A program made the translations under genes and the position numbers. DNA of 64,000 nt from Okamejei kenojei (lineage: Eukaryota), in assembly GCA_035221665.1 (NCBI GenBank), contig CM069147.1:20460001-20524000 (forward strand), given 5' to 3'. Numbering within the stretch: position 1 is the first letter of the stretch; the number at the start of each line of letters is the position of its first letter. Under the pieces are notes generated by a model. That model worked only from the letters and a program-made list of their open reading frames with translations. It was not told the DNA's origin and did no database searches. This document shows, piece after piece, positions 1-64,000 of the stretch.

Positions 1-562
1 TTCAACAGAGGCATTGTAAACAGCTTTTTTTAGGATGCAATATAGACAGTTTGGAAACAGCTTCATCCAAGACCACAAGAAATTGCAGAGAGTTGTGGAC
101 GTAGCTCAGACCATCACACAAACTAACTTCCCATCCATTGACTCCATCTGCACGTCATCTGCTGCAGCAAGGCCGTCAGGATAATCAAGGACCAGCCTTA
201 TACTGGCCATCATTCTTCTCCCCTCTCACATGAGGCATGACGTACAGACATTTCCGATTGCATATCTCCAGAATCAGGGACAATTTCATCCCAGCTGTAA
301 TCAGGCAAGTGAACGAACGGTCCTCTGATCAGCTGGAGTGTGGTCCTCATCAACCTCATCCATCTCACATAAGACCTTTGAACCATCTTTCATTGGCCTT
401 TATCTTGCACTAAATGTTTTACCCTTACAATTTCTCTGTGCATTGTGGATGGCTTGATTGTATTAATGTATAGCCTTTTCTTTGACAGGATAGCACGCAC
501 TCAAATGTTTTTAATTGTATAACGGTAAACGTGACATTAGCTGAAGTAAACTAAACTAAACA
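1..562 (+). mobile_element. Degraded 3' end of Rex/Babar-type non-LTR retrotransposon
   Basis: 70-150 resembles the Rex copy at ~63260-63340 (gaccacaagaaattgcagagagttgtg...cccatccattgactccatc); ends in a short (aaact)n tail at ~548-560. Confidence 0.6.
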
Positions 563-664
563 CATGACATGAAATTGAAACACAGACTTTGCGGAGCAAC
601 CTTACATAAATTTGTCACAACAAAACAAGCTATTCCATAATTTGCTCAAATCGCCGTTCAGATC

Positions 665-790
665 TGTAACGTAAGAAGGCGACTTTTTGCTTTTAACCAC
701 AAAGTCTTTCCACGACGTCATCAGCAGGTTTGCGAGCACAATTCTGTTCTCTATTATTTGTGAATTTCTTATTAGCTCGAGCTACAGATG
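665..790. promoter_or_regulatory. Conserved upstream module, copy 1 (RUNX-NFAT-CRE-like)
   Basis: ACCACA 696-701, TTTCCA 707-712, CGACGTCA 713-720; aligns with copies at 27330-27470 and 54965-55110. Confidence 0.55.
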
Positions 791-3293
791 CATTCGCTTA
801 AAGGGAAAACGTAAACGTGCAGCATGAGACAAAAACATTCGACCCGACTCGCCCACGCCGACAATATGCCTATCAAGGTGAATGCCATTTTCCTACCCAT
901 ATTCTTCTATTCCTTTCCTATTCACGTATCATACCAAATGCTTTTTAAACGGTGTGATTAGACCTGCCCCTAACTTATACAGGCAGATTACTCCATGTAC
1001 TCACCAAATATATCCATTTTTGTTTTAAACATGCACCTTCTAGTTTTAGTCACGCCTACCCTTTGACAAAATAATTATGATTATCTTCCCTGTCTATGAA
1101 CCTCATAATTTCATGAACCTCTATAGAGTCATCATGCCCCACAAGAACATGTAGATAATGTGCATAAATATACACATATTGGTGCAATTTTCTCGAACGC
1201 ATATCTCATCAATTTCCGTTTTAAATAAGTTATTTTTCAAATAATAAACTAAAGTCCACGCTGTTTTGCAAAAATATATGATTTGGACACTGGGGTAAAA
1301 TCAGTCGTTCTGGTGGGGTGGGAGATTGCAACCTTCACGTGGTCCACCCTGTTTCGACTATTGCAATCAACCCGACGTGTGCAAACAATTAGATCAAATA
1401 TATCAAGTGAACCTACAACTTTAGGCTGTGCACGCCATACGCAAGACAAAATCGTTCTGGTAAGTGGTGGAAAAGAAAAATTTGCTTTTAAAGCACATCC
1501 TGCATGATGAAAGAGACAGAATGGTTCGGGAGAAGAAATTAGACAGTTAAGGATCAATAAGATTAGCAGCCGCGAAATGCAAACATTTTGGATTGTCCAA
1601 AGACCATATTGAGAAGCAGCTAGAGTTGTGAGCACGAATAATGATACAAGGATAGGGATGAGTGAAGCAAAGCAGGCATTTGAAAGCATGGATGATATAT
1701 GTAAGGTTGGTATCTTGCTGGACAAGATATCGTACAGGCAGCCAGCAACCATGTGATGGGTAAACATGATGGCCAAGGAGATGTATACATAGCACACACA
1801 CATCGTTGCGATAGGTTAGGCAAGGTAACCATATTTTTCCCGCACCTCTGCTCTGGGTGCTTCACCTCCTGAACAAAGTGATAAGAGATCCGATGGTTTT
1901 AATGCCACCCTGGCTGTATCAACGGGCCATTCTTCCCAATTACCGCCGACCACGAAAATGCTCCAGCACCTTAATACATTCCTCTGTGCACTTTTACAGA
2001 ATTTTGAACGGGTCACTCCGTTTAAGACATTCGGGCCTGCTCATCCTTCCCCACATATTTTGCTCACGCCTCCTTGAAATACTCAAAATGTTAGGTCTTT
2101 CCATCTCACATTCTGGGACCGAAATAATCTTTCCCGATGAAGCAGCGATTCCCTTGCATTTATTCCGATCTAGCGTATCATATTCAGTTTTCACAACATA
2201 ACCTCCTTTAGATTGAAGAAACCATACGTTGATTGGACGATTTGCCTTCGGGAATCAATGTAACATTTTCAATTTTAGATAATTTGCTTTACCTTCATGT
2301 CACTTAAGAATCGGTGTCGATTGTGTCTACCCCATCTTCTTCATTCCACTTCTGTCCCAGGGGCAGAATCAAATTAGCAACAAATTACACGGCCATGGTA
2401 TGTTCATCAAATCTAACCATGATTTTATTAGTGAATTCTCTTTTATTCCACCCATCATCCTCTTCAAAATCTTGGTATTCAATAGGCTAACGCCTTTCTC
2501 TATTTCACAGTTCTGATCAGGGATCTTTCGTATGAAATATTAAACGTTTTTCCCTCCAAAGTTGCAGTCTGACCTTTTCATCTATCCAACCATTTTAATT
2601 TCCTTTTTTTACATTGTTTTGTCTCAGTTTCTATTTCCCATGTCCCATGAAAGGTTATATGCAAACTATTAATTTCCCCATTCATTTGCAAAATGTAGAA
2701 TATTATGACATTCATGATGTATAGAGTCAAGTAGAATTTATTGACATATGCAGAGGTCTGCACGGTACAGGTCCAAATTAAAGTTTGTATCCAGCAGCAC
2801 CACATGCACATTGACTCAAGCAATCTTATTTTTAGGCTCAGTTTGGTCATGGCTGACCATGGGTGTCTCCAGGGTGCTATACCCTATATGGAGGAAACCT
2901 GTGCGTGACTTTGTTTAACGTGGGGAGACTGGGGCACAGACAGCCACCCCACGATCCTTTACAGATCTGGGCCAGTATCCAGTGGCATGGAGTCACTAAA
3001 CAATTTTCACAAACCAATTATGGAATGAGGTTCACAAACAATGAATGTGTTAATACAGAGCCTTCGTGAAAGAACAGCTGAAGCGTGATGCTGTTTTTCT
3101 GAAGCGATCTGAGCTGATTAAAAAAAATCAGGGCTTATTTTTACTTACCATCAGATACCCTCTACTTTTCAAAGTCGTTCATCATCATGCTGGTTGCAAC
3201 CGAAAGAGCCCCGTGCATCGGTGACCATCATACAAACTTTGTAAACTTGCATTGCCTGTCGACAGATCTGCTGTTATTGGATTTTAAAGTAAA

Positions 3294-3864
3294 GTAGACC
3301 AAGTGGGACCCGTTGGGCCTTGTTCCCCCATCGCGATATTCCATCACTCACCCATAGTTCCCAACTGCGGCAATAACTTGTAAAAATTAAGATCAATGTT
3401 TACGCATCTCACTCTCCCTCTCCAGTCTCCTATTCCCCTCCTCCATTATCCAAACTCTCCCCAGCCGCCACCAGCCCTCCTCTGCTTCCTCCCCTCACCC
3501 CCTCCCTCCCCTCCACTTTCTTCCCCCTCCCCTTGTCCATTACCTCGCCATCCCTCTTCCTTCCCCAATCCTCCTCCCACTGCCCCCTCATCCCCAGCAC
3601 TCCCTCGCCCTCCTCTTCACTCTATTTTCTCTCTCCTCCTCCTCTCATTGACGGGCCTCCCACAACTGGACAGGCAGTTAAAAATAATAATAATAATAAT
3701 AACTTATAAATTATACCATCAATCTGAAGGAAACGTGTTTCATTTACATCGCAGGGCAATGGTGAGTAAGGTGGGCCAAAAATTGTAGCACTATCTGTAA
3801 GGTTATGGCATAGTTTTGGGGAGAAACCCACACGCAAACAAACAAGATGAGTTTTAGTAATATA
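3294..3864 (-). mobile_element. Non-autonomous Helitron-like element (tandem copy 2)
   Basis: Minus strand starts TATATTACTAAAACTCATCTTG directly after the CTAG end of the neighbouring copy; ends ggcccaacgggtcccacttggtCTAC (subterminal hairpin plus degenerate CTAG). Confidence 0.6.
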
Positions 3865-5284
3865 CTAGCCTAAGTGGGACCCGTTGGATCCCAGTCACAT
3901 GGGAGGCCTGGTCCCCCAATGCAACCCATTCCCAACGCAATATTCCACCACTCATCTATAGACCCTGTCTGCGCAGGCACGACTCATTTCCCCTCATCCC
4001 CCAGCACCCCACCCTCCTCCCCTTCATGTGTGGTAGGGGCAGAGAGGAGGGGGAGGGAAGTGGGGTGTGTGGTGGTGGGGTGGGAGGGGAGGGTTTGTGT
4101 GGTGGGGGTGTATGGGGTGCGAGGGAAGGGTATGTGTGTGGGAGGGGGGAGAGGGTGGTGTGGGGTGAAGGGGGATGTGGGGGAGGGAGGTGTGTGGCAG
4201 GGGGTGGTGGGGTGGGAGGGGAGTTGTGTATGTGGGCGGGAACAATGCAGGAGGTGGGAGGATGGATGTGGGAGGGGGTGTGGGGGAGTGTGAGGGAGTC
4301 GGTTGAGTGCGGCGGGGGAGGGGTGTGTGGCAGTGGGGTTGTGGGGTGGGGGGATTGTGGTGGCGCTGGGTTTGTGGGGGGAAGGGTTTGGGACAGGGGT
4401 GTATGTGGGGGGGGGGTATGGGGCAGAGGTGGTTGTGGGGGAGGGATGTGGGGGCGGGGGGTGGGGTGTGTGGGAGAGGGGTGTGTGTGGGCGGGTGGGT
4501 ATGGGGGGGTTGGGTGGGCGTGGAGGGGTTGGGGGGTTATGGGAGGTTGCGGGGGGGAGGGTGGGTGTGGTCGGGTATGTGGGTGTGTGTGCGGGTGGGG
4601 GGTCCTGTGTGGGCGGGGGGTTGGGTGTGTGGGCGGGAGGGGGTTGTGGGGGGTAGTTGTGGGGGAGGAGGTTGTGTGTGCTGGGGGGGGGTTGTAGGGG
4701 GAGGGGTGAGCAGGCCGGGGAGGAGGGGGAGACAGCTTGGAGAAAAGATGGGGAAGAGCCATGGGGAAGAACAGGGTATCACAGGGGAGGGGGGCAGGAA
4801 CCAGCGAAGGGGGACCAGAGTGGAGGAGGCTGGGGCTGGCGGTGTGATGGGGACTCACAGTGGGCACTGGTTGCTGGTCGTTCTTCTCCTTCGGGATCAG
4901 AGTTTCCACTTTCCATTTGGAGACATCGGCGACATCCTCGACTCCGCGCGGGGCTGGGCTGCTTCCGGTCCCTCCGAAAATTGTGTCCGGTTCGTGACCT
5001 CCGCCGGCCATCTAGAGCGTCCCTCAGCTCCAATAAAGACACGATGGCACAGGAAGGGGCGGACTGTCCCATGGAGTGACTGGAGACGAGATCAATCTGA
5101 GCACAAACTGTTCTAAGATCTTTAAACCTCGCTACTTTTACATTATGCCACCGATCAGAACAAAACATGCTGCACTCGCAGCACATGAGAACGGGGAGTG
5201 AGCTGGCGAAAAATCGTAGCACTATCGCATACTGTTTTTTCCGCAAACCAGACGATAACAAGATCAGTTTTGGTTATGTATAGA
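3865..5284 (-). mobile_element. Non-autonomous Helitron-like element with G/T-rich low-complexity interior
   Basis: Minus strand 5' A|TCTATACATAACCAAAACTGATCTTG; 3' gggatccaacgggtccc hairpin then acttaggCTAG|T (3865-3868); no TSD. Confidence 0.65.
4025..4720. repeat. G/T-rich low-complexity tract (G-quadruplex prone)
   Basis: Irregular runs of ggg/gtgt; yields spurious Gly- and Pro-rich ORFs. Confidence 0.9.
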
Positions 5285-5325
5285 TAGATAGATAGATAGG
5301 TAGATAGATACATAGATAGATAGAT
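5281..5325. repeat. (GATA)n microsatellite
   Basis: tagatagatagata... adjacent to the assembly gap. Confidence 0.9.
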
Positions 5326-5337
5326 TGGAAAGGTAGA

Positions 5338-5530
5338 NNNNNNNNNNNNNNNNNNNNNNNNNNNNNNNNNNNNNNNNNNNNNNNNNNNNNNNNNNNNNNN
5401 NNNNNNNNNNNNNNNNNNNNNNNNNNNNNNNNNNNNNNNNNNNNNNNNNNNNNNNNNNNNNNNNNNNNNNNNNNNNNNNNNNNNNNNNNNNNNNNNNNNN
5501 NNNNNNNNNNNNNNNNNNNNNNNNNNNNNN
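5338..5530. other. Assembly gap
   Basis: Run of N. Confidence 1.
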
Positions 5531-7491
5531 GAGAATAAAATCTCCTTATATGCGGATGATGTGTTACTTTATATTACAAAACCGGAAATTAGTATCCAAA
5601 ATGTATTAAAATTTATAACTGAATTTGGATCTTTTTCAGGATATAGTATTAATTGGAATAAAAGTGAACTCATGCCAATAATGGTAAATAACTTACATAT
5701 ATTACAACAATTTCCTTTTAAGATAACAAACGAAAAAATTAAATATCTTGGAATTTATGTAACAAAAAGTTTCGATTCTTTATTTAAATCCAACTTCCCA
5801 CTCTTATTGAATAAATTAAATAAGAACATTTTATATTGGAAAATTCTACCCATCTCAATGTTAGGTAAAATTAATGTAATAAAAATTATTTTTCTTCCGC
5901 AATTACTATATCTTTTCCAATTGATTCCGATATATCTTCCTAAAAATTTCTTTAGGAAGGTGAATTCTTTAGTTACCAACTTTATCTGGGATTATAAGAG
6001 CCATAGAATAAATAAAAAACATTTATGTAAATCAAAAATAAATGGAGGTCTAGCACTACCAAACTTTATGTTTTATTATTGGGCAGTTAATATTAAAAAT
6101 ATGAATTTTTGGTTAGTAGAGACAGATAAACAACCAATTTGGTTAAAAATGGAAAAAGAAGATTGTTCGCCTTTTGAAATTAGTTTGATAATATTTGCCA
6201 ATATTAATTTAGGTAAGAAAACCTATAGTGAAAACCCTATAATAGAAAGTGGAATACGTATCTGGAAACAAATAAAGAAAACATTAAAATTGGAATGTAT
6301 ACCACTAGCCCCTATCATTGTAAATAATGTTACATTTAAACCCTCAATGATGGATAAAGGCTTTTTACAATGGAAAGATAAGGGAATTAATAAGATGAGA
6401 GATCTCTACAGGGAAAATTCTTTCCTTTCATTTCAAGAATTACAACAAATTATGGAGTACATTCAAAAGATTATTTTAGATACTTACAAATTAGAGACTA
6501 TGTAAAAGCAAACACAGGAAATTAGAAATAGCAAGACAGAAATTTTAGATGAATGTCTAAATAAACATCTGAACACAGAAAAACTGATATCATATATTTA
6601 TAATATTCTATTGGAAAATGATGTCCCATTGACAGAAATATATAGACAATCATGGGGAAACGAATTAGGTCAAATTATTAGACCAGAAGTATGGGATGAA
6701 AGTTTACAACACATACACCACTGTTCGTTAAATGCTAGACACTCTCTTATACAATTTAAAATATTACATAGAGTACATTACTCAAAATCCAAACTACATA
6801 ACATTTTTTCAAATGTATCTGCTATATGTGATAAATGTCAGCACTTAGAAGCTAATCTGACACATTTACAAATTGTGTAAAAATTACAAAATTTTGGATA
6901 GAAATATTTAGGATAATTTCAAATGTTGTTAATATGAATCTGACTCTTGACTCAAAGTTAATAATATTGGGAATACTGGAAACAGATCAATTAATAACAA
7001 CAAATCAAATATTTTTTTATTGATTATAGTTTAATAATTGGGAAAAAATTAATATTAAAATTCTGGAATGGTCCTACATCCCCCACAATCAAAATGTGGA
7101 TTACAGGAATGTCGGAGACACTCCATCTGGAAAGATTGAGGCTTGTCCTAATGGACAGGTTGGATCTTTTCAGAGGAATATGGTCTACATACATTGAATA
7201 TCTAAAGGGTCAAAATGGCTCGGCGCGAATAATGGAATAGATGAAGAAATACGTATAACAAATCATGGATATTTCTCCAACGATGGATAACTTTTTAATA
7301 CTCCATTCACTTCTTTATTTTTAATTTCTTATCTCTATATTATTTTTCTCTATCTTTTCTTACTTATAAAAAAAAGTATAGAAATATAAATAAGTCTTAA
7401 ATGTTAATATTAATAATATTACGAATGTATGTAAGAAGTATTTTCTATTAATATGTATTTACAATTAATAAAAGTATTAATCAAAAAAAAA
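5531..7491 (+). mobile_element. L1-clade LINE, 3' part of ORF2 (RT C-terminus plus Cys-rich domain), 3' UTR and poly(A)
   Basis: LYADD just before ORF 5561; SGYSINWNKS, KYLGI, GGLALPNF motifs; CDKC..ANLTH knuckle; frameshifts; AATAAA at ~7467 and A-run 7483-7491. Confidence 0.9.
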
Positions 7492-7495
7492 GATT

Positions 7496-7548
7496 GATGG
7501 ATGGATGGATGGATGGATGGATGGATGGATGGATGGATGGATGGATGG
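7496..7548. repeat. (GATG)n microsatellite
   Basis: ~13 perfect units following the L1 tail. Confidence 0.95.
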
Positions 7549-7830
7549 ACCAAGTGGGAGCCATTGGTCCCCCAAACGCAATATTCCACCACTCACCCGC
7601 TCCCGTTGTGACGCCAGAGATCCCGTTGTGACGCGAGCCACGGCATCCCCTCCACCAACAGCGCCTCACCATACCTCTTCCTACCCCTATCCTCCTCCAT
7701 TCCCCCTCATCCCCAGCACTCCATCCACCTCCTCTTCACCCTCCCTCTTCTTTCCCCTCTCCCCCTCCTCCCCGCCCCCCCCCCCCCCCCACTCCCTCAC
7801 ACAACTCTCCCTCCCTCTCCTTTCTGACAT
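7546..7830 (-). mobile_element. Partial Helitron-like 3' end, same family as 3294-5284
   Basis: gaccaagtgggagccattggtcccc...cgcaatattccaccactcac matches 3297-3350 and 3870-3955. Confidence 0.5.
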
Positions 7831-8454
7831 TTATTATTTCCGATTGATCTGGTGAGATAATGAGATATTGGTGAGATACAGTACAGAAAGGTTACTTTGC
7901 AATGACAATTTTATTTATTCATCTTGGACGTACCCTTTCGAAGTACCATCCACGAACAAACTGTAAATGACCATGGATTCAGTTCAGCGCCACAATGTGA
8001 ATCATATTTTATATATTGCAGCTACAGACTCTAATGATTGTTTTACAATGGCATATAATTTGGACCATATCTATATATTTTGTAAAACATCAAAGCATTG
8101 ATTTCATTTTTTGTTTATTAAACAGAACATGCACAATTAAAATATGCAAGACGCTGTTGATTCAGGACTTGTGAGTCAGTATGCACCTGGGTTCGCCAGG
8201 CATTCAAATTAAAGATGGAATGTTAACACCTGAAACCAGAACCTCATCCCGCCAACGAGGCACCAGTTTCGTCCACTTGCATCCGAAGTCATTGCGCAGC
8301 AAAATTAAAAACGAATAAAAAACGAATCGGCTATAAGCAATTACATTTGTTCCTGGTGAATAATATCGAACATGCGGAAAAGGGACGAATTTTGGTTCAG
8401 ATATGTTATCGCCCTTCTTCGGCTGTCTTTGCGAAGTTTTGATGAATGAAATAT

Positions 8455-8715
8455 ATAAAATGGAAACAGGTCCGTTGGCCCACCGTGTGCACGCCGACCA
8501 GTTTATGTCATCCCGTTGACTTCGCGTTGATTTCCTGCAGCTCGACGTAATTTATAGAGGCCAATTAACTTACAACCCTCCAGGTTTTGTAGATCTGGGA
8601 GGAAACGGAGCACACACGCGGCGACTGGGTGAACGTGTAAACTCCAGACAGATAACACCTTACCTCAGGATCGCAACCGGTCTTTGGAGCTGTGAGATAT
8701 CTGCTGCGCCACTGT
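8455..8715 (-). mobile_element. Degraded HE1-type V-SINE
   Basis: Reverse complement resembles the SINE at 26267-26572 (gtggcgcagc head, tttacacgttc core, gggccaacggacctgtttcc tail). Confidence 0.55.
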
Positions 8716-10895
8716 TGCTGTAGGTTTCTGTATCTGTAGGGCGTGGAATATGAAAAATGCAGGTTCCAGCACTAATGTTGTTGCTTATCCACTTTACATT
8801 TTTTTTTGTCTACATTGCTTACATTTAGCAATGTAAAATGTCACGGAACGATTTGTTACTTGTCTCGATGTAAACGCATTTCCTATTGTTTGAATTTACT
8901 CGAAGCAACTTCTAGCGACGAGTTAGAATTTGGAGTACAGTCATCATAAAGATAGTATGATGACTGTAAGTGGTAATTAGAGGAGACTTTATCTCCTGGC
9001 TCGCTCAACTACAAATGTAGACTTACTAAACTATATGACCTTGAAGAAAATTAAACGTTCTTGATTCCGTTACCATTGTACATCGGTATGTTACTTTTTT
9101 ATCGTTCCTGTTTATTATACCAATGTATCAATTCAAATAAATGATGGGTGTCGCACAGAAATGCTTCAGTTTCGGGATTACTGTGCTGTATGGTATTTTG
9201 CTTTCTGCAAGTAATTGTTAGCAAGCATTGTTACAAGGATGCAGTGATACTGAAGTGAGGCTGAAAAGGAGAAGTAGTGAAAAGCGCAGTGGAAATTATC
9301 ACCCGCATTTTGCCCGGATCTACCGCATTGGTGTGCTCCAGTGACTTTGCAATGCAATGATAAGACAAACTGCTAACTGCCTTTTTTTATGGGTAAGCCA
9401 ATCAATGATCAGGAAAAGTGAAAGCACGAATGTCTACCCAGCAGAGAATAACTTATGATATTGAGTATTGTTGCTGGGAGCATAGCATTTCGTGGTTGAG
9501 AGAGCGCTGGAATGCAATCTTGGTCCTCAGTGAATTATCGTGTAACAAATCCATCTTTGCGATCCATCAGTTGGACACATTTTTAGCAAAGTAGAGGAAG
9601 AAAACAGATCAGGCATTATCTTATTTTGACTGAACATCAGGCTTGAACGACGTATTTCTGCTTTTGATCGCATACATTTTTATTTATATCACTAATGTCT
9701 CTGGATTGCTGACAATGTGTTAGGCAGTTGGTGGACCTCTGCATTGTCAGAGTATATCCCATTGGGTTGCCGATATCCCTTTTCCCCATTGCCCACCGGC
9801 CTTACCTGCTAATCTGCCAACTATGTCCATCTGCTGAACGGCAATAATGCATAATAAACTTCACAATATATTATCACACCAACTTTTTTTGAACTCGTCA
9901 TTATTAATGCAAAAAGAAAGCTTCCCCTGGGTCGCAAGCATACTGGGCAGGTTTCAACCGGTCCATTGAACTGCATATTATGGTTGATGAGCTGAGTTCT
10001 AAGCGCCATATTATTGGCGATTATAGATCTGGACACGAGGCTCTATTGTTCCCCCGCAGCTGTTCCCATTATATGGTGAAAATGGCCTAAAACATATTTG
10101 CTTTAGTGGGTTACACAAAAAGCTGGAGAAACTCAGCGGGTGCAGCAGCATCTAAGGAGCGAAGGCGATAGGTGACGTTTCGGGTCGAGACCTTTAGTGG
10201 GACCAGGGATCCGTCTTCGACGCCCTTCTTCAGCATTCAGCGCAGGCATGGATGAATGAATGGTAAGTACAATACTTTTAAATAAATTAAGTAAATACAA
10301 TGGACAAGTTTATCAATCGATGTTTAATTATGAGAAATGATTCAGAGGTGAGTTATCACAGGTAAAGATTGTGATGTTTCCACAACATTGCACCATCTCT
10401 ATTGTCCCCGGTTGAAAGTTGGCATGAATGAGCAAGAGTAGCTTTTTAATTGGCCGCTTGTGTAATCCTATGTTTGGAAAGGTCTTCTGACAGTGGCGAA
10501 TGTCTGGGCGCTTTTCTGCTGGATAATTGTGGAGATTAAATTAATCGGGTTGTTTAAAGGGATATTTAATATGTTTGTAGACGATTATGGCGCTGAGGAC
10601 TATGAGGAATTGGCACAAAGGGAGAGATGAAGACTGGAACAGATAAGGCACGGTTGCTTTGAATGGCCGTTCACGCGTGAGGGGCCGAATAACATATTGT
10701 TGCTTCTACTTTGTATATTCTTATTTGTATCTGGAATAGACAAATTGCAACAGAGAGCCTGGCTTTCATCGAATTTGAAAATGGTCACTTGTTTTCTACC
10801 CACTAACAATTAATACTCTTAATTCTAGATGCAATAAGTGAAACCTTGGGCCTATACTCCACACATAGTCTACCATCCGAACTGTATTTGGATTG

Positions 10896-11033
10896 TCAGT
10901 TACACGTCTTTTTTGAAGTATTCACATCTGCGTACACCGTGTATTTGTTGTTCTTTTTGAATGCTGATGTTTTCTTTGGGTTGTGATGTTGCACAGTTGC
11001 GTAGGTCAGCTTGTCATGTCCTCTTCCTTTAGT
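10896..11033 (-). CDS. Gene A exon 7, terminal cytoplasmic exon with ITIM and ITSM-like motif
   Basis: Acceptor ttactctcgcag; TKGRGHDKLTYATVQHHNPKKTSAFKKNNKYTVYADVNTSKKTCN*. Confidence 0.85.
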   Translation of the reverse strand, partial: TKGRGHDKLTYATVQHHNPKKTSAFKKNNKYTVYADVNTSKKTCN

Positions 11034-14000
11034 CTGCGAGAGTAATTAATGATCGGCGATTAGGCAATCATTCAGTGACGAATTTGAGCATACTGATTTA
11101 AAATAAAATTTTATGCAACCCATCAGTTGTTATTTTCCCAATAGTATCGATTTGCACAGATTATTTTTTGGCTATACGTTTCTGCTTGATAATGAGTTTA
11201 AACCCGATGAGCCGTTCTTGTCCCACAAAATAATTATTTTATTTTTCTTTTATGTCAACTTCGATGTAATTAAGAAAGTTAGGAGAATTGGTGAATGCTC
11301 AAAATTGTATCCGCAGTACTAAATATTTGGCATAATACGATGCCCCTTTTAAAGTGTATTTGTGGGATTGGCGGGAATCCATTTCGCCTGTAGAGATCAA
11401 GAATTGGTTCGCAGACTGAAGCTACCAGTACCTCTCCAACAGACACCGCGGCTCACGGCTTCATCAGTGGCACCGAAATGCAATAGAATATAAACTGGTA
11501 CTACTTCTTATGGCTCTGCGTCCCCAGGTTTTGACACGAGTCCCCTATTCGGTGGATAATTTGAACGTCTTGTTTACTCTCTTTTCCCAGGTCATTGTCT
11601 GGCATTTGTATTTAGTTTCGCTCTGATTATGAGAACTGGGTAGGTTTGTGTGTTCCTAGCTTGCCACACCTTTGCTTCTTCACATACATTTACATTTTTA
11701 CATTTGAATTTAAACCCGAATAAGGAGACGAAAATTATATTTATGCTCTGATGTGCAGTGGGTGATATGTTTTACTTAAATAAAGATTTGCTATTGTGCA
11801 CTTATATTTTCCCTGCAGTTTGGAAAAACAACTACATTTGGAACAATGCTCATTTCATATCTTAATTGCGCTGTCCAATGGGTTTACCTGTGAAGAGACG
11901 ACATGCTGTTCTTCTTGTAGACCATTTGAAAATCCTTTGTTCTCGCTTAGATTCAGTGTAGCATAGGCAGCGGTATGTTCAATTGGTGCTTGTCTCACCT
12001 ATTAGAAAATTACATTTAATTTTGCGGGTGACCAGGCTTATATAGCTGATAGGGAACTCGAATTGTATCTGGGGCTGAAAATCGATGCACACGGGATATA
12101 GAGGAATAGATTAAACATAGAAACATAGAAACATAGAAATTAGGTGCAGGAGCCAGGCCATTCAGCCCTTCGAGCCTGCACCGTCATTCAATATGATCAT
12201 GGCTGATCATCCAACTGTATCCCGTACCTGTTCTCTCCATACCCTCTGATCCCCTTAGCCACAAGGGCCACATCCAACTCACTCTTAAATATAGCCAATG
12301 AACTGGCCTCAACTACCCTCTGTGGCAGAGAGTTCCAGAGACTCACCACTCTCTGTGTGAAGTCTTTCTCATCTCGGTCTTAAAGGATTTCCCCCCTTAT
12401 CCTTAAGCCTGTGACCCCTTGTGCTGGACTTCCCCAACATCGGGAACAATCTTCCTGTATCTAGCGAATTTTGTAAGTTTCCCCCTCTCAATCTCCTAAA
12501 TTCCAGAGAGTATAAACCGAGTCTTCCAGTCTCAAGACAGTACAAGGAATCAGTCTAGTGAACCTTCTCTGCACTCCCTCTAAATAATGTCCTTCCTCAG
12601 ATTTGGAGACCAAAACTGTACGCAATACTCCCAGGTGTGGTCTCACCAAGACCCTGTACAACTGAAGTAGAACCTCCCTGCTCCTGTAAAATCCTTCCCT
12701 TCTTAAAAAGAGGGGTTACATTTGCTACTCAGGACTACTCTCTCACTAATGCATCCACTATTTCCTGAGCTACTTCCTTAAGTACCTGGGATGCAGCCTA
12801 TCTGGCCCTGGGGATTTATCAATCTATTCAATGTACCCAACACCACTTCCCGACTGACCTGGATTTCACTCAATTCCTCCTTTGACCCACAGTTGCTATT
12901 TCCGGCAGATTATTTATGTCTTCCGTGAAGACATAGTTATTCAATTGGTCGCCATATCCTTGTTCCCCTGATTCACCTGTTTCTGACTTACATTTGTTTT
13001 AACTAACTCTTTCTCTTCACATATCTATAAAAACTTTTGCAGTCAGTTTTTATGTTCCCTGCCAGTTTTCTTATAATCTAATTAACATTTCACTTGCTGT
13101 CAATGATTACCAACGATGTCATCTCAAGGAAGGGGTGGACTATCCTAGCGCCACAATGAAGTTGATTTTTAAACAGCCGCTGAAAACAATCCTCCAAATG
13201 GAAACGTTTCCTCAACTCCTCTCATCTCTTTTTGTCACCGCTCATTTCCAGATTCCTACGCACTTCTATGCTTTCCGCATTGGCGACGCCCAAATTCCTT
13301 TCTCTACTGTAGCCTGACTTATTATTGCATTTAATGGCGGAACCAAAGATTGAAAGTCCTAGGCGATGCCCTCATGGGTTCCAAAAAGATAATGTGATCC
13401 TTAGCATTTCATGTTGCCTGATTTGCCATTGCAGAGTGGAGCTCATAGTCCCTTGTTAACTGGAATAGCAAAAACAGCTAAAAATAGGGACGGAGGTCCA
13501 GGGCCTATGCTGATCTGTTTGTGCTAGTAAATTATTTACAGCATGACTGAAGCTGGTACACTAATTCGTAAAAACACCATAAATCAGCTCAAGTAATGGC
13601 ATGGCATGTAAGGGGAAGGAAATCATAATAATTATTTAACAGCGACTATTTGTGCGTCTAATTAAAATATTGCTCACAATTTTGAGTTGTATACTTCAGG
13701 GAGAATTTCGAACACTGGACGAACTTGTTAAAGCATATTATTATGGAATCAATGATAAGTCACTATGGCCTTGGGAAAGTCAAAGGTAGTTCCATCATAC
13801 CAAATACCATTAAATGTTAATTTAAGAAATCTATTAAAATAAAAGCGTGCACCATATTAAGCATGCAGAAGCTATCACCCACGTTAAAGGAAACAAATAA
13901 TTTAGTTTTAATGTCGTTGCCAGAAAAATCTAGGTGTGGAAATTAAAATATGCACATCCTGGAAATCTGAGGTAAAACCAGAAAACATGCTGAAAATCGC

Positions 14001-17000
14001 AGCTGATCACGTTGTGTAAATAGAAACGCTGACATTTCCAAGCAATTGTAGGAGGGGTATTGAATCTGAAAATTAACTGTTTCTTTTTCCACAAATGCTG
14101 CCCGAACTGTGGTGATTTCCCAGATATTTCTGATTGAATCTCGATGCGAGATGACGACAGATTTATGTTTTAGGCCGCGTATCTGAACCAGCATGAACCA
14201 GCAGGCGAGTGTATTGGCGAACACATTTATCCTATCCTTGTTAGATTCTAATGTTTCTATCTGATTAAATATCGCTCTAATCGAAAAAAAAACATAAACT
14301 AACCAAAGAAATGCAAGGCAGCAGGCCTCGATTGCAACTGTCCAGTGGCTTTGACATTCACCAACACGAACTGATTTTTCCAAGCTCGTGACGGCGAACA
14401 TCACTCCAGCCTCCCGGACGACCTTGAACCATTGCAATTCACTCATCACTGCAACTGCAAAGACGACAGACGCAATCTCCCTGTTACTACAGAATCGTTA
14501 GAAATTTGGATAACACCTACCTGTATATCAGATTCTCGGCTTTCCAAACCATTATTCTAATCAAACTAATCTCCCAACGCCTGGATCAAAGACACAGCAA
14601 ATCGATCTTCAACTCGATCCCCACTTCCTGATCCACAGATTGCAGTCAATAAGTATAAACAACCAAACATCCTCCATGGAAATGCTGAACGTTAGGGCCT
14701 CCACAACACTGCTCTCCCGGCCATTTACTATATTCACTATACATTCACGACTCCGCCGCCAAATTGCGATTTAACTCGATTAACATGTTTGCACATGACA
14801 CCAACATGGTGGAGCAGTTCTCTAACCATGTCTAGACAGAGTTCAGGAAAGGGTAGAGAGTTTAGTGACACTGCATGAGGAAAACAATCTCTCCCTCAAT
14901 GTGAGCAAAACGAAGGAAATAGTTATTTAATTCAGGAAACGAGGTGAAGTACACGACCCAGTCTGCATCAATGGTGTTGATCGAGTTTCCTGGCGATAAA
15001 CATCACCAATGATGTCCAACCACATTCATGCTAACGCCATGAAAGCACGCCAAAGCCTCGAGCTTCCCAGAGGACCAAGGACTGCGGGCTGTCGGCATCA
15101 ACCAGGGAGTGGGGCTTGCAGGCTCGCCGTGCGCAGTGAGCGACGGCAGAGCAGCAGCCCCGACTCTACACCACAGCCTGCAAGGATACTGTGGCTGTCT
15201 AAATTAACCAGGTAGTGGGGCTTGCAGGGCAGCCCCGACTACCCGCAGCCCGCAAGGACTCTGTGGGCTGACGGTTTTACTTACACCGGGCAGGTTGGGC
15301 AGCTCGTTGACCCGATAGGGTCCGGGCTCACACTCGCCGTTCGCAGGCAGTGACGGCAGAGCGGCAGCCCGAATCTACACTGCAACCCGCAGGGTCACCA
15401 CGGGCTGACGGCAACGCTACCCGGAAGTTGGGCAAGCCCGTGGACCAGGCGGGTCCGGGCTCGGAGACTGCCATTCGCGGGCAGCGAAGGTAGAGCACGA
15501 GCTCCGATTCAACGCCGCAGGCCGCAGGTATACCGCGGACTAACGGCTATGCTACTCTATAGAGGTAGTAGACAGAGCCGGGGCCACGACTCTCACACAG
15601 GCGGGAGCCTTGCCGTTAGCGGCAGTCTATGTCCCGCATGAGAGTCTGGTCACCATTGGAGCTGGGGGGGGGGGGGGGGGGGGGGGAGAGAGAGAGAGTG
15701 CGCTCCTCCACCGGAAGCTCATAAAGACCCTCAGGTAATATATTAACCTTGAGTTGTTTAGCTTCTGTAGTAGACTTTGCTTACAGAAACAATGGATGGG
15801 AGACCAGAATGACAGCATCGAAGTATGCCTCCCAGGGCCATGGGACTTCGGATGGGAGTCAGCACCCATTATTCCCGGAACTGCCAGCAACACCGGCAGC
15901 GCCCGCTCTACGGGCCGGGATAAGAACGCGGAAACCGTGGAGCCCAGCGCAGTCAGGACCCGATTCTCCACCACGACTGGCCATGGAGCCGTAAAGTGGT
16001 AGGAGCACCGCGCAGGATCAGGGTAGGCAAGACCCTGACTCCCTACCACTGTCACCTAAGCATAGGGACAGTGGAGCAAAGGTGCGTAAGCGTGTGTTAT
16101 CCGCTTGGCGGCACGTTCTATTTTCCCAACTATGCAGGTCACCAGAGGGAGGACCAGGGGAAGAATCGCACAACAGTTGGTGAAGCCCCACTGTAGGAGC
16201 CGGGGTCGACTTTCCACCGGAGCAGCCACCTGTTCGCGGACCGGTGAAGGATTGAGGCCTGGGTCTGCATGCTCCGCATATGCGGTCGGCACAGACTCAC
16301 CACCGGGGGAGCCTGCCAGATCGCGGGCCGGTGTAGTCTCATCTCGGTCACCGCACCCCCCCTTTAGCGGCAGGACATGACCGAACGTCACCTTTGTCCC
16401 AAAGGAGAACACAGACTCACCACCGTGGGAGCCTGCCAGATTGCAGGCCAGTGTAGTCTCATCTCGGTCACCGCACCCCCCTTCAGCGGCAGGATGTGAC
16501 CGAACGTCGCCTTTGTCCCTAAGTAGGACAGGAGGCAAGCCCGCGCACACATCGGGCTACCACGTTTCGGCGGCCGGGACCGACTCATCACCGCTCATGT
16601 CTTATCAGACTAGTGGGCCGCCTCCGTCCGGAAGACGGCGGGCCAGCGGCAGGTCCGCGCAGGAGTCGCTTAGTCACGCAGAAGCGGCAGGCAGCGAAAT
16701 CCTGTCTAGGCACCCTTGTTATCACCTCGACGAGGTGCGTGGCGATGACAGAAGCCTCAGAGATTCTCCGGAACCTGCGGAAGTCAACTTGTCGTCCACA
16801 GATGCAGCGGCGGTCGCATGGCTCAGATGGAGCGCATGATGGAGCGTATCCTAGAGCACAAACTCTGCAGGTGGACCAGATGTCCTCCAGTCCTGGAGAC
16901 ATGCGGCAGGGCCACCCAGCATGTCCTGTCATTGGTGGGGAATGCCACGGATCAGCAGCTGGCTGACACGGAAGTAGGGTGGAGCAGGAACCTGTAGTAC

Positions 17001-20000
17001 CTGAGAAAACCCAGGAGGAGCTGCTGAAAGTGGTCTCCAAGTTCGCCCAGCCGAAGCACACAGGTCAGCCTTTTGCAGCCCAAATTAGGGGCTAGCATAG
17101 ACTACCTCACCACACCAGCTACAGGAACAGGTCCTTACCAAGGCGATCAACAAATACAAGGCCCAAACAACTGCAAATTGTTGAATGTACCGACAGTCAA
17201 CATGCCCATCTGGGGCAACAACAGTCCCGGGATAAGGGCACAGGATCTGAAGTTACAAAAGATCCTGAAATTGCTGACGTCGGTGATTACTGCCTTTGCC
17301 AGGTCGGTTGAAGGTATGGAAATGATGGCAGAGCAGGAGGATGCTTTTGTGATATTAGTCATGAAGTTAACGTTTACCAAAATATCGCCATTTAACCGAC
17401 TCCTAAACCTCATATTTTGTGGGGTTGTACAAGGCATCTGTGATGCCACCATCGAGACAGCTGTTCGGTGAGGACCTGCCCATACAGGTCAAGGACCTGG
17501 ATTAGGAGGTGGAGGCAGTTGGGTTGATAACCCACCTCCCTCCAGCAGGCCGGCAGTGCACAGGCAAACATCATATGCAAGACCTCGGGCCACCTGAAAG
17601 ACCAGTAAGGACCTACACATCAGCAGTACCTCAACACAATTCAACGGAACACCAGGAACCAGAACGACAGGCCCGCCGGTAGCCATGGAGGTAGGGGGTC
17701 TGGTTCTCTAGGAAGTGCTGCATGTATAACCTCATAAGTAGGAGAGAGGTTACATACATTCTGGGATACATGGGTGTGATTATCACTATCCCAGGGAACA
17801 AAGCAATAGACATTATAGAGGCATGTAACAGCCTTGCTTGCGCCAGGAAACCGACTATTAGACATGCTGCTAAGGTAATTGGTAAACTTGTAGCTACATA
17901 CTAGCTACATAATTGGGCCATTACAATATCAAAACTTGCAAAGAGCAAAATCTTGGCATTTTTTACGGGCCTATGCAGCCGCCAATCAAGGTCACAAGTA
18001 GTGGATAGCAATGTATTTTAACATTATTACATAAAACCATTAGTTTTGTTACAGACCGACGCAAGCACCAAGGGCTAACGAAATGCACACAAGTGGATGT
18101 TGAATCAATCCAAATATTTCCTAAAATGGTAGCCTAATATGCTAAAATGGTAGCCTAATATGGAACACCAGATATCGACCTCCTTGCATCCAGGTTGAAC
18201 CATTAGATATCATATGTGTCTCTTGAGAACCAGATCCTGGGGCAGTGGCGATGGATGAGTTCTGGCTACATTGGGGGAAATGGATTTCTATGCTTTCCCC
18301 ATTCTGCTTCATCAGTCAGGTGTTGCAGAAAATGCAACCAGGTTCTGCAACATAAAGGACCATGGACGTCATACGGCATTGTGCAGAGAGAGTCCACTAG
18401 GACGCAGTACCTCACCTACATAAGGATATGGGAGGTTCCTGTAGTTGGACCAAGACCACCTACATATCTGCTACGATCTCCAATGTGCTGGCATCCTCAC
18501 GGGTCGTCATATAATGAGTCCCTCAGTTATAGTACCATATACAGTGCCAGGAGTGCACTGTCATCCTACCTTGACATTGGAGTGGGATCTCACCAGCTGG
18601 TATCCAAACTATGAGGGATATGTTCTATCCATCCCTCCCCGACCACGATATTATATTACCTGAGATATAAGGGTAGTGTTGACCCGACTCAGGAGCTGGT
18701 CGCCTATGACGGACTTACCACTGGACCTACTCACCTTTAAATTGGTGATGGTAATGGCACTGAACACAGCACAATGGGTCCAGACTCTACAGGAATTAAA
18801 CCTGGATAGAATGATCGACCCATAATAAAGTAATTTCTTTATAAAAGAGTTGCTTAAACTACACAGACCTGCGACTACAGGTCTGAAAATGGCCATCAGG
18901 AATATGGAGGCGGATCTGTTATCAGCCAATGGAAACCCACGTCACAGGGTGATGATGCAGACTATCTCCAGATGGCTCAATGTGGTATTCGGTGCAGCAG
19001 GTAAGACACTAACCATTTAAAAATGTCATTCTACCAGGGCTGCATCCACATCAGCGGTGAGGACCATGGAGGTGTTCATGGATCATGTCCTCACAATAGC
19101 GGGCTGGGCCAGTGAAACTACATTTCAGCGATTTCATAACTAACCTGTGGCCACTCCCGAAACGTCTGCGGAGTCAGTTTTAAGTGCTGTTCCCTAAACG
19201 TTTGTCCCTGAGTTCAGGAGTTTATTGTTGTATTAACAATAATGTTATTATTTTTCAGCTTGTTCAAGTCTGAAATACGTTAACATACTTCCTCCATCAG
19301 TATTACGGCAGTGTGTGGGCATGGACGTGATCCAGGGCATGTAATCACAGAGCTTTGAAATCTTCACAAAGTCACTCACGTGACTCTGAAATGAAATAGT
19401 AAGATTAAACGAGAACTTACCAGTTTGAAGTTTGATCTTTATTTTATGAGGAGTTGTGATGAGGGATTTCGTGACCTCCGCTCCCAACCCTGTACTATAA
19501 GGTCAGCTGGTAAATGGAGTCTCTTCAATCTTACTATATTAGTTCATTTCTGGGTAGTTCTGTGATTCCACATCGCTGCTTTGAAGAAATTCGCGCATGC
19601 GTGCCTGGCGGGGTCTTCTTCACGAAATCCCTCATCGCAACTCCTCATAAAATAAAGATCAAACTTCAAACTGGTAAGTTCTCGTTTAATCTTACTATTT
19701 TGTGGGAAGCAGTTTAGATGCCATTGTAGGTCATATCCGGTTATATGACCCTTCGTTAAGGATTGAAGCGAAAACTGTAATTAACACGTTAAAGAACGGC
19801 TCAACAAAGCAAAGTAAATTCTCGACAAAGGTTCTTTTAATTTTAATTACCGTGCTTTGAAATTCAATATAACTTTTGCCTTACTCGTCAGCAACCCACA
19901 ATCTCTTCGTAGTGTGATATTTGATAGTTCTCACTATCTAAGATTTATTTTTAAGTGTTCCTGCCACCAGAACTAATAACAGGTCATATTTTCATCCTAA

Positions 20001-22982
20001 ACATCACCTTTCACTTTAGAATATAATAGGTTATGATCTGGCATGGAATTGTCAAAAGACGTTGAAGCCGATACAACAGGAATATTCAAATTATTATTGG
20101 ATGTATACTTGACGTAACCTGAAAAAGAAATCATGTTTTCATCCTGCCCTAGAGTATTCCACGATATTATGGAATAAATCCGATTTATAATATTTCTGCT
20201 ACGAATAATCCCTATTTTGAAACAAGAGGAGACATTTCACCTACCGGCTCCCTGTTCTGACGTATTCCTACAGAGGTTACGTTATGGCCTAGAGGAATGA
20301 AATAAAAATTAAATAAAACAACTTGAATTGTAAAGATTGATCTGTAGATTTTGACATTATTCTTCTCATATTAATCAAATTTACTGCAGAAAGTAAGAAC
20401 GATTGCATTTTTAAATATCCGATGGCGCACAACAGCACCAATTGTCACAAACTAGCATGCAACGCATCTTATACTCTTTCGCGATGTTGCGCCCACTGGA
20501 ATTAAATTTTAACTGACACTTTAAAATTTGGATGGTTTATAAGGAACCGTGTCCATGTCAAAACAGCAATGTAATATAAACATATGGAGATGATTGATTT
20601 CGCTTATTGCCACAAAGCCACAGTTGTTTTTTCTTCAAAATCGTAATCTTCCATTGCATTAATTATCCATCGCACTGGATGTTTGAAGAATTCCTTAATT
20701 TGAAAATATATGCATAGGTGATAATTGAATTAATCAAATTCCAATCTGAAATAATTCAATTTGAAGATCCATCTTATATTATCACAGATATATATCAAAA
20801 CCGCTTCAGAAATCTCTTTACCTGTCCATCTAAGTTATCTTTACTCCTCTGTGAGCAAACACCATTGACATATCCATTCTCATTTTAACCATATAAATGA
20901 TTATTATAAATTATCAAGATACTTACCGTACCATATCTTTAAACTGAGTCTTATCACGATTATAATCAGAACTAAAATTACCGATCCACCTACTGCGTAT
21001 ACGATAATCTGTTTGCGATCAATTCCTGGTGGATCAACAGAAAATTAAGAAACTGTAAAGAATTTATACATTTTAGAACAAATATACAAACGGTAGTCAA
21101 CAAAGTAAATCATTTCGTAGGTGCATTTTAATACCCACATCCGAAAGTTTGAAAGGTATATCAGAAGGCACCAGATGGAAGTTAGTAATGGAGTCCACAG
21201 GACAAACAAATGCAATTGTATTGTGCCCATGTGCGGAGAGCTGCTTACTAACGTTAAACGGAATTTAGGCTGAATCTTCATATATTTCACCAGACAGCGG
21301 ATATATGCATATGCCAGGACGTTTTTTTTCTCATTACAAACACTATATTAATTCAGTTGGTCAATACATCTCACACGGATTTCCTTACGAGAACCGATGA
21401 AGCACAACAGATTTCACAGAGCATGCAAGTGTTGCTTTCAAGCGAATAAATGCGAGTCACGTTTACCCCTTCCCTCCGTGTACGGAAAGCTGTCCAGTTA
21501 TTAATCTGATCGAATTTGATCGACCGCCCCAATATCATGTGTAACTGGCTCCAGTCTTACCTTGGCCCAGGGTGTAACTGAAACTGGCCGCCACCTTCAG
21601 GGAGATATGTGACACCAGACAGGTGTAAATATCTTTGCCCTCGCCAGGCTGCGTTATTTCCAAAAAACTAGAAGCCACAAACAATCCTTCTCCGCTCCGT
21701 CTTTTCACAGTTTCGATTCCAGTGCGAATTTCCTCGTTATTTCTTAGCCAGAATATTTCTACTTTCTCCGGATAAAAGTCGTCCGTCTTGCACACAAGTG
21801 TCCGTGGAGAGCCATGTCCTTCAGCAGGAACAATTTTCAAGGGAGTTGGGGGATCTTAATTTAAAAAAAAACATTTCTCGGGTGTTCGCTTTCCATTTTA
21901 TTGTAAATATTTACATTTTATCTCGCCACCGAGTCGTATTTCCCACGATCAAATTATTTAATATTTAAACTTCCCAGTTTGTCGTTAATTTATCGCGCCT
22001 TTCATAGCGGACAGCCGGACGAATTCCGCCAAGATACAAAGCGGGTGAATTTAAGGAGTGCCAACAGAATTTAAGGAGTTCCAAAATAAACTCTGTTCTG
22101 AATGGACGTTCCCCGGTATCGCGCCAAAGTGTTTGCCAGAAGCTTATTTATAAGTGGCCATATTCGGATCATTCATATATTGCAAAAAAATTGAGCCATG
22201 ATAATCGAAATATAACAGATTTGCATAGTGTGGTGACATGAAGCGGTTATACATGAAGATTAATGATTAATCTCGTTAGCTCTTTAAGTAGTATATGAAC
22301 TAAATCTCCTCAACCTGGTCAAAAAGACCCATTTCAAAATTTAATCACTATACTCCGACCTGCCTCGAGCTAACCAATTATGAGGTGTTTGCGCAGTAAT
22401 CAACCAGAACCAGAACCAGAACCAAATATGGGTTTGAACTGCCGATCACAACCATTTACCAGCACGTGAACCAAAGGCTGGGACATATTTCTCGCGCATT
22501 GAATGCTAATATTGAAACATTGTGGAATCTATTACAAGCAATCTACGAGCGCACTTATTCAATATCAGTGTGTAGGAAAGAACTGCAGATGCTGGTTTAA
22601 ACCGAACATATGCTGGAGTAACTCAACGGGCGTACAGGCAACTTTCTCTTCGGAGGAAGGAATGGGTGACGTTTCTAATCGAGGTTTGAAGAAGGGTCTC
22701 GACCCCAAACGCCACTCATTCCTTCTACCCAGAGATGCTGCCTGCCCCGCTGAGTTACTCCAGCATTTCGTGTCTCTATACAAATCAGTTCCATCTGTTG
22801 TGCCAACTTGGCAACAGTGAATCGACAACGCTAGATCGGCGTTAATGATGATAGCTTGCAGAAGCCAAATGAGGGAAAAGAACAAGCTCTGTTTCTCGCT
22901 GTGCAGATTCTATTCATTTAGGTCCTATATTTCGTATTAACGCGAACTCCTTCCGTTCGAGCTGCAGTCGGTGCCTAACTGA

Positions 22983-23018
<36 letters not shown>

Positions 23019-24445
23019 CGGTTGTTGGGTTGCTTTGTCAGTTTATTACAAGCAATTCATTTAGAAAGTTTGACTTAATTTACTTAATCAGGATTATCTT
23101 TAACGATGAAATAAATCTTACTGTTTATTCCCGGACTTTAAGCAGTTTCAGTTGAGATGTTGTTTACTTCTTTTTTTCCCCCTACGGTGCCAAATTGGTG
23201 GGACAGACTGAAGTTGTGCATTAGAAAATTAGTGTCAAACGTTTTCAAAACAAACAAAAAAATATTACATTGAAGTCAGCTTGGAGTCAGCAGCCATGAG
23301 ACCCACATGTTGGAACACCAAGGTCCTTGGGTTTCAGCTGCACATTGGTCTTCTGAGGTTCTAAAGCTGTCGATGTCGAATGGCAGACTCTACGATCGAC
23401 CTATTAAAATTGTTCCTGCTCTCTTTTCTTAGTGATGAGAAACCTGGACATCACACTCCAGCCATTCAAACTAACAGGAATATTATTTCAATATCGCATT
23501 GCAAAACATTTCTAACCACACCTCAGGATGAATTCCTTCCATCTTAGCACTTACCCGTTCTTAGCGATAAATCCATCTGGGAGATTGGCTTAAAATTCGC
23601 GACCGCTAAATGAATGGGCTCCAATGAAAAGGAGTATCGCAAATTCTCGTACAATGAACAGAATAACCCTCAATACCCACGCGTCCCACAAGTGCTACTC
23701 GACCTGGTGATTATATACATTGTGCTTTGTTTCATTTCGAATTACCAGTCCCTGTAATGCATTTATTTAAAATTGTTATTACCGGGTATTTATCAACAGG
23801 CGATTTTTCATATTATCCTCGCGACTTGGTTTTACTTTACAAATGACATAGAACTGAAATTTGCTTATGTCCCTAACACACACACTCACCAAATACAGTG
23901 ACCTGGCTGCCACTTCCATTCCCGATAACCCGATGCTGGAAATTTACTTGACAGTAATACAGACCGGAGTCAGCGACACGCGCATGTTGGAGAGTAAATG
24001 TTCCGCTTCCCGAATCTTTCGTAAATTGTTTTCTACTGTCCGATTCCAGGAATGTCTTCATGCCGCCCTTCCACCAATAAACGTCAATAGTGTCTTTCGA
24101 TATTGGAAATTTGCAATACATTATAGCAGTTTCTCCGCCGCCAACGTCCAAGTTGATAGGGAATTGAGACACTCTGCTCGAAGAGACTTCGGCGGCTGTC
24201 GGGAAAAAAAACAAGAACAATGGAAACAGTTGTACACGCTGGACAGAGAAAAGAAGAACCAACTGCCGAAAAGCACGAAACAATTATAAACCCACGAGGG
24301 CCTAATAGATAAACCTAATAGCTCGAAACCAGGTCCGAATTTTCGAAAAATAATACTTAAACCAGAAATGGCACACATATTTAACTATACCCTGCGTAAG
24401 TATAACCAGAAGAGCCATGGACCAAACTGTAACATTCGCCGACAT
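10896..24445 (-). CDS. Gene A: non-rearranging antigen-receptor-like IgSF receptor, L-VJ-C1-TM-cytoplasmic ITIM/ITSM, 348 aa, 7 coding exons
   Basis: Exons 24445-24391, 24195-23890, 21854-21561, 21025-20927, 20288-20245, 11998-11888, 11033-10896; all GT-AG; phases 1,1,1,1,0,0 join into one open frame of 1047 nt including the stop. Confidence 0.85.
11888..11998 (-). CDS. Gene A exon 6, cytoplasmic, with YxxL motif
   Basis: attttctaatag|...CAG|gtaaac; 111 nt, phase 0-0; VRQAPIEHTAAYATLNLSENKGFSNGLQEEQHVVSSQ. Confidence 0.8.
12115..13080 (-). mobile_element. CR1 LINE 3' fragment with many internal deletions
   Basis: (aacataga)n tail at 12114-12140; matches the reverse complement of CR1 ~30300-32180 with many gaps. 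Confidence 0.85.
14330..15074 (+). mobile_element. Degraded Rex/Babar RT fragment
   Basis: Similar to 62740-63150 (ttccaaaccattattc..aaactaatc; acttcctgatccacag; aaagcacgccaaagcctc). Confidence 0.55.
15075..19701 (+). mobile_element. DIRS1-like tyrosine-recombinase retrotransposon, 5'-truncated and degenerate, in gene A intron 5
   Basis: Remnants VIGKLVA, DIDLLASRLN, ARSALSSYL, HSTRAAS, GWAS; internal complementary region ~19360-19475 is the reverse complement of the right end 19617-19701; left terminal repeat absent. Confidence 0.9.
16290..16519. repeat. Two tandem ~120 bp units in the DIRS 5' region (further degenerate GC-rich repeats at 15075-15600)
   Basis: cacagactcaccaccg..ggagcctgccagat...cctttgtccc at 16290 and 16410. 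Confidence 0.85.
20245..20288 (-). CDS. Gene A exon 5, juxtamembrane cytoplasmic
   Basis: tttcattcctctag|...CCG|gtaggt; 44 nt, phase 1-0, bridges the TM exon to exon 6; (G)HNVTSVGIRQNREP. Confidence 0.7.
20927..21025 (-). CDS. Gene A exon 4, transmembrane
   Basis: ctgttgatccaccag|...|gtaagt; 99 nt; GIDRKQIIVYAVGGSVILVLIIIVIRLSLKIWY; homologous to gene B TM exon. Confidence 0.9.
21561..21854 (-). CDS. Gene A exon 3, C1-set Ig domain
   Basis: LVCKTDDFYPEKVEIFW...YTCLVSHISL, canonical C1 motifs; 294 nt, phase 1-1, donor gtaaga. Confidence 0.95.
22568..22800. mobile_element. Inverted pair of Penelope-type terminal repeats forming an imperfect palindrome
   Basis: 22570-22680 is a minus-strand copy and 22685-22795 a plus-strand copy of the repeat seen at 27866-27992. 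Confidence 0.6.
23890..24195 (-). CDS. Gene A exon 2, germline-joined VJ-type V domain
   Basis: ttttttcccgacag|...|gtgagt; 306 nt; B-strand C, VYWW, DSGLYYC and J-like G strand IGNGSGSQVTV in one exon. Confidence 0.95.
24391..24445 (-). CDS. Gene A exon 1, signal peptide
   Basis: ATG at 24445; MSANVTVWSMALLVILTQ; 55 nt, phase 1; same length and position as gene B leader. Confidence 0.85.
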
Positions 24446-26266
24446 ATTACAAGAATAAATTGCCAACTTATTGTTAGAGTTGTTTACTCAAAACTCGCTC
24501 TGCGGGAAAGGAAATCACGAGTAAATATATGAAACGGGTGACCGTGACGTAATATATCCCACGACTGTGGCCGAGTAATGGGTCCTAAGTTTTGTTTGGC
24601 TAGTGCGGCAGGAGAGGTAATAGCTCGGCCCATTCCCATTGTAACGAAGCCTTGCATTACTTCCTGAATCATGTTCACAACCTGTTCCCCTTGTTGACTC
24701 CCGTAGCATCCAGATTTTTACTCGGAACTAAATATGCATCAGCTGCCTACTCAGTTAATCGCCACAAATCGTTTCAGCGTGGAAGGTAAGAAGGGCTTGT
24801 TAATATTTAGATGCATAAACGTAGATACCCACCTTCCCTTGAATCGCCCCTCCTTCCCAATTTGCGTTGTTCTCTTTCGCTCTTTCGATCAAATATCGAT
24901 CAACTATCACCCCTATCAAAAAAAATCGATCAACTATCACCCCTTTCGTTTCTTCCTGTTCAGCCCTCACCCATCGCCATCCGCAGCTTTCTATTGATTA
25001 TGTTTCCATCTGACGCTTTATCGCTAACTCCGGTTGCTATTCCCACGAGACTAAATCAACATGCTGGTTTTGTTAACTAATATTTCTACTATTATCATGA
25101 ACACCATTGCAGCAATGTTCTATGGGAGTCCAGCAGCGTCCAGCTAAAAAATCGACTTTGTATGTCTAATCTATTGCTAAAAAAAACTGGCTTCTATTTG
25201 AACTTTCATGTAAAGATTGCGTAATGTTCGGGTTTTAAGTCTGTCGACACGAACCGTTCAAACGATGAGCTGCAACAAAAACATTCCGGTTTGGGATGCT
25301 GGTCATGAAGATAATGAAGACTGGACTCAGATTTAAAGCTGCACGTTGTTTCTATTTTAGTGATGACAGCAGTGTAAAGAAACCAGCGGCAGTTCGAGAA
25401 AACCTGAGCACTCGGCAAATCTGACAAATTAAGGATTTCTGTGCATGTTTACAAGCTACTGTCAGCGATTCGCCATGAGCTGTTCTGCAATAATGGACCA
25501 ATAATAATCTTACAAAAATGGATTTGAAGAAATTTTATTTGCCACATTTTGAGGAAATGCATCGGTATATTCCATTGGCAAGCGACAACTGAAATAGATT
25601 ATGTTTGCATTATTAATTTAACGTCGATAAAATGTTTCTAAGATGGCTCCCAGATTTTTAAAGTTTCATTAAATTAGATTAATTTAGTAAACAGCAGGCG
25701 CGGAAAGCTTTGGGCAACATAAAAAAATGCATGTTCTGCTTTGTATCAAGTGTTTGAATACCTTTGATAGTCTCGACAAATAAGATTATTCTTTAAATGA
25801 ACTGGCAGACTGTGGATCGACTGCGAGGCTATTTTTTCCATTTTGAGGCAGAGAAAATTTAACCAACGCACGAGATAATCTTTCATAACGTTAGACCTTT
25901 GCATTGTTGATGACCTCATCGCAGATACGTTTTCCAAATATTATTAACGATGTCTGATGGGAATAATTGGTTAGATTGTGTTTTTATTCTCCTTTCGACA
26001 AGATGTGTTGGATTGCCATTGACAAGAAAATGCTGTTTTCTACCCTTTGGTGGAATTGACTGGAATCATGCAACAGGTCAGATTACGAAATTGACGTCTC
26101 AAGTTGATCATTTCTGTTATAATATAGAAATATTGACCGTTTCGCTTTCTCCACAGATTGTCCTCGACGACCTAGAATTCACAATATTTCGTAATTAATT
26201 TCAGATTTCAAGGTATCTGCAGTCTTGCATTTTCTAGTAATTATCCTGCCACAACTTTTTTTCCAA

Positions 26267-26572
26267 GTGATCGCAGCGGTAGAGTTGCAGCCTTACAGCA
26301 CTTGCAGCGCCGGAGACCCGGGTTCGATCCCGACTACGGGCACTGTCTGTGCGGAGTTTGTACGTTCTCCCCGTGACCGCGTGGGGTTTCCAACAGAGAA
26401 CTTCGGTTTCTTCCAACTCTCCAAAGACGTGTAGGTATGTAGGTAAATTGGCTTGGTAAATGTAAAAAAATGTCCCTAGTGTGGGTAGGATAGTGTTAAT
26501 ATCGCTTATCGGCGCGGACCCGATGGGCCGAAGGGCCAGTTTTCGCGCTGCATATCTAAACTAAATTAAACA
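26267..26572 (+). mobile_element. tRNA-derived V-SINE (HE1-like, shark/ray family)
   Basis: A-box-like gcagcggtagag, B box gggttcgatccc, core ggagtttgtacgttctccccgtgacc, CR1-like tail gggccgaagggcc and aaact repeat. Confidence 0.85.
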
Positions 26573-27133
26573 AAACTGGAATTTAGATGTAGACTGAAAA
26601 TGCAAATGCACCAAATGCATACCCCCGACTGTCATCAATCGCGACATTATGCCAGTCCATCTGCATTCTCCTTGTCCATTCGAGCGGTTCCAAAATCTAT
26701 GAACCTCATAGTTAATGCCAGCAGGTTACCTCTAGTTACAGGCGATATCCTCTTTTTTGTCAATAGAATCATCGCAACTTGTCAAACGTTGTATGGAGTA
26801 CGTACTAAGCGCACCCACATAGGTCAGGTGCACAGGGGTAGTCTTTCCAATAACCCTCACGGATATTTTTCCGCTCCTCTATGCCGGAGAGGCACCACAC
26901 GTCTCTGCTCTTCTGAGCAAGAGTGACAACGCGTCAACCATTGTGATATTTTTGAATCATTTAGTTTCATCTTGACTTATAACGCGTCAGGTAATGGCAC
27001 GTCGTTCCATGCTCACAGAGAAAGAGTATCATTTAAAAATCGGCCATTTAATTGTCATGAAGATGTTTGCCTCGTATTTAATTTTTCCCCCAGAACGAAC
27101 ACGAAATAATGAAGGAAAGAACCATAAAGAAGG

Positions 27134-27225
27134 AAAGAAGGGTTTCGACCCGAAACGTCACCCATTCCTTCTCCCCAGAGACGCTACCTGTTCCGCTGTG
27201 TTACTCCAGCATTTTGTGTCTACCT
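27134..27225 (+). mobile_element. Penelope-type terminal repeat fragment
   Basis: aagaagggtttcgacccgaaacgtcacccattccttct...ttactccagcattttgtgtct. Confidence 0.6.
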
Positions 27226-27329
27226 ACGAAATAATGAAGACTACAGTACAACCTTAGAAATGTTTCATTGACGTAGGCAGACCTTTAAGAAATGGTCTTA
27301 AATTAAACTTATAGTTCTACACGAAGTGA

Positions 27330-27470
27330 TAACGCGGGCGGTCGGTGACTTATTTGTTTCCGATAGGCACAGCATTCGACCGCAAGCCTTTCCATGACGT
27401 CGCCAGCAGACTCGCGAGAACAGTTCTATTCTCATGCTGTGTGTTATTTCTATTTTGACAAGCTAGAAAT
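27330..27470. promoter_or_regulatory. Conserved upstream module, copy 2, ~2.9 kb upstream of gene A ATG
   Basis: ACCGCA 27379-27384, TTTCCA 27389-27394, TGACGTCG 27395-27402. Confidence 0.55.
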
Positions 27471-27865
27471 GTAGTGGTCAGTTAGTTAGTCAGTAGATGA
27501 TAGAAAAAAACTTAGTTTTGATCCATCTTTTTTTTTATACAAACGTTGCAGAAGCTCGCATGGACACAATCGGCCTAATGGAACAAATAAGAGGCATCTA
27601 TACAAGAGCAGAGCAAGGACGACGTATGCACATATACATAATTTAATTTAAATATGCAGATTTACAATTCGCAGATGTAGTGAGAATTATAGTGAGAAGT
27701 GGTGAGAAACTCAGGTCTCCGAAAGCAAATAGATCATAAAACATACAACAGTTAAACACTGCAATGGGTCTCTCGGCCTAGTATTTTTACGCGGAACACA
27801 ATGCGAAGATAAACTAATCTCCTCTATCTGCATCTGATCCACATCCCACCATGCCTTCAATATTT

Positions 27866-27992
27866 CTGAAGAAGGGTCTCGACGCGAAACGTCACCCATT
27901 TCATCTCTCCTGAGATGCTGCCTGTCCCGCTGAGTTCTCCAGATTTTTTTGTCTATCTTCGGTTTAAACCAGCATCTGCAGTTCCTTTGCAC
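27866..27992 (+). mobile_element. Penelope-type terminal repeat with hammerhead-ribozyme-like core
   Basis: CTGAAGA(27866)-agggtctcgacgc-GAAA(27886)-CGTC. Confidence 0.6.
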
Positions 27993-28109
27993 ATATTTAT
28001 GGGCCTATCGAAGAGACTCGCCAAAAACTGCTATCGTATCTTCCTCCACCACCCCTGGTAACGCGTTCCAGGCACTTTCGGCGTCAAAAACCGGCCCAGC
28101 ATAACTCTA

Positions 28110-31100
28110 CAAGTGAGTTGATTTAATTTGGGGGCAAGCCATGTCATTTGAGATCGGCCCCATGGTTTTCTCATCCTGCAACATGTGGGAGATCAGCGAT
28201 ATGGTCGGTGTCCCTGGTGACTACGTTTGCAGGAAGTGTGTCCAGCTGCAGCTCCTGACAGACCGCATTAAACGATTGGAGCTGCGGTTGGATTCATACT
28301 GGAGCATCCACGATGCTGAGAAGCTCGTGAATAGCACGTACAGTGAGTTGGTCACACCGCAGGTTAAGTGGACAGAAAGGGAACGGGTGGCCATTAGCCA
28401 GCGTAGCACTAGGCAAGTGGTGCAGGAGTCCCCTGCGGTCATCTCCCTCCTAAACAGATTTACCATTTTGCATACTGTTGGGGGAGATGGCTCATCAGGG
28501 AAGGCAGCAGCAGCCAAGTCCATGGCACCATGGGTGGCTCTGCACCACAGGAGGGGAGAAAGAAGAGTGGAAGGGCTATTGTAATAGGGGATTCAATAGT
28601 AAGGGGAATAGATAGGCGTTTCTGTAGCCGCAAACGAGACTCCATGATGGTATGTTGCCTCCCTGGTGCAAGGGTCAGGGATGTCACTGAACGGCTGCAG
28701 AACATTCTGGAGGGGGATGGTGAACAGCCAGCTGTCGTGGTGCACATTGGCACCAACAATATAGGTAAAAAACGGGATGAGGTCCTACAAGGCGAATTTA
28801 GGGAGCTAGGAGATAAACTTAAAAGTAGGACCTCAAAGGTAATAATCTCTGGAATCCTACCAGTGCCACGTGCTAGTCAGAGTAGAAATAGGAGGAAATT
28901 GCAGATTAATACGTGGCTTGAAAAATGGTGCAAGGGGGAGGGGATTCAAATTTCTCGGGCATTGGAACCAGTTCTGGGGAAGGTGGGACCAGTACAAACA
29001 GGACGATCTGCACCTCGGCTTGAAGGGAACCAATGTCCTTGGGGGAGTGTTTGCTAGTGCTGTCAGGGTGGATTTAAACTAATGTGGCAGGGGGATGGGA
29101 GCATGAGCAGAGAGACAGAGAGATGTAAAATGAGGGTAGAAGCAATAGGTAGCAAGGTGAAAAGTAAAAGTGGCAGGCAGAAAAATCCAGGGCAAAAATC
29201 AAAAAGGGCCACTTTTCACCATAATTGTATAAGGGGTAAGAGTGTTGTAAAAACAAGCCTGAAGGGTTTGTGTCTCAATGCAAGGAGCATTCATAATAAG
29301 GTGGATGAGTTGAATGTGCAGATAGTTATTAATGAATATGATATAGTTGGGATCACGGAGACATGGCTCCAGGGTGACCAAGGCTGGGAGCTGAACATCC
29401 AAGGATATTCAATATTCAGGAGGGATAGTCAGAAAGGAAAAGGAGGTGGAGGAGCGCTGCTGGTTAGAGAGGAGATTGACGCAATAGAAAGGAAGGACAT
29501 TAGCTTGGAGGATTTGGAATCGATATGGGTAGTGCTGCAAAACACTAAGGGGCAGAAAACGCTGGTGGGTGTTGTGTACAGGCCACCTAACAGTAGTAGT
29601 GGAGTTGGGGATGGCATCAAACATGAAATTAGAAATGCGTGCAACAAAGGTAAAACAGTTATAACGGGTGACTTCAATCTACATATAGATTGGGTGAATC
29701 AAATTGGCAGGGGTGCTGAGGAAGAGGATTTCTTGGAATGTATGCAGGATAGTTTTCTAAACCAACATGTAGAGGAACCAACGAGAGAGCAGGCTATTCT
29801 ATACTGGGTACTGAGTAATGAGGAAGGGTTAATTAGCACTCTTGTTGTGCATGGCCCCTTGGACACCAGTGACCATAATATGGTTGAGATCTTCATTAGG
29901 ATGGAGAGTGACATTGTTAATTCAGAAACAAGGGTTCTGAACATAAAGAAAGGTAACTTTGAGGGTATGAGACGTGAATTGGCCAAGATAGACTGGCAAG
30001 TGATTCTTAAAGGGTTGGCGGTGGATATGCAATAGAAGTCATTTAAAGACTGCATGGATGAACTACAACAATTGTTCATCCCAGATTGGCAAAAGAATAA
30101 ATCAGGGAAGGTAGTGCATCCGTGGATAACAAGGGAAATCAGGGATAGTATCAAAACTAAAGATGAAGCATACAAATTAGCCAGAAAAAGCAGCCTACCA
30201 GAGGACTGGGAGAAATTTAGAGACCAACAGAGGAGGACAAAGGGCTTAATTAGGAAAGGGAAAATAAATTATGAAAGAAACCTGGCAGGGAAAATAAAAA
30301 CGGACTGCAAAAGTTTTTATAGATATATGAAGAGAAAAAGGTTAGTTAAAATAAATGTAGGCCCCTTGCAGTCAGAAACAGGTGAATTGATCATGGGGAA
30401 CAAGGACATGGCAGACCAATTGAATGACTACATTGGTTCTGTCTTCACTAAGGAAGACATAAATAATCTGCCGGAAATAGCAGGGGACCGGGGTTCAAAT
30501 GAGATGGAGGAACTGAGTGAAATCCAGGTTAGCCGGGAAGTGGTGTTAGGTAAATTGAACGGATTGAAGGCCGACAAAATCCCCAGGTCCAGATAGGCTG
30601 CATCCCAGAGTACTTAAAGAAGTAGCCCCGGAAATAGTGGATGCATTAGTGATAATTTTTCCAAACTCTTTAGATTCTGGAGTAGTTCCTGAGGATTGGA
30701 GGGTAGCTAATGTAACGCCACTTTTTAAAAAGGGAGGGAGAGAGAACACGGGGAATTACAGACCAGTTAGTCTAACATCGGTAGTGGGGAAATTGCTAGA
30801 GTCAGTTATCAAAAATGGGATAGCAGCACATTTGGAAAGTGGTGAAATCATTGGACAAAGTCAGCATGGGTTTATGAAAGGTAAATCATGTCTGACGAAT
30901 CTTATAGAATTTTTCGAGGATGTAACTAGTAGAGAGGATAAGGGAGAACCTGTGAATCTGGACTTGTATCTGGACTTTCAGAAGGCTTTTGACAAGGTCC
31001 CACATAAGAGATTAGCATTCAAACTTAAAGCAGATGGTATTGGGGGTTCAGTGTTGATGTGGATAGAGAACTGGCTGGCAGACAGAAAGCAAAGAGTAGG

Positions 31101-32181
31101 AGTAAACGGGTCATTTTCAGAATGGCAGGCATTGACTAGTGGGGTACCGCAATGCTCAGTGCTGGGACCCCAGCTATTAACAATATATATTAATGATCTG
31201 GATGAGGGAATTGAATGCAACATCTCCAAGTTTGCGGATGACACGAAGCTGGGGGGCAGTGTTAGCTATGAGGAGGATGCTAGGAGGCCGCAAGGTGACT
31301 TGGATAGGTTGGTTGAGTGGGCAAATGCATGGCAGATGCAGTATATTGTGGATATATGTGAGGTTATCCACTTTGGCGGCAAAAACAGGAGGGTAGACTA
31401 TTATCTGAATGGTAGCCGATTAGGGAAGAGGGAGATGCAACGAGACCTGGGTGTCATGGTACACCAGTCATTGAAAGTAGGCATGCAGGTGCAGCAGGCT
31501 GTGAAGAAAGCGAATGGTATGTTAGCATTCATAGCAAAAGGATTTGAGTACAAGAGCAGGGAGGTTCTACTGCAGTTGTACAGGGTCTTGGTGAGGCCAC
31601 ACCTGGAGTATTGCATACAGTTTTGGTCTCCTAATCTGAGGAAAGACATTTTTTCCATAGAGGGAGTACAGAGAAGGTTCACCAGACTGATTCCTGGGAT
31701 GGCACGACTTCCATATGAAGAAAGACTGGATAGACTGGGCTTGTACTAGCTGGAATTTAGGAGATTGAGGGGGGATCTTATAGAGACGTACAAAATTCTT
31801 AAGGGGTTGGACAGGCTAGATGCAGGAAGATTGTTCCCGATGTTGGGGAACTCCAGAACAAGGGGTCACAGTTTAAGGAGAAGGGGGAAGTCTTTTAGGA
31901 CCGAGATGAGAAGATCATTTTTCACACAGAGAGTGGTGAGTCTGTGGAATTCTCTGCCACAGAAGGTAGTTGAGGCCAGTTCATTGGCTATATTTAAGAG
32001 GGAGTTAGATGTGGCCCTTGTGGCTAAAGGGATCAGGGGGTATGGAGAGAAGGCAGGTATAGGACACTGAGTTGGATGATCAGCCATGATCATATTGAAT
32101 CATGATTTCAACCTTAAAGTGCAGCCTTAAAGGGCCGAATGGCCTACTCCTGCACCTATTTTCTATGATTCTATGATTCTA
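28110..32181 (+). mobile_element. Near full-length CR1 LINE (ORF1 zinc finger plus SGNH esterase; ORF2 APE plus RT), inactivated
   Basis: ORF1 CRKC, IGDSIVRG, HIGTNN; ORF2 LNARSI, GITETW, GDFN, SDHN, FADD; frameshifts and stops; (ttctatga)n tail. Confidence 0.95.
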
Positions 32182-32442
32182 CACTTCTGACATTAACACA
32201 ATACCTTCCTGTCTTTCATAGGTTCTGACGAACAACACTACCCATGCCTCTCGTTATTTTCTGTTCTTCAGCCAGGTGGCCAGTCTCAGAAGAAAACACG
32301 TCAAGAACGTTTTATTTTCATATGTCGCAGATAGAACAACAAAATTCTTATTTGCAGCAGCACAACAGAATATGTAAACATTGTACACTGTAAGAAATAC
32401 AATAAACGGGGAAAAAATTATAACATACAGTTACGCACATAT

Positions 32443-33760
32443 ATCTATATTACTAAAAGTCTGATCTTGACCACTTCCTGTTGTTCTGTATATTGATTTT
32501 AGAAAAAATGCTGCGACTTACGGCTGTGATTTTTGGCCATCTTACTCAGAGTCCCCCTCCGCTGCACAGGACAAGCGGATGTTTCCCATCGATGAACAAT
32601 AAAATAATTATTAGTGTTTTAAAAATGTTGAGATTCTGTCTCCTGTAGGCCACGCCCCTTCCGGAGGGACTATAAAACCCGGAACTGCGTGCCTCAGTCA
32701 GTCTGTGCAAGATGGGGGAGCGAGAGGCTCATTTCTCTCAATATGAGCTGTGAATAACACTGAACACATGTCTACTAAACTGTGAGTGGTTTTACTCACC
32801 TGTCATTGCCCTTAATGTGGTTTGAAAATATTGTTTGGAAATGTTAAAGCTGTGTTGCCTTTGGCTTGGAAATGCTAAAGCTGTGTTGCCTTCGGTTTGG
32901 AAATGCTAAAGCTGTGTTGCCTTTGGTTTGGAAATGCTAAAGCTGTGTTGCCTTTGGTGTGGAAATGCTAAAGCTGTGTTGCCTTTGGTTTGGAAATGCT
33001 AAAGCTGTGTTGCCTTTGGCTTGGAAATGCTAAAGCTGTGGTGCCTTTGGTTTGGAAATGCTAAAGCTGTGGTGCCTTTGGTTTGGAAATCATAAAGCTG
33101 TGTTGCCTAATTAAAGTTGCCTTGCCTAATTAAAGTTGCCTTGCCTAATTAAAGTTGCCTTGCCTTCTATATAATAAAAGTCTATTCTTGACCACTTCCT
33201 GTTTATGCTTTATATTGATTTTAGAAACAACGCTACCACGTAGGGCTGTGATTTTTGGCCATCTTACTCAGTCCTTCTCCACTCATCAGGTGCGGAAGAT
33301 TTTTCCCTTCGATGAAAAATAATAGAGTTATTATTAGTGTTTAAAAAATGTTGAGATTCTCTCTCCTGTCAATCACGCCATGAAGGCCACGCCACTTCTG
33401 GTGGGAGGGGGGGAGGGACTATAAAACCCAGAAGTGTGGGCATGGCTCAGTCTCTGAAAGATGGAGGAGGGAGAGGTCACAACTCGCTGTCTTTAGTGGC
33501 CTTGCACCCTGCTTGACATGGTATGAAACTGCACTTGAATATGGTGGCCTTGCACCCTGCTTGAAATGGAATTTGAAGGAATAGCCGTGAGTCAACTGCC
33601 AGCCCACCAGCCGTGAGTGAGTGAACTGCCAGCACAACAGGCTTGAGAGACTGAACCCCCAGCCCAAGAATCCATTCGGCCCACAATGTCCATACTAGCT
33701 CTCTGGAAACCTGTCACTTCAGCCCACTAGCGCTCTAGAAAGCCCCCCACTGGCCACCAA
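32443..33760 (+). mobile_element. Non-autonomous Helitron-like segment(s) with internal minisatellite
   Basis: A|TCTATATTACTAAAAGTCTGATCTTG at 32443 and a second start TCTATATAATAAAAGTCTATTCTTG at ~33167 resemble the Helitron 5' ends at 3864 and 5284; 3' end not clearly identified. Confidence 0.5.
32834..33165. repeat. 31-bp minisatellite (~9 copies) followed by a 19-bp repeat (~3 copies)
   Basis: tttggaaatgctaaagctgtgttgcctttgg; taattaaagttgccttgcc. Confidence 0.95.
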
Positions 33761-36644
33761 TATGTCCTATGTAATTTAGAGCTTATTTGGAGGTTGTCGT
33801 GATTAATAGCCATATTGGTTGTAGGGAAGAAGCTATTCCTGAAACTGGATATCCACAGTTTAAGACTCCTGTACCTACCTCCCCGATTGCAGGGGAGAAA
33901 TTGGTGTGTGGCTAGGGTGGTTGTATGTCTCTGATGATGTTGACTGCATTTTTAAGGCAGCGACTCCGGTAAATCGCATCGATGGTGGGAGGTCAGAACC
34001 TCCACGATTCCTCCATTTAATAGATTCCTCCATTTAAATCTTTATTATACACTTTCCCAATTCATCCTCTTAACCTGAGCTACTGTCATTATACATCTCG
34101 GACTGCTTCCGTCTGATGATGTACCTGCTCTAAAAACCAAATGTCCTCCTCTATGATGGACCTGCCTTACTCCACACTGGTGTCCCGGTGCTAAGCTAAT
34201 GGCCTCCTTTCCCTTGCTACACACCGCCAACAATGTCTGTATGGCTCATAGCTGTTTGTGCTTCTTGTAACTGTCTGTCCTCCCTGTTCCTCCCCTTTAG
34301 TTGGCACCAGATTGCTAAGGCAAAAGGAGTAAGTCTGTAGAAAATGGTGAATTACACATTATTGCATGATTTCCTTCAACAAGACGCCTATGCACATTGC
34401 ACAAATTGTGTATTGGAAGGAACTGCAGATATTGGTTTACACGGAAGATAGACACAAAATGCTGTAGTAACTCAGCAGAATATGCGGCATCTCTAGATAA
34501 AAGGAACGGGTGACATTTCGGGTCGAAACCGTTCTTCAAACTGAGTGTCAGGAGAGAGGGCGACACAAAGGTATGGAAGTGTAAGGTGTGAGACTTCAAA
34601 GGGAATGAATCTCAAGGAAAATGTAGAATAGATCATTGTTAGCTAGGAGAAGGTGACAACGAAGCATACAGGGGTAAAATTTCATCAGGAGAACATTCAG
34701 ACTGGTCGAGAACTAAGAATGGAGAGGGATGGAGAGAGAGGGAAAGCAAGGGTTACTTGAAGTTTGGAGGTCAATATGCATACCGCTGTGGGGCAAGCTT
34801 CCCACGCGAAATATGGGGTTCTGTTCCTCCAATTTGGACTGAGCCCCATTCTGACAGCAGAGGAGATCCAGGACAGAAAGGCAGAATGGGAATGGGAGGG
34901 GGGGGGGGGGGGGTCAATAAAAGTCTAATCTTGACCACTTCCTGTTTATGCTTTATATTGATTTTAGAAACAACGCTACCACGTAGGGCTGTGATTTTTT
35001 GGCCATCTTACTCAGTCCTTTTCCACTCATCAGGTGCGGAAGATTTTTCCCTTCGATGAAAAATAATAGAGTTATTATTAGGTTTAAAAAAATGTTGAGA
35101 ATCTCTCTCCTGTCAATCACCGCCATGAAGGCCACGCCACTTCTGGTGGGAGGGGGGGGGAGGGACTATAAAACCCAGAAGTGTGGGCATGGCTCAGTCT
35201 CTGAAAGATGGAGGAGGGAGAGGTCACAACTCGCTGTCTTTAGTGGCCTTGCACCCTGCTTGACATGGTATGAAACTGCACTTGAATATGGTGGCCTTGC
35301 ACCCTGCTTGAAATGGAATTTGAAGGAATAGCCGTGAGTCAACTGCCAGCCCACCAGCCGTGAGTGAGTGAACTGCCAGCACAACAGGCTTGAGAGACTG
35401 AACCGCCAGCCCAAGAATCCATTCGGCCCACAATGTCCATACTAGCTCTCTGGAAACCAGTCACTTCAGCCCACTAGCGCTCTAGAAAGCCCCCCACTGG
35501 CCACCAATATGTCTATGTAATTTAGAGCTTATTTGGAGGTTGTCGTGATTAATAGCCTATTGGTTGTAGGGAAGAAGCTATTCCTGAAACTGGATATCAC
35601 AGTTTTAAGGCTCCTGTACCTACCTCCCGATGGCAGGGGTGAAATTGGTGTGTGGCTAGGGTGGTGTATGTCTCTGATGATGTTGACTGCATTTTTAAGG
35701 CAGCGACTCCGGTAAATCGCATCGATGGTGGGAGGTCAGAACCTCCACGATTCCTCCATTTAATAGATTCCTCCATTTAAATCTTCTCTATTATACACTT
35801 TCCCAATTCATCCTCTTAACCTGAGCTACTGTCATTATACGTCTCGCTGCTTCCGTCTGATGATGTACCTGCTCTAAAAACCAAATGTCCTCCTCTATGA
35901 TGGACCTGCCTTACTCCACACTGGTGTCCCGGTGCTAAGCTAATGGCCTCCTTTCCCTTGCTACACACCGCCAACAATGTCTGTATGGCTCATAGCTGTT
36001 TGTGCTTCTTGTACTGTCTGTCCCTCCCTGTTCCTCCCTTTAGTTGGCACCAGATTGCTAAGGCAAAAGGAGTAAGTCTGTAGAAAATGGTGAATTACAC
36101 ATTATTGCATGATTTCCTTCAACAAGACGCCTATGCACATTGCACAAATTGTGTATTGGAAGGAACTGCAGATATTGGTTTACACGGAAGATAGACACAA
36201 AATGCTGTAGTAACTCAGCAGAATATGCGGCATCTCTAGATAAAAGGAACGGGTGACATTTCGGGTCGAAACCGTTCTTCAAACTGAGTGTCAGGAGAGA
36301 GGGCGACACAAAGGTATGGAAGTGTAAGGTGTGAGACTTCAAAGGGAATGAATCTCAAGGAAAATGTAGAATAGATCATTGTTAGCTAGGAGAAGGTGAC
36401 AACGAAGCATACAGGGGTAAAATTTCATCAGGAGAACATTCAGACTGGTCGGAGAACTAAGAATGGAGAGGGATGGAGAGAGAGGGAAAGCAAGGGTTAC
36501 TTGAAGTTTGGAGGTCAATATGCATACCGCTGTGGGGCAAGCTTCCCACGCGAAATATGGGGTTCTGTTCCTCCAATTTGGACTGAGCCCCTTTCTGACA
36601 GCGGAGGAGACCCAGGACAGAAAGGCAGAATGGGAATGGGAGGT

Positions 36645-36686
<42 letters not shown>
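33173..36686. repeat. Near-identical tandem duplication of a ~1.75 kb composite repeat block
   Basis: 33173-34913 repeated at 34917-36686; identical ORF translations at 34315 and 36058; both units end in poly-G. Confidence 0.9.
34405..34900 (-). mobile_element. Penelope-like element 3' end (GIY-YIG C-terminus remnant plus terminal repeat); duplicated at ~36148-36645
   Basis: Minus strand resembles the EEQHLIFRLGSLQPSGM-type terminus at 59551-59720, followed by ttgaagaacggtttcgacccgaaatgtcac. Confidence 0.7.
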
Positions 36687-36980
36687 GCGGGGTTAAAGTG
36701 TTTAGTAATGGTAGATCTGGTAGGTTTATGCGGAGGTTTATGCTTCGCTACTAAACTGCTGGAAATCGATTTCCTGTGGTCATTAGGAATAGTACTTAGC
36801 GAAGAGAATTTGCAGATAATTGTCCTGATCAATTTTGTGGATAGTTTATTTTGAAATAAATTATCCAGATTTACAGGTATGCGGCCTGCTGCTTGAGTCG
36901 GTGGCACAAATTCATGGAAATTCAGGTGTCAGGAGTTATGGGGAGAAGGCAGGAGAATGGAGTTAGGAAGGAGAGATCAA

Positions 36981-39900
36981 TAGACAATAGACAATAGGTG
37001 CAGGAGTAGGTCATTTGGCCCTTCGAGCCAGCACCGTCATTCAATGTGATCATGGCTGATCATCCCCAATCAGTACCCTGTTCCTGCCTTCTCCCCATAT
37101 CCCCTGACTCCGCTATTTTTAAGAGTCTTATCTAGCTCGCTCTTGAAAGCATCCATCAAACCTACCTCCACCGCCCTCTGAGGCAGAGAATTCCACAGAC
37201 TCACCACTCTCTGTGAGAAAAAGTGTTTCCTCATCTCCGTTCTAAATGGCTTACTCCTTATTCTTAAACTGTGGCCCCTGGTTCTGGACTCCCCCAACAT
37301 CGGGAACATGTTACCTGCCTCTAGCATGTCCAAGCCCATAACAATCTTATGTTTCAATGAGATACCCTCTCATCCTTCTAAACTCCAGAGTGTACAAGCC
37401 CAGCTGCTCCATTCTCTCAGCATATGACAGTCCCGCCATCCCGGGAATTAACCTTGTAAACCTACGCTGCACTACCTGCAAGAATGTCCTTCCTCAAATT
37501 AGGGGACCAAAACTGCACACAATACTCCAGGTGTGGTCTCACTAGGGCTCTGTACAACTGCAGAAGGACCTATTTGCTCCTATATTCGCTTTCTTCACTG
37601 CCTGCTGTACCTGCATGCTTATTTTCATAGACTGATGTACAAGGATCCCCAGATCCAATTATACTTCCCCTTTTCCCAACCTGACGCCATTTTATAGAGT
37701 AATCTGCCTTCTGGTTTTTGCTACCAAAGTGGATAACCTCACATTTATCCGCATTATACTTCATCTGCCATGCATCTGCCCACTCCCCCAATCTGTCCAG
37801 GTCACCCTGCATTCTCATAGCATCCTCCTCACAATTCACACTGCCACCCAGCTTTGTGTCATCTGCACATTTGCTAATGTTACTTTGTGTGAACGATACA
37901 TCTTCTAGATGTGCTGGGACACATTCTCAGTGGTGTGACTTGGGGTCATTGGGTGTTTCAGGTCTCACAACATCAGACACCCTCGCCCAGGCGACCCAGC
38001 CGGGGTTGATCAAACCCCAACTTGCGTCCCAGCAGCAACCGCCCACGGATCAGCCCTCCTAATCTAAAGCCACCTAGTGGCTTTCTCTGCGACTTCGCTT
38101 GCGGATTGAATGGCCCTCTTGTTTGCCAGCCCCGTAATGCCCAACTGGTTGAGGACTTTGAAGAGTGAGCCTCTACAGCCTCTACAGCCCACCTCTATGG
38201 GCTCATAGTATGTCTTCCAGCCTCTGTCCTGGCATATCTCCACCAGTTCCTGGTACTTTGCGTGCTTCCTCTCATTAGCCTCTTCAATACGCTCTTTCCA
38301 GGGCACTATCAGTTCCAGAACAATCAGCAGTTTTGTCACTTCGGAGGTGATGATCATGTCTGGCCGGAGTGATGTTGCTGTGATGTGCTGTGGAAATTTC
38401 AGCTGTTTGCCCAGATCGACGTGCAGCTGCCAGTCAGTGACTGTGTAGAGGAGGCCCGTCCTTGTTTTTGGTTGTGGTTGGGGCTTCTCTCCAGCTTTGA
38501 CAAAAGTGATTGATTTCTTTGGGACTTGGTGGTGTTTGCTGTTACCGATGGTAGTGGCTATGCTCTCAGCAGCCACCTTGAGCACCTGGTCATGCCGCCA
38601 CCGATAGCGACCTTCCCCAAGAGACTTTGGGCAGCTGCTGAGGAGATGTTCTAATGATCCTCTTCCAGAGCAAAGTGGGCAGGAAGGTATCTCGCTCTTG
38701 CCCCAGACGTGGAGGTTTGCTGGACTTGGTGGAGCATCGTAGACAGCTTGGACAAGGAACCGGATGTGTTGGAAGTCTGCCTGCATGATGTTTGACCAGG
38801 TAATCCTGCACTGCGGTATGCTCTCCCACCTTGTTCACGCTCCCTGCTGCCAGAGCCCCACCGTCCTGCTCACACGCTCTTCCTCCACACCTGCTCGGAC
38901 CATTTCCTGGATTAGATGGTGTCTCTCCTTGCCCTGGGCCTTGCCAACCGGTGTCTTAGGGAAGTATCCCAAACCCGCTCTGCCAGTTGCCATGACTCCC
39001 ACCAATGCCTTCTGCCTTAGGTGTGACTCTGCCACCTCCACTGCTTTCGCCGCCCTCCATTTGCTCCCTGTTCTCATCTCAATGCCAGCCGATGACACCT
39101 TCTGGTCCCTGGAGTCCCTGTACTGCAGTGCCTCTCTTGTTCACGCCACCTAAACTCTTCCGTGAGGCCACTGAATAACCTCACATTTATCCGCATTAAA
39201 CTAAATCTGCCATGCATCTGCCCACTCCCCAATCTGTTCAGGTCACCCTGCATTCTCATAGCATCCTCCTCACAGTTCACACTGCCATCCAGCTTTGTGT
39301 CATCTGCACATTTGCTAATGTTACTTTGAATCCCTTCATCCAAATCATTGATGTATATTGTAAATAGCTGCGGTCCCAGCACCGAGCCTTGCGGTACCCC
39401 ACTAGTCACTGCCTGCCATTCTGAAAGGGACCCGTTAATCCCTACTCTTTATTTCCTGTCTGCCAACCACTTCTCTATCCATGTCAGCACTCTATCCCCA
39501 AAACCATGTGCCCTAATTTTGCCGACTAATCTCCTATGTGGGACCTTATCAAATGCTTTCTGAAAGTCCAGGTACGCTGGCTCTCCCTTGTCCATTTTCC
39601 TGGTTACATCTTCAAAAAATTCCAGAAGATTAGTCAAGCATGATTTCCCCTTCGTAAATCCATGCTGACTCGGTCCAATCCTGTTACTGCTATCCAAATG
39701 TGTGGCTATCTCATCTTTTATAATTAACTCCAGCATCATCCCCACCACCGATGTCAGGCTAACTGGTCTATAATTCCCTGTTTTCCTTCTCCTGCCTTTC
39801 TTAAAAAGTGGGATAACATTAGCTACCCTCCAATCCACAGGAACTGATCCTGAGTCCATAGAAGATTGGAAAATTATCACCAATGCATCCACGATTTCTA

Positions 39901-41140
39901 GAGCCACTTCCTTAAGTACCCTGGGATGCAGACCATCAGGCCCTGGGGATTTATCAGCCTTCAGTCCCATCAGTCTATCCAATACAATTTCCTGCCTAAT
40001 GTGGATTTCCTTCAGTTCCTCTGTCACCCCAGATCCTCTGGCCACTACTATATCAAGAAGATTGTTTGTGTCCTCCTTAGTGAAGACAGATGCAAAGTAC
40101 CTGTTCAACGCATATGCCATTTCCTTGTTCCCCATAATAAAGTCACCTTTTTCGGTCTTTAAGGGTCCAACTTTGGTCTTAACTATTTTTTTCCTCTTCA
40201 CATACCTAATGAAGCTTTTACTGTCCTGCTTTATATTCTTGGCTAGCTTATCTTCGTACCTCATCTTTTCTCTCCGTATTTTCTTGTTGGTTATCTTCTG
40301 ATGTTCTTTAAACATTACCCAATCCTCTTGCTTCCCGCTCATCTTCGCTACATTGTACTTCTTCGCTTTAAATTTTATACTGTTCCTGATGTCCCTTGTC
40401 AGCCATGGTCATCCCTTTCTCCCCTTGGAATCTTTCTTCCTCCTAGGAATGAACTGATCCTGCACCTGCTGTATTATTCCTAGAAACACCTGCAATTTTT
40501 GTTCTTAACAACAGATTGCGTACTCACTTTAACCTGTTTAGCACTTTCAACTAAGAATTCTTACCCTTACAATTCCTTAGTTATATCCATACTGACTCCA
40601 TGTCTCCTGTTTCAATGTCACCCCTTGCAAGGGACTGAATTTCATTCCTCATCAACAGGGCAACCCCACCCCCTCTGCCCACCTGCCTGTCTTTTCGATA
40701 GGAGGTATACCCTTGAATATTCAGTTCCCAGCCCTGGCCCTCTTGCAGCCATGTGTCAGTAATTCCCCCAACATCATACTTGCCAGTTTCTAACTGAGCC
40801 TCAAGCTCGTCCACTTTATTCCTTATACTTCGCGCATTCATATACAGTACTTTGACCTCCGAATTCACTTCCCCTCTCGCAATTGGCCCTTACATTACTC
40901 TGTTGTCCATTCTCAAGCTTTCCTTCCCATTAATTCGAGAATCTTTTGTATTTTTTCCTGTAGCCACTTCCCCTTCGACTCCATCTTTATACCCCCAATT
41001 TGTCAATCATTCCCCCCCACTATTTAGTTTAAATCCACATGTGTAGCCCTAGCAAACCTGCCTGCCAGAATATCGGTCCCCCTCCAGTTAAGGTGTAACC
41101 CGTCCCTTTTCTACAGGTCACCCCTACCCCAGAAGAGATC
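36981..41140 (-). mobile_element. CR1 LINE (ORF1 end, partly deleted APE, RT, 3' tail), interrupted by a nested LINE
   Basis: ORFs 40581-40868 (MNARSIRNK), 39449-40342, 39074-39409 ([10 protein letters not shown]), 37070-37357; (agacaat)n tail. Confidence 0.95.
37888..39174 (-). mobile_element. 5'-truncated RLE-clade non-LTR retrotransposon (Hero/NeSL/R4-like)
   Basis: ORF 38064-38786: CPLC...EHLLSSC knuckle, RHD, RPDM, ELIVPW, KHAKYQEL restriction-like endonuclease motifs. Confidence 0.9.
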
Positions 41141-41959
41141 CCAGCCATGACTGAATGGTGGAGTAGACTTGATGGGCCAAATGGCCTAATTCCATTCCTA
41201 TCACTTATGACCTTATGACAAGTTAAACTCATTCACAAGAATTAATGTTATTAAATTATTCACAAGAGCAGTAGATTATAATTTCGGATAAGAGAAAATC
41301 GCGCTATTGAGAAGAGAGAGGGGATAGGCAAACACGAATAAATTGCCACATCATTCCAAGAGCAAGAGCATACATATGCCATGCGGCACACTCTGGCATT
41401 CACATGATTTCACTATGTCATAGCTGCATCTGTGGAAAGAATCATAAACAGTTTGCAATTTGTGCACAGTCTTGATAGTTATTAAGTTGCGTCACCATCC
41501 AGTGTGGGCGATTTAATTCATAGCTTTAGTTGAATACAGCATAATAGATTTAATGTAAAAAAGATATCTGCTTATATAAGTGACCAAGTGACATACAATT
41601 CTGAAGACCAGTCTGAAGACGGGATCCAATCCGAAAGGTCGTCTCCCCATTTGCCTCCACAAATTTTGCCTGGCTGCTGATTTCTTGCAGTTCAAGATTC
41701 CAGCACCTCCAGTCTCTTGTGACACCAAAGATTTTTTATGTAAAGAATTATCAGGATCTTCTGAAAATCATAATTCATCTAACACGAATCAATCGTATTT
41801 GATTAAATGACATTAGTTTTTCATCTATTTATCTGAATGATTTCATAATGGGACGTACAGGATCAATATAGTGACAAGTGGGCGCACGGTTTTCAGCATC
41901 CAGAACACAGTCCGCAGGAAGCTGCATAGACGGTTACTACACATTAAGGTATTTGAGAT

Positions 41960-42190
41960 TGCCATTGCTGGTATCTTGAGAAAAACAGCAAAGCGGTGGA
42001 GGAACTCAGCAGGCGTGGCAGCATCTGTGGATGGAATGGACAGACGACGTTTCAGATGAGAACCCTTCTTCAGACTGATGGAATAGTGTGGATTAAGCTG
42101 GAAGATAACTGGGGCGGGACAAAACCTATCCAGTGATAGGTGATGCAGATGATGGGTGAAATAGTCATGTTTAGAAGTGGCGGTTGTACA
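41960..42190 (-). mobile_element. Penelope-type terminal repeat with hammerhead-like core
   Basis: Minus strand cagtCTGAAGAagggttctcatctGAAAcgtc at 42073-42046. Confidence 0.55.
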
Positions 42191-44155
42191 TGTAAGAAGG
42201 GAAGGGTGTGTGTGTCGTGGGGTGGGGGTGGGGGTGGGGGTGGGGGTGGGGGTGGGGGGGGGGGGGGGGAGGGGGGGTGGATCTCCGAACACGAGCGCTC
42301 AGTCCGCCATGGTCTGCTGGTACTTCCAGTCACTAAATGCTGATGCACGTACTGATTTACTTTACTTTTTACGTGGAACATATGAAGTTACCAACAATAA
42401 TGTCTGGGCAAATGGAACCATCAGTCCAAAACTTACATCTTCTGTTCCATTGGAGGTGGGTATGCCACTGAGGCGTTTTGCTCCGCCAGGCTATCATCAC
42501 ACTGACTAATTCCATTTCATTACAAGTGTATTCAATGGTGGCGCACCTGATTGGTTGATGGGTCTCTTCGGATTTCCTTCTCTAGTTTATGTTAACGTTA
42601 GTGTATTTCGAAACAAATGAGAGAAACAAAGGCTCAGATGCATTGAAAAAACATGGAATTTAATTAAGAGAAAATATATTGGTTGAACAACTGAATAATC
42701 GGCGTTTTTTTAATCAGTCATTAAGCGACATGTTATCACGAACGGACGTGGCCATAGTTTCTTCACAAGGCACCAGCGAAATTATTCACATTTGAGAACA
42801 GAAGAAAAATAAACGAACACGATTTTTAAAATTTACTACAAATGGAAACTGGCACAATCATCCCTGCCTTCAGAAATGGAAGCGTTGGATGCTTGTTAGA
42901 TGATGGCCACTTGCAGCAAAACATTGCCTCAATGAAGATGAAAACAACCTGTAGCTCCCACGATTGTTACCATGGGAGTACGTAGTTACCTCATTAGCTT
43001 GGCTGGCAGAAAGTAGCAATATTTCGGCCTGCACTTATTCACAGTCTACAGCTTCGATTCCCAGCTTCGCTCCTTCTTTTAAACATTTCCATCTGCATAA
43101 GGTACATGTTCCTCTTTCTGGTTAAATGTTACTGCTGATTGGAGTTGAGTAACTGCAAACCGACATAATACAACGTAGAATTTAAAATCTTTAGTCTGTG
43201 AAAGGAATTTATATTGGTCATTAGTCAATTACCCTCTGGTGCCACACAGAATTTGAAACAAAATACTACCAGTCTCCAAGAGAATGTATATACATTTCAG
43301 GATTCATACAAATCCATGAGTGCACCTACGTGCAAACAAATATGGAATTGCTATCAGTAATCTTCAATGATACACGGGCACGGGAATAAAAGTGCTTTAC
43401 TACAAGTTGGGGAACTGCTTCTAATGAGTTGAGAAAACATTAGTTTATCCGAAAACTTTATTGCGCGCTCCTGCTGGGATGGCTTATTTTGTCTTTTAGT
43501 TTCGTTTAGTTTAGTTTAGTTTAGTTAGATATCTTCCAGTGATCTGTTAGTAGCAAATTGTTATCAGATTTTCTTTTGCCATTCTTCATTAATTTTCTTT
43601 CCCTGATTTCACTTAGTGCTGATCTTCGGTGCTACTAATCATTATTGGCCCACAGAACAACATTAGTTTTCTTCGCTATCGCCGATCATTTATATGAACG
43701 TAAATGGAATCTGCTTAAGGGGGCAGACAAATAGTAGAATTAAAGTAGCAAACATTTAATACTAAGTACTAAAAATGCAGATAATGCAAAATAGAATTTT
43801 AAGATTCGCTGATGGGCCGTTTAGCCTATATTCTCCATGTGGTAAATTTTACGTTGAACCTGCCTGCACAATTGTCAGGAAATCAACGGTCGTTAGGAAA
43901 TAGAGTTGATCATATTGTACTTTGGCTGAAATAATCCAACATTGCATACTCTTCTTATCGAATCCACACACAAGATTAGAAGTTGTTCAACCAGAGCTGA
44001 ACACACTTCTCGGCATCTGAATAGAATGGTATCTGTCTTGTGCTTCTTGTGCGCGGCGGTGGAGAGATTGATGAAAACAGGGCCGTGATGTGAACGCTCT
44101 TACTTTGACCCCATTGCATAGTTGGTAGATTGAAAGTGCTATCACTGCACCCTGC

Positions 44156-44305
44156 TTAATATCCCTCTGCTTCGGCACCACTACCGAATTTCGGTGAATT
44201 ACCGAACGCTTGTGCTTCCGGGTCATTATCGGTTTTCGCATTTTTGTGGCATTGTTTATTGATGCTGGGTAGGATGATATCTTCCCGGTTCCTCCGTGTA
44301 TGTAC
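44156..44305 (-). CDS. Candidate terminal cytoplasmic exon of gene B (no ITIM)
   Basis: aattaaaag| phase-0 open frame VHTRRNREDIILPSINKQCHKNAKTDNDPEAQAFGNSPKFGSGAEAEGY*; weak acceptor; needs a phase 1-0 linker exon (44938-44895 or 45054-45044). Confidence 0.3.
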   Translation of the reverse strand, partial: VHTRRNREDIILPSINKQCHKNAKTDNDPEAQAFGNSPKFGSGAEAEGY

Positions 44306-45510
44306 CTTTTAATTCACCAATTGTATTTAGTTGTATCACTATAAAAGATGGACCCGGAAATGTTAATTTGATTGCTGGAAAGTGCTAAACAGGTTAAAGT
44401 GAGTACGCAATCTGTTGTTAATTCTGGCAATCTGGATTAGCAATCGTCGCAATTAATGAAATGCCCAAAATATCAGACGATTTACACTTTTAAGGTTATG
44501 AGATCAAATGTTTCTGAGATGTATGTGAAATTAACTTTCATTATCACAATGTGGAGTCGTTAAATATATATTCACGCCAATCAACGTATAACTGCAAAAG
44601 TTCCCCCATTGATATCCACCCGCTACCTTCTCTCGTGTTTACAACCCTGATGCACTCATTAATGGATGCTGAAAGTATTCACCGGGAACTTTAAAATAGT
44701 CATTGTGGGTATTATGGAAATAAAGACTTAACGCGGATAGAATAGTTTATTTCTCTCCTAAGACATTCTAAGATTCTAGGGATTAACACGTGCCCTTTGC
44801 TGACATGTAATCCTTCTTTTAGACACTCTAAAGTCTAAGCTCTAAAAGTTTAAAGTAAAATACACTCTGTTTGAAAAAATATGAAGTTATTCACCCTGTC
44901 GGATTTGCCTGTATGACTTGCTGCCCATGAGGGTTGTACTTTGATGCCAATCGATATTGTCGCCCAAAGTAAGAAGTCGCCCGGGCACCATATGGATGTT
45001 TTATGCATAACCCATTGTTATAAGGTTGTGTTTTATACATTACCTTCTCATCCTCTTAAAGGTGTGAAACACAATGGAATGTATCATTGAATGCAACAAA
45101 ATGTTATAGGCCGCAGCTGTCATGTTATACCTTAAAATCACAATGGAAATCAAACTGGGGATGGCTATCAGAGTAGTAGTGACCTAAAACCTATTTTGCG
45201 CCAACACAATCAAGATCTGCGCACAATTGTTTCCTGTAAAGATTTGGAACTGCGATGATGGTAACAAGTTGCAAATCATGAACAATAACCGATGGATAAA
45301 ACAAAAAGATACGATGATTGAAATATTGACTGAAATATGGGAAGATGTAAGATTTATATCTTGAGATTTATTTTTGTCATTGTTAATGGTCAACTTTATT
45401 CTCAATTGTTTTATTGGTTTGCAATCGAATACCATTAACTGCCCTTGTTTTTTTTTTAACCACAAATATGATTAAGACAGAGAATACTGTAAAATGTATA
45501 TGATTCTCAC

Positions 45511-45609
45511 CATTTTGTGCCTTTACTTGGAGTCTTATCAAGATAATGGCCAAAACTAAAATTGCCAAGACACCCACTGCGCATCCGATAATTAGATTTT
45601 TATCTGCGT
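45511..45609 (-). CDS. Gene B exon 4, transmembrane
   Basis: tttctcttgatccataag|...|gtgaga; DADKNLIIGCAVGVLAILVLAIILIRLQVKAQN. Confidence 0.9.
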
Positions 45610-48600
45610 CTTATGGATCAAGAGAAACAGGGAAAATGTGAACGATATAACATATTGAAAGATATACACATTTAGGAATTTAGCGATAACAAAGAACACG
45701 TCAATGGTTTTTGAGCTTCTTGCTCCATGATTGATTAGTGATTGTGAAACATTGATCTCTCATTACAAATAAACACGGGTCGTTTCTAGCCATTGTTCCC
45801 GTATTTAAATTCTAATCAGTTTACACATATACACCCGCTCTTGGCTGCAAGTACTGACAATCTTACCTGCTTTGACGATGTAGCTGAGAGCTGTTGGCAC
45901 CTCAAGGGAAACATGAGATACCAAGCAGGTGTAAACGGCGTCGCCCCAAGCAAGTTTAATTTCTTCCAATAAACTGGAAACCTCATACAATCCCTCTGTG
46001 CTTCTATTTTTTACCGTTTCTATTCCGGTCAGAATTTCTTCGTTATTTCTCCGCCAGGAGATTTCTATTTTTTCCGGATAAAAGCTCGCCGTTTTACACA
46101 CAAGTTTCCGAGACTGCGATGAAGTTCCTTTAACCGGAATGATTTTCAACGGAGTGGGGAGAGCTTTAACAGAGAGACAAATATATTATGCATTTTGTTC
46201 CCTTGGAATGGACGTTTACTCGTTTGTCTCACTTGAGAATTGTATCACAATGTTATTATGACGAGTTAACTGCGCTATTGTTTGAACCGTTTTAAGTTAT
46301 CCTATTGTTATAAACTGCTTTCCCGTCGGCAGGAAAGTGACGGGGTAAATTAAAAGCACGAAGAATGCGAGTCTACGAACTAGTGACCTAGAAAGACGCC
46401 GCTGCTCGAAATAGGAGTATAAGATTTAATGCGGGTGAAATTGGTATTAGACATTTGTGTTTCCCTCAAAACGAGGTGGTTTGTCGAGCTGTTTTAATTT
46501 CAGATATTGTCACGGGAACAAAATGAAATTGTCACAGCTGTCTATAATCAAGTGGTAAGATGCGGATGAATGCTGGGTCCTTGCGAGTGTTTGGGCAGTA
46601 CTGTATTTTACTTCGGAGTCACGTGAGTGACTACATGAAGAACCCCGCCTCACGCTGGCAAACGGCATTACGTCGACGCTGACGGCGGAAGGAGGAGCTG
46701 CAGTAAGGAGCAGCTCCTCGCAGCGGTCGGAACGGCCCCGCAGGTAAGTGCAGCAAAGTCGGGATGTTTTTTAACGTACGCTGGGTGGGTCCAGCAGTAA
46801 AAATAAAGTAAAATAAAAAGTCAGAGTCACGTTTAAAGTGCTGTTTAGCACAGATTAAATGAAAGAAATGGAGAAATCGGCAAAGAAAATTCGCGGGTAA
46901 AGAGAGCTTCCCGGGGTGAAAATAAAAATACGGGAAAAAGCTAGTGCGGATCCGGTTCCGATACCGGTGGCCGCTGATATACCCGTTAGTGAGTTCTAGA
47001 TTCTCCAGAAGTTATAACCACGGAGAGAAATGCTCCTAAAAATGTAAAAGAAATCTGAGAGGCCCGTGGTTCTGATGACTCTGATACTGAAAGTCCTCCA
47101 GATAATTAAACTATATGGGACTAATAATGGAGCATATGGAGAAAGTTCTCCAAAAATTATGAGACTAGGGGTCACAGTACCCAGAAGGTTCCCAAAAAAG
47201 CCCTGAGGGGTTTAATTATTCTGATATGGCTGTGGGCCTAATTGGGAGTTGGAACTCCGGACCCAGGATTTGGGCCGAAGGAAGTCTCATGGGATGAAAT
47301 CCCAATTGATTTAGGGCTGCAGAAGGCAGACCCTGCTGATGGTGATTTGCATTTGAAAACACACCACAAAAATAAAAGAAAGGCCAAATGTGCCTGAGAT
47401 AGCAAAATAATTTGCTATATATGAAGGAAGTGGTGAGGCTATGGAAGAAAACCTAGCAGCCAACATTAATATATGGGATCTCACCAACTTCATGATTCTG
47501 TGATGATTGAAACATCAGAATTATAAACGCACAGGAAATTGTGCCTCATTGAAAGTGCCTACGGTTTATCCGTTGATTTGGGCATCCATAACCCCAAATA
47601 TGAGAGCTTAAGAAGTGAGGTTCAAAAATCCTCACAAATTATTCTGCTGCCATTATGGCTTTTGGGGAGATGGATAAGTTTAAAAATTATTATACTGCAC
47701 AGCCCAATACTTACCCGTATTCGGGGAAAAGGAGACCACCACGCTCATATGGAGAGGTATTAAAGACTTGTTCTATCTTTAAAGAAACTGCGGATTAATC
47801 TCCAGTTGGAGGGAGATTACAAAAGTTTTATAAAGACTGGCTTACTATTATTTCTGATCGGTTTATTTTTACAAGCAGTTTCAGGAACCACTATTACATT
47901 TAAAGAAGGGGTTAATCCTCCAGTACAGATAAACCTGCCTATGCTTTCGTGTTTACTGCAATTGGAAAAGCAGAGATTAATGTGGAAATTGACAAATTAT
48001 CTGAAAAGGGGTTATTGAAAAAACTTATGAACACGAGCATCAATTGTGTCTAAGATATTTCAAAAGACATAAAAAGATGGTGATTGCAGAATTATTCTGG
48101 ACCTTACAGATCTAAATAAGTGGTAGAATACAAATTTTTAAATGGAAAATATTTAATATCAGCAGGTTGTTATATGGCTACGATTGATTTGGGAAAAAAC
48201 GCCTATTATTCTGTACCAATACATCAGTTTCTGGAGGTACTTAAAATTTAATTGGCTGGGACAATTTATGGCAGTTAAAGCTTTGCCAAATGGATTGAGT
48301 TCAGCTTCTAGGCTCTTTACTAAACTGTTGAAACCAGTTTTAGCCCAATTAAGAGTACAAAAACACATCGTTATGGCTTATCTCGATGACATTCTAATCA
48401 TTTATGGCAATCAAGAGTCAGCTGAGAACTAGTTTCAGTACAAAAGCTTTGTTAAAGCTAGGTAGAATTGATTCATCCAATTAAATTCCAGCTGCAGCCA
48501 GCACAATCAATTAACTATTTGGAGTTTGTAATTAACTCAGAAACTATGTTAATACTTTACCAACAAAGATAAAGTTGATGATTTTGGTGACTTGTAATAA

Positions 48601-51600
48601 TCTCATTCACAAACTGATCCTTCCATCCGAAAAAATAGCGAAAACTATTGGTAAACTAGTAGCAGCTTTTCCTGCAGTAGAATTTGGTCCATTACATTAT
48701 CAAAATCTTCAAAGGGACAAAATAAGAGCTCTCAAAGAGAGGGCAGGCCACTTTGATAGGCCTATGCAATTAACAAAAGAAGTTTTGTTGGAATTACCAT
48801 GGTGGGTTAAAAATATCCCACAAGCTGCTAAAAACATTCTGATTAAACAGCCTGAAATTGTTTATAAACAGATGCTAATGCTCTCGGATGGGGGGGGGGT
48901 AATAGATTCAGCCTCCAGTTGTGGAGGTAGATGGAAAGTCCAAGAAGAAACGTTTCTTCAAACTTATGGTATTAACTATTTAGAGTTATTAGTTGCTTTC
49001 TATAGTCTTAAAGCATATTGCTGTTCAAAAAAGGGTCTACATGTATTAATACAGTTAGACAATAAAACGGCTGTTGCATATATTAATCACATGGGGGAGT
49101 CAGATCAGTATCATGTGATTGTCTGGTCAATGAAATATGGCAATGGTGTATTGATCGCCAAATTTGGATTTCAGCAAACTACATTCCAGGTAAAGACAAT
49201 GTGGTGGCAGATAAAAGATCAAGGATATTTAAAGATAACACAGAATGGATGCTTAATCCAGCAATATTTAAGAATATTGTAAACTCAATTTGGTTTACCA
49301 GATATTGATTTGTTTGCATCAAGGCTTAATCATCAATTGCCTAAATATGTGTCTTGGGAACACGATCCAGATGCAGTAGCAGTAGATGCTTTTTCATTGA
49401 ACTGGGGGAATATGTTCTTTTATGCTTTTCCACCTTTTGCTTTGGTTCAGCAATGTCTGAAGGAATAGAACAAGATTCTGCCACAGGATTGTTGGTAGTT
49501 CCAAATTGGCCAACACAACCTTGGTTCCCATTAATGCTGAATATGATTAAAGAACCATATATGTCAATTCCTAACTGTAGTGATATTTTGATTAATCCAG
49601 TAACCAAAGAAATTTATGCATTATATGCATATATGAATTTATTAATCTGCAGGTTTTGACCAGACCACTACAGGAGCTGGGATTGTCGGACAAAACTATG
49701 GAGGTTATAGTCGCATCATGGCGAGATAACACACAAAAACAATATATGACACATGTTTAGAAATGGGATGAATTTTGCACACAGTCAAATATTTCTTATG
49801 ATACGGTGAATATTGCATGTTTGATATTGTGATACTGTGATATTGCATGGAAAATGTATTGGAGCTCCTTGCTAAATTGCATTTTGAGCAACATTTAAGT
49901 TACAGTGCTACTAACACTGCACGCAGTGCCTTATCATCTTATTTAGGACTTATGTCTGACCAGAAATCAATTGGATCACATCCACTAATATCTAGATTCA
50001 TGAAAGGAATCTTTAATATTAATCCACCCAAACCTAGATACACAGAGATTTGGGATGTGAGAATTGTACTTACCTTAATTAGATAGTGGACTCCAATTGA
50101 AAGATTGTCATTGGAAAGATTAACATTCAAATTAATAATGTTAATATCATTGGTTTCAGCTCAAAGAGTGCAAACTTTACAAATGTTGCGTTTAGACTGT
50201 ATGCATGTGACTACAGATAACATTGTGTTCTATGTTTACGATCTGATCAAACAAAGCAGACCAGGGAGATCTGGAGCTAAGGTAACCTTTCAAGCTTATC
50301 CTATTTTGATCCTACTTTGTGTGTGGTTAAACATTTGAATCAATATGTTAAAGTTACTGAAACTCTTCGAGGAAATGAAAAAAAGTTGATGATTACGCAT
50401 AAAAAGCCACACACAAAAGCTTCAGTTCAAACTATCTCAAAATGGTTGAAACAGGTGTTGCTTTTAGCAGGAGTAGACACTGATGTGTTCAAATCTCACT
50501 CCACCAGGGCTGCAGCTGCGTCCGCGGCGAAGGTGCGGGACGTACCACTCGAGCGTATTTTAAAAATCGCAGGGTGGAGTAAAGAAGAAACTTTTTCAAA
50601 GTTCTACAATAAACCTGTTCACACTATGACAAGCTTTGGCCACGCGGTGTTGGGATCAATATAATTACCTGCTTTGTATACTATTGATTACTATAACCAA
50701 GTTATGTAGTCACTTATATCTTTTATCACTTGTAATCATTCCCTCGGATATAAGGAGGGTTATTATATGTTCTTTAAACCATTAAAAAGTTAATTATGGA
50801 AAGAACTAATATTAGTCTGGTTTCTCATGTATGTATTTACTTAGCCGGACTGTCGTACTAATTAAATACTACGACATAAAAAAACACAGAAAAGCTTTAA
50901 AATCTTCACGTAGTCACTCACGTGACTCCGAAGTAAAATAGTAAGATTAAACGAGAATTTACCAGTTCGAAGTTTGATCGTTATTTTATGAGGAGTTACG
51001 ATGAGGGATTACGTGCCCTCCACTCCCACCCTCATAAAATAAATGATCAATCTGGTAGTTCTAAGTCTTTTATGAGCCTTACTATGTTACTTCGGCTATT
51101 TGGTGTTCTGTGTTTTTCATGCCGCTGCTTTGAAGTATGCCATTTGCCAGCGTGAGGCCGGGTTCTTCACGTAATCCCTCATCGTAACTCCTCATAAAAT
51201 AACGATCAAACTTCGAACTGGTAAATTCTCGTTTAGTCTTACTATTTTAATGCGCGGGATGGAGGTTTACGAGGGTACAAATTTCATCAGGATAAATGTT
51301 TCCCGAACGCGAAGGGAGTACTGGAATATTTCTCAATGTGGGGAAGTGGCATACTGGAAGTTAAGCGTCGCTAAATAAATAATCATACGCACGGAAGTGG
51401 GGGAACTGAACATGCCCCTTCTCTCATGTTGGAAGAACTCAGCGAATTGGCCAGCATCTGTGGAGGCATTGGACGGGTGACATTTCCGGTCGGGACCTTT
51501 CTTTGGAAAAAAGTTGTTCCAGTGCTTTTTTTTAGCTCCAGGATAAAAACAACTTTCGTTTCTCGCTTGAAAATTACCACACACATCTGCTCAGTATGAA

Positions 51601-52615
51601 CATTTGCGAAAATATTCCATTCGCAATTTGAAGCCGCGTATCCAAAAAGATGCAAATCCAATTCTAACAACATTTCAAAATCAGCACTTCGGATTTAAAG
51701 CAGATTCGAATATTATCGCGATAATTCTAGACAGTGACACAGAATTGTGTAATGTGAGTCGACAGGGCTACGTCAACTTTGATGTAAGAATGACCAGGAG
51801 AAAAACGAAGAGGCAAGCAGGACAAACTACTTTCCACGCGACGGATTCAACCCGACCTGTTGAATATTCCCTGTATCTGCTGGTTTACCTGAGTCTTGCA
51901 CCCTCTGTATCAATTTATTTCCGAGGTACAAATTGAATTCGGCGTCGGATAGCTCTTATTGAGTACTAATATTTTCATTTTCTCGCGATCACTGAGTTTT
52001 ATCTCCATGGTATGGGGATGATAACATGGACTTCCACTGTAAGGATACTTACCGAATACAGATAGCAGCGTGCCACTTCCATTTCCGATAGGTTGCTGCT
52101 GCTGTTTGATTTGACAATAATACTTCCCGGAGTCTGCGACACCGACATTCAGCAGAGTAAACGAACCGCTGCCCTTGTTTATATGAAATTGCTTTCTGCT
52201 GTCTGGCCATATGAATGCATTCTCGCTCTCTCTCCACCAGTAGACGTCAGGAATAACTTGTAATATGTGATATTTGCAGAAAATGGAAACATTTCCACCG
52301 ACGGCTTCATGCAAAACAATCGGGAATTGTTCCACTTTGCTTGACGATACTATGGCATCTGCCAAAAAAAAGGAAGATCACGGGAAGTTGTTGTTTAAGG
52401 TGATAAAATGCAAAAATAAAAAGCAAGGGACATAAAATACAGAAATAAAATTAAGATCCAGCATAAATCGAATTCGACAGGGATTACAATCAAGTGTGTA
52501 GTGCCTGATCAAGGTGACATTTTCCAAAGTAAGATTTTGTATTCAGGAAAATAAGCGTACCTTGCCAAACTATAATCAGGAAAGCCATGTAGCTAACTGC
52601 AACCTCCGCAGACAT
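45511..52615 (-). CDS. Gene B: paralogous VJ-C1-TM IgSF receptor (leader to TM confident, tail unresolved)
   Basis: Exons 52615-52561, 52358-52053, 46163-45867, 45609-45511; all GT-AG, phase 1; exon sizes match gene A (55/306/297 vs 294/99). Confidence 0.88.
45867..46163 (-). CDS. Gene B exon 3, C1-set Ig domain
   Basis: LVCKTASFYPEKIEISW...YTCLVSHVSL; 297 nt; donor gtaaga. Confidence 0.95.
46606..51248 (+). mobile_element. Structurally complete but degenerate DIRS1-like retrotransposon in gene B V-C1 intron
   Basis: RT (MAYLDD), RNase H (NYLELL, LDNKTAVAYIN), methyltransferase-like (PNWPTQPWFP), tyrosine recombinase (HSTRAAA, GWS); inverted termini; ICR ~50903-51015 complementary to both ends; TTT(T) junctions, no TSD. 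Confidence 0.95.
52053..52358 (-). CDS. Gene B exon 2, germline-joined VJ-type V domain
   Basis: ttttttggcag|...|gtaagt; 306 nt; SIFC, DVYWW, DSGKYYC, IGNGSGTLLSV. Confidence 0.95.
52561..52615 (-). CDS. Gene B exon 1, signal peptide
   Basis: ATG at 52615; MSAEVAVSYMAFLIIVWQ; 55 nt, phase 1, donor gtacgc. Confidence 0.85.
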
Positions 52616-54964
52616 ACTACAGAGAGAGAATTTACCACGGCAAAAGAAAATGGTGTCCTCAAAGAGTGTTCAATAATTAAGATTTCATTACTGTATGTAT
52701 AAAAGCATGCGGTCCCCACGACGGACATCACATGACAGTACAATAGATTTCACCACATTTCTGTTTGGTCGAAATAAGATGTCAGGATTAGGTCTCCTCC
52801 CACCGACAATCAAGGGATGCCACTTAACACTTGGTCATTAAAATATGGCTGCAGACCTTCTCGACGAAGCTGCCATGCAATCTAGGGAGAGGAACAAAAA
52901 TAAGAACAATCTGTGCAGAAAACACTTTCCTGTTATGGGATGCTGGCTCGAAGGACCGAATGGCCTAGTCATGCACCTATTTTTCTATGTTTCTCTGCTG
53001 ATCACAATGAAGAAAGATTTTAGGGATCATGCCGCAAATTATTTTTTGAAAAGCATAATGAAGACGCTAACACAAAGATGTGATAATCAATGCAGGTTAA
53101 TCGCTGCCTTATGATTCGGCGGAGTGTTGCCTCAGTGACAGCGTTTCTGGTAACCAAAGGGTTATGATGTCTTGCCCCATTCCAAGGACTGCAATAGGGC
53201 GATATTATATTCAACAATGGAAGACTTGCTGTGCTTCCAAAAGTTAGTCAAAATCGTCTGTATTGCTGCTCAATAATAGCAAATATTTATACTCCAGCCA
53301 ACATCGAGATGAATTGATGACTAACACGGTGATATTCGACAGCTAAGCACGAAGCCTTCCCATTGCGTTAATGACGAGATTTAGTACATTCATGAACAAT
53401 CTAATTGTCAATAAACACGCCAAGGAACTCGGGGTATGGAATGGTTGACATTAAGACTTTCAATCTTGAAACATGGATTTTTCTTTGCGCAATTATATAT
53501 TGGAAAATGTTTAACTATTTAAAAAAATGTTTATAACTGATTAATCTATAGTTCAAATATGTTGATATATTTTTTAAAGTGCATTAAAAATAATTGTTTG
53601 GCCACTTTGACCAAATCTACGGATTGGCTGTCAGATTACTTTTGCATATATAAATTGGGTATTTTGGCCAGGTTTCTAGATCTCCGTTTACATTATCAAG
53701 CTGTTACAGTGTGTAATGACTGATTCGCAGCGAATTTCCCAAATGATCTCCGCAGTCTCGCATCAGGAGAACTGGTAGAGTAAGTTTTTCTGTGCTCCTG
53801 TTAACAAGGTCACTAGCGAGCCCTGTTCTATTGCTGCTAGCCAGAAAATGAACACCGGTGTTTGCTATAGAAATGCTGAAGATATTAGAAACAATCTGCA
53901 CAATTGGCTGCAACCTCTGAGTTCGGCAGATAAACGGGTCAAGAAGCATTCATGACTTCAATATGCAGAAATATTAAATCCGATGCACCCTGACTTGCTG
54001 ATAACTTCCAGCATTCATTTTTTAAATGTTTAATCGTTAGCATCTACAGTATTTTTCTTCCATCCACCCCACTCCCCCCACGACACACACACGCATACAC
54101 ACACACCCCACTTCGTGTCCATCCATATATAATTTATCAATGTAGCGAAATATTATGAACATTATAAACATGTCGTTCAAGCGTAAAGTCCAAGAGAATA
54201 TCAGTTATCACATCTTGGCAATCTGAGTAAATGATCCTTCTCACGACTCTTAAGGCTCTAACTGATTCCGCATTCAACCAACAGTTACCAGATATTCCTA
54301 TTTTTGTCTACTGACTCCCATTTGAAACCCCTTCTCTGCTCATTTTGTTTTAGCATAGAGTGCAACATATTCTTCAGTTCTCCAAACGAAATATTACAAA
54401 ACATATACTCAAGGTCTCTGGTCTGTGAGTATAAATATGAAACCCGTCAAAATACGTTCAATTGAGTATCAACTGACTTAGTAGCTGAGAATTCCACGTA
54501 AGTACAATGTAAACATTATCCGCATTTTTCGGATATTTTAAGAAGTGTGTTTTTATCGAAACAAGATAATTTGTTACTTGAAGTATATAACCTGAACATT
54601 AAATAACATCACCAAAATTCCAAAGGTAACATCAATATCTGTTTCAGTTGAAAATTATCGGCAATTTTGGGAAGTAATCCATCCAATGACGTGACCGATC
54701 ACATTAGGCTGACAGAACAAAATAGAACATTTTGTCCAGCATCGATTTTTGTACTGCCCGGTACAGCAACAACAACTGATCGTCTGATGTTCTAAGCGAG
54801 AGGTTCGCACTTGAGAAACTGGCATTCAACTGATTTCTCGATAAGCGGTTCACATTTTTTCAAAATAACATGCCCTGGATGGAGGAAACACTGACATTTT
54901 CAGAAATAGTTTACCAAGTAAATTAGTTACATAACATTTCTTACCCTTTAATTTAACGTTAAAA

Positions 54965-55110
54965 AAGATAACGTGAGAAACTGCAATGTACTTGTTTGAG
55001 GCCTCAGAAACCTATAACCGCAGAGTTTCCATGATGTCACAAGCATATTCGCGGATGCAGTTGTTGACTCTTGGCTTGCGTTCACTTCTTGTAGCTCGAT
55101 CTGCAAATAC
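54965..55110. promoter_or_regulatory. Conserved upstream module, copy 3, ~2.4 kb upstream of gene B ATG
   Basis: ACCGCA 55017-55022, TTTCCA 55026-55031, TGATGTCA 55032-55039. Confidence 0.55.
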
Positions 55111-55609
55111 GCGTGTCCTAGAGTCATTACCTTGAAGTCATGAGCTTTGTTCAGAGTTATGTTTTCATATTAAAGTTGAAAATGATTGTAATTAAGCATT
55201 GGTTAGCACGAATCACACATAGAAGGCTAAAATAAATGCGTCTCCACAGATTACATACCTTCATCAAAATGGAACAATGTACAGCTAAATATGCACGTGA
55301 TATCGCACAATAGTTTCCACACATAGTTTCCTTTCACTCTGATATCATTATCGCGCCTCAGTGGTGCTTTACAATCGGCTTTTGATTCTGAGCCGCTTAA
55401 GTTAAGTTGGGCCCCGTAAGTGAACCGCTGAATACAAAACGTAGGTTTTCAGAAGTACCCGAAATAAGGAAAGAAGCAAGAAGTGTTGTCAAAGCAATTT
55501 TAGGGATAGTGTGAGTCATGGCCCACCGTGGAAAATAAATGAAAGTTGGAGATGCCTAGCAGATTAGTTGATGTACACGGTTGAGGTGTTATCCTTCTAT
55601 AGGTCTAAC

Positions 55610-56568
55610 ATTTAGCTTAATCCTGGTCCAAGACTCTCCCACTAGTGGAAACATCCTCTCCACAGTCACTCTATCCAGGTGTTTCACTATTCAGTAAGTT
55701 TCAATGGGGTCCCCTGTCATCTTTCTAAACTCCAGTGAGTACAGGCCCAATGGCGTCAAACGCTCAGCATATGTTAACCCAATCATTCCGGGAATGAATT
55801 TCGTAAAACTCCTCTGGACGCTCTCCCTCGCCACACACCCTGCCTCAGCTTTCGGGCGCAAAACTGCTCACAATACTCCATATGTGGTCTGACCAGAGAC
55901 TTATGTCTCAGCATTACATCCCTGTTTTTTTGTATTCTAGCCCTCTCGAAATAAATGCTAGCATTGCAATCGACTACCGATTGCAAATTAACTTTTTTGG
56001 GAATCCCGCACCAGCACTCCCCACTCCATTTGCACCTCCGATTTCTGAATTGCTTTAGAAAATACTCTATGCCTTTATTCCTACTACAATTCATGTTTTT
56101 ACACTATGCCACCCTGTTTTCCATCTGCCACTTCTCAGTCCACTCTTCCGACCTGTCCATGTCCGTCTGCAGCGTCCCTGCTTCCTCAACACTACCGGCT
56201 CCTCCACCTATCAGCAAACATGGGTACAACGTCTTCAATTCCCTCAGCCAAATCATTGATATACATTGCAAAGTGTCGCGGCCCCAGCACCAAAGGAACA
56301 CCGTTAATCACGGGTAGCCAACCAGAAAAATACTCTCTACTGCCACTCTTTGCCTTCTGCCATCCAGCCATCCTGCAACCCGTGCTAGTATCTTTCATCT
56401 GATGCCATGGAGTCTCATCATCTTTAGCAGCCTCGCGTGCTGCACTTTATCAAAGCCCTTCTGAAAATCGAAGTAAACCACATCCACTGACTCTCCTTGT
56501 CTATCCTGCTATTTATTTCCTCAAAGAATCCGAACAGGCTCGTCAGGCAAGATCCCCCTTTCACAAGC
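55610..56568 (-). mobile_element. Degraded CR1 RT fragment
   Basis: YINDLAEGIE, LVRPHMEYCEQF remnants. Confidence 0.8.
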
Positions 56569-57429
56569 AGGTAGCGCCGAACAATGGGATCTTTTTCTTC
56601 TTTGTTGTTTTTTGTCTGTTGTTAAATATATGTGTTAGTGTTCCTTTAATTTTGTATTATGTGGGGTGTAGGGGGTGGGGGAAACTTTTTTATCTCTTTC
56701 CTCCACGGAGATGCGACTTATATTTCCTATTGTATCTCCGTCCGCACTGCAGCCTAACATCGCGACACAGGCGGCCTCTTGCTGGGGATCGACCTCGGGA
56801 GCTCCAACCGCGGGAGCCTGCGGACTTAACATTATGGAGCTCGCGGTCCCTGGTTAGGGAACAACTTCGTGAGCCCCCACGCGGGAAGTTCGATCGCCCG
56901 GACGCGGGAGCATCGATCGCTGGCTGCGGGAGCTTGATCGCCCCAATTGCGGATGGTTCGACTGCCCGGACGGTGGCGGAAAATGATAAGATTTTATTGT
57001 CTTCCATCACAGTGGAGAATGTGGTGGAGCCGCGGTGGTGGATGTTTATGTTAAATTTTTATGTAGTTGTGTGTCTTGTTGCTTTTTTTTTTGTATGACT
57101 GTATGGCAAAATCAAATTATTTGTATGTTGGAAAACACACTTGGCAAATTAATCTATTACGATTACAATTAAAATTATGCCGACGTCGGCCTATTTTAGA
57201 GTGTGGCCATGGTGTTGCGGAAGTGGTGTGATGATTTTAGCCACCTTCTTGAGGAACAGCTACATGTGGATCTATTCAATTGTTGGGGAAGTCAATATGC
57301 TCGACGAACTAGTTAATGTCCTACAGTTTCTGCAGACTCGTTCATTCTTTAATGATGCAACTGGCAAGTGTGGTTTGCAGCTTACAACCGCAGAAGTTCA
57401 GAGACATGCAGAACATTTTGGAAAGCAGT

Positions 57430-58706
57430 GGCAGGATCGGTCAAGGTCTGTATTGATTTATGAAGGAGAAATCAAATTTGACAAATCCTCGATTTTTTGT
57501 GAGGATGTAACAAGTAGAATGGATAAGGGAGAGCAGTCGATGTGGTGCATCTAGACTTTCAAAAAGCCTTTGACAAGGTCCCCCACAGGAGACTAGTGTG
57601 CAAAATTAGAACATGGTACTGGGGGTAGGGTAGGATAGAGAACTGGTTGGCAGACAGAAACCAAAGAGTAGGATTTCACGGGTCCTTTTCAGAATGGCAG
57701 GCAGTGACTAGTGGGATGCCGCAAGGCTCGATGCTGGAACGCTAGTTATTTACTCTATATATTAAAGTTTTGCACGAGGGAATTAAATATAACATTTCCA
57801 CACAAAGCAGTGTGAGCTGCGAGGAGGATGCTATGATACTGCAGAGTGACTTGGATAGGTTGGGGGCCTGGGCTGATGCATGGCAGATGCTCTATAATGT
57901 AGATAAATGTGTGCTTATCCACTTTGGTGGCGAGAACAGGAATCATTATTATTTCTGATTAGGAAAAGGGGAGGTGCAACGGGACCTGGGTGTGCTTGCA
58001 CACCAGTCACAGAAAGTAAGCACGCAGGTACGAAAGGCAGTGAATAACGCAAATGGCATGTTGGCAGTCATTGCGAGACGATTTGAGTTTAGAGGTAAAG
58101 AGGTCCTCCTGCAGTTGCACAGGTCCCTGGTGAGACTGCACCTGAAGTATTGTGTGCAATTTTGGTCTCCCAATTTGAGGAAGGGCGTTATTGCTATAGA
58201 GGGAGTGCAGCATTGATTCGTTCACCGGGTTAATTCCTGGATGGCGGGACTGACATATGATGAAATAATTGGTCGATTGGGCTTGTATTTAGAAGGATTA
58301 GAGGGGATCTTCTAGTAGAATATACCATTCTTAAAGGATTGGCAGGTTAGATGCAGGAAAAATGTTTCTGATGTTCAGGGAGTCCAGAACCAGGCGTCAC
58401 ACGTGATCATGGCTGACAACCAGGGGTGGGGCATTTAGGACTGTGATGAGGAAAAACGTTTTCACCCAGAGTGTTGTGAATCTGTGGAATTCTCTACCAC
58501 AGAAGGCAGTGGGATTCAATTCACTGGATGTTTTCAAGAGAGTGTTAGATTTAACTCTTAGAGCTAAAGGAATGAAGGGATAAGGGGAAAAGGCAGGAAT
58601 GGGGTACTGATTTTAGATGATCAGCCATGATTATATTTTATGGCGGTGCTGGCTCGAAGGGCCGAATGGCCTACTGCACCTATTTTTCTATGTTTCTATG
58701 TTTCTA
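57430..58706 (+). mobile_element. 5'-truncated CR1 LINE
   Basis: [25 protein letters not shown]; (tttctatg)n tail. Confidence 0.9.
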
Positions 58707-59339
58707 TCTTCTCAAACTTCTGTGGAAGTGGAGACATTGCAGAGATTTATCTGTGATGACCACAATGTGCCAAGTGAGACGTGGTCAATATGTACCAGTT
58801 CGATCAAACACACAAATACCATGGCTGCCCTGCCAGATAGCTTCAGGATCCTAGTATCCTGTGACGATTCATTAGCAACATCTCATTCAAATATTCAACG
58901 TCACGTTTAAAGTGACCATCGTTCTCCACTAACCGTTCCGTTTGATTCCCTGTGACCACTGAAAGCACCATGCCGATTTGACTATGATGAAAATACTTTC
59001 AATCCGTTGCTTGAACGTCATTCCAAAACTCACGTGGGTTCATTGTTGTGGGCAATGTTTCCTGGGCATATCCCATCTGCACAGATCATTAAAGGCGCAT
59101 TTTTGTGTCATGTAGGTTTAATCAGCAACTTTCAGTAAAGTAAATGGACCCATGCATTTGCATTATGATAGGCTTTACTGTAATTTATCATGTCCTATAT
59201 GCCTTCTGGTCACGACACCTTTACGTGCTGATTGGAGTAGAGGAGAGAAAGTCTCTTCCACTGCACAATCGTTCATTCATCTTAGATTCAGTATGTCGAT
59301 GAGTACTTTGGTTTAACCTCTGCAGGTGCAAGGTAGAGA

Positions 59340-59504
59340 ACATGTGTTGGAAGGAAGTGCAGGTGCTGGTTTATACCGAAGATAGACACCGAATGCTGGA
59401 ATAACTCAGCAGGTAAGGTAGCATCTATGATGAGTACTTAAGACATGGATACACGGATGCGAACAGTGGATCTACTAGGACGCTAGAGTCAAGGGGTGGG
59501 GGCG

Positions 59505-59535
<31 letters not shown>

Positions 59536-59725
59536 GGGGTATATTTGAAATTAGAACAATCGACGTTTCATACCACTAGGTTGTAAGCTGCCCAAGCGAA
59601 AAATGAAGTGATGTTCCTCCAAATTGATTGTGGCCTCCTTCTGAGAAAGGAGGAAGCACAGGACAGAAGGGTCAGTTTGCCAATCGGCAGGGGAGTTAAA
59701 ATGTTTGGCAACTGGGAGATTGCAT
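59340..59725 (-). mobile_element. Penelope-like element remnant (GIY-YIG endonuclease C-terminus)
   Basis: LPVAKHFNSP...LEEHHFIFRLGSLQPSGM in ORF 59551-59805; terminal-repeat fragment at 59345-59430. Confidence 0.75.
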
Positions 59726-60505
59726 GACAGATTGTGTTTAATCCGAACAAGTGTGACGTATTGCACTTTGGGAGGCCAGATGTAAGGGGAGAAATATGCA
59801 GTCAAAGGTAAGACCCTTAAAACAGCAACTCCCTGAAAACAGCAAAAAGATTTGATAGAGTGTAAAGAATGCGTATGCTATGCGTGCCTTCGTCGGTCCA
59901 TTCATTGAATATAAGTGGCAGAATGTCATATTGCAGCTTGATGAAACATTGTTTAGTCTGCATTTAGAATATTGTATGCATTTCCGGTCACCCCGATACA
60001 AGAAGGGCGCGAAGACTTTGGAAAGGGAGCAGGAGAAGTTCACTAGATTTCTACGTGGACTACGGGTTATTAGCTATAACGAGATGTTGAAAAGGCTGGA
60101 TTGTTTTCTCTGGAGCGTCGGGGGCTGAATGGATAACTGATAGATGTCTGCAATATTATAAGAGACATCGATTGGGTAGATAGTCCGGATGTTTTTCCTA
60201 GGATGGAAAACCCAGCCCCCAAGCGCATAGCATTAACGGGAGAGGAGGAAAGTTCAAAGAAGATATGCGTGGCTGATTTTTTTTTAACACGGAGTGGTAG
60301 GTACCTGAACCGCGCGGCCAGGGTTGGTGGTGGGGTCAGATGCGAAGGTAGCGCTTCAAGAGGGTTTTATAAATCCGTATGAATATGCGGAGAATGGAAG
60401 AAAGTGGATCATGTTCAGTCAAAAGGGATTAGTTTAATTTGGTATCATGTTCGGCATAGCAACGGTGGGCCGAAGGGCGCATTCCTACGCTGTTTTGTTC
60501 TGTCT
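59726..60505 (+). mobile_element. Old CR1 (HER1-like) 3' fragment
   Basis: HLEYCMHFRSPRYKK...LEREQEKFTR; gggccgaagggc tail shared with the SINE. Confidence 0.8.
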
Positions 60506-61153
60506 ATATACATAGATGGTTTCATTGGGCCTGAACTGTAGTGAGCCGTGTGCAGAACGGGGTATGCCTTTCTGTGACTGGGTCAATGAGTCATTCTAAG
60601 CTCAGAATTTAGTTCTGGACGGTTTGCGCCTATTAGTGATATCACAGAGGAGAAGGAAGCCCCTCATATATCTGCCGGGTACCTGCAGGGGGTTTCAATT
60701 CATTTCTAATCCATCCTATTCCCCGATAATAGACTCTCTCTCATTCGCTCCTCCGGTTTACGAGCCATTTGTGTAAATGCAGTTTTCCAGTTATTCTGTT
60801 TCACTCAAAATGTTAAGGCATAAGGCCGATAGGTTATTGATATGTAATGGCAGATGGCATTAATGGCGCAGACATGAATGCAGATGTGAGGTTACTGTTA
60901 ACTCACATTTGGAGTAATTAGATATGATAAGTTTCGTGGGGCCGTGTGGACTTTCTCTGCTCATAATTGTAATTTAATGCGGATTTTCTTCTTTGACCCT
61001 GAGCTACTAAAGGTATAGCATGCATTTGGTGTACGTCTGTCTTGGTATTTATTTATTTCATTTAGTGATAGCTACATATTGGGGGGGGGGGGGGGGGGGC
61101 GGCAAAAGGAGGAGCCGGCGTGCTTCGTAACTTTGTCCGCGCCGTAGGCGGGC

Positions 61154-61562
61154 NNNNNNNNNNNNNNNNNNNNNNNNNNNNNNNNNNNNNNNNNNNNNNN
61201 NNNNNNNNNNNNNNNNNNNNNNNNNNNNNNNNNNNNNNNNNNNNNNNNNNNNNNNNNNNNNNNNNNNNNNNNNNNNNNNNNNNNNNNNNNNNNNNNNNNN
61301 NNNNNNNNNNNNNNNNNNNNNNNNNNNNNNNNNNNNNNNNNNNNNNNNNNNNNNNNNNNNNNNNNNNNNNNNNNNNNNNNNNNNNNNNNNNNNNNNNNNN
61401 NNNNNNNNNNNNNNNNNNNNNNNNNNNNNNNNNNNNNNNNNNNNNNNNNNNNNNNNNNNNNNNNNNNNNNNNNNNNNNNNNNNNNNNNNNNNNNNNNNNN
61501 NNNNNNNNNNNNNNNNNNNNNNNNNNNNNNNNNNNNNNNNNNNNNNNNNNNNNNNNNNNNNN
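61154..61562. other. Assembly gap
   Basis: Run of N. Confidence 1.
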
Positions 61563-64000
61563 GTAACAGGATCGGTCTGAGTCAGGATGGATTTACAAAG
61601 GGGAAATCATGCAGAACTAATCTGAAATTTTTTGAAGTAACTAGGAAAATGGACAAGGGAGAGCAAGTGGATGTAGTGTACCTGGACTTTCAGAAAGCAT
61701 TTGATAAGGTCTCACATAGGAGATTAGTGGGCAAAATTAGGGCACAAGGTATTGGGGTTAGAGTGCTGACATGGATAGAAAATTGGTTGGCAGGCAGGAA
61801 ACAAAGTGTAGGGATTAACGGGTCCCTTTCAGAATGGCAGGCGGTGACTAGTGGGGTACCGCAAGGCTCGGTGCTGGGACCACAGCTATTTACAATATAC
61901 ATCAATGATTTGGATGAAGGGATTCAAATCACCACATACCCGAATCAGAAGCCATGGATGTACAGCGAGGTCAGGCGACTGCTGAAAGCACTGGACTCGG
62001 CTTTCAGGTCAGGCGATGCCCGTGCCTATAGTTCATCGAGGGCAAATCTGAAGAGGGGCATCAAGAACGCCAAACACAGATACAAGCTGCGGACCGAGGA
62101 GCACTTCGACAGCAACTCCGACCCCCAACGCATGTGGCATGGCATCCAGGCCATCACTGACTACAGAGTCACCAACTCCACCCCCACTTCCAGCGACGCA
62201 TCCTTCCTCGAGGAACTCGATCACTTTTATGGCCGCTTTGAAAGGGACAACCAAGAGTTGGCCAACAAGGCTGTGCTCCCCAATGAGCACCAGCCCCTCA
62301 CACTCAACCCCTACGACGTGCACGTGGCACTGAGTAGGATCAATGTACGTAAGGCTGCCGGCCCTGACGGCATCCCCGGTCGCGTCCTCAGGACCTGTGC
62401 TGCACAGCTGATAGACGTCTGGACTGACATCTTCAACCTGTCACTTGCCCAGGCTGTTGTCCCCACGTGCCTTAAATCTACCTCCATCGTGCCAGTGCCA
62501 AAACACTCCACTGCGGCGAGCCTCAAAGACTTCCGCCCAGTTGCACTCACCCCTATCATCGCCAAGTGCTTTGAAAGGCTGGGCATGGCACACCTCAAAT
62601 GCTGCCTACCTCCCACTCTGGACCCCTACCAGTTTGCATACTGCAAGAACAGGAGCACGGAGGATGCCATCTCAACGGCTCTCCACTCCACCCTCGCCCA
62701 CCTCGACAACAGAAACACTTATGTGAGAATGCTGTTCATCGACTACAGCTCAGCATTCAACACCATTATCCCCTCGAAATTGATCACCAAACTTGATGAC
62801 CTGGGCATCAACCCCTCCCTCTGCAATTGGTTACTGGACTTTCTAACCAACAGACCACAGTCTGTTAGATTGGATAACCACTCCTCTTCTACGCTCACCC
62901 TGAACACTGGCGTACCCCAGGGCTGCGTGCTGAGCCCCCTCCTCTACCCCCTCTTCACCTACGACTGCATACCTGTACATGGTACCAACACCATCATCAA
63001 GTATGTTGATGACACGACGGTGATTGGCCTCTTCAGCGACAATGATGAGTCGGCCTACAGTGCTCAACATCTCCGATGACTTCTCCTGGACCCACAACAC
63101 ATCCTCGCTGATCAAGAAGGCTCACCAGCGTCTCTTCTTCCTGAGGAGACTTAAGAAGGTCCACCTGTCTCCTCAGATTCTGGTGAACTTCTACCGCTGC
63201 ACCATCGAGAGCATCCTTACCAACTGCATCACAGTATGGTATGGTAACTGCTCCGTTGCCGACCGGAAAGCTCTGCAGAGGGTGGTGAAGATCGCCCGAC
63301 GCATCACAGGCTCCTCACTCCCCTCCATTGAGTCTGTCCATAGCAAACGATGCCTGTGCAGGGCGCACAGCATCGTCAGGGACAGCTCACACCCCAACCA
63401 TAGACTGTTTACCCTCCTCCCATCCGGGAGACGCTACAGGTCCCTCCGCTGCCGGACCAGCAGGCTCAAGAACAGCTTCTTCCCTGCGGCTGTCACACTT
63501 CTCAACGCTGCACCTCAATGACTGCCTGTCTCCACCCCTCACCACCCCCCCCCCCCCCCCCCCCCCCCCGGACTATCCAATCACCAGCAAATTGCATGGA
63601 TACCACTGCATATGTATATGTATTACTTGTTTATTCGTAAGTTCGCCCTTCGGAGATACCAACTGCATTTTGTTGTCTGTGTATTGTACACTGCACAATG
63701 ACAATTAAAGATTGAATTGAATTGAATTCAAAGTAACATTAGCAAATTTGCGGATGACACAAAGCTGGGTGGCAGTGTGAACTGTGAGGAGGATGTTATG
63801 AGAATGCAGGGTGACTTGGACAGGTTGGGGGAGTGGGCAGATGCATGGCAGATGAAGTTTAATGTGGATAAATGTGAGGTTATCCACTTCGGTATCAAAA
63901 ACAGGAAGGCAGATTATTATCTAAATGACGTCAAGAGGAGTCGAATATAGGAGCAAAGAGGTCTTTCTGCAGTTGTACATAGTCCTGGTGAGACCATACG
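61563..64000 (+). mobile_element. CR1 RT fragment interrupted by a Rex element
   Basis: [11 protein letters not shown]...[10 protein letters not shown]...DEGIQ up to 61928; resumes (SNISKFADDTK) at ~63726. Confidence 0.95.
61929..63725 (+). mobile_element. 5'-truncated Rex1/Babar-type LINE nested in CR1
   Basis: [60 protein letters not shown]; (ttgaa)n tail; TSD attcaaa at 61922-61928 and 63726-63732. Confidence 0.92.

What the first reader, a model, noticed from the sequence alone, without database searches (positions are those of the whole stretch)
665..55110. Three copies of a RUNX-NFAT-CRE-like module at ~27 kb spacing; copy 1 predicts a third paralog left of the window
Seen: ACC(A/G)CA-N3-5-TTTCCA-(C/T)GA(C/T)GTC(A/G)..AGCA..T(C/T)GCG..CA(A/G)TT occurs at ~696, ~27379 and ~55017, all in the same orientation. 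The last two lie 2.9 and 2.4 kb upstream of the ATGs of genes A and B. The motif cores are kept while flanks diverge. Known: ACC(A/G)CA is the RUNX core, TTTCCA (TGGAAA) the NFAT core, TGACGTCA the CRE/ATF site; a CRE-like decamer is conserved in TCR V-beta promoters. Inference: a duplicated lymphocyte activation-responsive enhancer or promoter, with the gene array continuing beyond position 1.
Basis: partly seen in the sequence, partly recalled or inferred. Interest (0 to 1): 0.72.

Follow-up and report, generated by a model that had tools for sequence, protein, structure and literature searches.

The report
Repeated enhancer of ray immune receptors
A short DNA motif cluster has been copied and preserved upstream of most members of a row of immune-receptor genes in a cartilaginous fish; it is likely a per-gene enhancer like those of mouse natural-killer receptors, but its activity is untested.

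Summary
The motif string is at 696, 27379 and 55017, and the exact pattern has 5 hits in the 2.76-Gb genome, all within 161 kb of this locus. The predicted third paralog exists, with its ATG 10.7 kb left of base 1. The genes are minus-strand, non-rearranging VJ-C1-TM receptors (SIRP-like by database name). Gene A has ITIMs; none were found for B. A profile trained on the three window copies finds four more, all in this subfamily's array. Only a core of about 31 bp is conserved above neutral levels (23 of 29 columns vs 51 of 142 in alignable flank). Five of seven V-bearing genes keep their own copy, one lost it, and one lies near a decayed copy beside a deleted gene. The 27-kb spacing is just gene spacing. 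Best reading: a per-gene distal enhancer (RUNX, NFAT/Rel-type and CRE-type sites) working like Ly49 Hss1/MAP1. Binding, cell type and activation response are untested, and no RNA holder was listed. The scan had earlier notes on the neighbouring gene pair, none on this element.

The parts
695..726 (+). Core copy 1 (AACCACA, TTTCCA, CGACGTCA, AGCA); belongs to the paralog whose ATG lies 10.7 kb left of the window
727..800 (+). Tail of copy 1; homologous between copies but near neutral identity
27378..27408 (+). Core copy 2 (GACCGCA, TTTCCA, TGACGTCG, AGCA), 2934 bp upstream of the gene A ATG
55016..55045 (+). Core copy 3 (AACCGCA, TTTCCA, TGATGTCA, AGCA), 2402 bp upstream of the gene B ATG
24391..24445 (-). 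Gene A leader exon (coding part, ATG at 24445)
23890..24195 (-). Gene A single-exon VJ-type V domain (ends GNGSGSQVTVF)
21561..21854 (-). Gene A C1-set exon
20927..21025 (-). Gene A transmembrane exon, uncharged core
20245..20288 (-). Gene A short cytoplasmic exon (inferred from splice sites, phase and likeness to ray homologues)
11888..11998 (-). Gene A cytoplasmic exon with AAYATL
10896..11033 (-). Gene A last coding exon with ITIM-type LTYATV and TVYADV, to the stop codon
52561..52615 (-). Gene B leader exon (coding part, ATG at 52615)
52728..52736 (-). Gene B proximal E-box GTCATGTGA; TCAYGTG is found in 6 of 7 paralogs (degenerate in A at about 24557-24565); likely part of the proximal promoter
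52053..52358 (-). Gene B VJ-type V exon
45867..46163 (-). Gene B C1-set exon
45511..45609 (-). Gene B transmembrane exon; no ITIM exons detected downstream

Best explanation
The module is a short core of about 31 bp, conserved above neutral levels and copied with each duplication of a non-rearranging VJ-C1 receptor gene, that likely acts as that gene's own distal enhancer. Shown: one copy per gene unit, same strand, 2.4-4 kb upstream where there are few insertions, confined to one subfamily. Inferred: RUNX binds RACCRCA, an NFAT or other Rel-domain factor binds TGGAA(A), and an ATF/CREB-type bZIP binds the RTGACGTCAY-like site. An invariant TGCT next to the CRE is unassigned. The RUNX-to-TGGAA spacer varies (3-5 bp in the four best-kept lineages), so the factors likely bind side by side rather than as a rigid complex. 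They would act on the E-box promoter near the leader exon in leukocytes, as Ly49 Hss1/MAP1 does. Signal dependence on calcium and cAMP/MAPK is plausible but is the weakest step.
For: Linkage: 5 of 5 exact-pattern hits and 4 of 4 hits of a longer pattern lie in this array. A profile trained only on the 3 window copies finds 4 further full-length copies (E 1e-15 to 3e-8) in 624 kb, and none with E under 1 upstream of the 17 more distant V paralogs. Constraint: three-way invariant columns are 23 of 29 in the core vs 51 of 142 in the alignable flank. Five-way invariants are 17 of 31 in the core, 5 of 29 at four-fold sites and 237 of 573 at all coding positions. Held-out test: two copies not used to define the motif keep 37 of 40 core columns vs 39 of 56 other columns (P=0.005) and 13 of 21 four-fold sites (P=0.005). 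In 5 of 6 lineages the RUNX site varies only at the two degenerate R positions (consensus recalled). The copy beside a gene that lost its L, V and C1 exons is the decayed one: 15 of 20 core vs 24 of 28 other columns. Paralog lineages are old: one groups with Narcine, Mobula and Hypanus proteins at 98/95. A proximal E-box is present separately in 6 of 7 genes. Precedent: PMC9135403 and PMC11156856 (passages).
Against: There are no expression, chromatin or binding data. The ITIM-bearing paralog at C17:20.421 Mb has lost the core and keeps open V, C1, TM and tail exons; its leader carries three 1-bp indels that may be real or assembly errors. The paralog at 20.389 Mb has only the decayed relic copy, 10 kb away. 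With the decayed copy included, the held-out test is 52 of 60 vs 63 of 84 (P=0.06). Over 100 bp the module averages 0.63 identity, about the same as the 3' end of intron 1 (0.62). No copy is a perfect CRE; the copy at 20.553 Mb has mismatches in all three sites. Presence does not follow inhibitory vs activating type. Acceptor-like sites precede the ATG in 6 of 7 genes, so an upstream first exon is not excluded. Other species' genomes could not be checked. Two of the seven copies are probably one lineage or an assembly duplicate.
Confidence: 0.62

Rival explanations
1. The module is an upstream promoter (main, alternative or bidirectional, as first proposed for Ly49 Pro1) whose short non-coding first exon splices into the leader exon.
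For: Pyrimidine-rich AG sites lie 1-56 bp before the ATG in 6 of 7 genes, and donor-like GT sites lie 50-110 bp gene-ward of the RUNX site in 5 of 6 copies. CpG o/e is 1.0-1.4 at the three window copies vs 0.62 for the window. One Ly49 MAP1 gives transcripts that splice into downstream exons (PMC11156856).
Against: The donor-like sites are not at a shared position or sequence, and there is no conserved TATA. The acceptor-like sites are at different offsets. A conserved E-box block near the ATG looks like a promoter of its own.
Confidence: 0.17
2. It is a functional cis-element, but the bound factors or the direction of effect differ from the names given (a silencer, a myeloid or non-immune enhancer, or TEAD, NF-kB or Maf instead of NFAT).
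For: The invariant letters are TTCCA, and one copy reads CATTCCA. The geometry is not the canonical NFAT:AP-1 composite (recalled). The invariant AGCA is unexplained. The closest named family, SIRP, acts largely in myeloid cells (PMC12975943 passages).
Against: The RUNX site varies exactly as the RUNX consensus allows; TTTCCA is intact in 4 of 6 lineages; the CRE flanks fit RTGACGTCAY (recalled consensus).
Confidence: 0.12
3. It is a neutral relic: a patch of the duplicated segment that happens to have drifted less.
For: Neutral sites are not saturated: four-fold identity is 258 of 480, and about 450 bp of flank still aligns at 45-58% between three copies. The core was picked after the fact.
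Against: The held-out copies keep the core (37 of 40) far better than other columns or four-fold sites. The core is more invariant than the coding exons. It decays where its gene was deleted.
Confidence: 0.07
4. It is a fragment of an old dispersed repeat.
For: A 19-bp sub-pattern with up to 1 mismatch has 29 hits genome-wide (control 4), 23 of them off this locus. The genome could not be searched with a profile.
Against: The two exact off-locus hits lie in retrotransposon integrase-like coding sequence and share only about 26 bp. Longer patterns and DNA searches hit only this array. Each full-length copy sits upstream of a paralog or a paralog relic, on the same strand.
Confidence: 0.02

Closest known systems
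Ly49 (Klra) Hss1/Pro1/MAP1 upstream enhancers of mouse NK receptors (PMC9135403, PMC11156856; passages read)
   Same: One paralogous element a few kb upstream of most genes of a tandem paired-receptor array; conserved Runx site; decay in some paralogs; transposons inserted between element and promoter; element outliving a dead gene.
   Different: Unrelated receptor fold (Ig VJ-C1 vs C-type lectin) and lineage; NFAT- and CRE-type sites abut here; presence does not track inhibitory genes; no chromatin or knock-out evidence here.
TRBV promoter CRE decamer (PMC2685407 passages; PMC2119020 abstract passage)
   Same: A TGAxxTCA-type site repeated upstream of tandem V-domain genes; exact TGAxxTCA in 2 of 6 independent copies.
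   Different: The TRBV motif is about 80-120 bp upstream in the core promoter of rearranging segments; this one is 2.4-11.4 kb upstream of non-rearranging genes.
SIRP family (PMC12975943 passages) and joined-VJ receptors NKp30, PRARP, NITR, UrIg (PMC11599192, PMC10751288, PMC12227049 passages)
   Same: Single-exon VJ-type V domain, C1-set domain, inhibitory tyrosine motifs, tailless or Arg-bearing sister genes. Ray and shark relatives carry automatic names 'PTPNS1 (SIRP-alpha)-like' or 'NCR3LG1-like'.
   Different: One C1 domain instead of two; not on the MHC class I contig; orthology to SIRP not shown; ligand unknown.

Membership tests
Ly49 Hss1/MAP1-type per-gene enhancer (works like) | Paralogous element kept a few kb upstream of most genes of the array | tested here: met
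   5 of 7 V-bearing genes have their own copy at 2.4-11.4 kb; copy 1 would be about 4 kb from the V exon without two insertions
Ly49 Hss1/MAP1-type per-gene enhancer (works like) | Conserved Runx motif | tested here: met
   RACCRCA in 5 of 6 lineages by sequence; consensus recalled, no matrix scan
Ly49 Hss1/MAP1-type per-gene enhancer (works like) | Motif intact at inhibitory genes, decayed at activating ones | tested here: not met
   Intact at ITIM-bearing A, at B (no ITIM exons found) and at the Arg-TM paralog; deleted at the ITIM-bearing 20.421 Mb gene
Ly49 Hss1/MAP1-type per-gene enhancer (works like) | Open chromatin with enhancer marks; deletion silences the linked gene in cis; variegated expression | not testable with these tools
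   No chromatin or single-cell data; no RNA holder listed
Ly49 Hss1/MAP1 (descent) | Sequence homology to MAP1 | not tested
   No mouse sequence available; the receptor families are unrelated, so analogy is assumed
TRBV promoter CRE decamer | TGAxxTCA core | tested here: inconclusive
   Exact in 2 of 6 independent copies, 1-2 mismatches in the rest
TRBV promoter CRE decamer | Position about 80-120 bp upstream of the gene | tested here: not met
   2402-11417 bp from the ATG
Canonical NFAT:AP-1 composite element | bZIP site a few bases 3' of GGAAA on the same strand (recalled) | tested here: not met
   The CRE-like site abuts the 5' side of TGGAAA in all copies that have both
Dispersed repeat | Many copies unlinked to the genes | tested here: not met
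   Searches hit only this array; the tool warns that DNA searches do not prove rarity, and no genome-wide profile search was possible
Structured RNA family (Rfam) | Match to a covariance model | tested here: not met
   4 loci scanned; 2 weak hits far below threshold, neither on the module
SIRP | One V and two C1 domains | tested here: not met
   One V and one C1 exon in A and B
SIRP | ITIM-bearing member with tailless or charged-TM sister genes | tested here: met
   A has LTYATV and TVYADV; no tail exons found for B; Arg in the TM of the left paralog
SIRP | CD47 binding and conserved synteny | not tested
   Neighbouring genes were not annotated
NCR3/NKp30 | Single-exon joined VJ domain | tested here: met
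   306-bp exons ending in a GxGSG-type J motif
NCR3/NKp30 | Linkage to the MHC | tested here: not met
   15 of 15 MHC class I matches are on C30; the array is on C17

The most novel reading that the evidence does not exclude
Cartilaginous fish independently evolved the Ly49 regulatory design on an Ig-type, non-rearranging VJ-C1 paired-receptor array. Each gene carries its own RUNX-NFAT-CRE enhancer, older than the split of ray orders, that sets the probability with which individual lymphocytes switch that receptor on. This would give a combinatorial receptor repertoire without recombination, tuned by transposons that displace or delete single enhancers.
Probability: 0.18. Interest if true: 0.72.

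Novelty: new member of a known kind. Interest (0 to 1): 0.42.

Why it matters
I found no description of this element or of cis-regulation of this gene family in the searches run (three key papers were not held). It is a compact, testable candidate enhancer for a little-studied family of antigen-receptor-like genes in the oldest lineage with adaptive immunity. The locus holds natural experiments: one copy deleted, one decayed, one pushed 6.7 kb away by a retrotransposon. If the element drives variegated expression, the Ly49/KIR mode of repertoire building would be shown to recur in a third, unrelated receptor family. If it is a plain tissue enhancer, it is ordinary co-duplication.

Tried and rejected
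No RNA holder was listed. Three probably-DNA contig runs gave depth of about 1 or less over the tail of copy 2 and no cover over copy 3; this is not used as evidence. The large internal similarities at 30120-32181 and 57408-58706 are reverse-transcriptase LINE copies, not genes A and B. An LLYSKV motif near 20000 that I first took for gene A's ITIM lies in an intron; the real tail exons are at 10896-11998. Rfam gave nothing on the module. The word-index protein search for longer relatives gave none of 528 candidates, and the Atlas gave no result. PDB searches gave only generic Ig, SIRP and UrIg2 hits. Two exact 19-bp hits on C24 were rejected as chance matches in integrase-like coding sequence. 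Weak profile hits at C17:20407978 (E 0.26-0.48; 4e-4 with the wider model) and others were left out of all counts. The MHC S-X-Y module, ETS-CRE and AICE composites were considered from memory and do not fit in order or spacing. Sliding 100-bp local alignments showed only a modest peak at the module. Kinlein 2021, Ohta 2019 and Ohta and Flajnik 2015 were not held and may already describe these genes. No supplements were read; the MAP1 alignments in the supplement of PMC11156856 could bear on the motif comparison.
Full report
Observation. The three copies are present as described. That control is circular, because the pattern was written from these copies. The window is G000:C17:20460001-20524000 of a 2.76-Gb genome. 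The RUNX-to-CRE pattern has 5 hits genome-wide, all on + within C17:20.354-20.515 Mb; the reversed control has 1. A longer pattern has 4 hits, all here, control 0. DNA searches with copies 2 and 1 returned only themselves and one partial sister copy; the tool warns that this does not prove rarity.

The genes. A and B are on the minus strand. Each has a leader exon, a 306-bp single-exon V domain with a joined J-like end, a C1-set exon and a TM exon. A has three further exons in matching phase, ending in LTYATV and TVYADV. No tail exons were found for B. The closest database proteins are from rays and sharks and carry automatic names such as SIRP-alpha-like or NCR3LG1-like. They are not canonical SIRPs, which have two C1 domains (PMC12975943, passages). 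They are not on the MHC class I contig (15 of 15 matches on C30). They belong among the joined-VJ receptors listed in PMC11599192 and PMC10751288 (passages). The organism is a cartilaginous fish, probably a skate or ray.

The prediction. The array continues left. V exons lie at C17:20448717, 20421134, 20388716 and 20366625, and one lies to the right at 20548927. Copy 1 is 11,417 bp from the ATG of the first of these. Comparison with its 98%-identical twin shows two insertions in between: about 6.7 kb, with terminal repeats and a 5-bp target duplication, and about 1 kb of LINE. Without them copy 1 would be about 4 kb from the V exon, close to A, B and the right-hand gene (2934, 2402 and 3962 bp to the ATG). 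Spacings elsewhere are 23-38 kb, so the 27 kb figure is gene spacing.

Linkage. A profile trained only on the three window copies found four more full-length copies in 624 kb of fetched sequence (E 1e-15, 7e-10, 8e-10, 3e-8), all on the same strand and upstream of a paralog or paralog relic. It found none with E under 1 in the roughly 10 kb or more upstream of the 17 more distant V paralogs. Two of the four (20354224 and 20376910) are identical in the core. The gene beside the first is full of homopolymer indels and looks like an unpolished duplicate, so I count them once: six independent lineages. Of seven V-bearing genes, five have their own copy. The gene at 20.421 Mb lost 302 bp including the core, with about 4.8 kb of transposon-like DNA in its place. 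The gene at 20.389 Mb has only the copy at 20399706, which sits next to a lone TM exon of a deleted paralog.

Constraint. Neutral sites are not saturated: four-fold identity is 258 of 480, and flanks still align at 45-58%. Residual homology is therefore a real rival. Over 100 bp the module averages 0.63 identity, like the end of intron 1 at 0.62. The signal is in the core. Three-way invariance is 23 of 29 columns vs 51 of 142 in the gene-side flank and 23 of 66 in the tail. Five-way invariance is 17 of 31 vs 5 of 29 four-fold sites and 237 of 573 coding positions. In the non-circular test, columns shared by the three window copies are kept by two held-out copies at 37 of 40 in the core, 39 of 56 elsewhere (P=0.005) and 13 of 21 at four-fold sites (P=0.005). 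The third held-out copy, beside the deleted gene, keeps 15 of 20 core and 24 of 28 other columns. Including it weakens the test to P=0.06, and its decay fits relaxed selection. One paralog lineage groups with Narcine, Mobula and Hypanus proteins at 98/95 support (deeper nodes are weak), so the duplications probably predate the split of those ray groups.

Motifs. All factor names are recalled consensus sequences; no matrix library was available. RACCRCA is present in five of six lineages and varies only at the two R positions. TTTCCA is intact in four, ATTCCA in one, and lost in one. The CRE-like site is never perfect: one mismatch in four lineages, two in one, three in the decayed copy. AGCA after it is invariant in all six and unassigned. 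In the genes' direction the order is TGCT, CRE, TGGAAA, 3-5 bp, TGYGGT. This is not the canonical NFAT:AP-1 geometry. The TRBV decamer comparison fails on position (about 80-120 bp in PMC2685407, passages).

Enhancer or promoter. Six of seven genes have TCAYGTG 65-124 bp upstream of the ATG in an alignable block, which suggests a proximal promoter separate from the module. There is no conserved TATA or donor gene-ward of the module. Acceptor-like sites do precede most ATGs, so an upstream first exon is not excluded. No RNA holder was listed.

Mechanism. I commit to a per-gene distal enhancer bound by RUNX, a Rel-domain factor (NFAT most likely) and an ATF/CREB-type bZIP, acting on the proximal promoter in leukocytes (0.62). 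Linkage and constraint are shown. Binding, cell type and inducibility are inferred. The nearest working model is Ly49 Hss1/Pro1/MAP1: an element about 5 kb upstream of each gene, bound by Runx3 and needed in cis (PMC9135403, passages), conserved upstream of most paralogs, decayed in some and displaced by transposons (PMC11156856, passages). Unlike MAP1, presence here does not follow inhibitory type. It is intact at ITIM-bearing A, at B and at the Arg-TM paralog, and deleted at an ITIM-bearing gene whose leader may or may not be broken.

Verdict. It is a new member of a known kind. I did not find it described in the paper searches (two searches were for the analogues). Three papers on shark NCR3 and VJ-C1 genes were not held, and no supplements were read. 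Earlier scan notes concern the neighbouring paired genes, not this element. Interest 0.42.

Noticed in passing
G000:C17:20446596-20446685 and 20439400-20440610: The paralog served by copy 1 has Arg-Trp in its TM and degenerate tail exons, while its twin at 20.421 Mb keeps the ITIMs: a likely activating/inhibitory pair.
   Followed up: partly
G000:C17:20453265-20459939 (L021 3265-9939): A 6.7-kb LTR retrotransposon (looks BEL/Pao-like; family recalled, not searched) with two terminal repeats and a 5-bp target duplication lies between copy 1 and its gene.
   Followed up: partly
G000:C17:20424700-20429490 (L018): Transposon-like DNA (looks DIRS-like with a nested Tc1-like element and an L1 piece; recalled, not searched) replaces the module core of the 20.421 Mb gene.
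   Followed up: partly
G000:C17:20328500-20343600: A copy of the 20.367 Mb gene full of homopolymer indels, probably unpolished or falsely duplicated assembly; the TM and tail exons found here may belong to the 20.367 Mb gene.
   Followed up: partly
G000:C17:20397980-20401190: Relic of a deleted paralog: decayed module, lone TM exon and a piece of the last tail exon.
   Followed up: yes
G000:C17:17.16 Mb, 20.58-20.76 Mb, 25.37-25.86 Mb: At least 17 further single-exon VJ genes of the same superfamily on this chromosome, several as near-identical pairs in opposite orientation; no module found upstream of them.
   Followed up: partly
window 33173-36657: A 1.74-kb tandem duplication at 98% identity.
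   Followed up: no
window 28100-32180, 36980-41130, 55700-58710, 61560-64000: Several reverse-transcriptase LINE copies; the one at 28100-32180 retains long open frames.
   Followed up: no
window 19351-19701 and 50893-51249: Two related elements with 81-bp inverted ends, each with long decayed reading frames nearby (15600-19000 and 46600-50900); they look like DIRS-type retrotransposons (recalled) inside introns of genes A and B.
   Followed up: no
window 776-787 and the equivalent tail position in other copies: A palindrome TAGCTCGAGCTA, partly kept in four other copies, about 80 bp from the core; factor unknown.
   Followed up: no
G000:C17:20407978: Weak possible further copy of the core with no gene assigned.
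   Followed up: partly

Follow-up and report, generated by a model that had tools for sequence, protein, structure and literature searches.

A tandem pair of V-C1 immune receptor genes in the ray Okamejei kenojei, probably an inhibitory and a short-tailed member of a chondrichthyan family

The window, a stretch of 64,000 nucleotides of the Okamejei kenojei genome, contains two tandem genes on its minus strand, whose exons are listed in Table 1. Gene 1 (24445..10896) consists of seven exons with a total of 1047 nt, giving 348 codons and a stop; each of them has an open frame in its phase, all acceptors are AG and all donors are GT. Gene 2 (52615..~45511) follows the ectodomain and transmembrane (TM) plan of gene 1 and has canonical splice sites. 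In both genes the leader, V, C1 and TM exons are joined at phase 1, and only one C1 exon lies between V and TM. An initial annotation had placed at 10896-52615 two paralogous leader-V-C1-TM genes, in phase, with a product of 348 residues for the first. The exons bear this out, including the succession of C1 exon and TM exon in both genes, and the limits are exact: they are the last base of the gene 1 stop and the A of the gene 2 ATG.

Table 1. Exons, exon remnants and a retroelement of the two-gene interval (window coordinates; a slash marks an exon boundary)
Feature	Position	Strand	Description and evidence
Gene 1 leader exon	24391..24445	-	MSANVTVWSMALLVILTQ; phase 1 end; ATG, open frame and GT donor read directly; tblastx homology to gene 2 leader
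Gene 1 V exon	23890..24195	-	306 nt, one exon; Pfam V-set E=3e-8; AG acceptor/GT donor, phase 1 in and out
Gene 1 C1-set exon	21561..21854	-	FYPEKVEIFW ... YTCLVSHIS; Pfam C1-set E=7e-15; canonical splice sites
Gene 1 stalk/TM exon	20927..21025	-	IDRKQIIVYAVGGSVILVLIIIVIRLSLKIWY; blastn homology to gene 2 TM exon
Gene 1 cyt1 exon	20245..20288	-	44 nt, HNVTSVGIRQNREP; phase 1 to phase 0; acceptor tctag/, donor CCG/gtaggt; found via homologue tails
Gene 1 cyt2 exon	11888..11998	-	VRQAPIEHTAAYATLNLSENKG...SSQ with YxxL tyrosine; tblastn against Heterodontus and Mobula tails, 49-54% identity; splice sites read
Gene 1 cyt3, last coding exon	10896..11033	-	ITIM LTYATV, ITSM TVYADV, stop; 59% identity to Mobula tails, E ~1e-13
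Gene 2 leader exon	52561..52615	-	MSAEVAVSYMAFLIIVWQ
Gene 2 V exon	52053..52358	-	306 nt, J-like strand NGSGTLLSV; Pfam V-set E=4e-7
Gene 2 C1-set exon	45867..46163	-	Pfam C1-set E=2e-12
Gene 2 stalk/TM exon	45511..45609	-	ADKNLIIGCAVGVLAILVLAIILIRLQVKAQN; phase 1 end
Possible remnant, gene 2 cyt2 exon	44872..44961	-	Weak: single weak tblastn match, unconvincing DNA alignment
Probable remnant, gene 2 last tail exon	43079..43195	-	Acceptor cacag/ACTAAAG intact, 38 codons open; DNA alignment to gene 1 exon
DIRS-like retroelement (tyrosine recombinase)	47500..51250	+	Occupies much of gene 2 V-C1 intron; blastn/tblastx between gene regions

How firm are the two genes as genes? The V-set and C1-set matches of both lie above the curated Pfam cut-offs; for the C1-set (PF07654) the scores are 55.5 bits in gene 1 and 47.8 bits in gene 2 against a cut-off of 21. 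When family proteins were searched against the window by tblastn, the matches (E=1e-23 to 1e-37) fell on exactly the four Ig exons and nowhere else, so the Ig-exon signal of the two genes is far beyond chance. Database searches were run exon by exon, not with the joined spliced model. The single-exon V with a J-like strand and the motifs IGNGSG, FYP and YTCxVSH, all noted in the initial annotation, can be read in the exon translations, where the latter two extend to FYPEK..W and YTCLVSH(I/V)S. The V domain and its J-like G strand (NGSGSQVTV in gene 1) share one exon that ends at the donor, NGSGSQVTVF/gt in gene 1 and NGSGTLLSVF/gt in gene 2, with the Phe of the canonical FGxG replaced by Asn in both. 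There are 53 residues between the two cysteines of the gene 1 V domain, and both genes have kept the structural residues (Cys, Trp, FYP, YTCxVSH). The second gene is 50% identical to the first in V and 60% in C1. As read from these exons, both are real, intact-looking immune-receptor genes.

The V domains had also been described as germline-joined and non-rearranging, and this holds. The CACAGTG heptamer does not occur within 10896-52615; the whole window has two copies (4856 and 57008) against 7.6 expected, and no heptamer-spacer-nonamer was found anywhere in it. Separate V and J segments flanked by recombination signals, as in rearranging Ig and TCR genes, are thus not seen, and V and J share one exon. 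DIRS and LINE elements crowd the introns. The element in the gene 2 intron contains a Pfam Phage_integrase match at 50317-50664, a second DIRS-like copy lies at ~17100-19700 inside a gene 1 intron, and the window flanks contain only transposons.

The tail exons show that one copy has an ITIM/ITSM tail and that the other lacks it. In gene 1 the ITIM (11009-10992) and the ITSM (10940-10923) are 23 residues apart, and the alignment with the Mobula tails takes in both. The tail also carries YATL, and its first tyrosine, AAYATL, is a non-canonical ITIM; a second tyrosine that is kept in relatives (IIYSQT) is Ser here. The short cyt1 exon puts the next exon into frame and makes up the total of 348 codons. 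ITIMs of the type that recruits SHP-1/SHP-2 are present in gene 1 by motif and missing in gene 2. The TM helix of gene 1 has no charged residue inside.

In gene 2 the TM helix, LIIGCAVGVLAILVLAIILI, likewise has no charged residue, and the basic residue for an ITAM adaptor is missing; therefore gene 2 is not a classical activating partner. Its TM motif DADK(I/N)LIIGCAVGG is near-identical in the relatives P0185 of Hemitrygon and P0179 of Pristis. Downstream, the probable remnant of the last tail exon has lost both motifs, the ITIM reading CRFAVT and the ITSM VPYADG; six family tails match it colinearly, each of them weak on its own (E 0.25-0.8, tblastn). The possible cyt2 remnant contains an in-frame stop, and both the tyrosine and the GT donor are missing. 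The 3' end of gene 2 is undefined, and the gene could be partly a pseudogene. By its TM, gene 2 resembles a tail-less form more than an activating form.

Is the pair peculiar to this ray? Relatives of the same architecture are found in sharks, rays and chimaera at 43-73% identity. Searching exhaustively by HMMER with the V exon of gene 1 yielded proteins with a single V, 37-60% identical to it; all matches that were looked up, whether in that identity range or weaker, come from sharks, rays or chimaera. The two genes are paralogues within a diversified multigene family of cartilaginous fish, as had been proposed, whereas the innate-lymphocyte or NK-type role proposed with it would be putative; the search found the family, but the scores of the family profile single out no named one. 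The V domain of gene 1 is 53-60% identical to chondrichthyan family V domains, and its C1 domain is 65% identical to Mobula XP_062923465, while gene 2 reaches 67% in V and 73% in C1 with Pristis pectinata P0179. The common layout is leader-V(GNGxG)-C1(VPPTPLKI..FYP..YTCxVSH)-TM-tail(YAxLNL, LTYAALxL, TxYAxV). The family includes long ITIM forms, short-tailed or tail-less forms, acidic-TM variants and V-C1-C1 members (P0161, P0114 and P0163, with two C1 matches). The AF2 model of a clade member shows a confident V and C1 ectodomain and a TM helix, with no C'-C'' hairpin in V. All three chondrichthyan groups carry a large membrane-bound VJ-C1 receptor family with SIRP-type inhibitory tails.

The trees of V and C1, built without outgroup sequences, agree. 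Both window genes are in a batoid-only clade (SH-aLRT 99 for C1), gene 1 with ITIM-bearing Mobula and Hypanus proteins and gene 2 with short-tailed Pristis and Hemitrygon proteins. This branching places them in two different old lineages of the ray-only clade.

The initial annotation had called the family possibly not yet described, which is true in part. No publication on it was found in the literature searched, a selection that did not extend to several key papers; however, RefSeq has dozens of homologous models from sharks, rays and chimaera, with mutually inconsistent automatic names. The commonest is 'tyrosine-protein phosphatase non-receptor type substrate 1-like', that is, SIRP-alpha-like; others include signal-regulatory protein beta-1-like, NCR3LG1-like, Ig-lambda-like, tapasin-like, CD276 and PD-L1-like. 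One family under at least eight unrelated automatic RefSeq names is a problem of curation.

What, then, are these genes? Very probably the two are tandem members, on one strand, of an old type-I membrane receptor family spread through the Chondrichthyes, gene 1 being inhibitory and gene 2 short-tailed. In the ectodomain of each, one C1-set domain comes after a V domain of germline-joined VJ type. Gene 1 would be a complete inhibitory receptor: if it is expressed in a cell type that meets its ligand, Src-family kinases would phosphorylate the tail tyrosines once the V domain has bound that ligand, the phosphorylated ITIM and ITSM would recruit the tandem-SH2 phosphatases SHP-1/SHP-2, and cell activation would be damped. 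SIRP-alpha and PD-1 work by such ITIM/ITSM phosphatase recruitment. Gene 2 has kept a related ectodomain and an uncharged TM and has lost the signalling tail. It would be a short-tailed, non-inhibitory counterpart and may serve as a decoy, as an adhesion molecule, or as a receptor signalling through a partner, like SIRP-gamma. Judged from sequence, the function is most likely that of a SIRP-alpha/gamma-like pair, one inhibitory and one short-tailed.

Such a likeness might go further. The family could be the true chondrichthyan orthologue or co-orthologue of tetrapod SIRP, with the window holding a ray SIRP-alpha and a SIRP-gamma-type gene after loss of one C1 domain. We regard this as a real, though tentative, possibility. 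The automatic names of many members point that way, SIRP-alpha (2wng) and SIRP-gamma (4i2x) rank with the best PDB matches other than antibodies, and the family profile spans V-C1 of SIRP-alpha in one colinear stretch (61.5 bits; its third domain gives 42.6 bits); moreover, some members are V-C1-C1, and long ITIM and short-tailed forms occur together. On the other hand, Ig light chains outscore SIRP-alpha on the same profile (kappa chain 71.2 bits, lambda 70.3), and UrIg2 V-C1 reaches 55.4. Ig light chains, SIRP-alpha and UrIg2 score about equally, thus the family is placed no nearer to Ig/TCR than to SIRP. Identity to SIRP is ~19-22%, the window genes have one C1 domain, and ITIM/ITSM tails are alike in many unrelated inhibitory receptors. 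Finally, searches with the family profile, a chimaera tail region or a V-C1-C1 skate member as query, all of which depend on shared 5-residue words, gave Chondrichthyes only and not one protein of a bony vertebrate.

Alternatively, one or both copies may be pseudogenes that are not expressed, in surroundings rich in transposons, with gene 2 especially as a dying copy. Its degenerate tail exons (a stop, a lost donor, lost tyrosines) and the crowding of the introns would fit, as would the lack of transcript matches to exons: reads of three same-species runs on 20100-24500 covered only an abundant repeat (22450-22890) and no exon, the runs having essentially none of the sampled words. Nevertheless this is unlikely, given that open frames and splice sites are intact in the seven exons of gene 1 and in the four exons for the ectodomain and TM of gene 2, as are the structural residues. 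Short-tailed Pristis and Hemitrygon relatives also keep the gene 2 TM motif, which suggests a retained short-tailed type.

Could the genes be older than the rearranging receptors? The initial annotation had linked their architecture to the ancestor that preceded RAG. To our knowledge, C1-set domains occur only in a handful of molecules of adaptive immunity, and Ig and TCR are proposed to have started from a single-exon VJ joined to C1. The genes might then be a surviving non-rearranging VJ-C1-TM branch ancestral to Ig/TCR, sister to the rearranging receptors or to UrIg, and dimeric. In favour are the L / VJ / C1 / TM plan, joined at phase 1 all along, the J-like strand with its GxG, the PDB entries that the profile fits best, namely Ig light chains and UrIg2 (the second best, 127 bits in total), and the Foldseek ranking of the two-domain model, headed by antibody light chains. 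We find it doubtful all the same. With Ig, UrIg2 and SIRP scoring alike there is no specific affinity, so the architectural resemblance stands while the ancestry gains nothing from the profile; V is short, the model shows no C'-C'' hairpin, by phmmer V is no closer to Ig V than to the I-set domains of Robo, titin and NCAM, and the stalk has no cysteine for an interchain bond. Equally a long shot is the bolder version, in which the family is an uncharacterised, non-SIRP lineage throughout Chondrichthyes that branches beside the Ig/TCR/UrIg stem, an ITIM-signalling relic from before RAG that expanded into inhibitory and tail-less forms.

It is highly improbable that the genes encode B7- or butyrophilin-type ligands such as B7-H6 (NCR3LG1) rather than receptors. 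Several relatives carry the names NCR3LG1-like, CD276 or PD-L1-like, and V-C1 of B7-H6 is among the top matches by structure (Z 15.4, 188 residues, rmsd 3.4). However, in VIA-align that value is tied with many unrelated two-Ig proteins, with B7-H6, butyrophilins, MHC II C1 domains, CD79b and SIRP-gamma lying within ~1.5 Z; Foldseek and VIA-align support the V and C1 fold without discriminating between families, and the ESM Atlas gave only generic C1-set/Ig clusters. Pfam strongly favours C1-set over CD80-like or BTN C2-set, no B7 protein is among the best sequence matches, and the J-like GxG strand and the ITIM plus ITSM tail are receptor features, so B7 membership was rejected. Germline-joined Ig light-chain clusters as in sharks have a negligible chance: the L / VJ / C layout without RSS and the top profile matches recall them, but identity is ~20%, light-chain length and the CDR2 region are missing from V, the family shows conserved motifs of its own, and the TM and cytoplasmic exons after C, in a membrane-bound layout shared by the homologues, rule them out.

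The family matters in two respects. It offers a concrete, testable gene set for the age of the SIRP-type inhibitory checkpoint, and it bears on which non-rearranging VJ-C1 genes lie nearest the antigen-receptor ancestor.

Among known systems, PRARP (Fu et al. 2019, J Immunol 202:1992; cited in PMC10751288 and PMC11599192) may be counted with the closest. NKp30 (NCR3) also carries its VJ domain in germline form, with a GxG strand, but is V-only; the C1 exon here, and the absence of NKp30 from the best 60 PDB matches of either V exon, led to its rejection. B7-H6 shares the V-C1 ectodomain but is a ligand without the combination of J-like strand and ITIM/ITSM tail. Ig light chains, known from sharks as germline-joined clusters (PMC2193156), have the same two-domain V(J)-C1 chain and L/VJ/C exon plan, whereas they have no TM or tail and a longer V. 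UrIg and UrIg2 resemble the window genes as elasmobranch genes with a single-exon VJ followed by C1-type domains. UrIg is described as linked to the MHC and UrIg2 to the Ig/TCR complex (PMC12227049), and the UrIg2 construct of PDB 9dmx has four domains, V-C1-C2-C3, and forms a disulfide-linked dimer with a part like IgG-Fc. The window genes differ in their V-C1-TM form, with an ITIM/ITSM tail in gene 1, and in belonging to a large multigene family; with one C exon followed by TM and tail exons in place of V-C1-C2-C3, membership was rejected. The SIRP family has a V domain and two C1-set domains, and the V domain of the window genes is short compared with SIRP; gene 2, with no charged TM residue, is not SIRP-beta-like. 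In common with SIRP are a non-rearranging V with a J-like G strand ahead of C1-set sequence, and long ITIM-bearing inhibitory forms beside short-tailed forms in one cluster. The long family members may also resemble human SIRP-alpha in the order of its four tail tyrosines (xxYAxLNL, TxYAxxQ, LTYAxLD, xEYAxV).

The interval 10896-52615 holds two paralogous receptor genes, both on the minus strand: gene 1 at the lower coordinates and gene 2, its paralogue, at the higher. Four immunoglobulin exons are visible as ORFs in the ORF list of the window. The V exons match the V-set of Pfam (E = 3e-8 for 23873-24283 in gene 1 and 4e-7 for 51910-52365 in gene 2) and the second immunoglobulin exons match the C1-set (7e-15 for 21535-21840 in gene 1 and 2e-12 for 45805-46149 in gene 2), each match exceeding the curated cut-off. 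Comparison of the two gene regions by blastn and tblastx found the leader, V, C1 and fourth short exon to be homologous. The gene models were built by direct reading of the DNA and translation, exon by exon in its own phase, and cyt1 of gene 1, the first of its three cytoplasmic-tail exons, was located by probing with the tails of homologues. The models are set out in the table. Their acceptors are all AG and their donors all GT, and every junction from leader/V through V/C1 and C1/TM to TM/cyt1 is in phase 1; cyt1 of gene 1, 44 nt long, moves the phase to 0 for the final two exons of that gene. The exons of gene 1 sum to 1047 nt, or 348 codons plus stop, equal to the 348-aa product given in the initial annotation, whose outer limits are the stop codon of gene 1 and the ATG of gene 2. 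Its structural observation was right in every detail.

Exons of the two receptor genes and main retroelements (window coordinates)
Feature	Gene 1 or position	Gene 2	Strand	Location
Leader exon	24445..24391	52615..52561	-	
V exon	24195..23890	52358..52053	-	
C1 exon	21854..21561	46163..45867	-	
TM exon	21025..20927	45609..45511	-	
cyt1 exon	20288..20245	not found	-	
cyt2 exon	11998..11888	weak remnant only	-	
cyt3 exon	11033..10896	probable remnant only	-	
LINE, nearly complete	28100-32100		+	between gene 1 and gene 2
LINE ORF1, GDSL-esterase-like	28530-29057		+	
LINE AP-endonuclease ORF	29082-30035		+	
LINE reverse transcriptase	30637-31749		+	
DIRS-like retroelement copy	47500-51250		+	gene 2 V-C1 intron
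DIRS-like retroelement, second copy	17100-19700			gene 1 8.2-kb cyt1-cyt2 intron

Do the V domains need rearrangement? They had been described as non-rearranging, and this is upheld. A J-like strand lies inside each V exon (NGSGSQVTVF in gene 1, NGSGTLLSVF in gene 2), fitting GxG[T/S]xLxV with Asn where Phe is usual, and both V exons terminate at a splice donor. There is no CACAGTG heptamer in the interval 10896-52615 and no heptamer-spacer-nonamer in the whole window. Between the two cysteines of the short V domain lie 53 residues. The V-set and I-set Pfam scores of this domain are nearly equal, and a close relative's AlphaFold model has no C'-C'' hairpin.

To which proteins are these genes related? 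Sequence searches used single exons or database proteins as queries. A HMMER search with the V exon of gene 1, in which 1.84 billion cluster representatives were all read rather than word-indexed, matched single-V proteins at 37-60% identity, and also giant multi-immunoglobulin proteins such as titin. The single-V relatives are laid out as leader, V with GNG(S/T)G, C1 and TM, their C1 domain starting with VPPTPLKI and containing FYP and YTCxVSH, and many of their tails carry YAxLNL, (I/V)YSQTK, LTYAALxL and TxYAx(V/I). Cluster look-ups identified them as RefSeq models from rays, sharks and the chimaera Callorhinchus; the other genera are Mobula, Hypanus, Hemitrygon, Narcine, Pristis, Amblyraja, Leucoraja, Heterodontus, Heptranchias, Scyliorhinus, Chiloscyllium, Hemiscyllium, Stegostoma, Carcharodon, Mustelus and Pristiophorus. 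In each species almost all family members sit on one chromosome-sized contig. Two C1 domains occur in some members and short tails in others, and in a subset the inner end of the TM carries a conserved acidic motif, IIVDH. The IIVDH members P0053, P0177, P0075, P0092 and P0132 are short-tailed, and the charge is opposite to that of classical activating receptors. When 31 family proteins were searched against the window with tblastn, matches were confined to the exons in the table; therefore exactly two family genes are present in the window. Outside cartilaginous fish, the reptile proteins P0101, P0046 and P0106 (turtle, gecko, worm-lizard) have two to six tandem V domains with 32-35% identity to the window V, some with GxG strands. 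One has an ITIM/ITSM tail (VTYADLHF, VVYAEV), none has a C1 domain, and automatic naming labels these proteins titin-like, pIgR-like or obscurin-like.

The gene models and these relatives bear out a non-rearranging VJ-C1-TM receptor family of cartilaginous fish. The suggestion that it is possibly undescribed stands in part: public annotation already contains the family, labelled with automatic names that mislead, and no paper describing it was found in the literature searched. These RefSeq names are mutually inconsistent, namely tyrosine-protein phosphatase non-receptor type substrate 1-like, signal-regulatory protein beta-1-like, NCR3 ligand 1-like, immunoglobulin lambda-1 light chain-like, T cell receptor beta chain-like, tapasin-related protein-like, CD276, PD-L1-like, class II histocompatibility antigen-like and uncharacterized. 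The literature searched, with partial coverage that makes an earlier account possible, contained no description of a chondrichthyan VJ-C1 ITIM receptor family.

Within the family, separate maximum-likelihood trees of V (52 sequences) and C1 (53 sequences), unrooted and built by a quick search with SH-aLRT, are mutually consistent. Both genes fall within a clade of rays and their kin only (support 99 in the C1 tree), so the window most probably comes from a batoid. Gene 1 clusters with ITIM-bearing proteins of Mobula and Hypanus (C1 identity 65%), and gene 2 with the Pristis pectinata protein P0179 and the Hemitrygon protein P0185 (C1 73%, V 67%), which are short-tailed and share with gene 2 the stalk/TM motif DADK.LIIGCAVGG. 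Since gene 1 and gene 2 are just 50% identical in V and 60% in C1, they are old paralogues; a recent tandem duplicate was rejected on the same values.

The tail of gene 1 has AAYATL (YxxL) as its first motif, followed by a canonical ITIM, LTYATV (11009-10992), and a canonical ITSM, TVYADV (10940-10923). The ITIM and ITSM tyrosines are 23 residues apart, a spacing that fits tandem-SH2 phosphatases, as established for PD-1 and SIRP-alpha. In gene 2 the TM helix is uncharged and its exon ends in phase 1, and 3' of it just two possible remnants of tail exons are present. Judging from its sequence, 43195..43079 (-) is probably the remnant of the last tail exon: its acceptor is intact and its frame open, and the motifs are destroyed (LTYATV to CRFAVT, TVYADV to VPYADG). 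Were the TM exon of gene 2 spliced straight to 43195, the product would finish in ...KAQND before a stop. A much weaker candidate is 44961..44872 (-) for cyt2, having a stop in frame and lacking a donor. Then why is a last exon still recognisable in gene 2, if its tail was lost as long ago as the trees suggest? The two are at odds; the tail may have been lost independently, the exon may still have some use, or gene conversion may have occurred.

The surroundings consist of transposons on both flanks, and no other host gene was detected in this debris on either side of the receptor pair. The DIRS-like element has a tyrosine recombinase (Phage_integrase match at 50317-50664) and internal inverted repeats, and because its copies lie in different introns of gene 1 and gene 2, they are independent insertions. 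More LINE reverse-transcriptase fragments (RVT_1) occur at 37000-41000 (-) and 61600-63500 (+). At 33400-36900 a segment of about 1.745 kb is duplicated in tandem, with identical ORF pairs (33419-33667 and 35166-35414; 34315-34599 and 36058-36342), and after it comes a long simple repeat, rich in G/C, that reads as poly-Gly or poly-Pro ORFs. A SINE-like repeat lies at 22450-22890, about 10119-10181, 41990-42075 and elsewhere. It is extremely abundant in contig sets of the same species (summed depth >1e5), with many 'opposite strand' joints, and several window ORFs carry its reading ...FLLPRDA.C.AELLQHFVS.... A G/C-skewed low-complexity block at 3400-5100 gives long ORFs, Pro-rich and Gly-rich, on opposite strands and adjoins an N run at 5338-5530. 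As for linkage, a white shark homologue is on a 193.5-Mb contig while the MHC of that species is reported on chromosome 19 (PMC10751288), which argues, by inference only, against MHC linkage of the family there.

A profile of 16 family members was searched against all PDB sequences and scored per domain. The kappa light chain scored 71.2 bits (V-C aligned) and the lambda light chain 70.3 (part of V plus C), followed by SIRP-alpha (2wng; 61.5 for V-C1, 42.6 for the third domain) and UrIg2 (9dmx; 55.4 for V-C1, 38.5 for C3). The window C1 exon by itself is nearest to C domains of Ig lambda, IgM and UrIg2. Among PDB sequences nothing closely related to the V exons on their own turned up; their top matches are I-set domains of Robo, titin and contactin, V-NAR, light chains and, weakly, CD79a, and NKp30 and SIRP are absent from their best 60. 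For a two-domain model, Foldseek ranks antibody light chains first, and an independent structural search ties MHC class II C1 domains, B7-H6, butyrophilins, IgNAR V, CD79b and SIRP-gamma (Z 13.9-15.5). Judged by these measures, the family is therefore a distinct V-C1 lineage, to which Ig light chains, SIRP and UrIg are about equally distant. UrIg and UrIg2 are described as elasmobranch Ig genes that do not rearrange and that have several C domains (PMC12227049), and PRARP is mentioned by citation, without a description, in PMC10751288 and PMC11599192. In mode of action, the clearest likeness would be to the inhibitory and tail-less receptors of SIRP type. Like them, the family has a non-rearranging VJ domain on one or more C1 domains, and an ITIM-bearing inhibitory form with tail-less relatives in one cluster.

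What the first reader, a model, noticed from the sequence alone, without database searches (positions are those of the whole stretch)
10896..11998. Hidden inhibitory tail: YxxL + ITIM + ITSM, 8-9 kb beyond the TM exon
Seen: two small exons absent from the ORF track encode AAYATL, LTYATV (matches I/V/L/SxYxxL/V) and TVYADV (matches TxYxxV/I). A 44-nt exon joins them in frame across a DIRS-expanded intron. Known: ITIM followed by ITSM is the SHP-1/SHP-2-recruiting layout of PD-1, CD33-related Siglecs and SIRPalpha-type receptors. Inference: gene A couples a TCR/Ig-like V-C1 ectodomain directly to inhibitory signalling instead of a CD3/CD79-type adaptor.
Basis: partly seen in the sequence, partly recalled or inferred. 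Interest (0 to 1): 0.8.

Follow-up and report, generated by a model that had tools for sequence, protein, structure and literature searches.

The report
SIRP-like receptor's distant inhibitory tail exons
The two small exons are real: they are the last coding exons of an intact ray- or skate-like immune receptor gene and give it an inhibitory tail like that of mammalian SIRP-alpha, a layout already annotated in other rays, sharks and chimaeras, so this is a good gene-model catch and not a new kind of receptor.

Summary
Observation confirmed. On the minus strand, exons 11998-11888 and 11033-10896 have AG/GT borders. They read in frame from the TM exon through the 44-nt exon and encode AAYATL, LTYATV (ITIM) and TVYADV (ITSM), then a stop.

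- **Homology:** a 45-aa query of the last exon against 1.84 billion proteins found two hits, both Mobula family members. One is a 346-aa V-C1-TM protein (XP_062923465.1, "SIRP-alpha-like"). It matches every exon of gene A in order: V, C1, TM, 44-nt exon, tail 1, tail 2.
- **Conservation:** the tail motifs recur in rays, sharks and chimaera. The ancestral layout has four tyrosines in two pairs 23 residues apart, like SIRP-alpha. Gene A has lost the second one (Tyr to Ser).
- **Gene model:** gene A is an intact 7-exon, 348-codon gene with an uncharged TM.

Not shown: transcription or splicing in this species, because the only runs available were genomic DNA of ~95% relatives. SHP-1/2 binding is also untested, and the "DIRS" label for the 8.2-kb intron has no Pfam support.

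The scan's earlier notes report the same family on other DNA of this genome (s1-880316, s1-880059, s1-880192). Verdict: new member of a known, automatically annotated but uncharacterised kind; modest interest.

The parts
24391..24445 (-). Leader exon of gene A (ATG 24445-24443; 55 nt; ends in phase 1; donor GTATAG at 24390)
   Evidence: Read. It encodes MSANVTVWSMALLVILTQ, comparable to the MSGKFTVSYMALLATTW... leader of P0002.
23890..24195 (-). V(J) exon, 306 nt, phase 1 to 1, with the J-like strand IGNGSGSQVTVF in the same exon (not split)
   Evidence: Pfam V-set 3e-8. 53% identical to P0002 residues 21-120. Borders read.
21561..21854 (-). C1-set exon, 294 nt, phase 1 to 1
   Evidence: Pfam C1-set 7e-15. 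PDB best hits are Ig constant and MHC class II beta-2 domains. 64% identical to P0002 residues 126-219. The junction motif PPTPL is shared with P0002.
20927..21025 (-). Transmembrane exon, 99 nt, phase 1 to 1; TM core IIVYAVGGSVILVLIIIVI has no charged residue
   Evidence: 52% identical to P0002 residues 220-248.
20245..20288 (-). 44-nt juxtamembrane exon (G)HNVTSVGIRQNREP, phase 1 to 0
   Evidence: AG/GT borders. Translation. It aligns with ISTSSLDRCQNEEP of P0002 in the family alignment.
11999..20244 (-). Intron 5, 8,246 nt, repeat-rich: GC-rich insert at about 14-18 kb, a 120-nt tandem duplication, an 81-nt inverted repeat
   Evidence: No Pfam transposon domain found. No further V, C1, TM or tail-like exon inside.
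11888..11998 (-). Tail exon 1, 111 nt, phase 0 to 0. Carries Tyr 1 (AAYATL); Ser 35 (VVSSQ) stands where relatives have Tyr 2 (IIYSQ)
   Evidence: 49-54% identical to P0002 and P0005 at residues 269-303 and 271-305. Alignment.
10896..11033 (-). Tail exon 2, last coding exon. ITIM LTYATV and ITSM TVYADV lie 23 residues apart; stop TGA at 10898-10896
   Evidence: phmmer E 1e-4 in 1.84e9 proteins. 60% identical to P0002 residues 304-345. Only such motif pair in the window.

Best explanation
Exons 11998-11888 and 11033-10896 are the true last two coding exons of gene A. Gene A is an intact seven-exon gene (leader, V(J), C1, TM, 44-nt exon, tail 1, tail 2; 348 codons) of a ray- or skate-like cartilaginous fish. 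It belongs to a chondrichthyan family of non-rearranging V-C1 surface receptors that NCBI names inconsistently, most often 'SIRP-alpha-like'.

The tail is a SIRP-alpha-type tail. The ancestral layout is two pairs of tyrosines, each pair about 23 residues apart. Gene A keeps Tyr 1 (YATL), has lost Tyr 2 (Ser) and keeps the C-terminal pair as a canonical ITIM (LTYATV) and ITSM (TVYADV).

Inferred mechanism: on ligand binding, Src-family kinases phosphorylate the C-terminal pair. The tandem SH2 domains of SHP-1/SHP-2 then dock on it and dampen activation. Signalling would be direct, because the TM is uncharged.

Shown: exon anatomy, reading frame, homology, motif conservation. Inferred: transcription and splicing in this species, phosphorylation, phosphatase recruitment, ligand.
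For: - Splice borders and frames.
- The last exon alone retrieves only two proteins out of 1.84e9, both family members. One of them, XP_062923465.1 of Mobula hypostoma, is colinear with every exon: V 21-120, C1 126-219, TM 220-248, 44-nt exon 253-266, tail 1 267-303, tail 2 304-345.
- KLTYA(A/T)(L/V) and xxY(A/S)x(V/L/I) are present in all 14 tail-bearing proteins from rays, sharks and chimaera. Their spacing of 23 residues holds in every member except one, Heterodontus P0025, where it is 21.
- Identity in the tail (49-60%) equals that of the ectodomain (53-64%), so the tail has been under similar constraint.
- Uncharged TM.
- SIRP-alpha motifs ITYADLNL...TEYASIQT and LTYADL are printed in PMC5589908 and PMC5413580. 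By eye they match AYATLNL...(I/V)(I/V)YSQT and LTYATV.
- The language-model atlas puts P0002 nearest to SIRP-alpha clusters (0.97 and 0.96).
- The motif pair is unique in the window.
Against: - No RNA evidence. The runs that hold the stretch are contiguous genomic contigs of ~95% identical relatives, not transcripts.
- The penultimate intron is 8.2 kb of repeats, which could favour premature termination.
- A possible alternative acceptor at 20850/20849 would give an in-frame stop two codons after the TM exon.
- In the relatives, the part of the last exon whose differences were listed has 2 non-synonymous and 1 synonymous change. That is no clear sign of purifying selection at this short distance.
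- The NCBI relatives are computed models whose transcript support I could not inspect.
- No tetrapod SIRPA sequence was compared by a tool.
Confidence: 0.85

Rival explanations
1. The tail exons are intact-looking relics. Since the repeat insertions enlarged the intron, gene A is expressed mainly or only as a short-tailed form that ends soon after the TM exon, so it no longer signals through ITIMs.
For: - The 8,246-nt repeat-filled intron.
- A candidate acceptor at 20850/20849, 77 nt downstream of the TM exon, would read G|AG GAG TAA and stop.
- Many family members are naturally short-tailed.
- Neighbouring gene B has no recognisable tail exons in the window.
- Tyr 2 is already lost.
Against: - Both tail exons keep open frames and AG/GT borders.
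- The ITIM and ITSM residues are unchanged, at 49-60% identity to ray proteins, the same level as the ectodomain.
- No differences from the ~95% relatives lie in 10896-10954, the ITSM end.
- Introns of 8 kb are ordinary in such genomes.
Confidence: 0.1
2. The two exons belong to another, partly deleted gene copy downstream of gene A. They would be the orphan 3' end of a lost paralog, not spliced to gene A.
For: - The family is clustered and riddled with transposons.
- Gene B has lost its tail in this window.
- 8.2 kb separate the 44-nt exon from tail exon 1.
Against: - No other V, C1, TM or 44-nt-like exon lies between 20245 and 11998.
- Strand, order and reading phase fit gene A exactly.
- Without these exons gene A would end in an open phase after the 44-nt exon.
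Confidence: 0.04
3. Chance open frames that happen to contain tyrosine motifs.
For: ITIM-like strings are common: 329 in the six-frame translation of the window.
Against: - Database-wide hits only to tails of the matching receptor family.
- Colinearity of six successive exons with P0002.
- Only one ITIM-ITSM pair in 127,996 codons.
Confidence: 0.01

Closest known systems
SIRP-alpha (SHPS-1, PTPNS1), the mammalian inhibitory signal-regulatory protein
   Same: - N-terminal V domain followed by a C1-set domain, single-pass uncharged TM, and a cytoplasmic tail with paired tyrosine motifs.
- Motifs ITYADLNL...TEYASIQT and LTYADL resemble AYATLNL...(I/V)(I/V)YSQT, KLTYA(A/T)(L/V) and xxYAxV of this family.
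- Pair spacing is 23-24 residues.
- The family has tail-less members and members with a charged TM, like SIRP-beta and SIRP-gamma.
- P0002's nearest atlas clusters are SIRP-alpha, and PDB 2wng is hit at 1.8e-13.
   Different: - One C1 domain instead of two in gene A and the ray proteins. Shark P0022 and chimaera P0028 do have two C1 matches.
- Tyr 2 is lost in gene A.
- The last motif is an ITSM (TVYADV).
- Orthology to tetrapod SIRPA, CD47 binding and SHP recruitment are untested.
- By ectodomain sequence alone the family is no closer to SIRP than to Ig constant regions or UrIg2.
Annotated chondrichthyan V-C1 'SIRP-alpha-like / NCR3LG1-like / TCR-beta-like' models (e.g. XP_062923465.1 Mobula hypostoma, P0005 Hypanus sabinus, P0025 Heterodontus, P0028/P0030 Callorhinchus)
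   Same: Same domain order, same exon-sized blocks, and the same tail with conserved KLTYA and C-terminal xxYAxV motifs.
   Different: - Only about 50-64% identical, so gene A is from a more distant batoid and is a paralog or ortholog of uncertain rank.
- Gene A has Ser at Tyr 2 and ends ...KKTCN.
- I found no paper on this family in the library searched.
[quoted passage not shown] 2019, cited in PMC10751288)
   Same: As I recall the abstract, and as PMC10751288 cites it: non-rearranging VJ genes, V-C1 in fish, amphibians and reptiles, with a potential ITIM.
   Different: The paper and its sequences are not held here, so no comparison was possible. PRARP was not reported from cartilaginous fish, as far as I recall.
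UrIg / UrIg2, non-rearranging shark antigen-receptor-like genes
   Same: Germline-joined VJ exon followed by C1-type domains. PDB 9dmx (UrIg2) is hit by P0002 at 3.4e-14.
   Different: UrIg and UrIg2 have many C domains and are antibody-like dimers. The paper describing them mentions no ITIM or ITSM.
PD-1 and CD33-related Siglecs (ITIM followed by ITSM)
   Same: Membrane-proximal ITIM followed by a distal ITSM about 20-25 residues later.
   Different: Those ectodomains lack C1-set domains (general knowledge). No sequence relation beyond the motifs appeared in any search here. Siglec clusters appear only lower in the atlas list.

Membership tests
Chondrichthyan V-C1 SIRP-alpha-like receptor family (NCBI models such as XP_062923465.1) | Colinear leader, V(J), C1, TM, juxtamembrane block and two-block tyrosine tail | tested here: met
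   Each window exon matches successive residues of P0002: 21-120, 126-219, 220-248, 253-266, 267-303, 304-345.
Chondrichthyan V-C1 SIRP-alpha-like receptor family (NCBI models such as XP_062923465.1) | Conserved KLTYAxL/V ITIM and C-terminal xxY(A/S)x(V/L/I), 23 residues apart in all but one member | tested here: met
   Gene A has DKLTYATV and YTVYADV, 23 residues apart.
SIRP family (SIRP-alpha type) | N-terminal V-set domain | tested here: met
   Pfam V-set 3e-8, although I-set scores equally. PDB best hits are I-set domains.
SIRP family (SIRP-alpha type) | Two membrane-proximal C1-set domains (V-C1-C1) | tested here: not met
   Only one C1 exon lies between V and TM in gene A. Shark P0022 and chimaera P0028 show two C1 matches.
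SIRP family (SIRP-alpha type) | Four cytoplasmic tyrosines in two pairs forming ITIMs | tested here: inconclusive
   The family has four, with 23-residue pair spacing. Gene A has three, with Ser at Tyr 2. The comparison with the SIRP-alpha motifs was by eye only.
SIRP family (SIRP-alpha type) | Orthology to tetrapod SIRPA by phylogeny or synteny | not tested
SIRP family (SIRP-alpha type) | Binds CD47 and recruits SHP-1/SHP-2 when phosphorylated | not testable with these tools
   Needs binding and pull-down experiments.
PRARP | Sequence relation to chicken, fish or amphibian PRARP genes | not testable with these tools
   No PRARP sequence or paper is held.
Rearranging antigen receptor chains (TCR, Ig) | V and J split by recombination signals | tested here: not met
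   The J-like strand IGNGSGSQVTVF lies in the same exon as V.
Rearranging antigen receptor chains (TCR, Ig) | Charged or polar TM residues for CD3/CD79 assembly and a short tail | tested here: not met
   The TM core is uncharged. The tail, counted after the TM core, is about 106 residues and carries tyrosine motifs.
PD-1 / CD33-related Siglec type ITIM-ITSM receptors | Homologous ectodomain (V only, or V plus C2 with a sialic-acid-binding Arg) | tested here: not met
   The membrane-proximal domain is C1-set. Only the motif order is shared.

The most novel reading that the evidence does not exclude
The single-C1, germline-joined V(J)-C1 receptors of cartilaginous fish, with a SIRP-alpha-type four-tyrosine tail, may be the sister or ancestral form of the SIRP family, and perhaps of PRARP. 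That would tie SIRPs directly to the non-rearranging precursors of antigen receptors. In this genome they would sit in a transposon-riddled cluster where inhibitory members are being turned into tail-less ones: gene B has lost its tail and gene A has lost Tyr 2.
Probability: 0.2. Interest if true: 0.55.

Novelty: new member of a known kind. Interest (0 to 1): 0.3.

Why it matters
The practical gain is a correct gene model. Without the two exons, 8-9 kb beyond the TM exon, gene A would be read as a tail-less, possibly activating receptor. With them it is an inhibitory one.

More broadly, cartilaginous fish have a sizeable family of V-C1 receptors with a SIRP-alpha-like tail. It sits under contradictory automatic names (SIRP-alpha-like, B7-H6-like, TCR-beta-like, Ig-lambda-like, MHC class II-like), and the searches here turned up no dedicated study of it. 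Such genes bear on two old ideas:
- that SIRPs descend from an antigen-receptor precursor (PMC2785349);
- that paired inhibitory and activating receptors evolved early.

For a specialist this is a useful data point, not a surprise.

Tried and rejected
1. **RNA evidence.** The one run search found no RNA holder. The one read-laying run showed that X1-X6 are contiguous genomic contigs of ~95% identical relatives, so no junction could be tested. Its table of differences was cut at position 10971, so most of the last exon and all of tail exon 1 could not be compared.
3. **Reaching bony-vertebrate relatives through the tail.** Searches from P0002 250-346 and P0028 395-489 found only ray or chimaera proteins. 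This is no evidence of absence, because the tool needs shared 5-residue words.
4. **Atlas search with the tail alone.** Uninformative.
5. **DIRS identity of the intron.** None of the 17 listed intron ORFs of 70 aa or more gave a Pfam reverse transcriptase, RNase H or recombinase hit.
6. **UrIg/UrIg2 as the family.** Rejected: those have many C domains and no ITIM is described for them.
7. **PRARP paper.** Not held.
8. **Tail exons for gene B.** None found in the window by blastn or tblastn.
9. **Rfam scan.** Nothing.

I built no joined coding sequence or protein of gene A. Exon lengths were summed instead.
Full report
**What is there**

Read on the minus strand, the stretch holds two short exons.
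- The first, 11998-11888 (111 nt), follows an AG and is followed by GTAAAC. It translates to VRQAPIEHTAAYATLNLSENKGFSNGLQEEQHVVSSQ.
- The second, 11033-10896, follows CTCGCAG. It translates to TKGRGHDKLTYATVQHHNPKKTSAFKKNNKYTVYADVNTSKKTCN and a stop.
- LTYATV fits the ITIM consensus (S/I/V/L)xYxx(I/V/L) and TVYADV fits the ITSM consensus TxYxx(V/I). AAYATL is only a YxxL, because Ala at position -2 is not canonical.

**Gene model**

Upstream on the same strand lie the other exons of gene A:

| Exon | Coordinates | Evidence |
|---|---|---|
| Leader | 24445-24391 | MSANVTVWSMALLVILTQ |
| V, with a J-like strand in the same exon | 24195-23890 | Pfam V-set 3e-8 |
| C1-set | 21854-21561 | Pfam C1-set 7e-15 |
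| Transmembrane | 21025-20927 | IIVYAVGGSVILVLIIIVI, no charged residue |
| 44-nt exon | 20288-20245 | |
| Tail 1 | 11998-11888 | |
| Tail 2 | 11033-10896 | |

- The six introns have phases 1, 1, 1, 1, 0 and 0, so the frame runs unbroken to the stop at 10898-10896.
- The exon lengths sum to 1,047 nt, that is 348 codons plus the stop.

**Is it more than chance?**

- In the six-frame translation of the whole window (127,996 codons) there are 329 ITIM-like and 30 ITSM-like strings. Only one stop-free ITIM is followed 15-35 residues later by an ITSM, and that is this exon.
- The 45 residues of the last exon, scored against 1.84 billion representative proteins, gave only two hits at E about 1e-4. 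Both are Mobula proteins of one family.
- One of them, XP_062923465.1 (346 aa, 'tyrosine-protein phosphatase non-receptor type substrate 1-like', i.e. SIRP-alpha-like), is colinear with every exon of gene A. V matches residues 21-120, C1 126-219, TM 220-248, the 44-nt exon 253-266, tail 1 267-303 and tail 2 304-345.
- Even the junction residues agree: TVF-x-PPTPL between V and C1, and ...EP followed by xxQAxxEHT between the 44-nt exon and tail 1.

**The family**

- A word search with that protein found 34 relatives in rays (Mobula, Hypanus, Hemitrygon, Pristis), sharks (Chiloscyllium, Heterodontus, Heptranchias, Scyliorhinus) and the chimaera Callorhinchus.
- Their automatic names contradict each other: SIRP-alpha-like, NCR3 ligand 1-like, TCR beta-like, Ig lambda-like, MHC class II-like, PD-L1-like, tapasin-related.
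- Aligning the tails shows four tyrosines as the ancestral layout:
  - Tyr 1, xxYAxL;
  - Tyr 2, (I/V)(I/V)YSQT or TVYAQT, 23 residues later;
  - Tyr 3, KLTYA(A/T)(L/V);
  - Tyr 4, xxY(A/S)x(V/L/I), 23 residues after Tyr 3 in every member but one (21 in Heterodontus P0025).
- Tyr 3 and Tyr 4 are present in all 14 tail-bearing proteins.
- Gene A keeps Tyr 1, 3 and 4 but has Ser (TCT) where the relatives that keep this block have Tyr 2 (His in the two Heterodontus models P0032 and P0034).
- Some relatives skip the 111-nt block (P0006, P0031), which fits a phase 0-0 cassette exon.
- Other members have short tails, and some of these carry a charged residue in the TM (K, D, E or R). So the family contains inhibitory and putatively activating forms.

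**What it resembles**

- SIRP-alpha is a V-C1-C1 receptor whose ITIMs recruit SHP-1 and SHP-2 (PMC12975943). Its C1 domains prompted the idea that it is related to an antigen-receptor precursor (PMC2785349).
- Its printed motifs are DITYADLNLPKGKK...HTEYASIQTS (PMC5589908) and ITYADL, LTYADL and TEYASI (PMC5413580).
- By eye these line up with AYATLNLSENKG...(I/V)(I/V)YSQT and KLTYATV, with pair spacing of 24 versus 23 residues.
- The language-model atlas places the Mobula protein nearest to two SIRP-alpha clusters (0.97 and 0.96).
- By ectodomain sequence alone the family is about equally close to Ig constant regions, UrIg2 and SIRP-alpha/gamma. The C1 exon is a typical C1-set domain.
- The V exon's best solved matches are I-set domains such as Robo and contactin, ahead of antibody light-chain V domains. 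'TCR/Ig-like V' is therefore an overstatement.
- Gene A has one C1 domain, so it fails one defining feature of SIRPs. I file it as SIRP-like, not as a SIRP. Shark and chimaera members with two C1 matches narrow that gap.
- PRARP, a non-rearranging V-C1 family with an ITIM cited in PMC10751288, may be related. Neither its paper nor its sequences are held.
- UrIg and UrIg2 differ: they have many C domains and no ITIM is described for them.

**How it most likely works (inferred)**

- The uncharged TM and the long tail argue for direct signalling without an adaptor.
- The intact ITIM-ITSM pair, 23 residues apart, is the kind of doubly phosphorylated unit that engages the two SH2 domains of SHP-1 or SHP-2.
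- The first pair is disabled by the Tyr 2 loss, so Tyr 1 is left as a lone YxxL.
- None of this was or could be tested here.

**What is missing**

- There is no transcript evidence. The only runs holding the stretch are genomic contigs of relatives about 95% identical, running straight through the intron.
- In the part of the last exon whose differences were listed (10896-10971) they show two amino-acid changes (K27Q, F25S) and one silent change. None touches a motif, and none lies in 10896-10954. The adjacent 3' UTR (10802-10878) has 11 differences. This is weakly suggestive at best.
- The 8,246-nt intron is repeat-rich: a GC-rich insert, a 120-nt duplication and an 81-nt inverted repeat, and a very high-copy repeat starting near 12106.
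- I could not confirm that it is a DIRS element.
- A candidate acceptor at 20850/20849 would give a stop two codons after the TM exon. A short isoform is therefore possible and is the main rival reading.

**Verdict**

The signalling claim is reasonable but inferred.
- The design is not new. It is the SIRP-alpha design, already present in automatic annotations of many cartilaginous fish.
- This scan's earlier notes report the same family on other DNA of this genome (s1-880316, s1-880059, s1-880192). I confirmed the family's range only within cartilaginous fish, not their claims about bony vertebrates.
- New member of a known kind; interest about 0.3.

Noticed in passing
window 45530-52394 (minus strand): Paralogous gene B: V exon at about 52371-52048 (50% aa identity to A), C1 46149-45862 (59%), TM exon at about 45604-45510 ending in phase 1 before GTGAGA. 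No tail-like or 44-nt-like exon was found between it and gene A by blastn or tblastn, so B is tail-less or has its tail outside the window.
   Followed up: partly
window 11896-11894 (minus strand, codon 35 of tail exon 1): Gene A has Ser (TCT) where the family members that keep this block have the second tail tyrosine (IIYSQ / TVYAQ), apart from His in two Heterodontus models. One base separates TCT from TAT. Whether the ~95% relatives share this could not be seen.
   Followed up: partly
window 20848-20822 (minus strand): A short segment with a CAG acceptor (AG at 20850-20849) and a GTAAAG donor, 77 nt after the TM exon. Spliced to the TM exon it would read Glu-Glu-stop, a possible short-tailed isoform. 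Purely sequence-based.
   Followed up: no
window 12106-12150: Summed contig depth jumps from about 10-130 to 1.6-16.8 million in four genomic runs of relatives. An extremely high-copy repeat therefore starts about 100 nt upstream of tail exon 1.
   Followed up: no
window 10120-10245 (minus strand): SINE-like element in or just beyond the 3' UTR. From memory, not tested, its core (...GGTCTCGACCCGAAACGTCACC...GCTGAGTTTCTCCAGC) is of the kind abundant in skate and shark genomes. Related translated fragments recur elsewhere in the window (e.g. ORFs at 22503-22820 and 26994-27257).
   Followed up: no
window 19394-19474 and 19620-19700: 81-nt inverted repeat, 99% complementary, arms 145 nt apart, inside intron 5. 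Possibly a small foldback or MITE-like element.
   Followed up: no
window 16290-16530: About 120-nt unit duplicated in tandem (87-94% identity) inside the GC-rich (52-55%) insert of intron 5. No protein domain was recognised in the surrounding ORFs.
   Followed up: partly
window 28141-31749, 38064-40342, 61649-63079: LINE-type retrotransposon ORFs (endonuclease plus reverse transcriptase; RVT_1 up to 3e-39). Apart from genes A and B, the ORFs I scanned revealed only transposon-type domains.
   Followed up: partly
window 23920-23906 (minus strand): The J-like strand reads IGNGSGSQVTVF (FGNGSGTKLTVF in Mobula). It is a FGxGTxLxV-like motif interrupted by an NGS glycosylation sequon that is conserved in the rays examined and in gene B.
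   Followed up: partly
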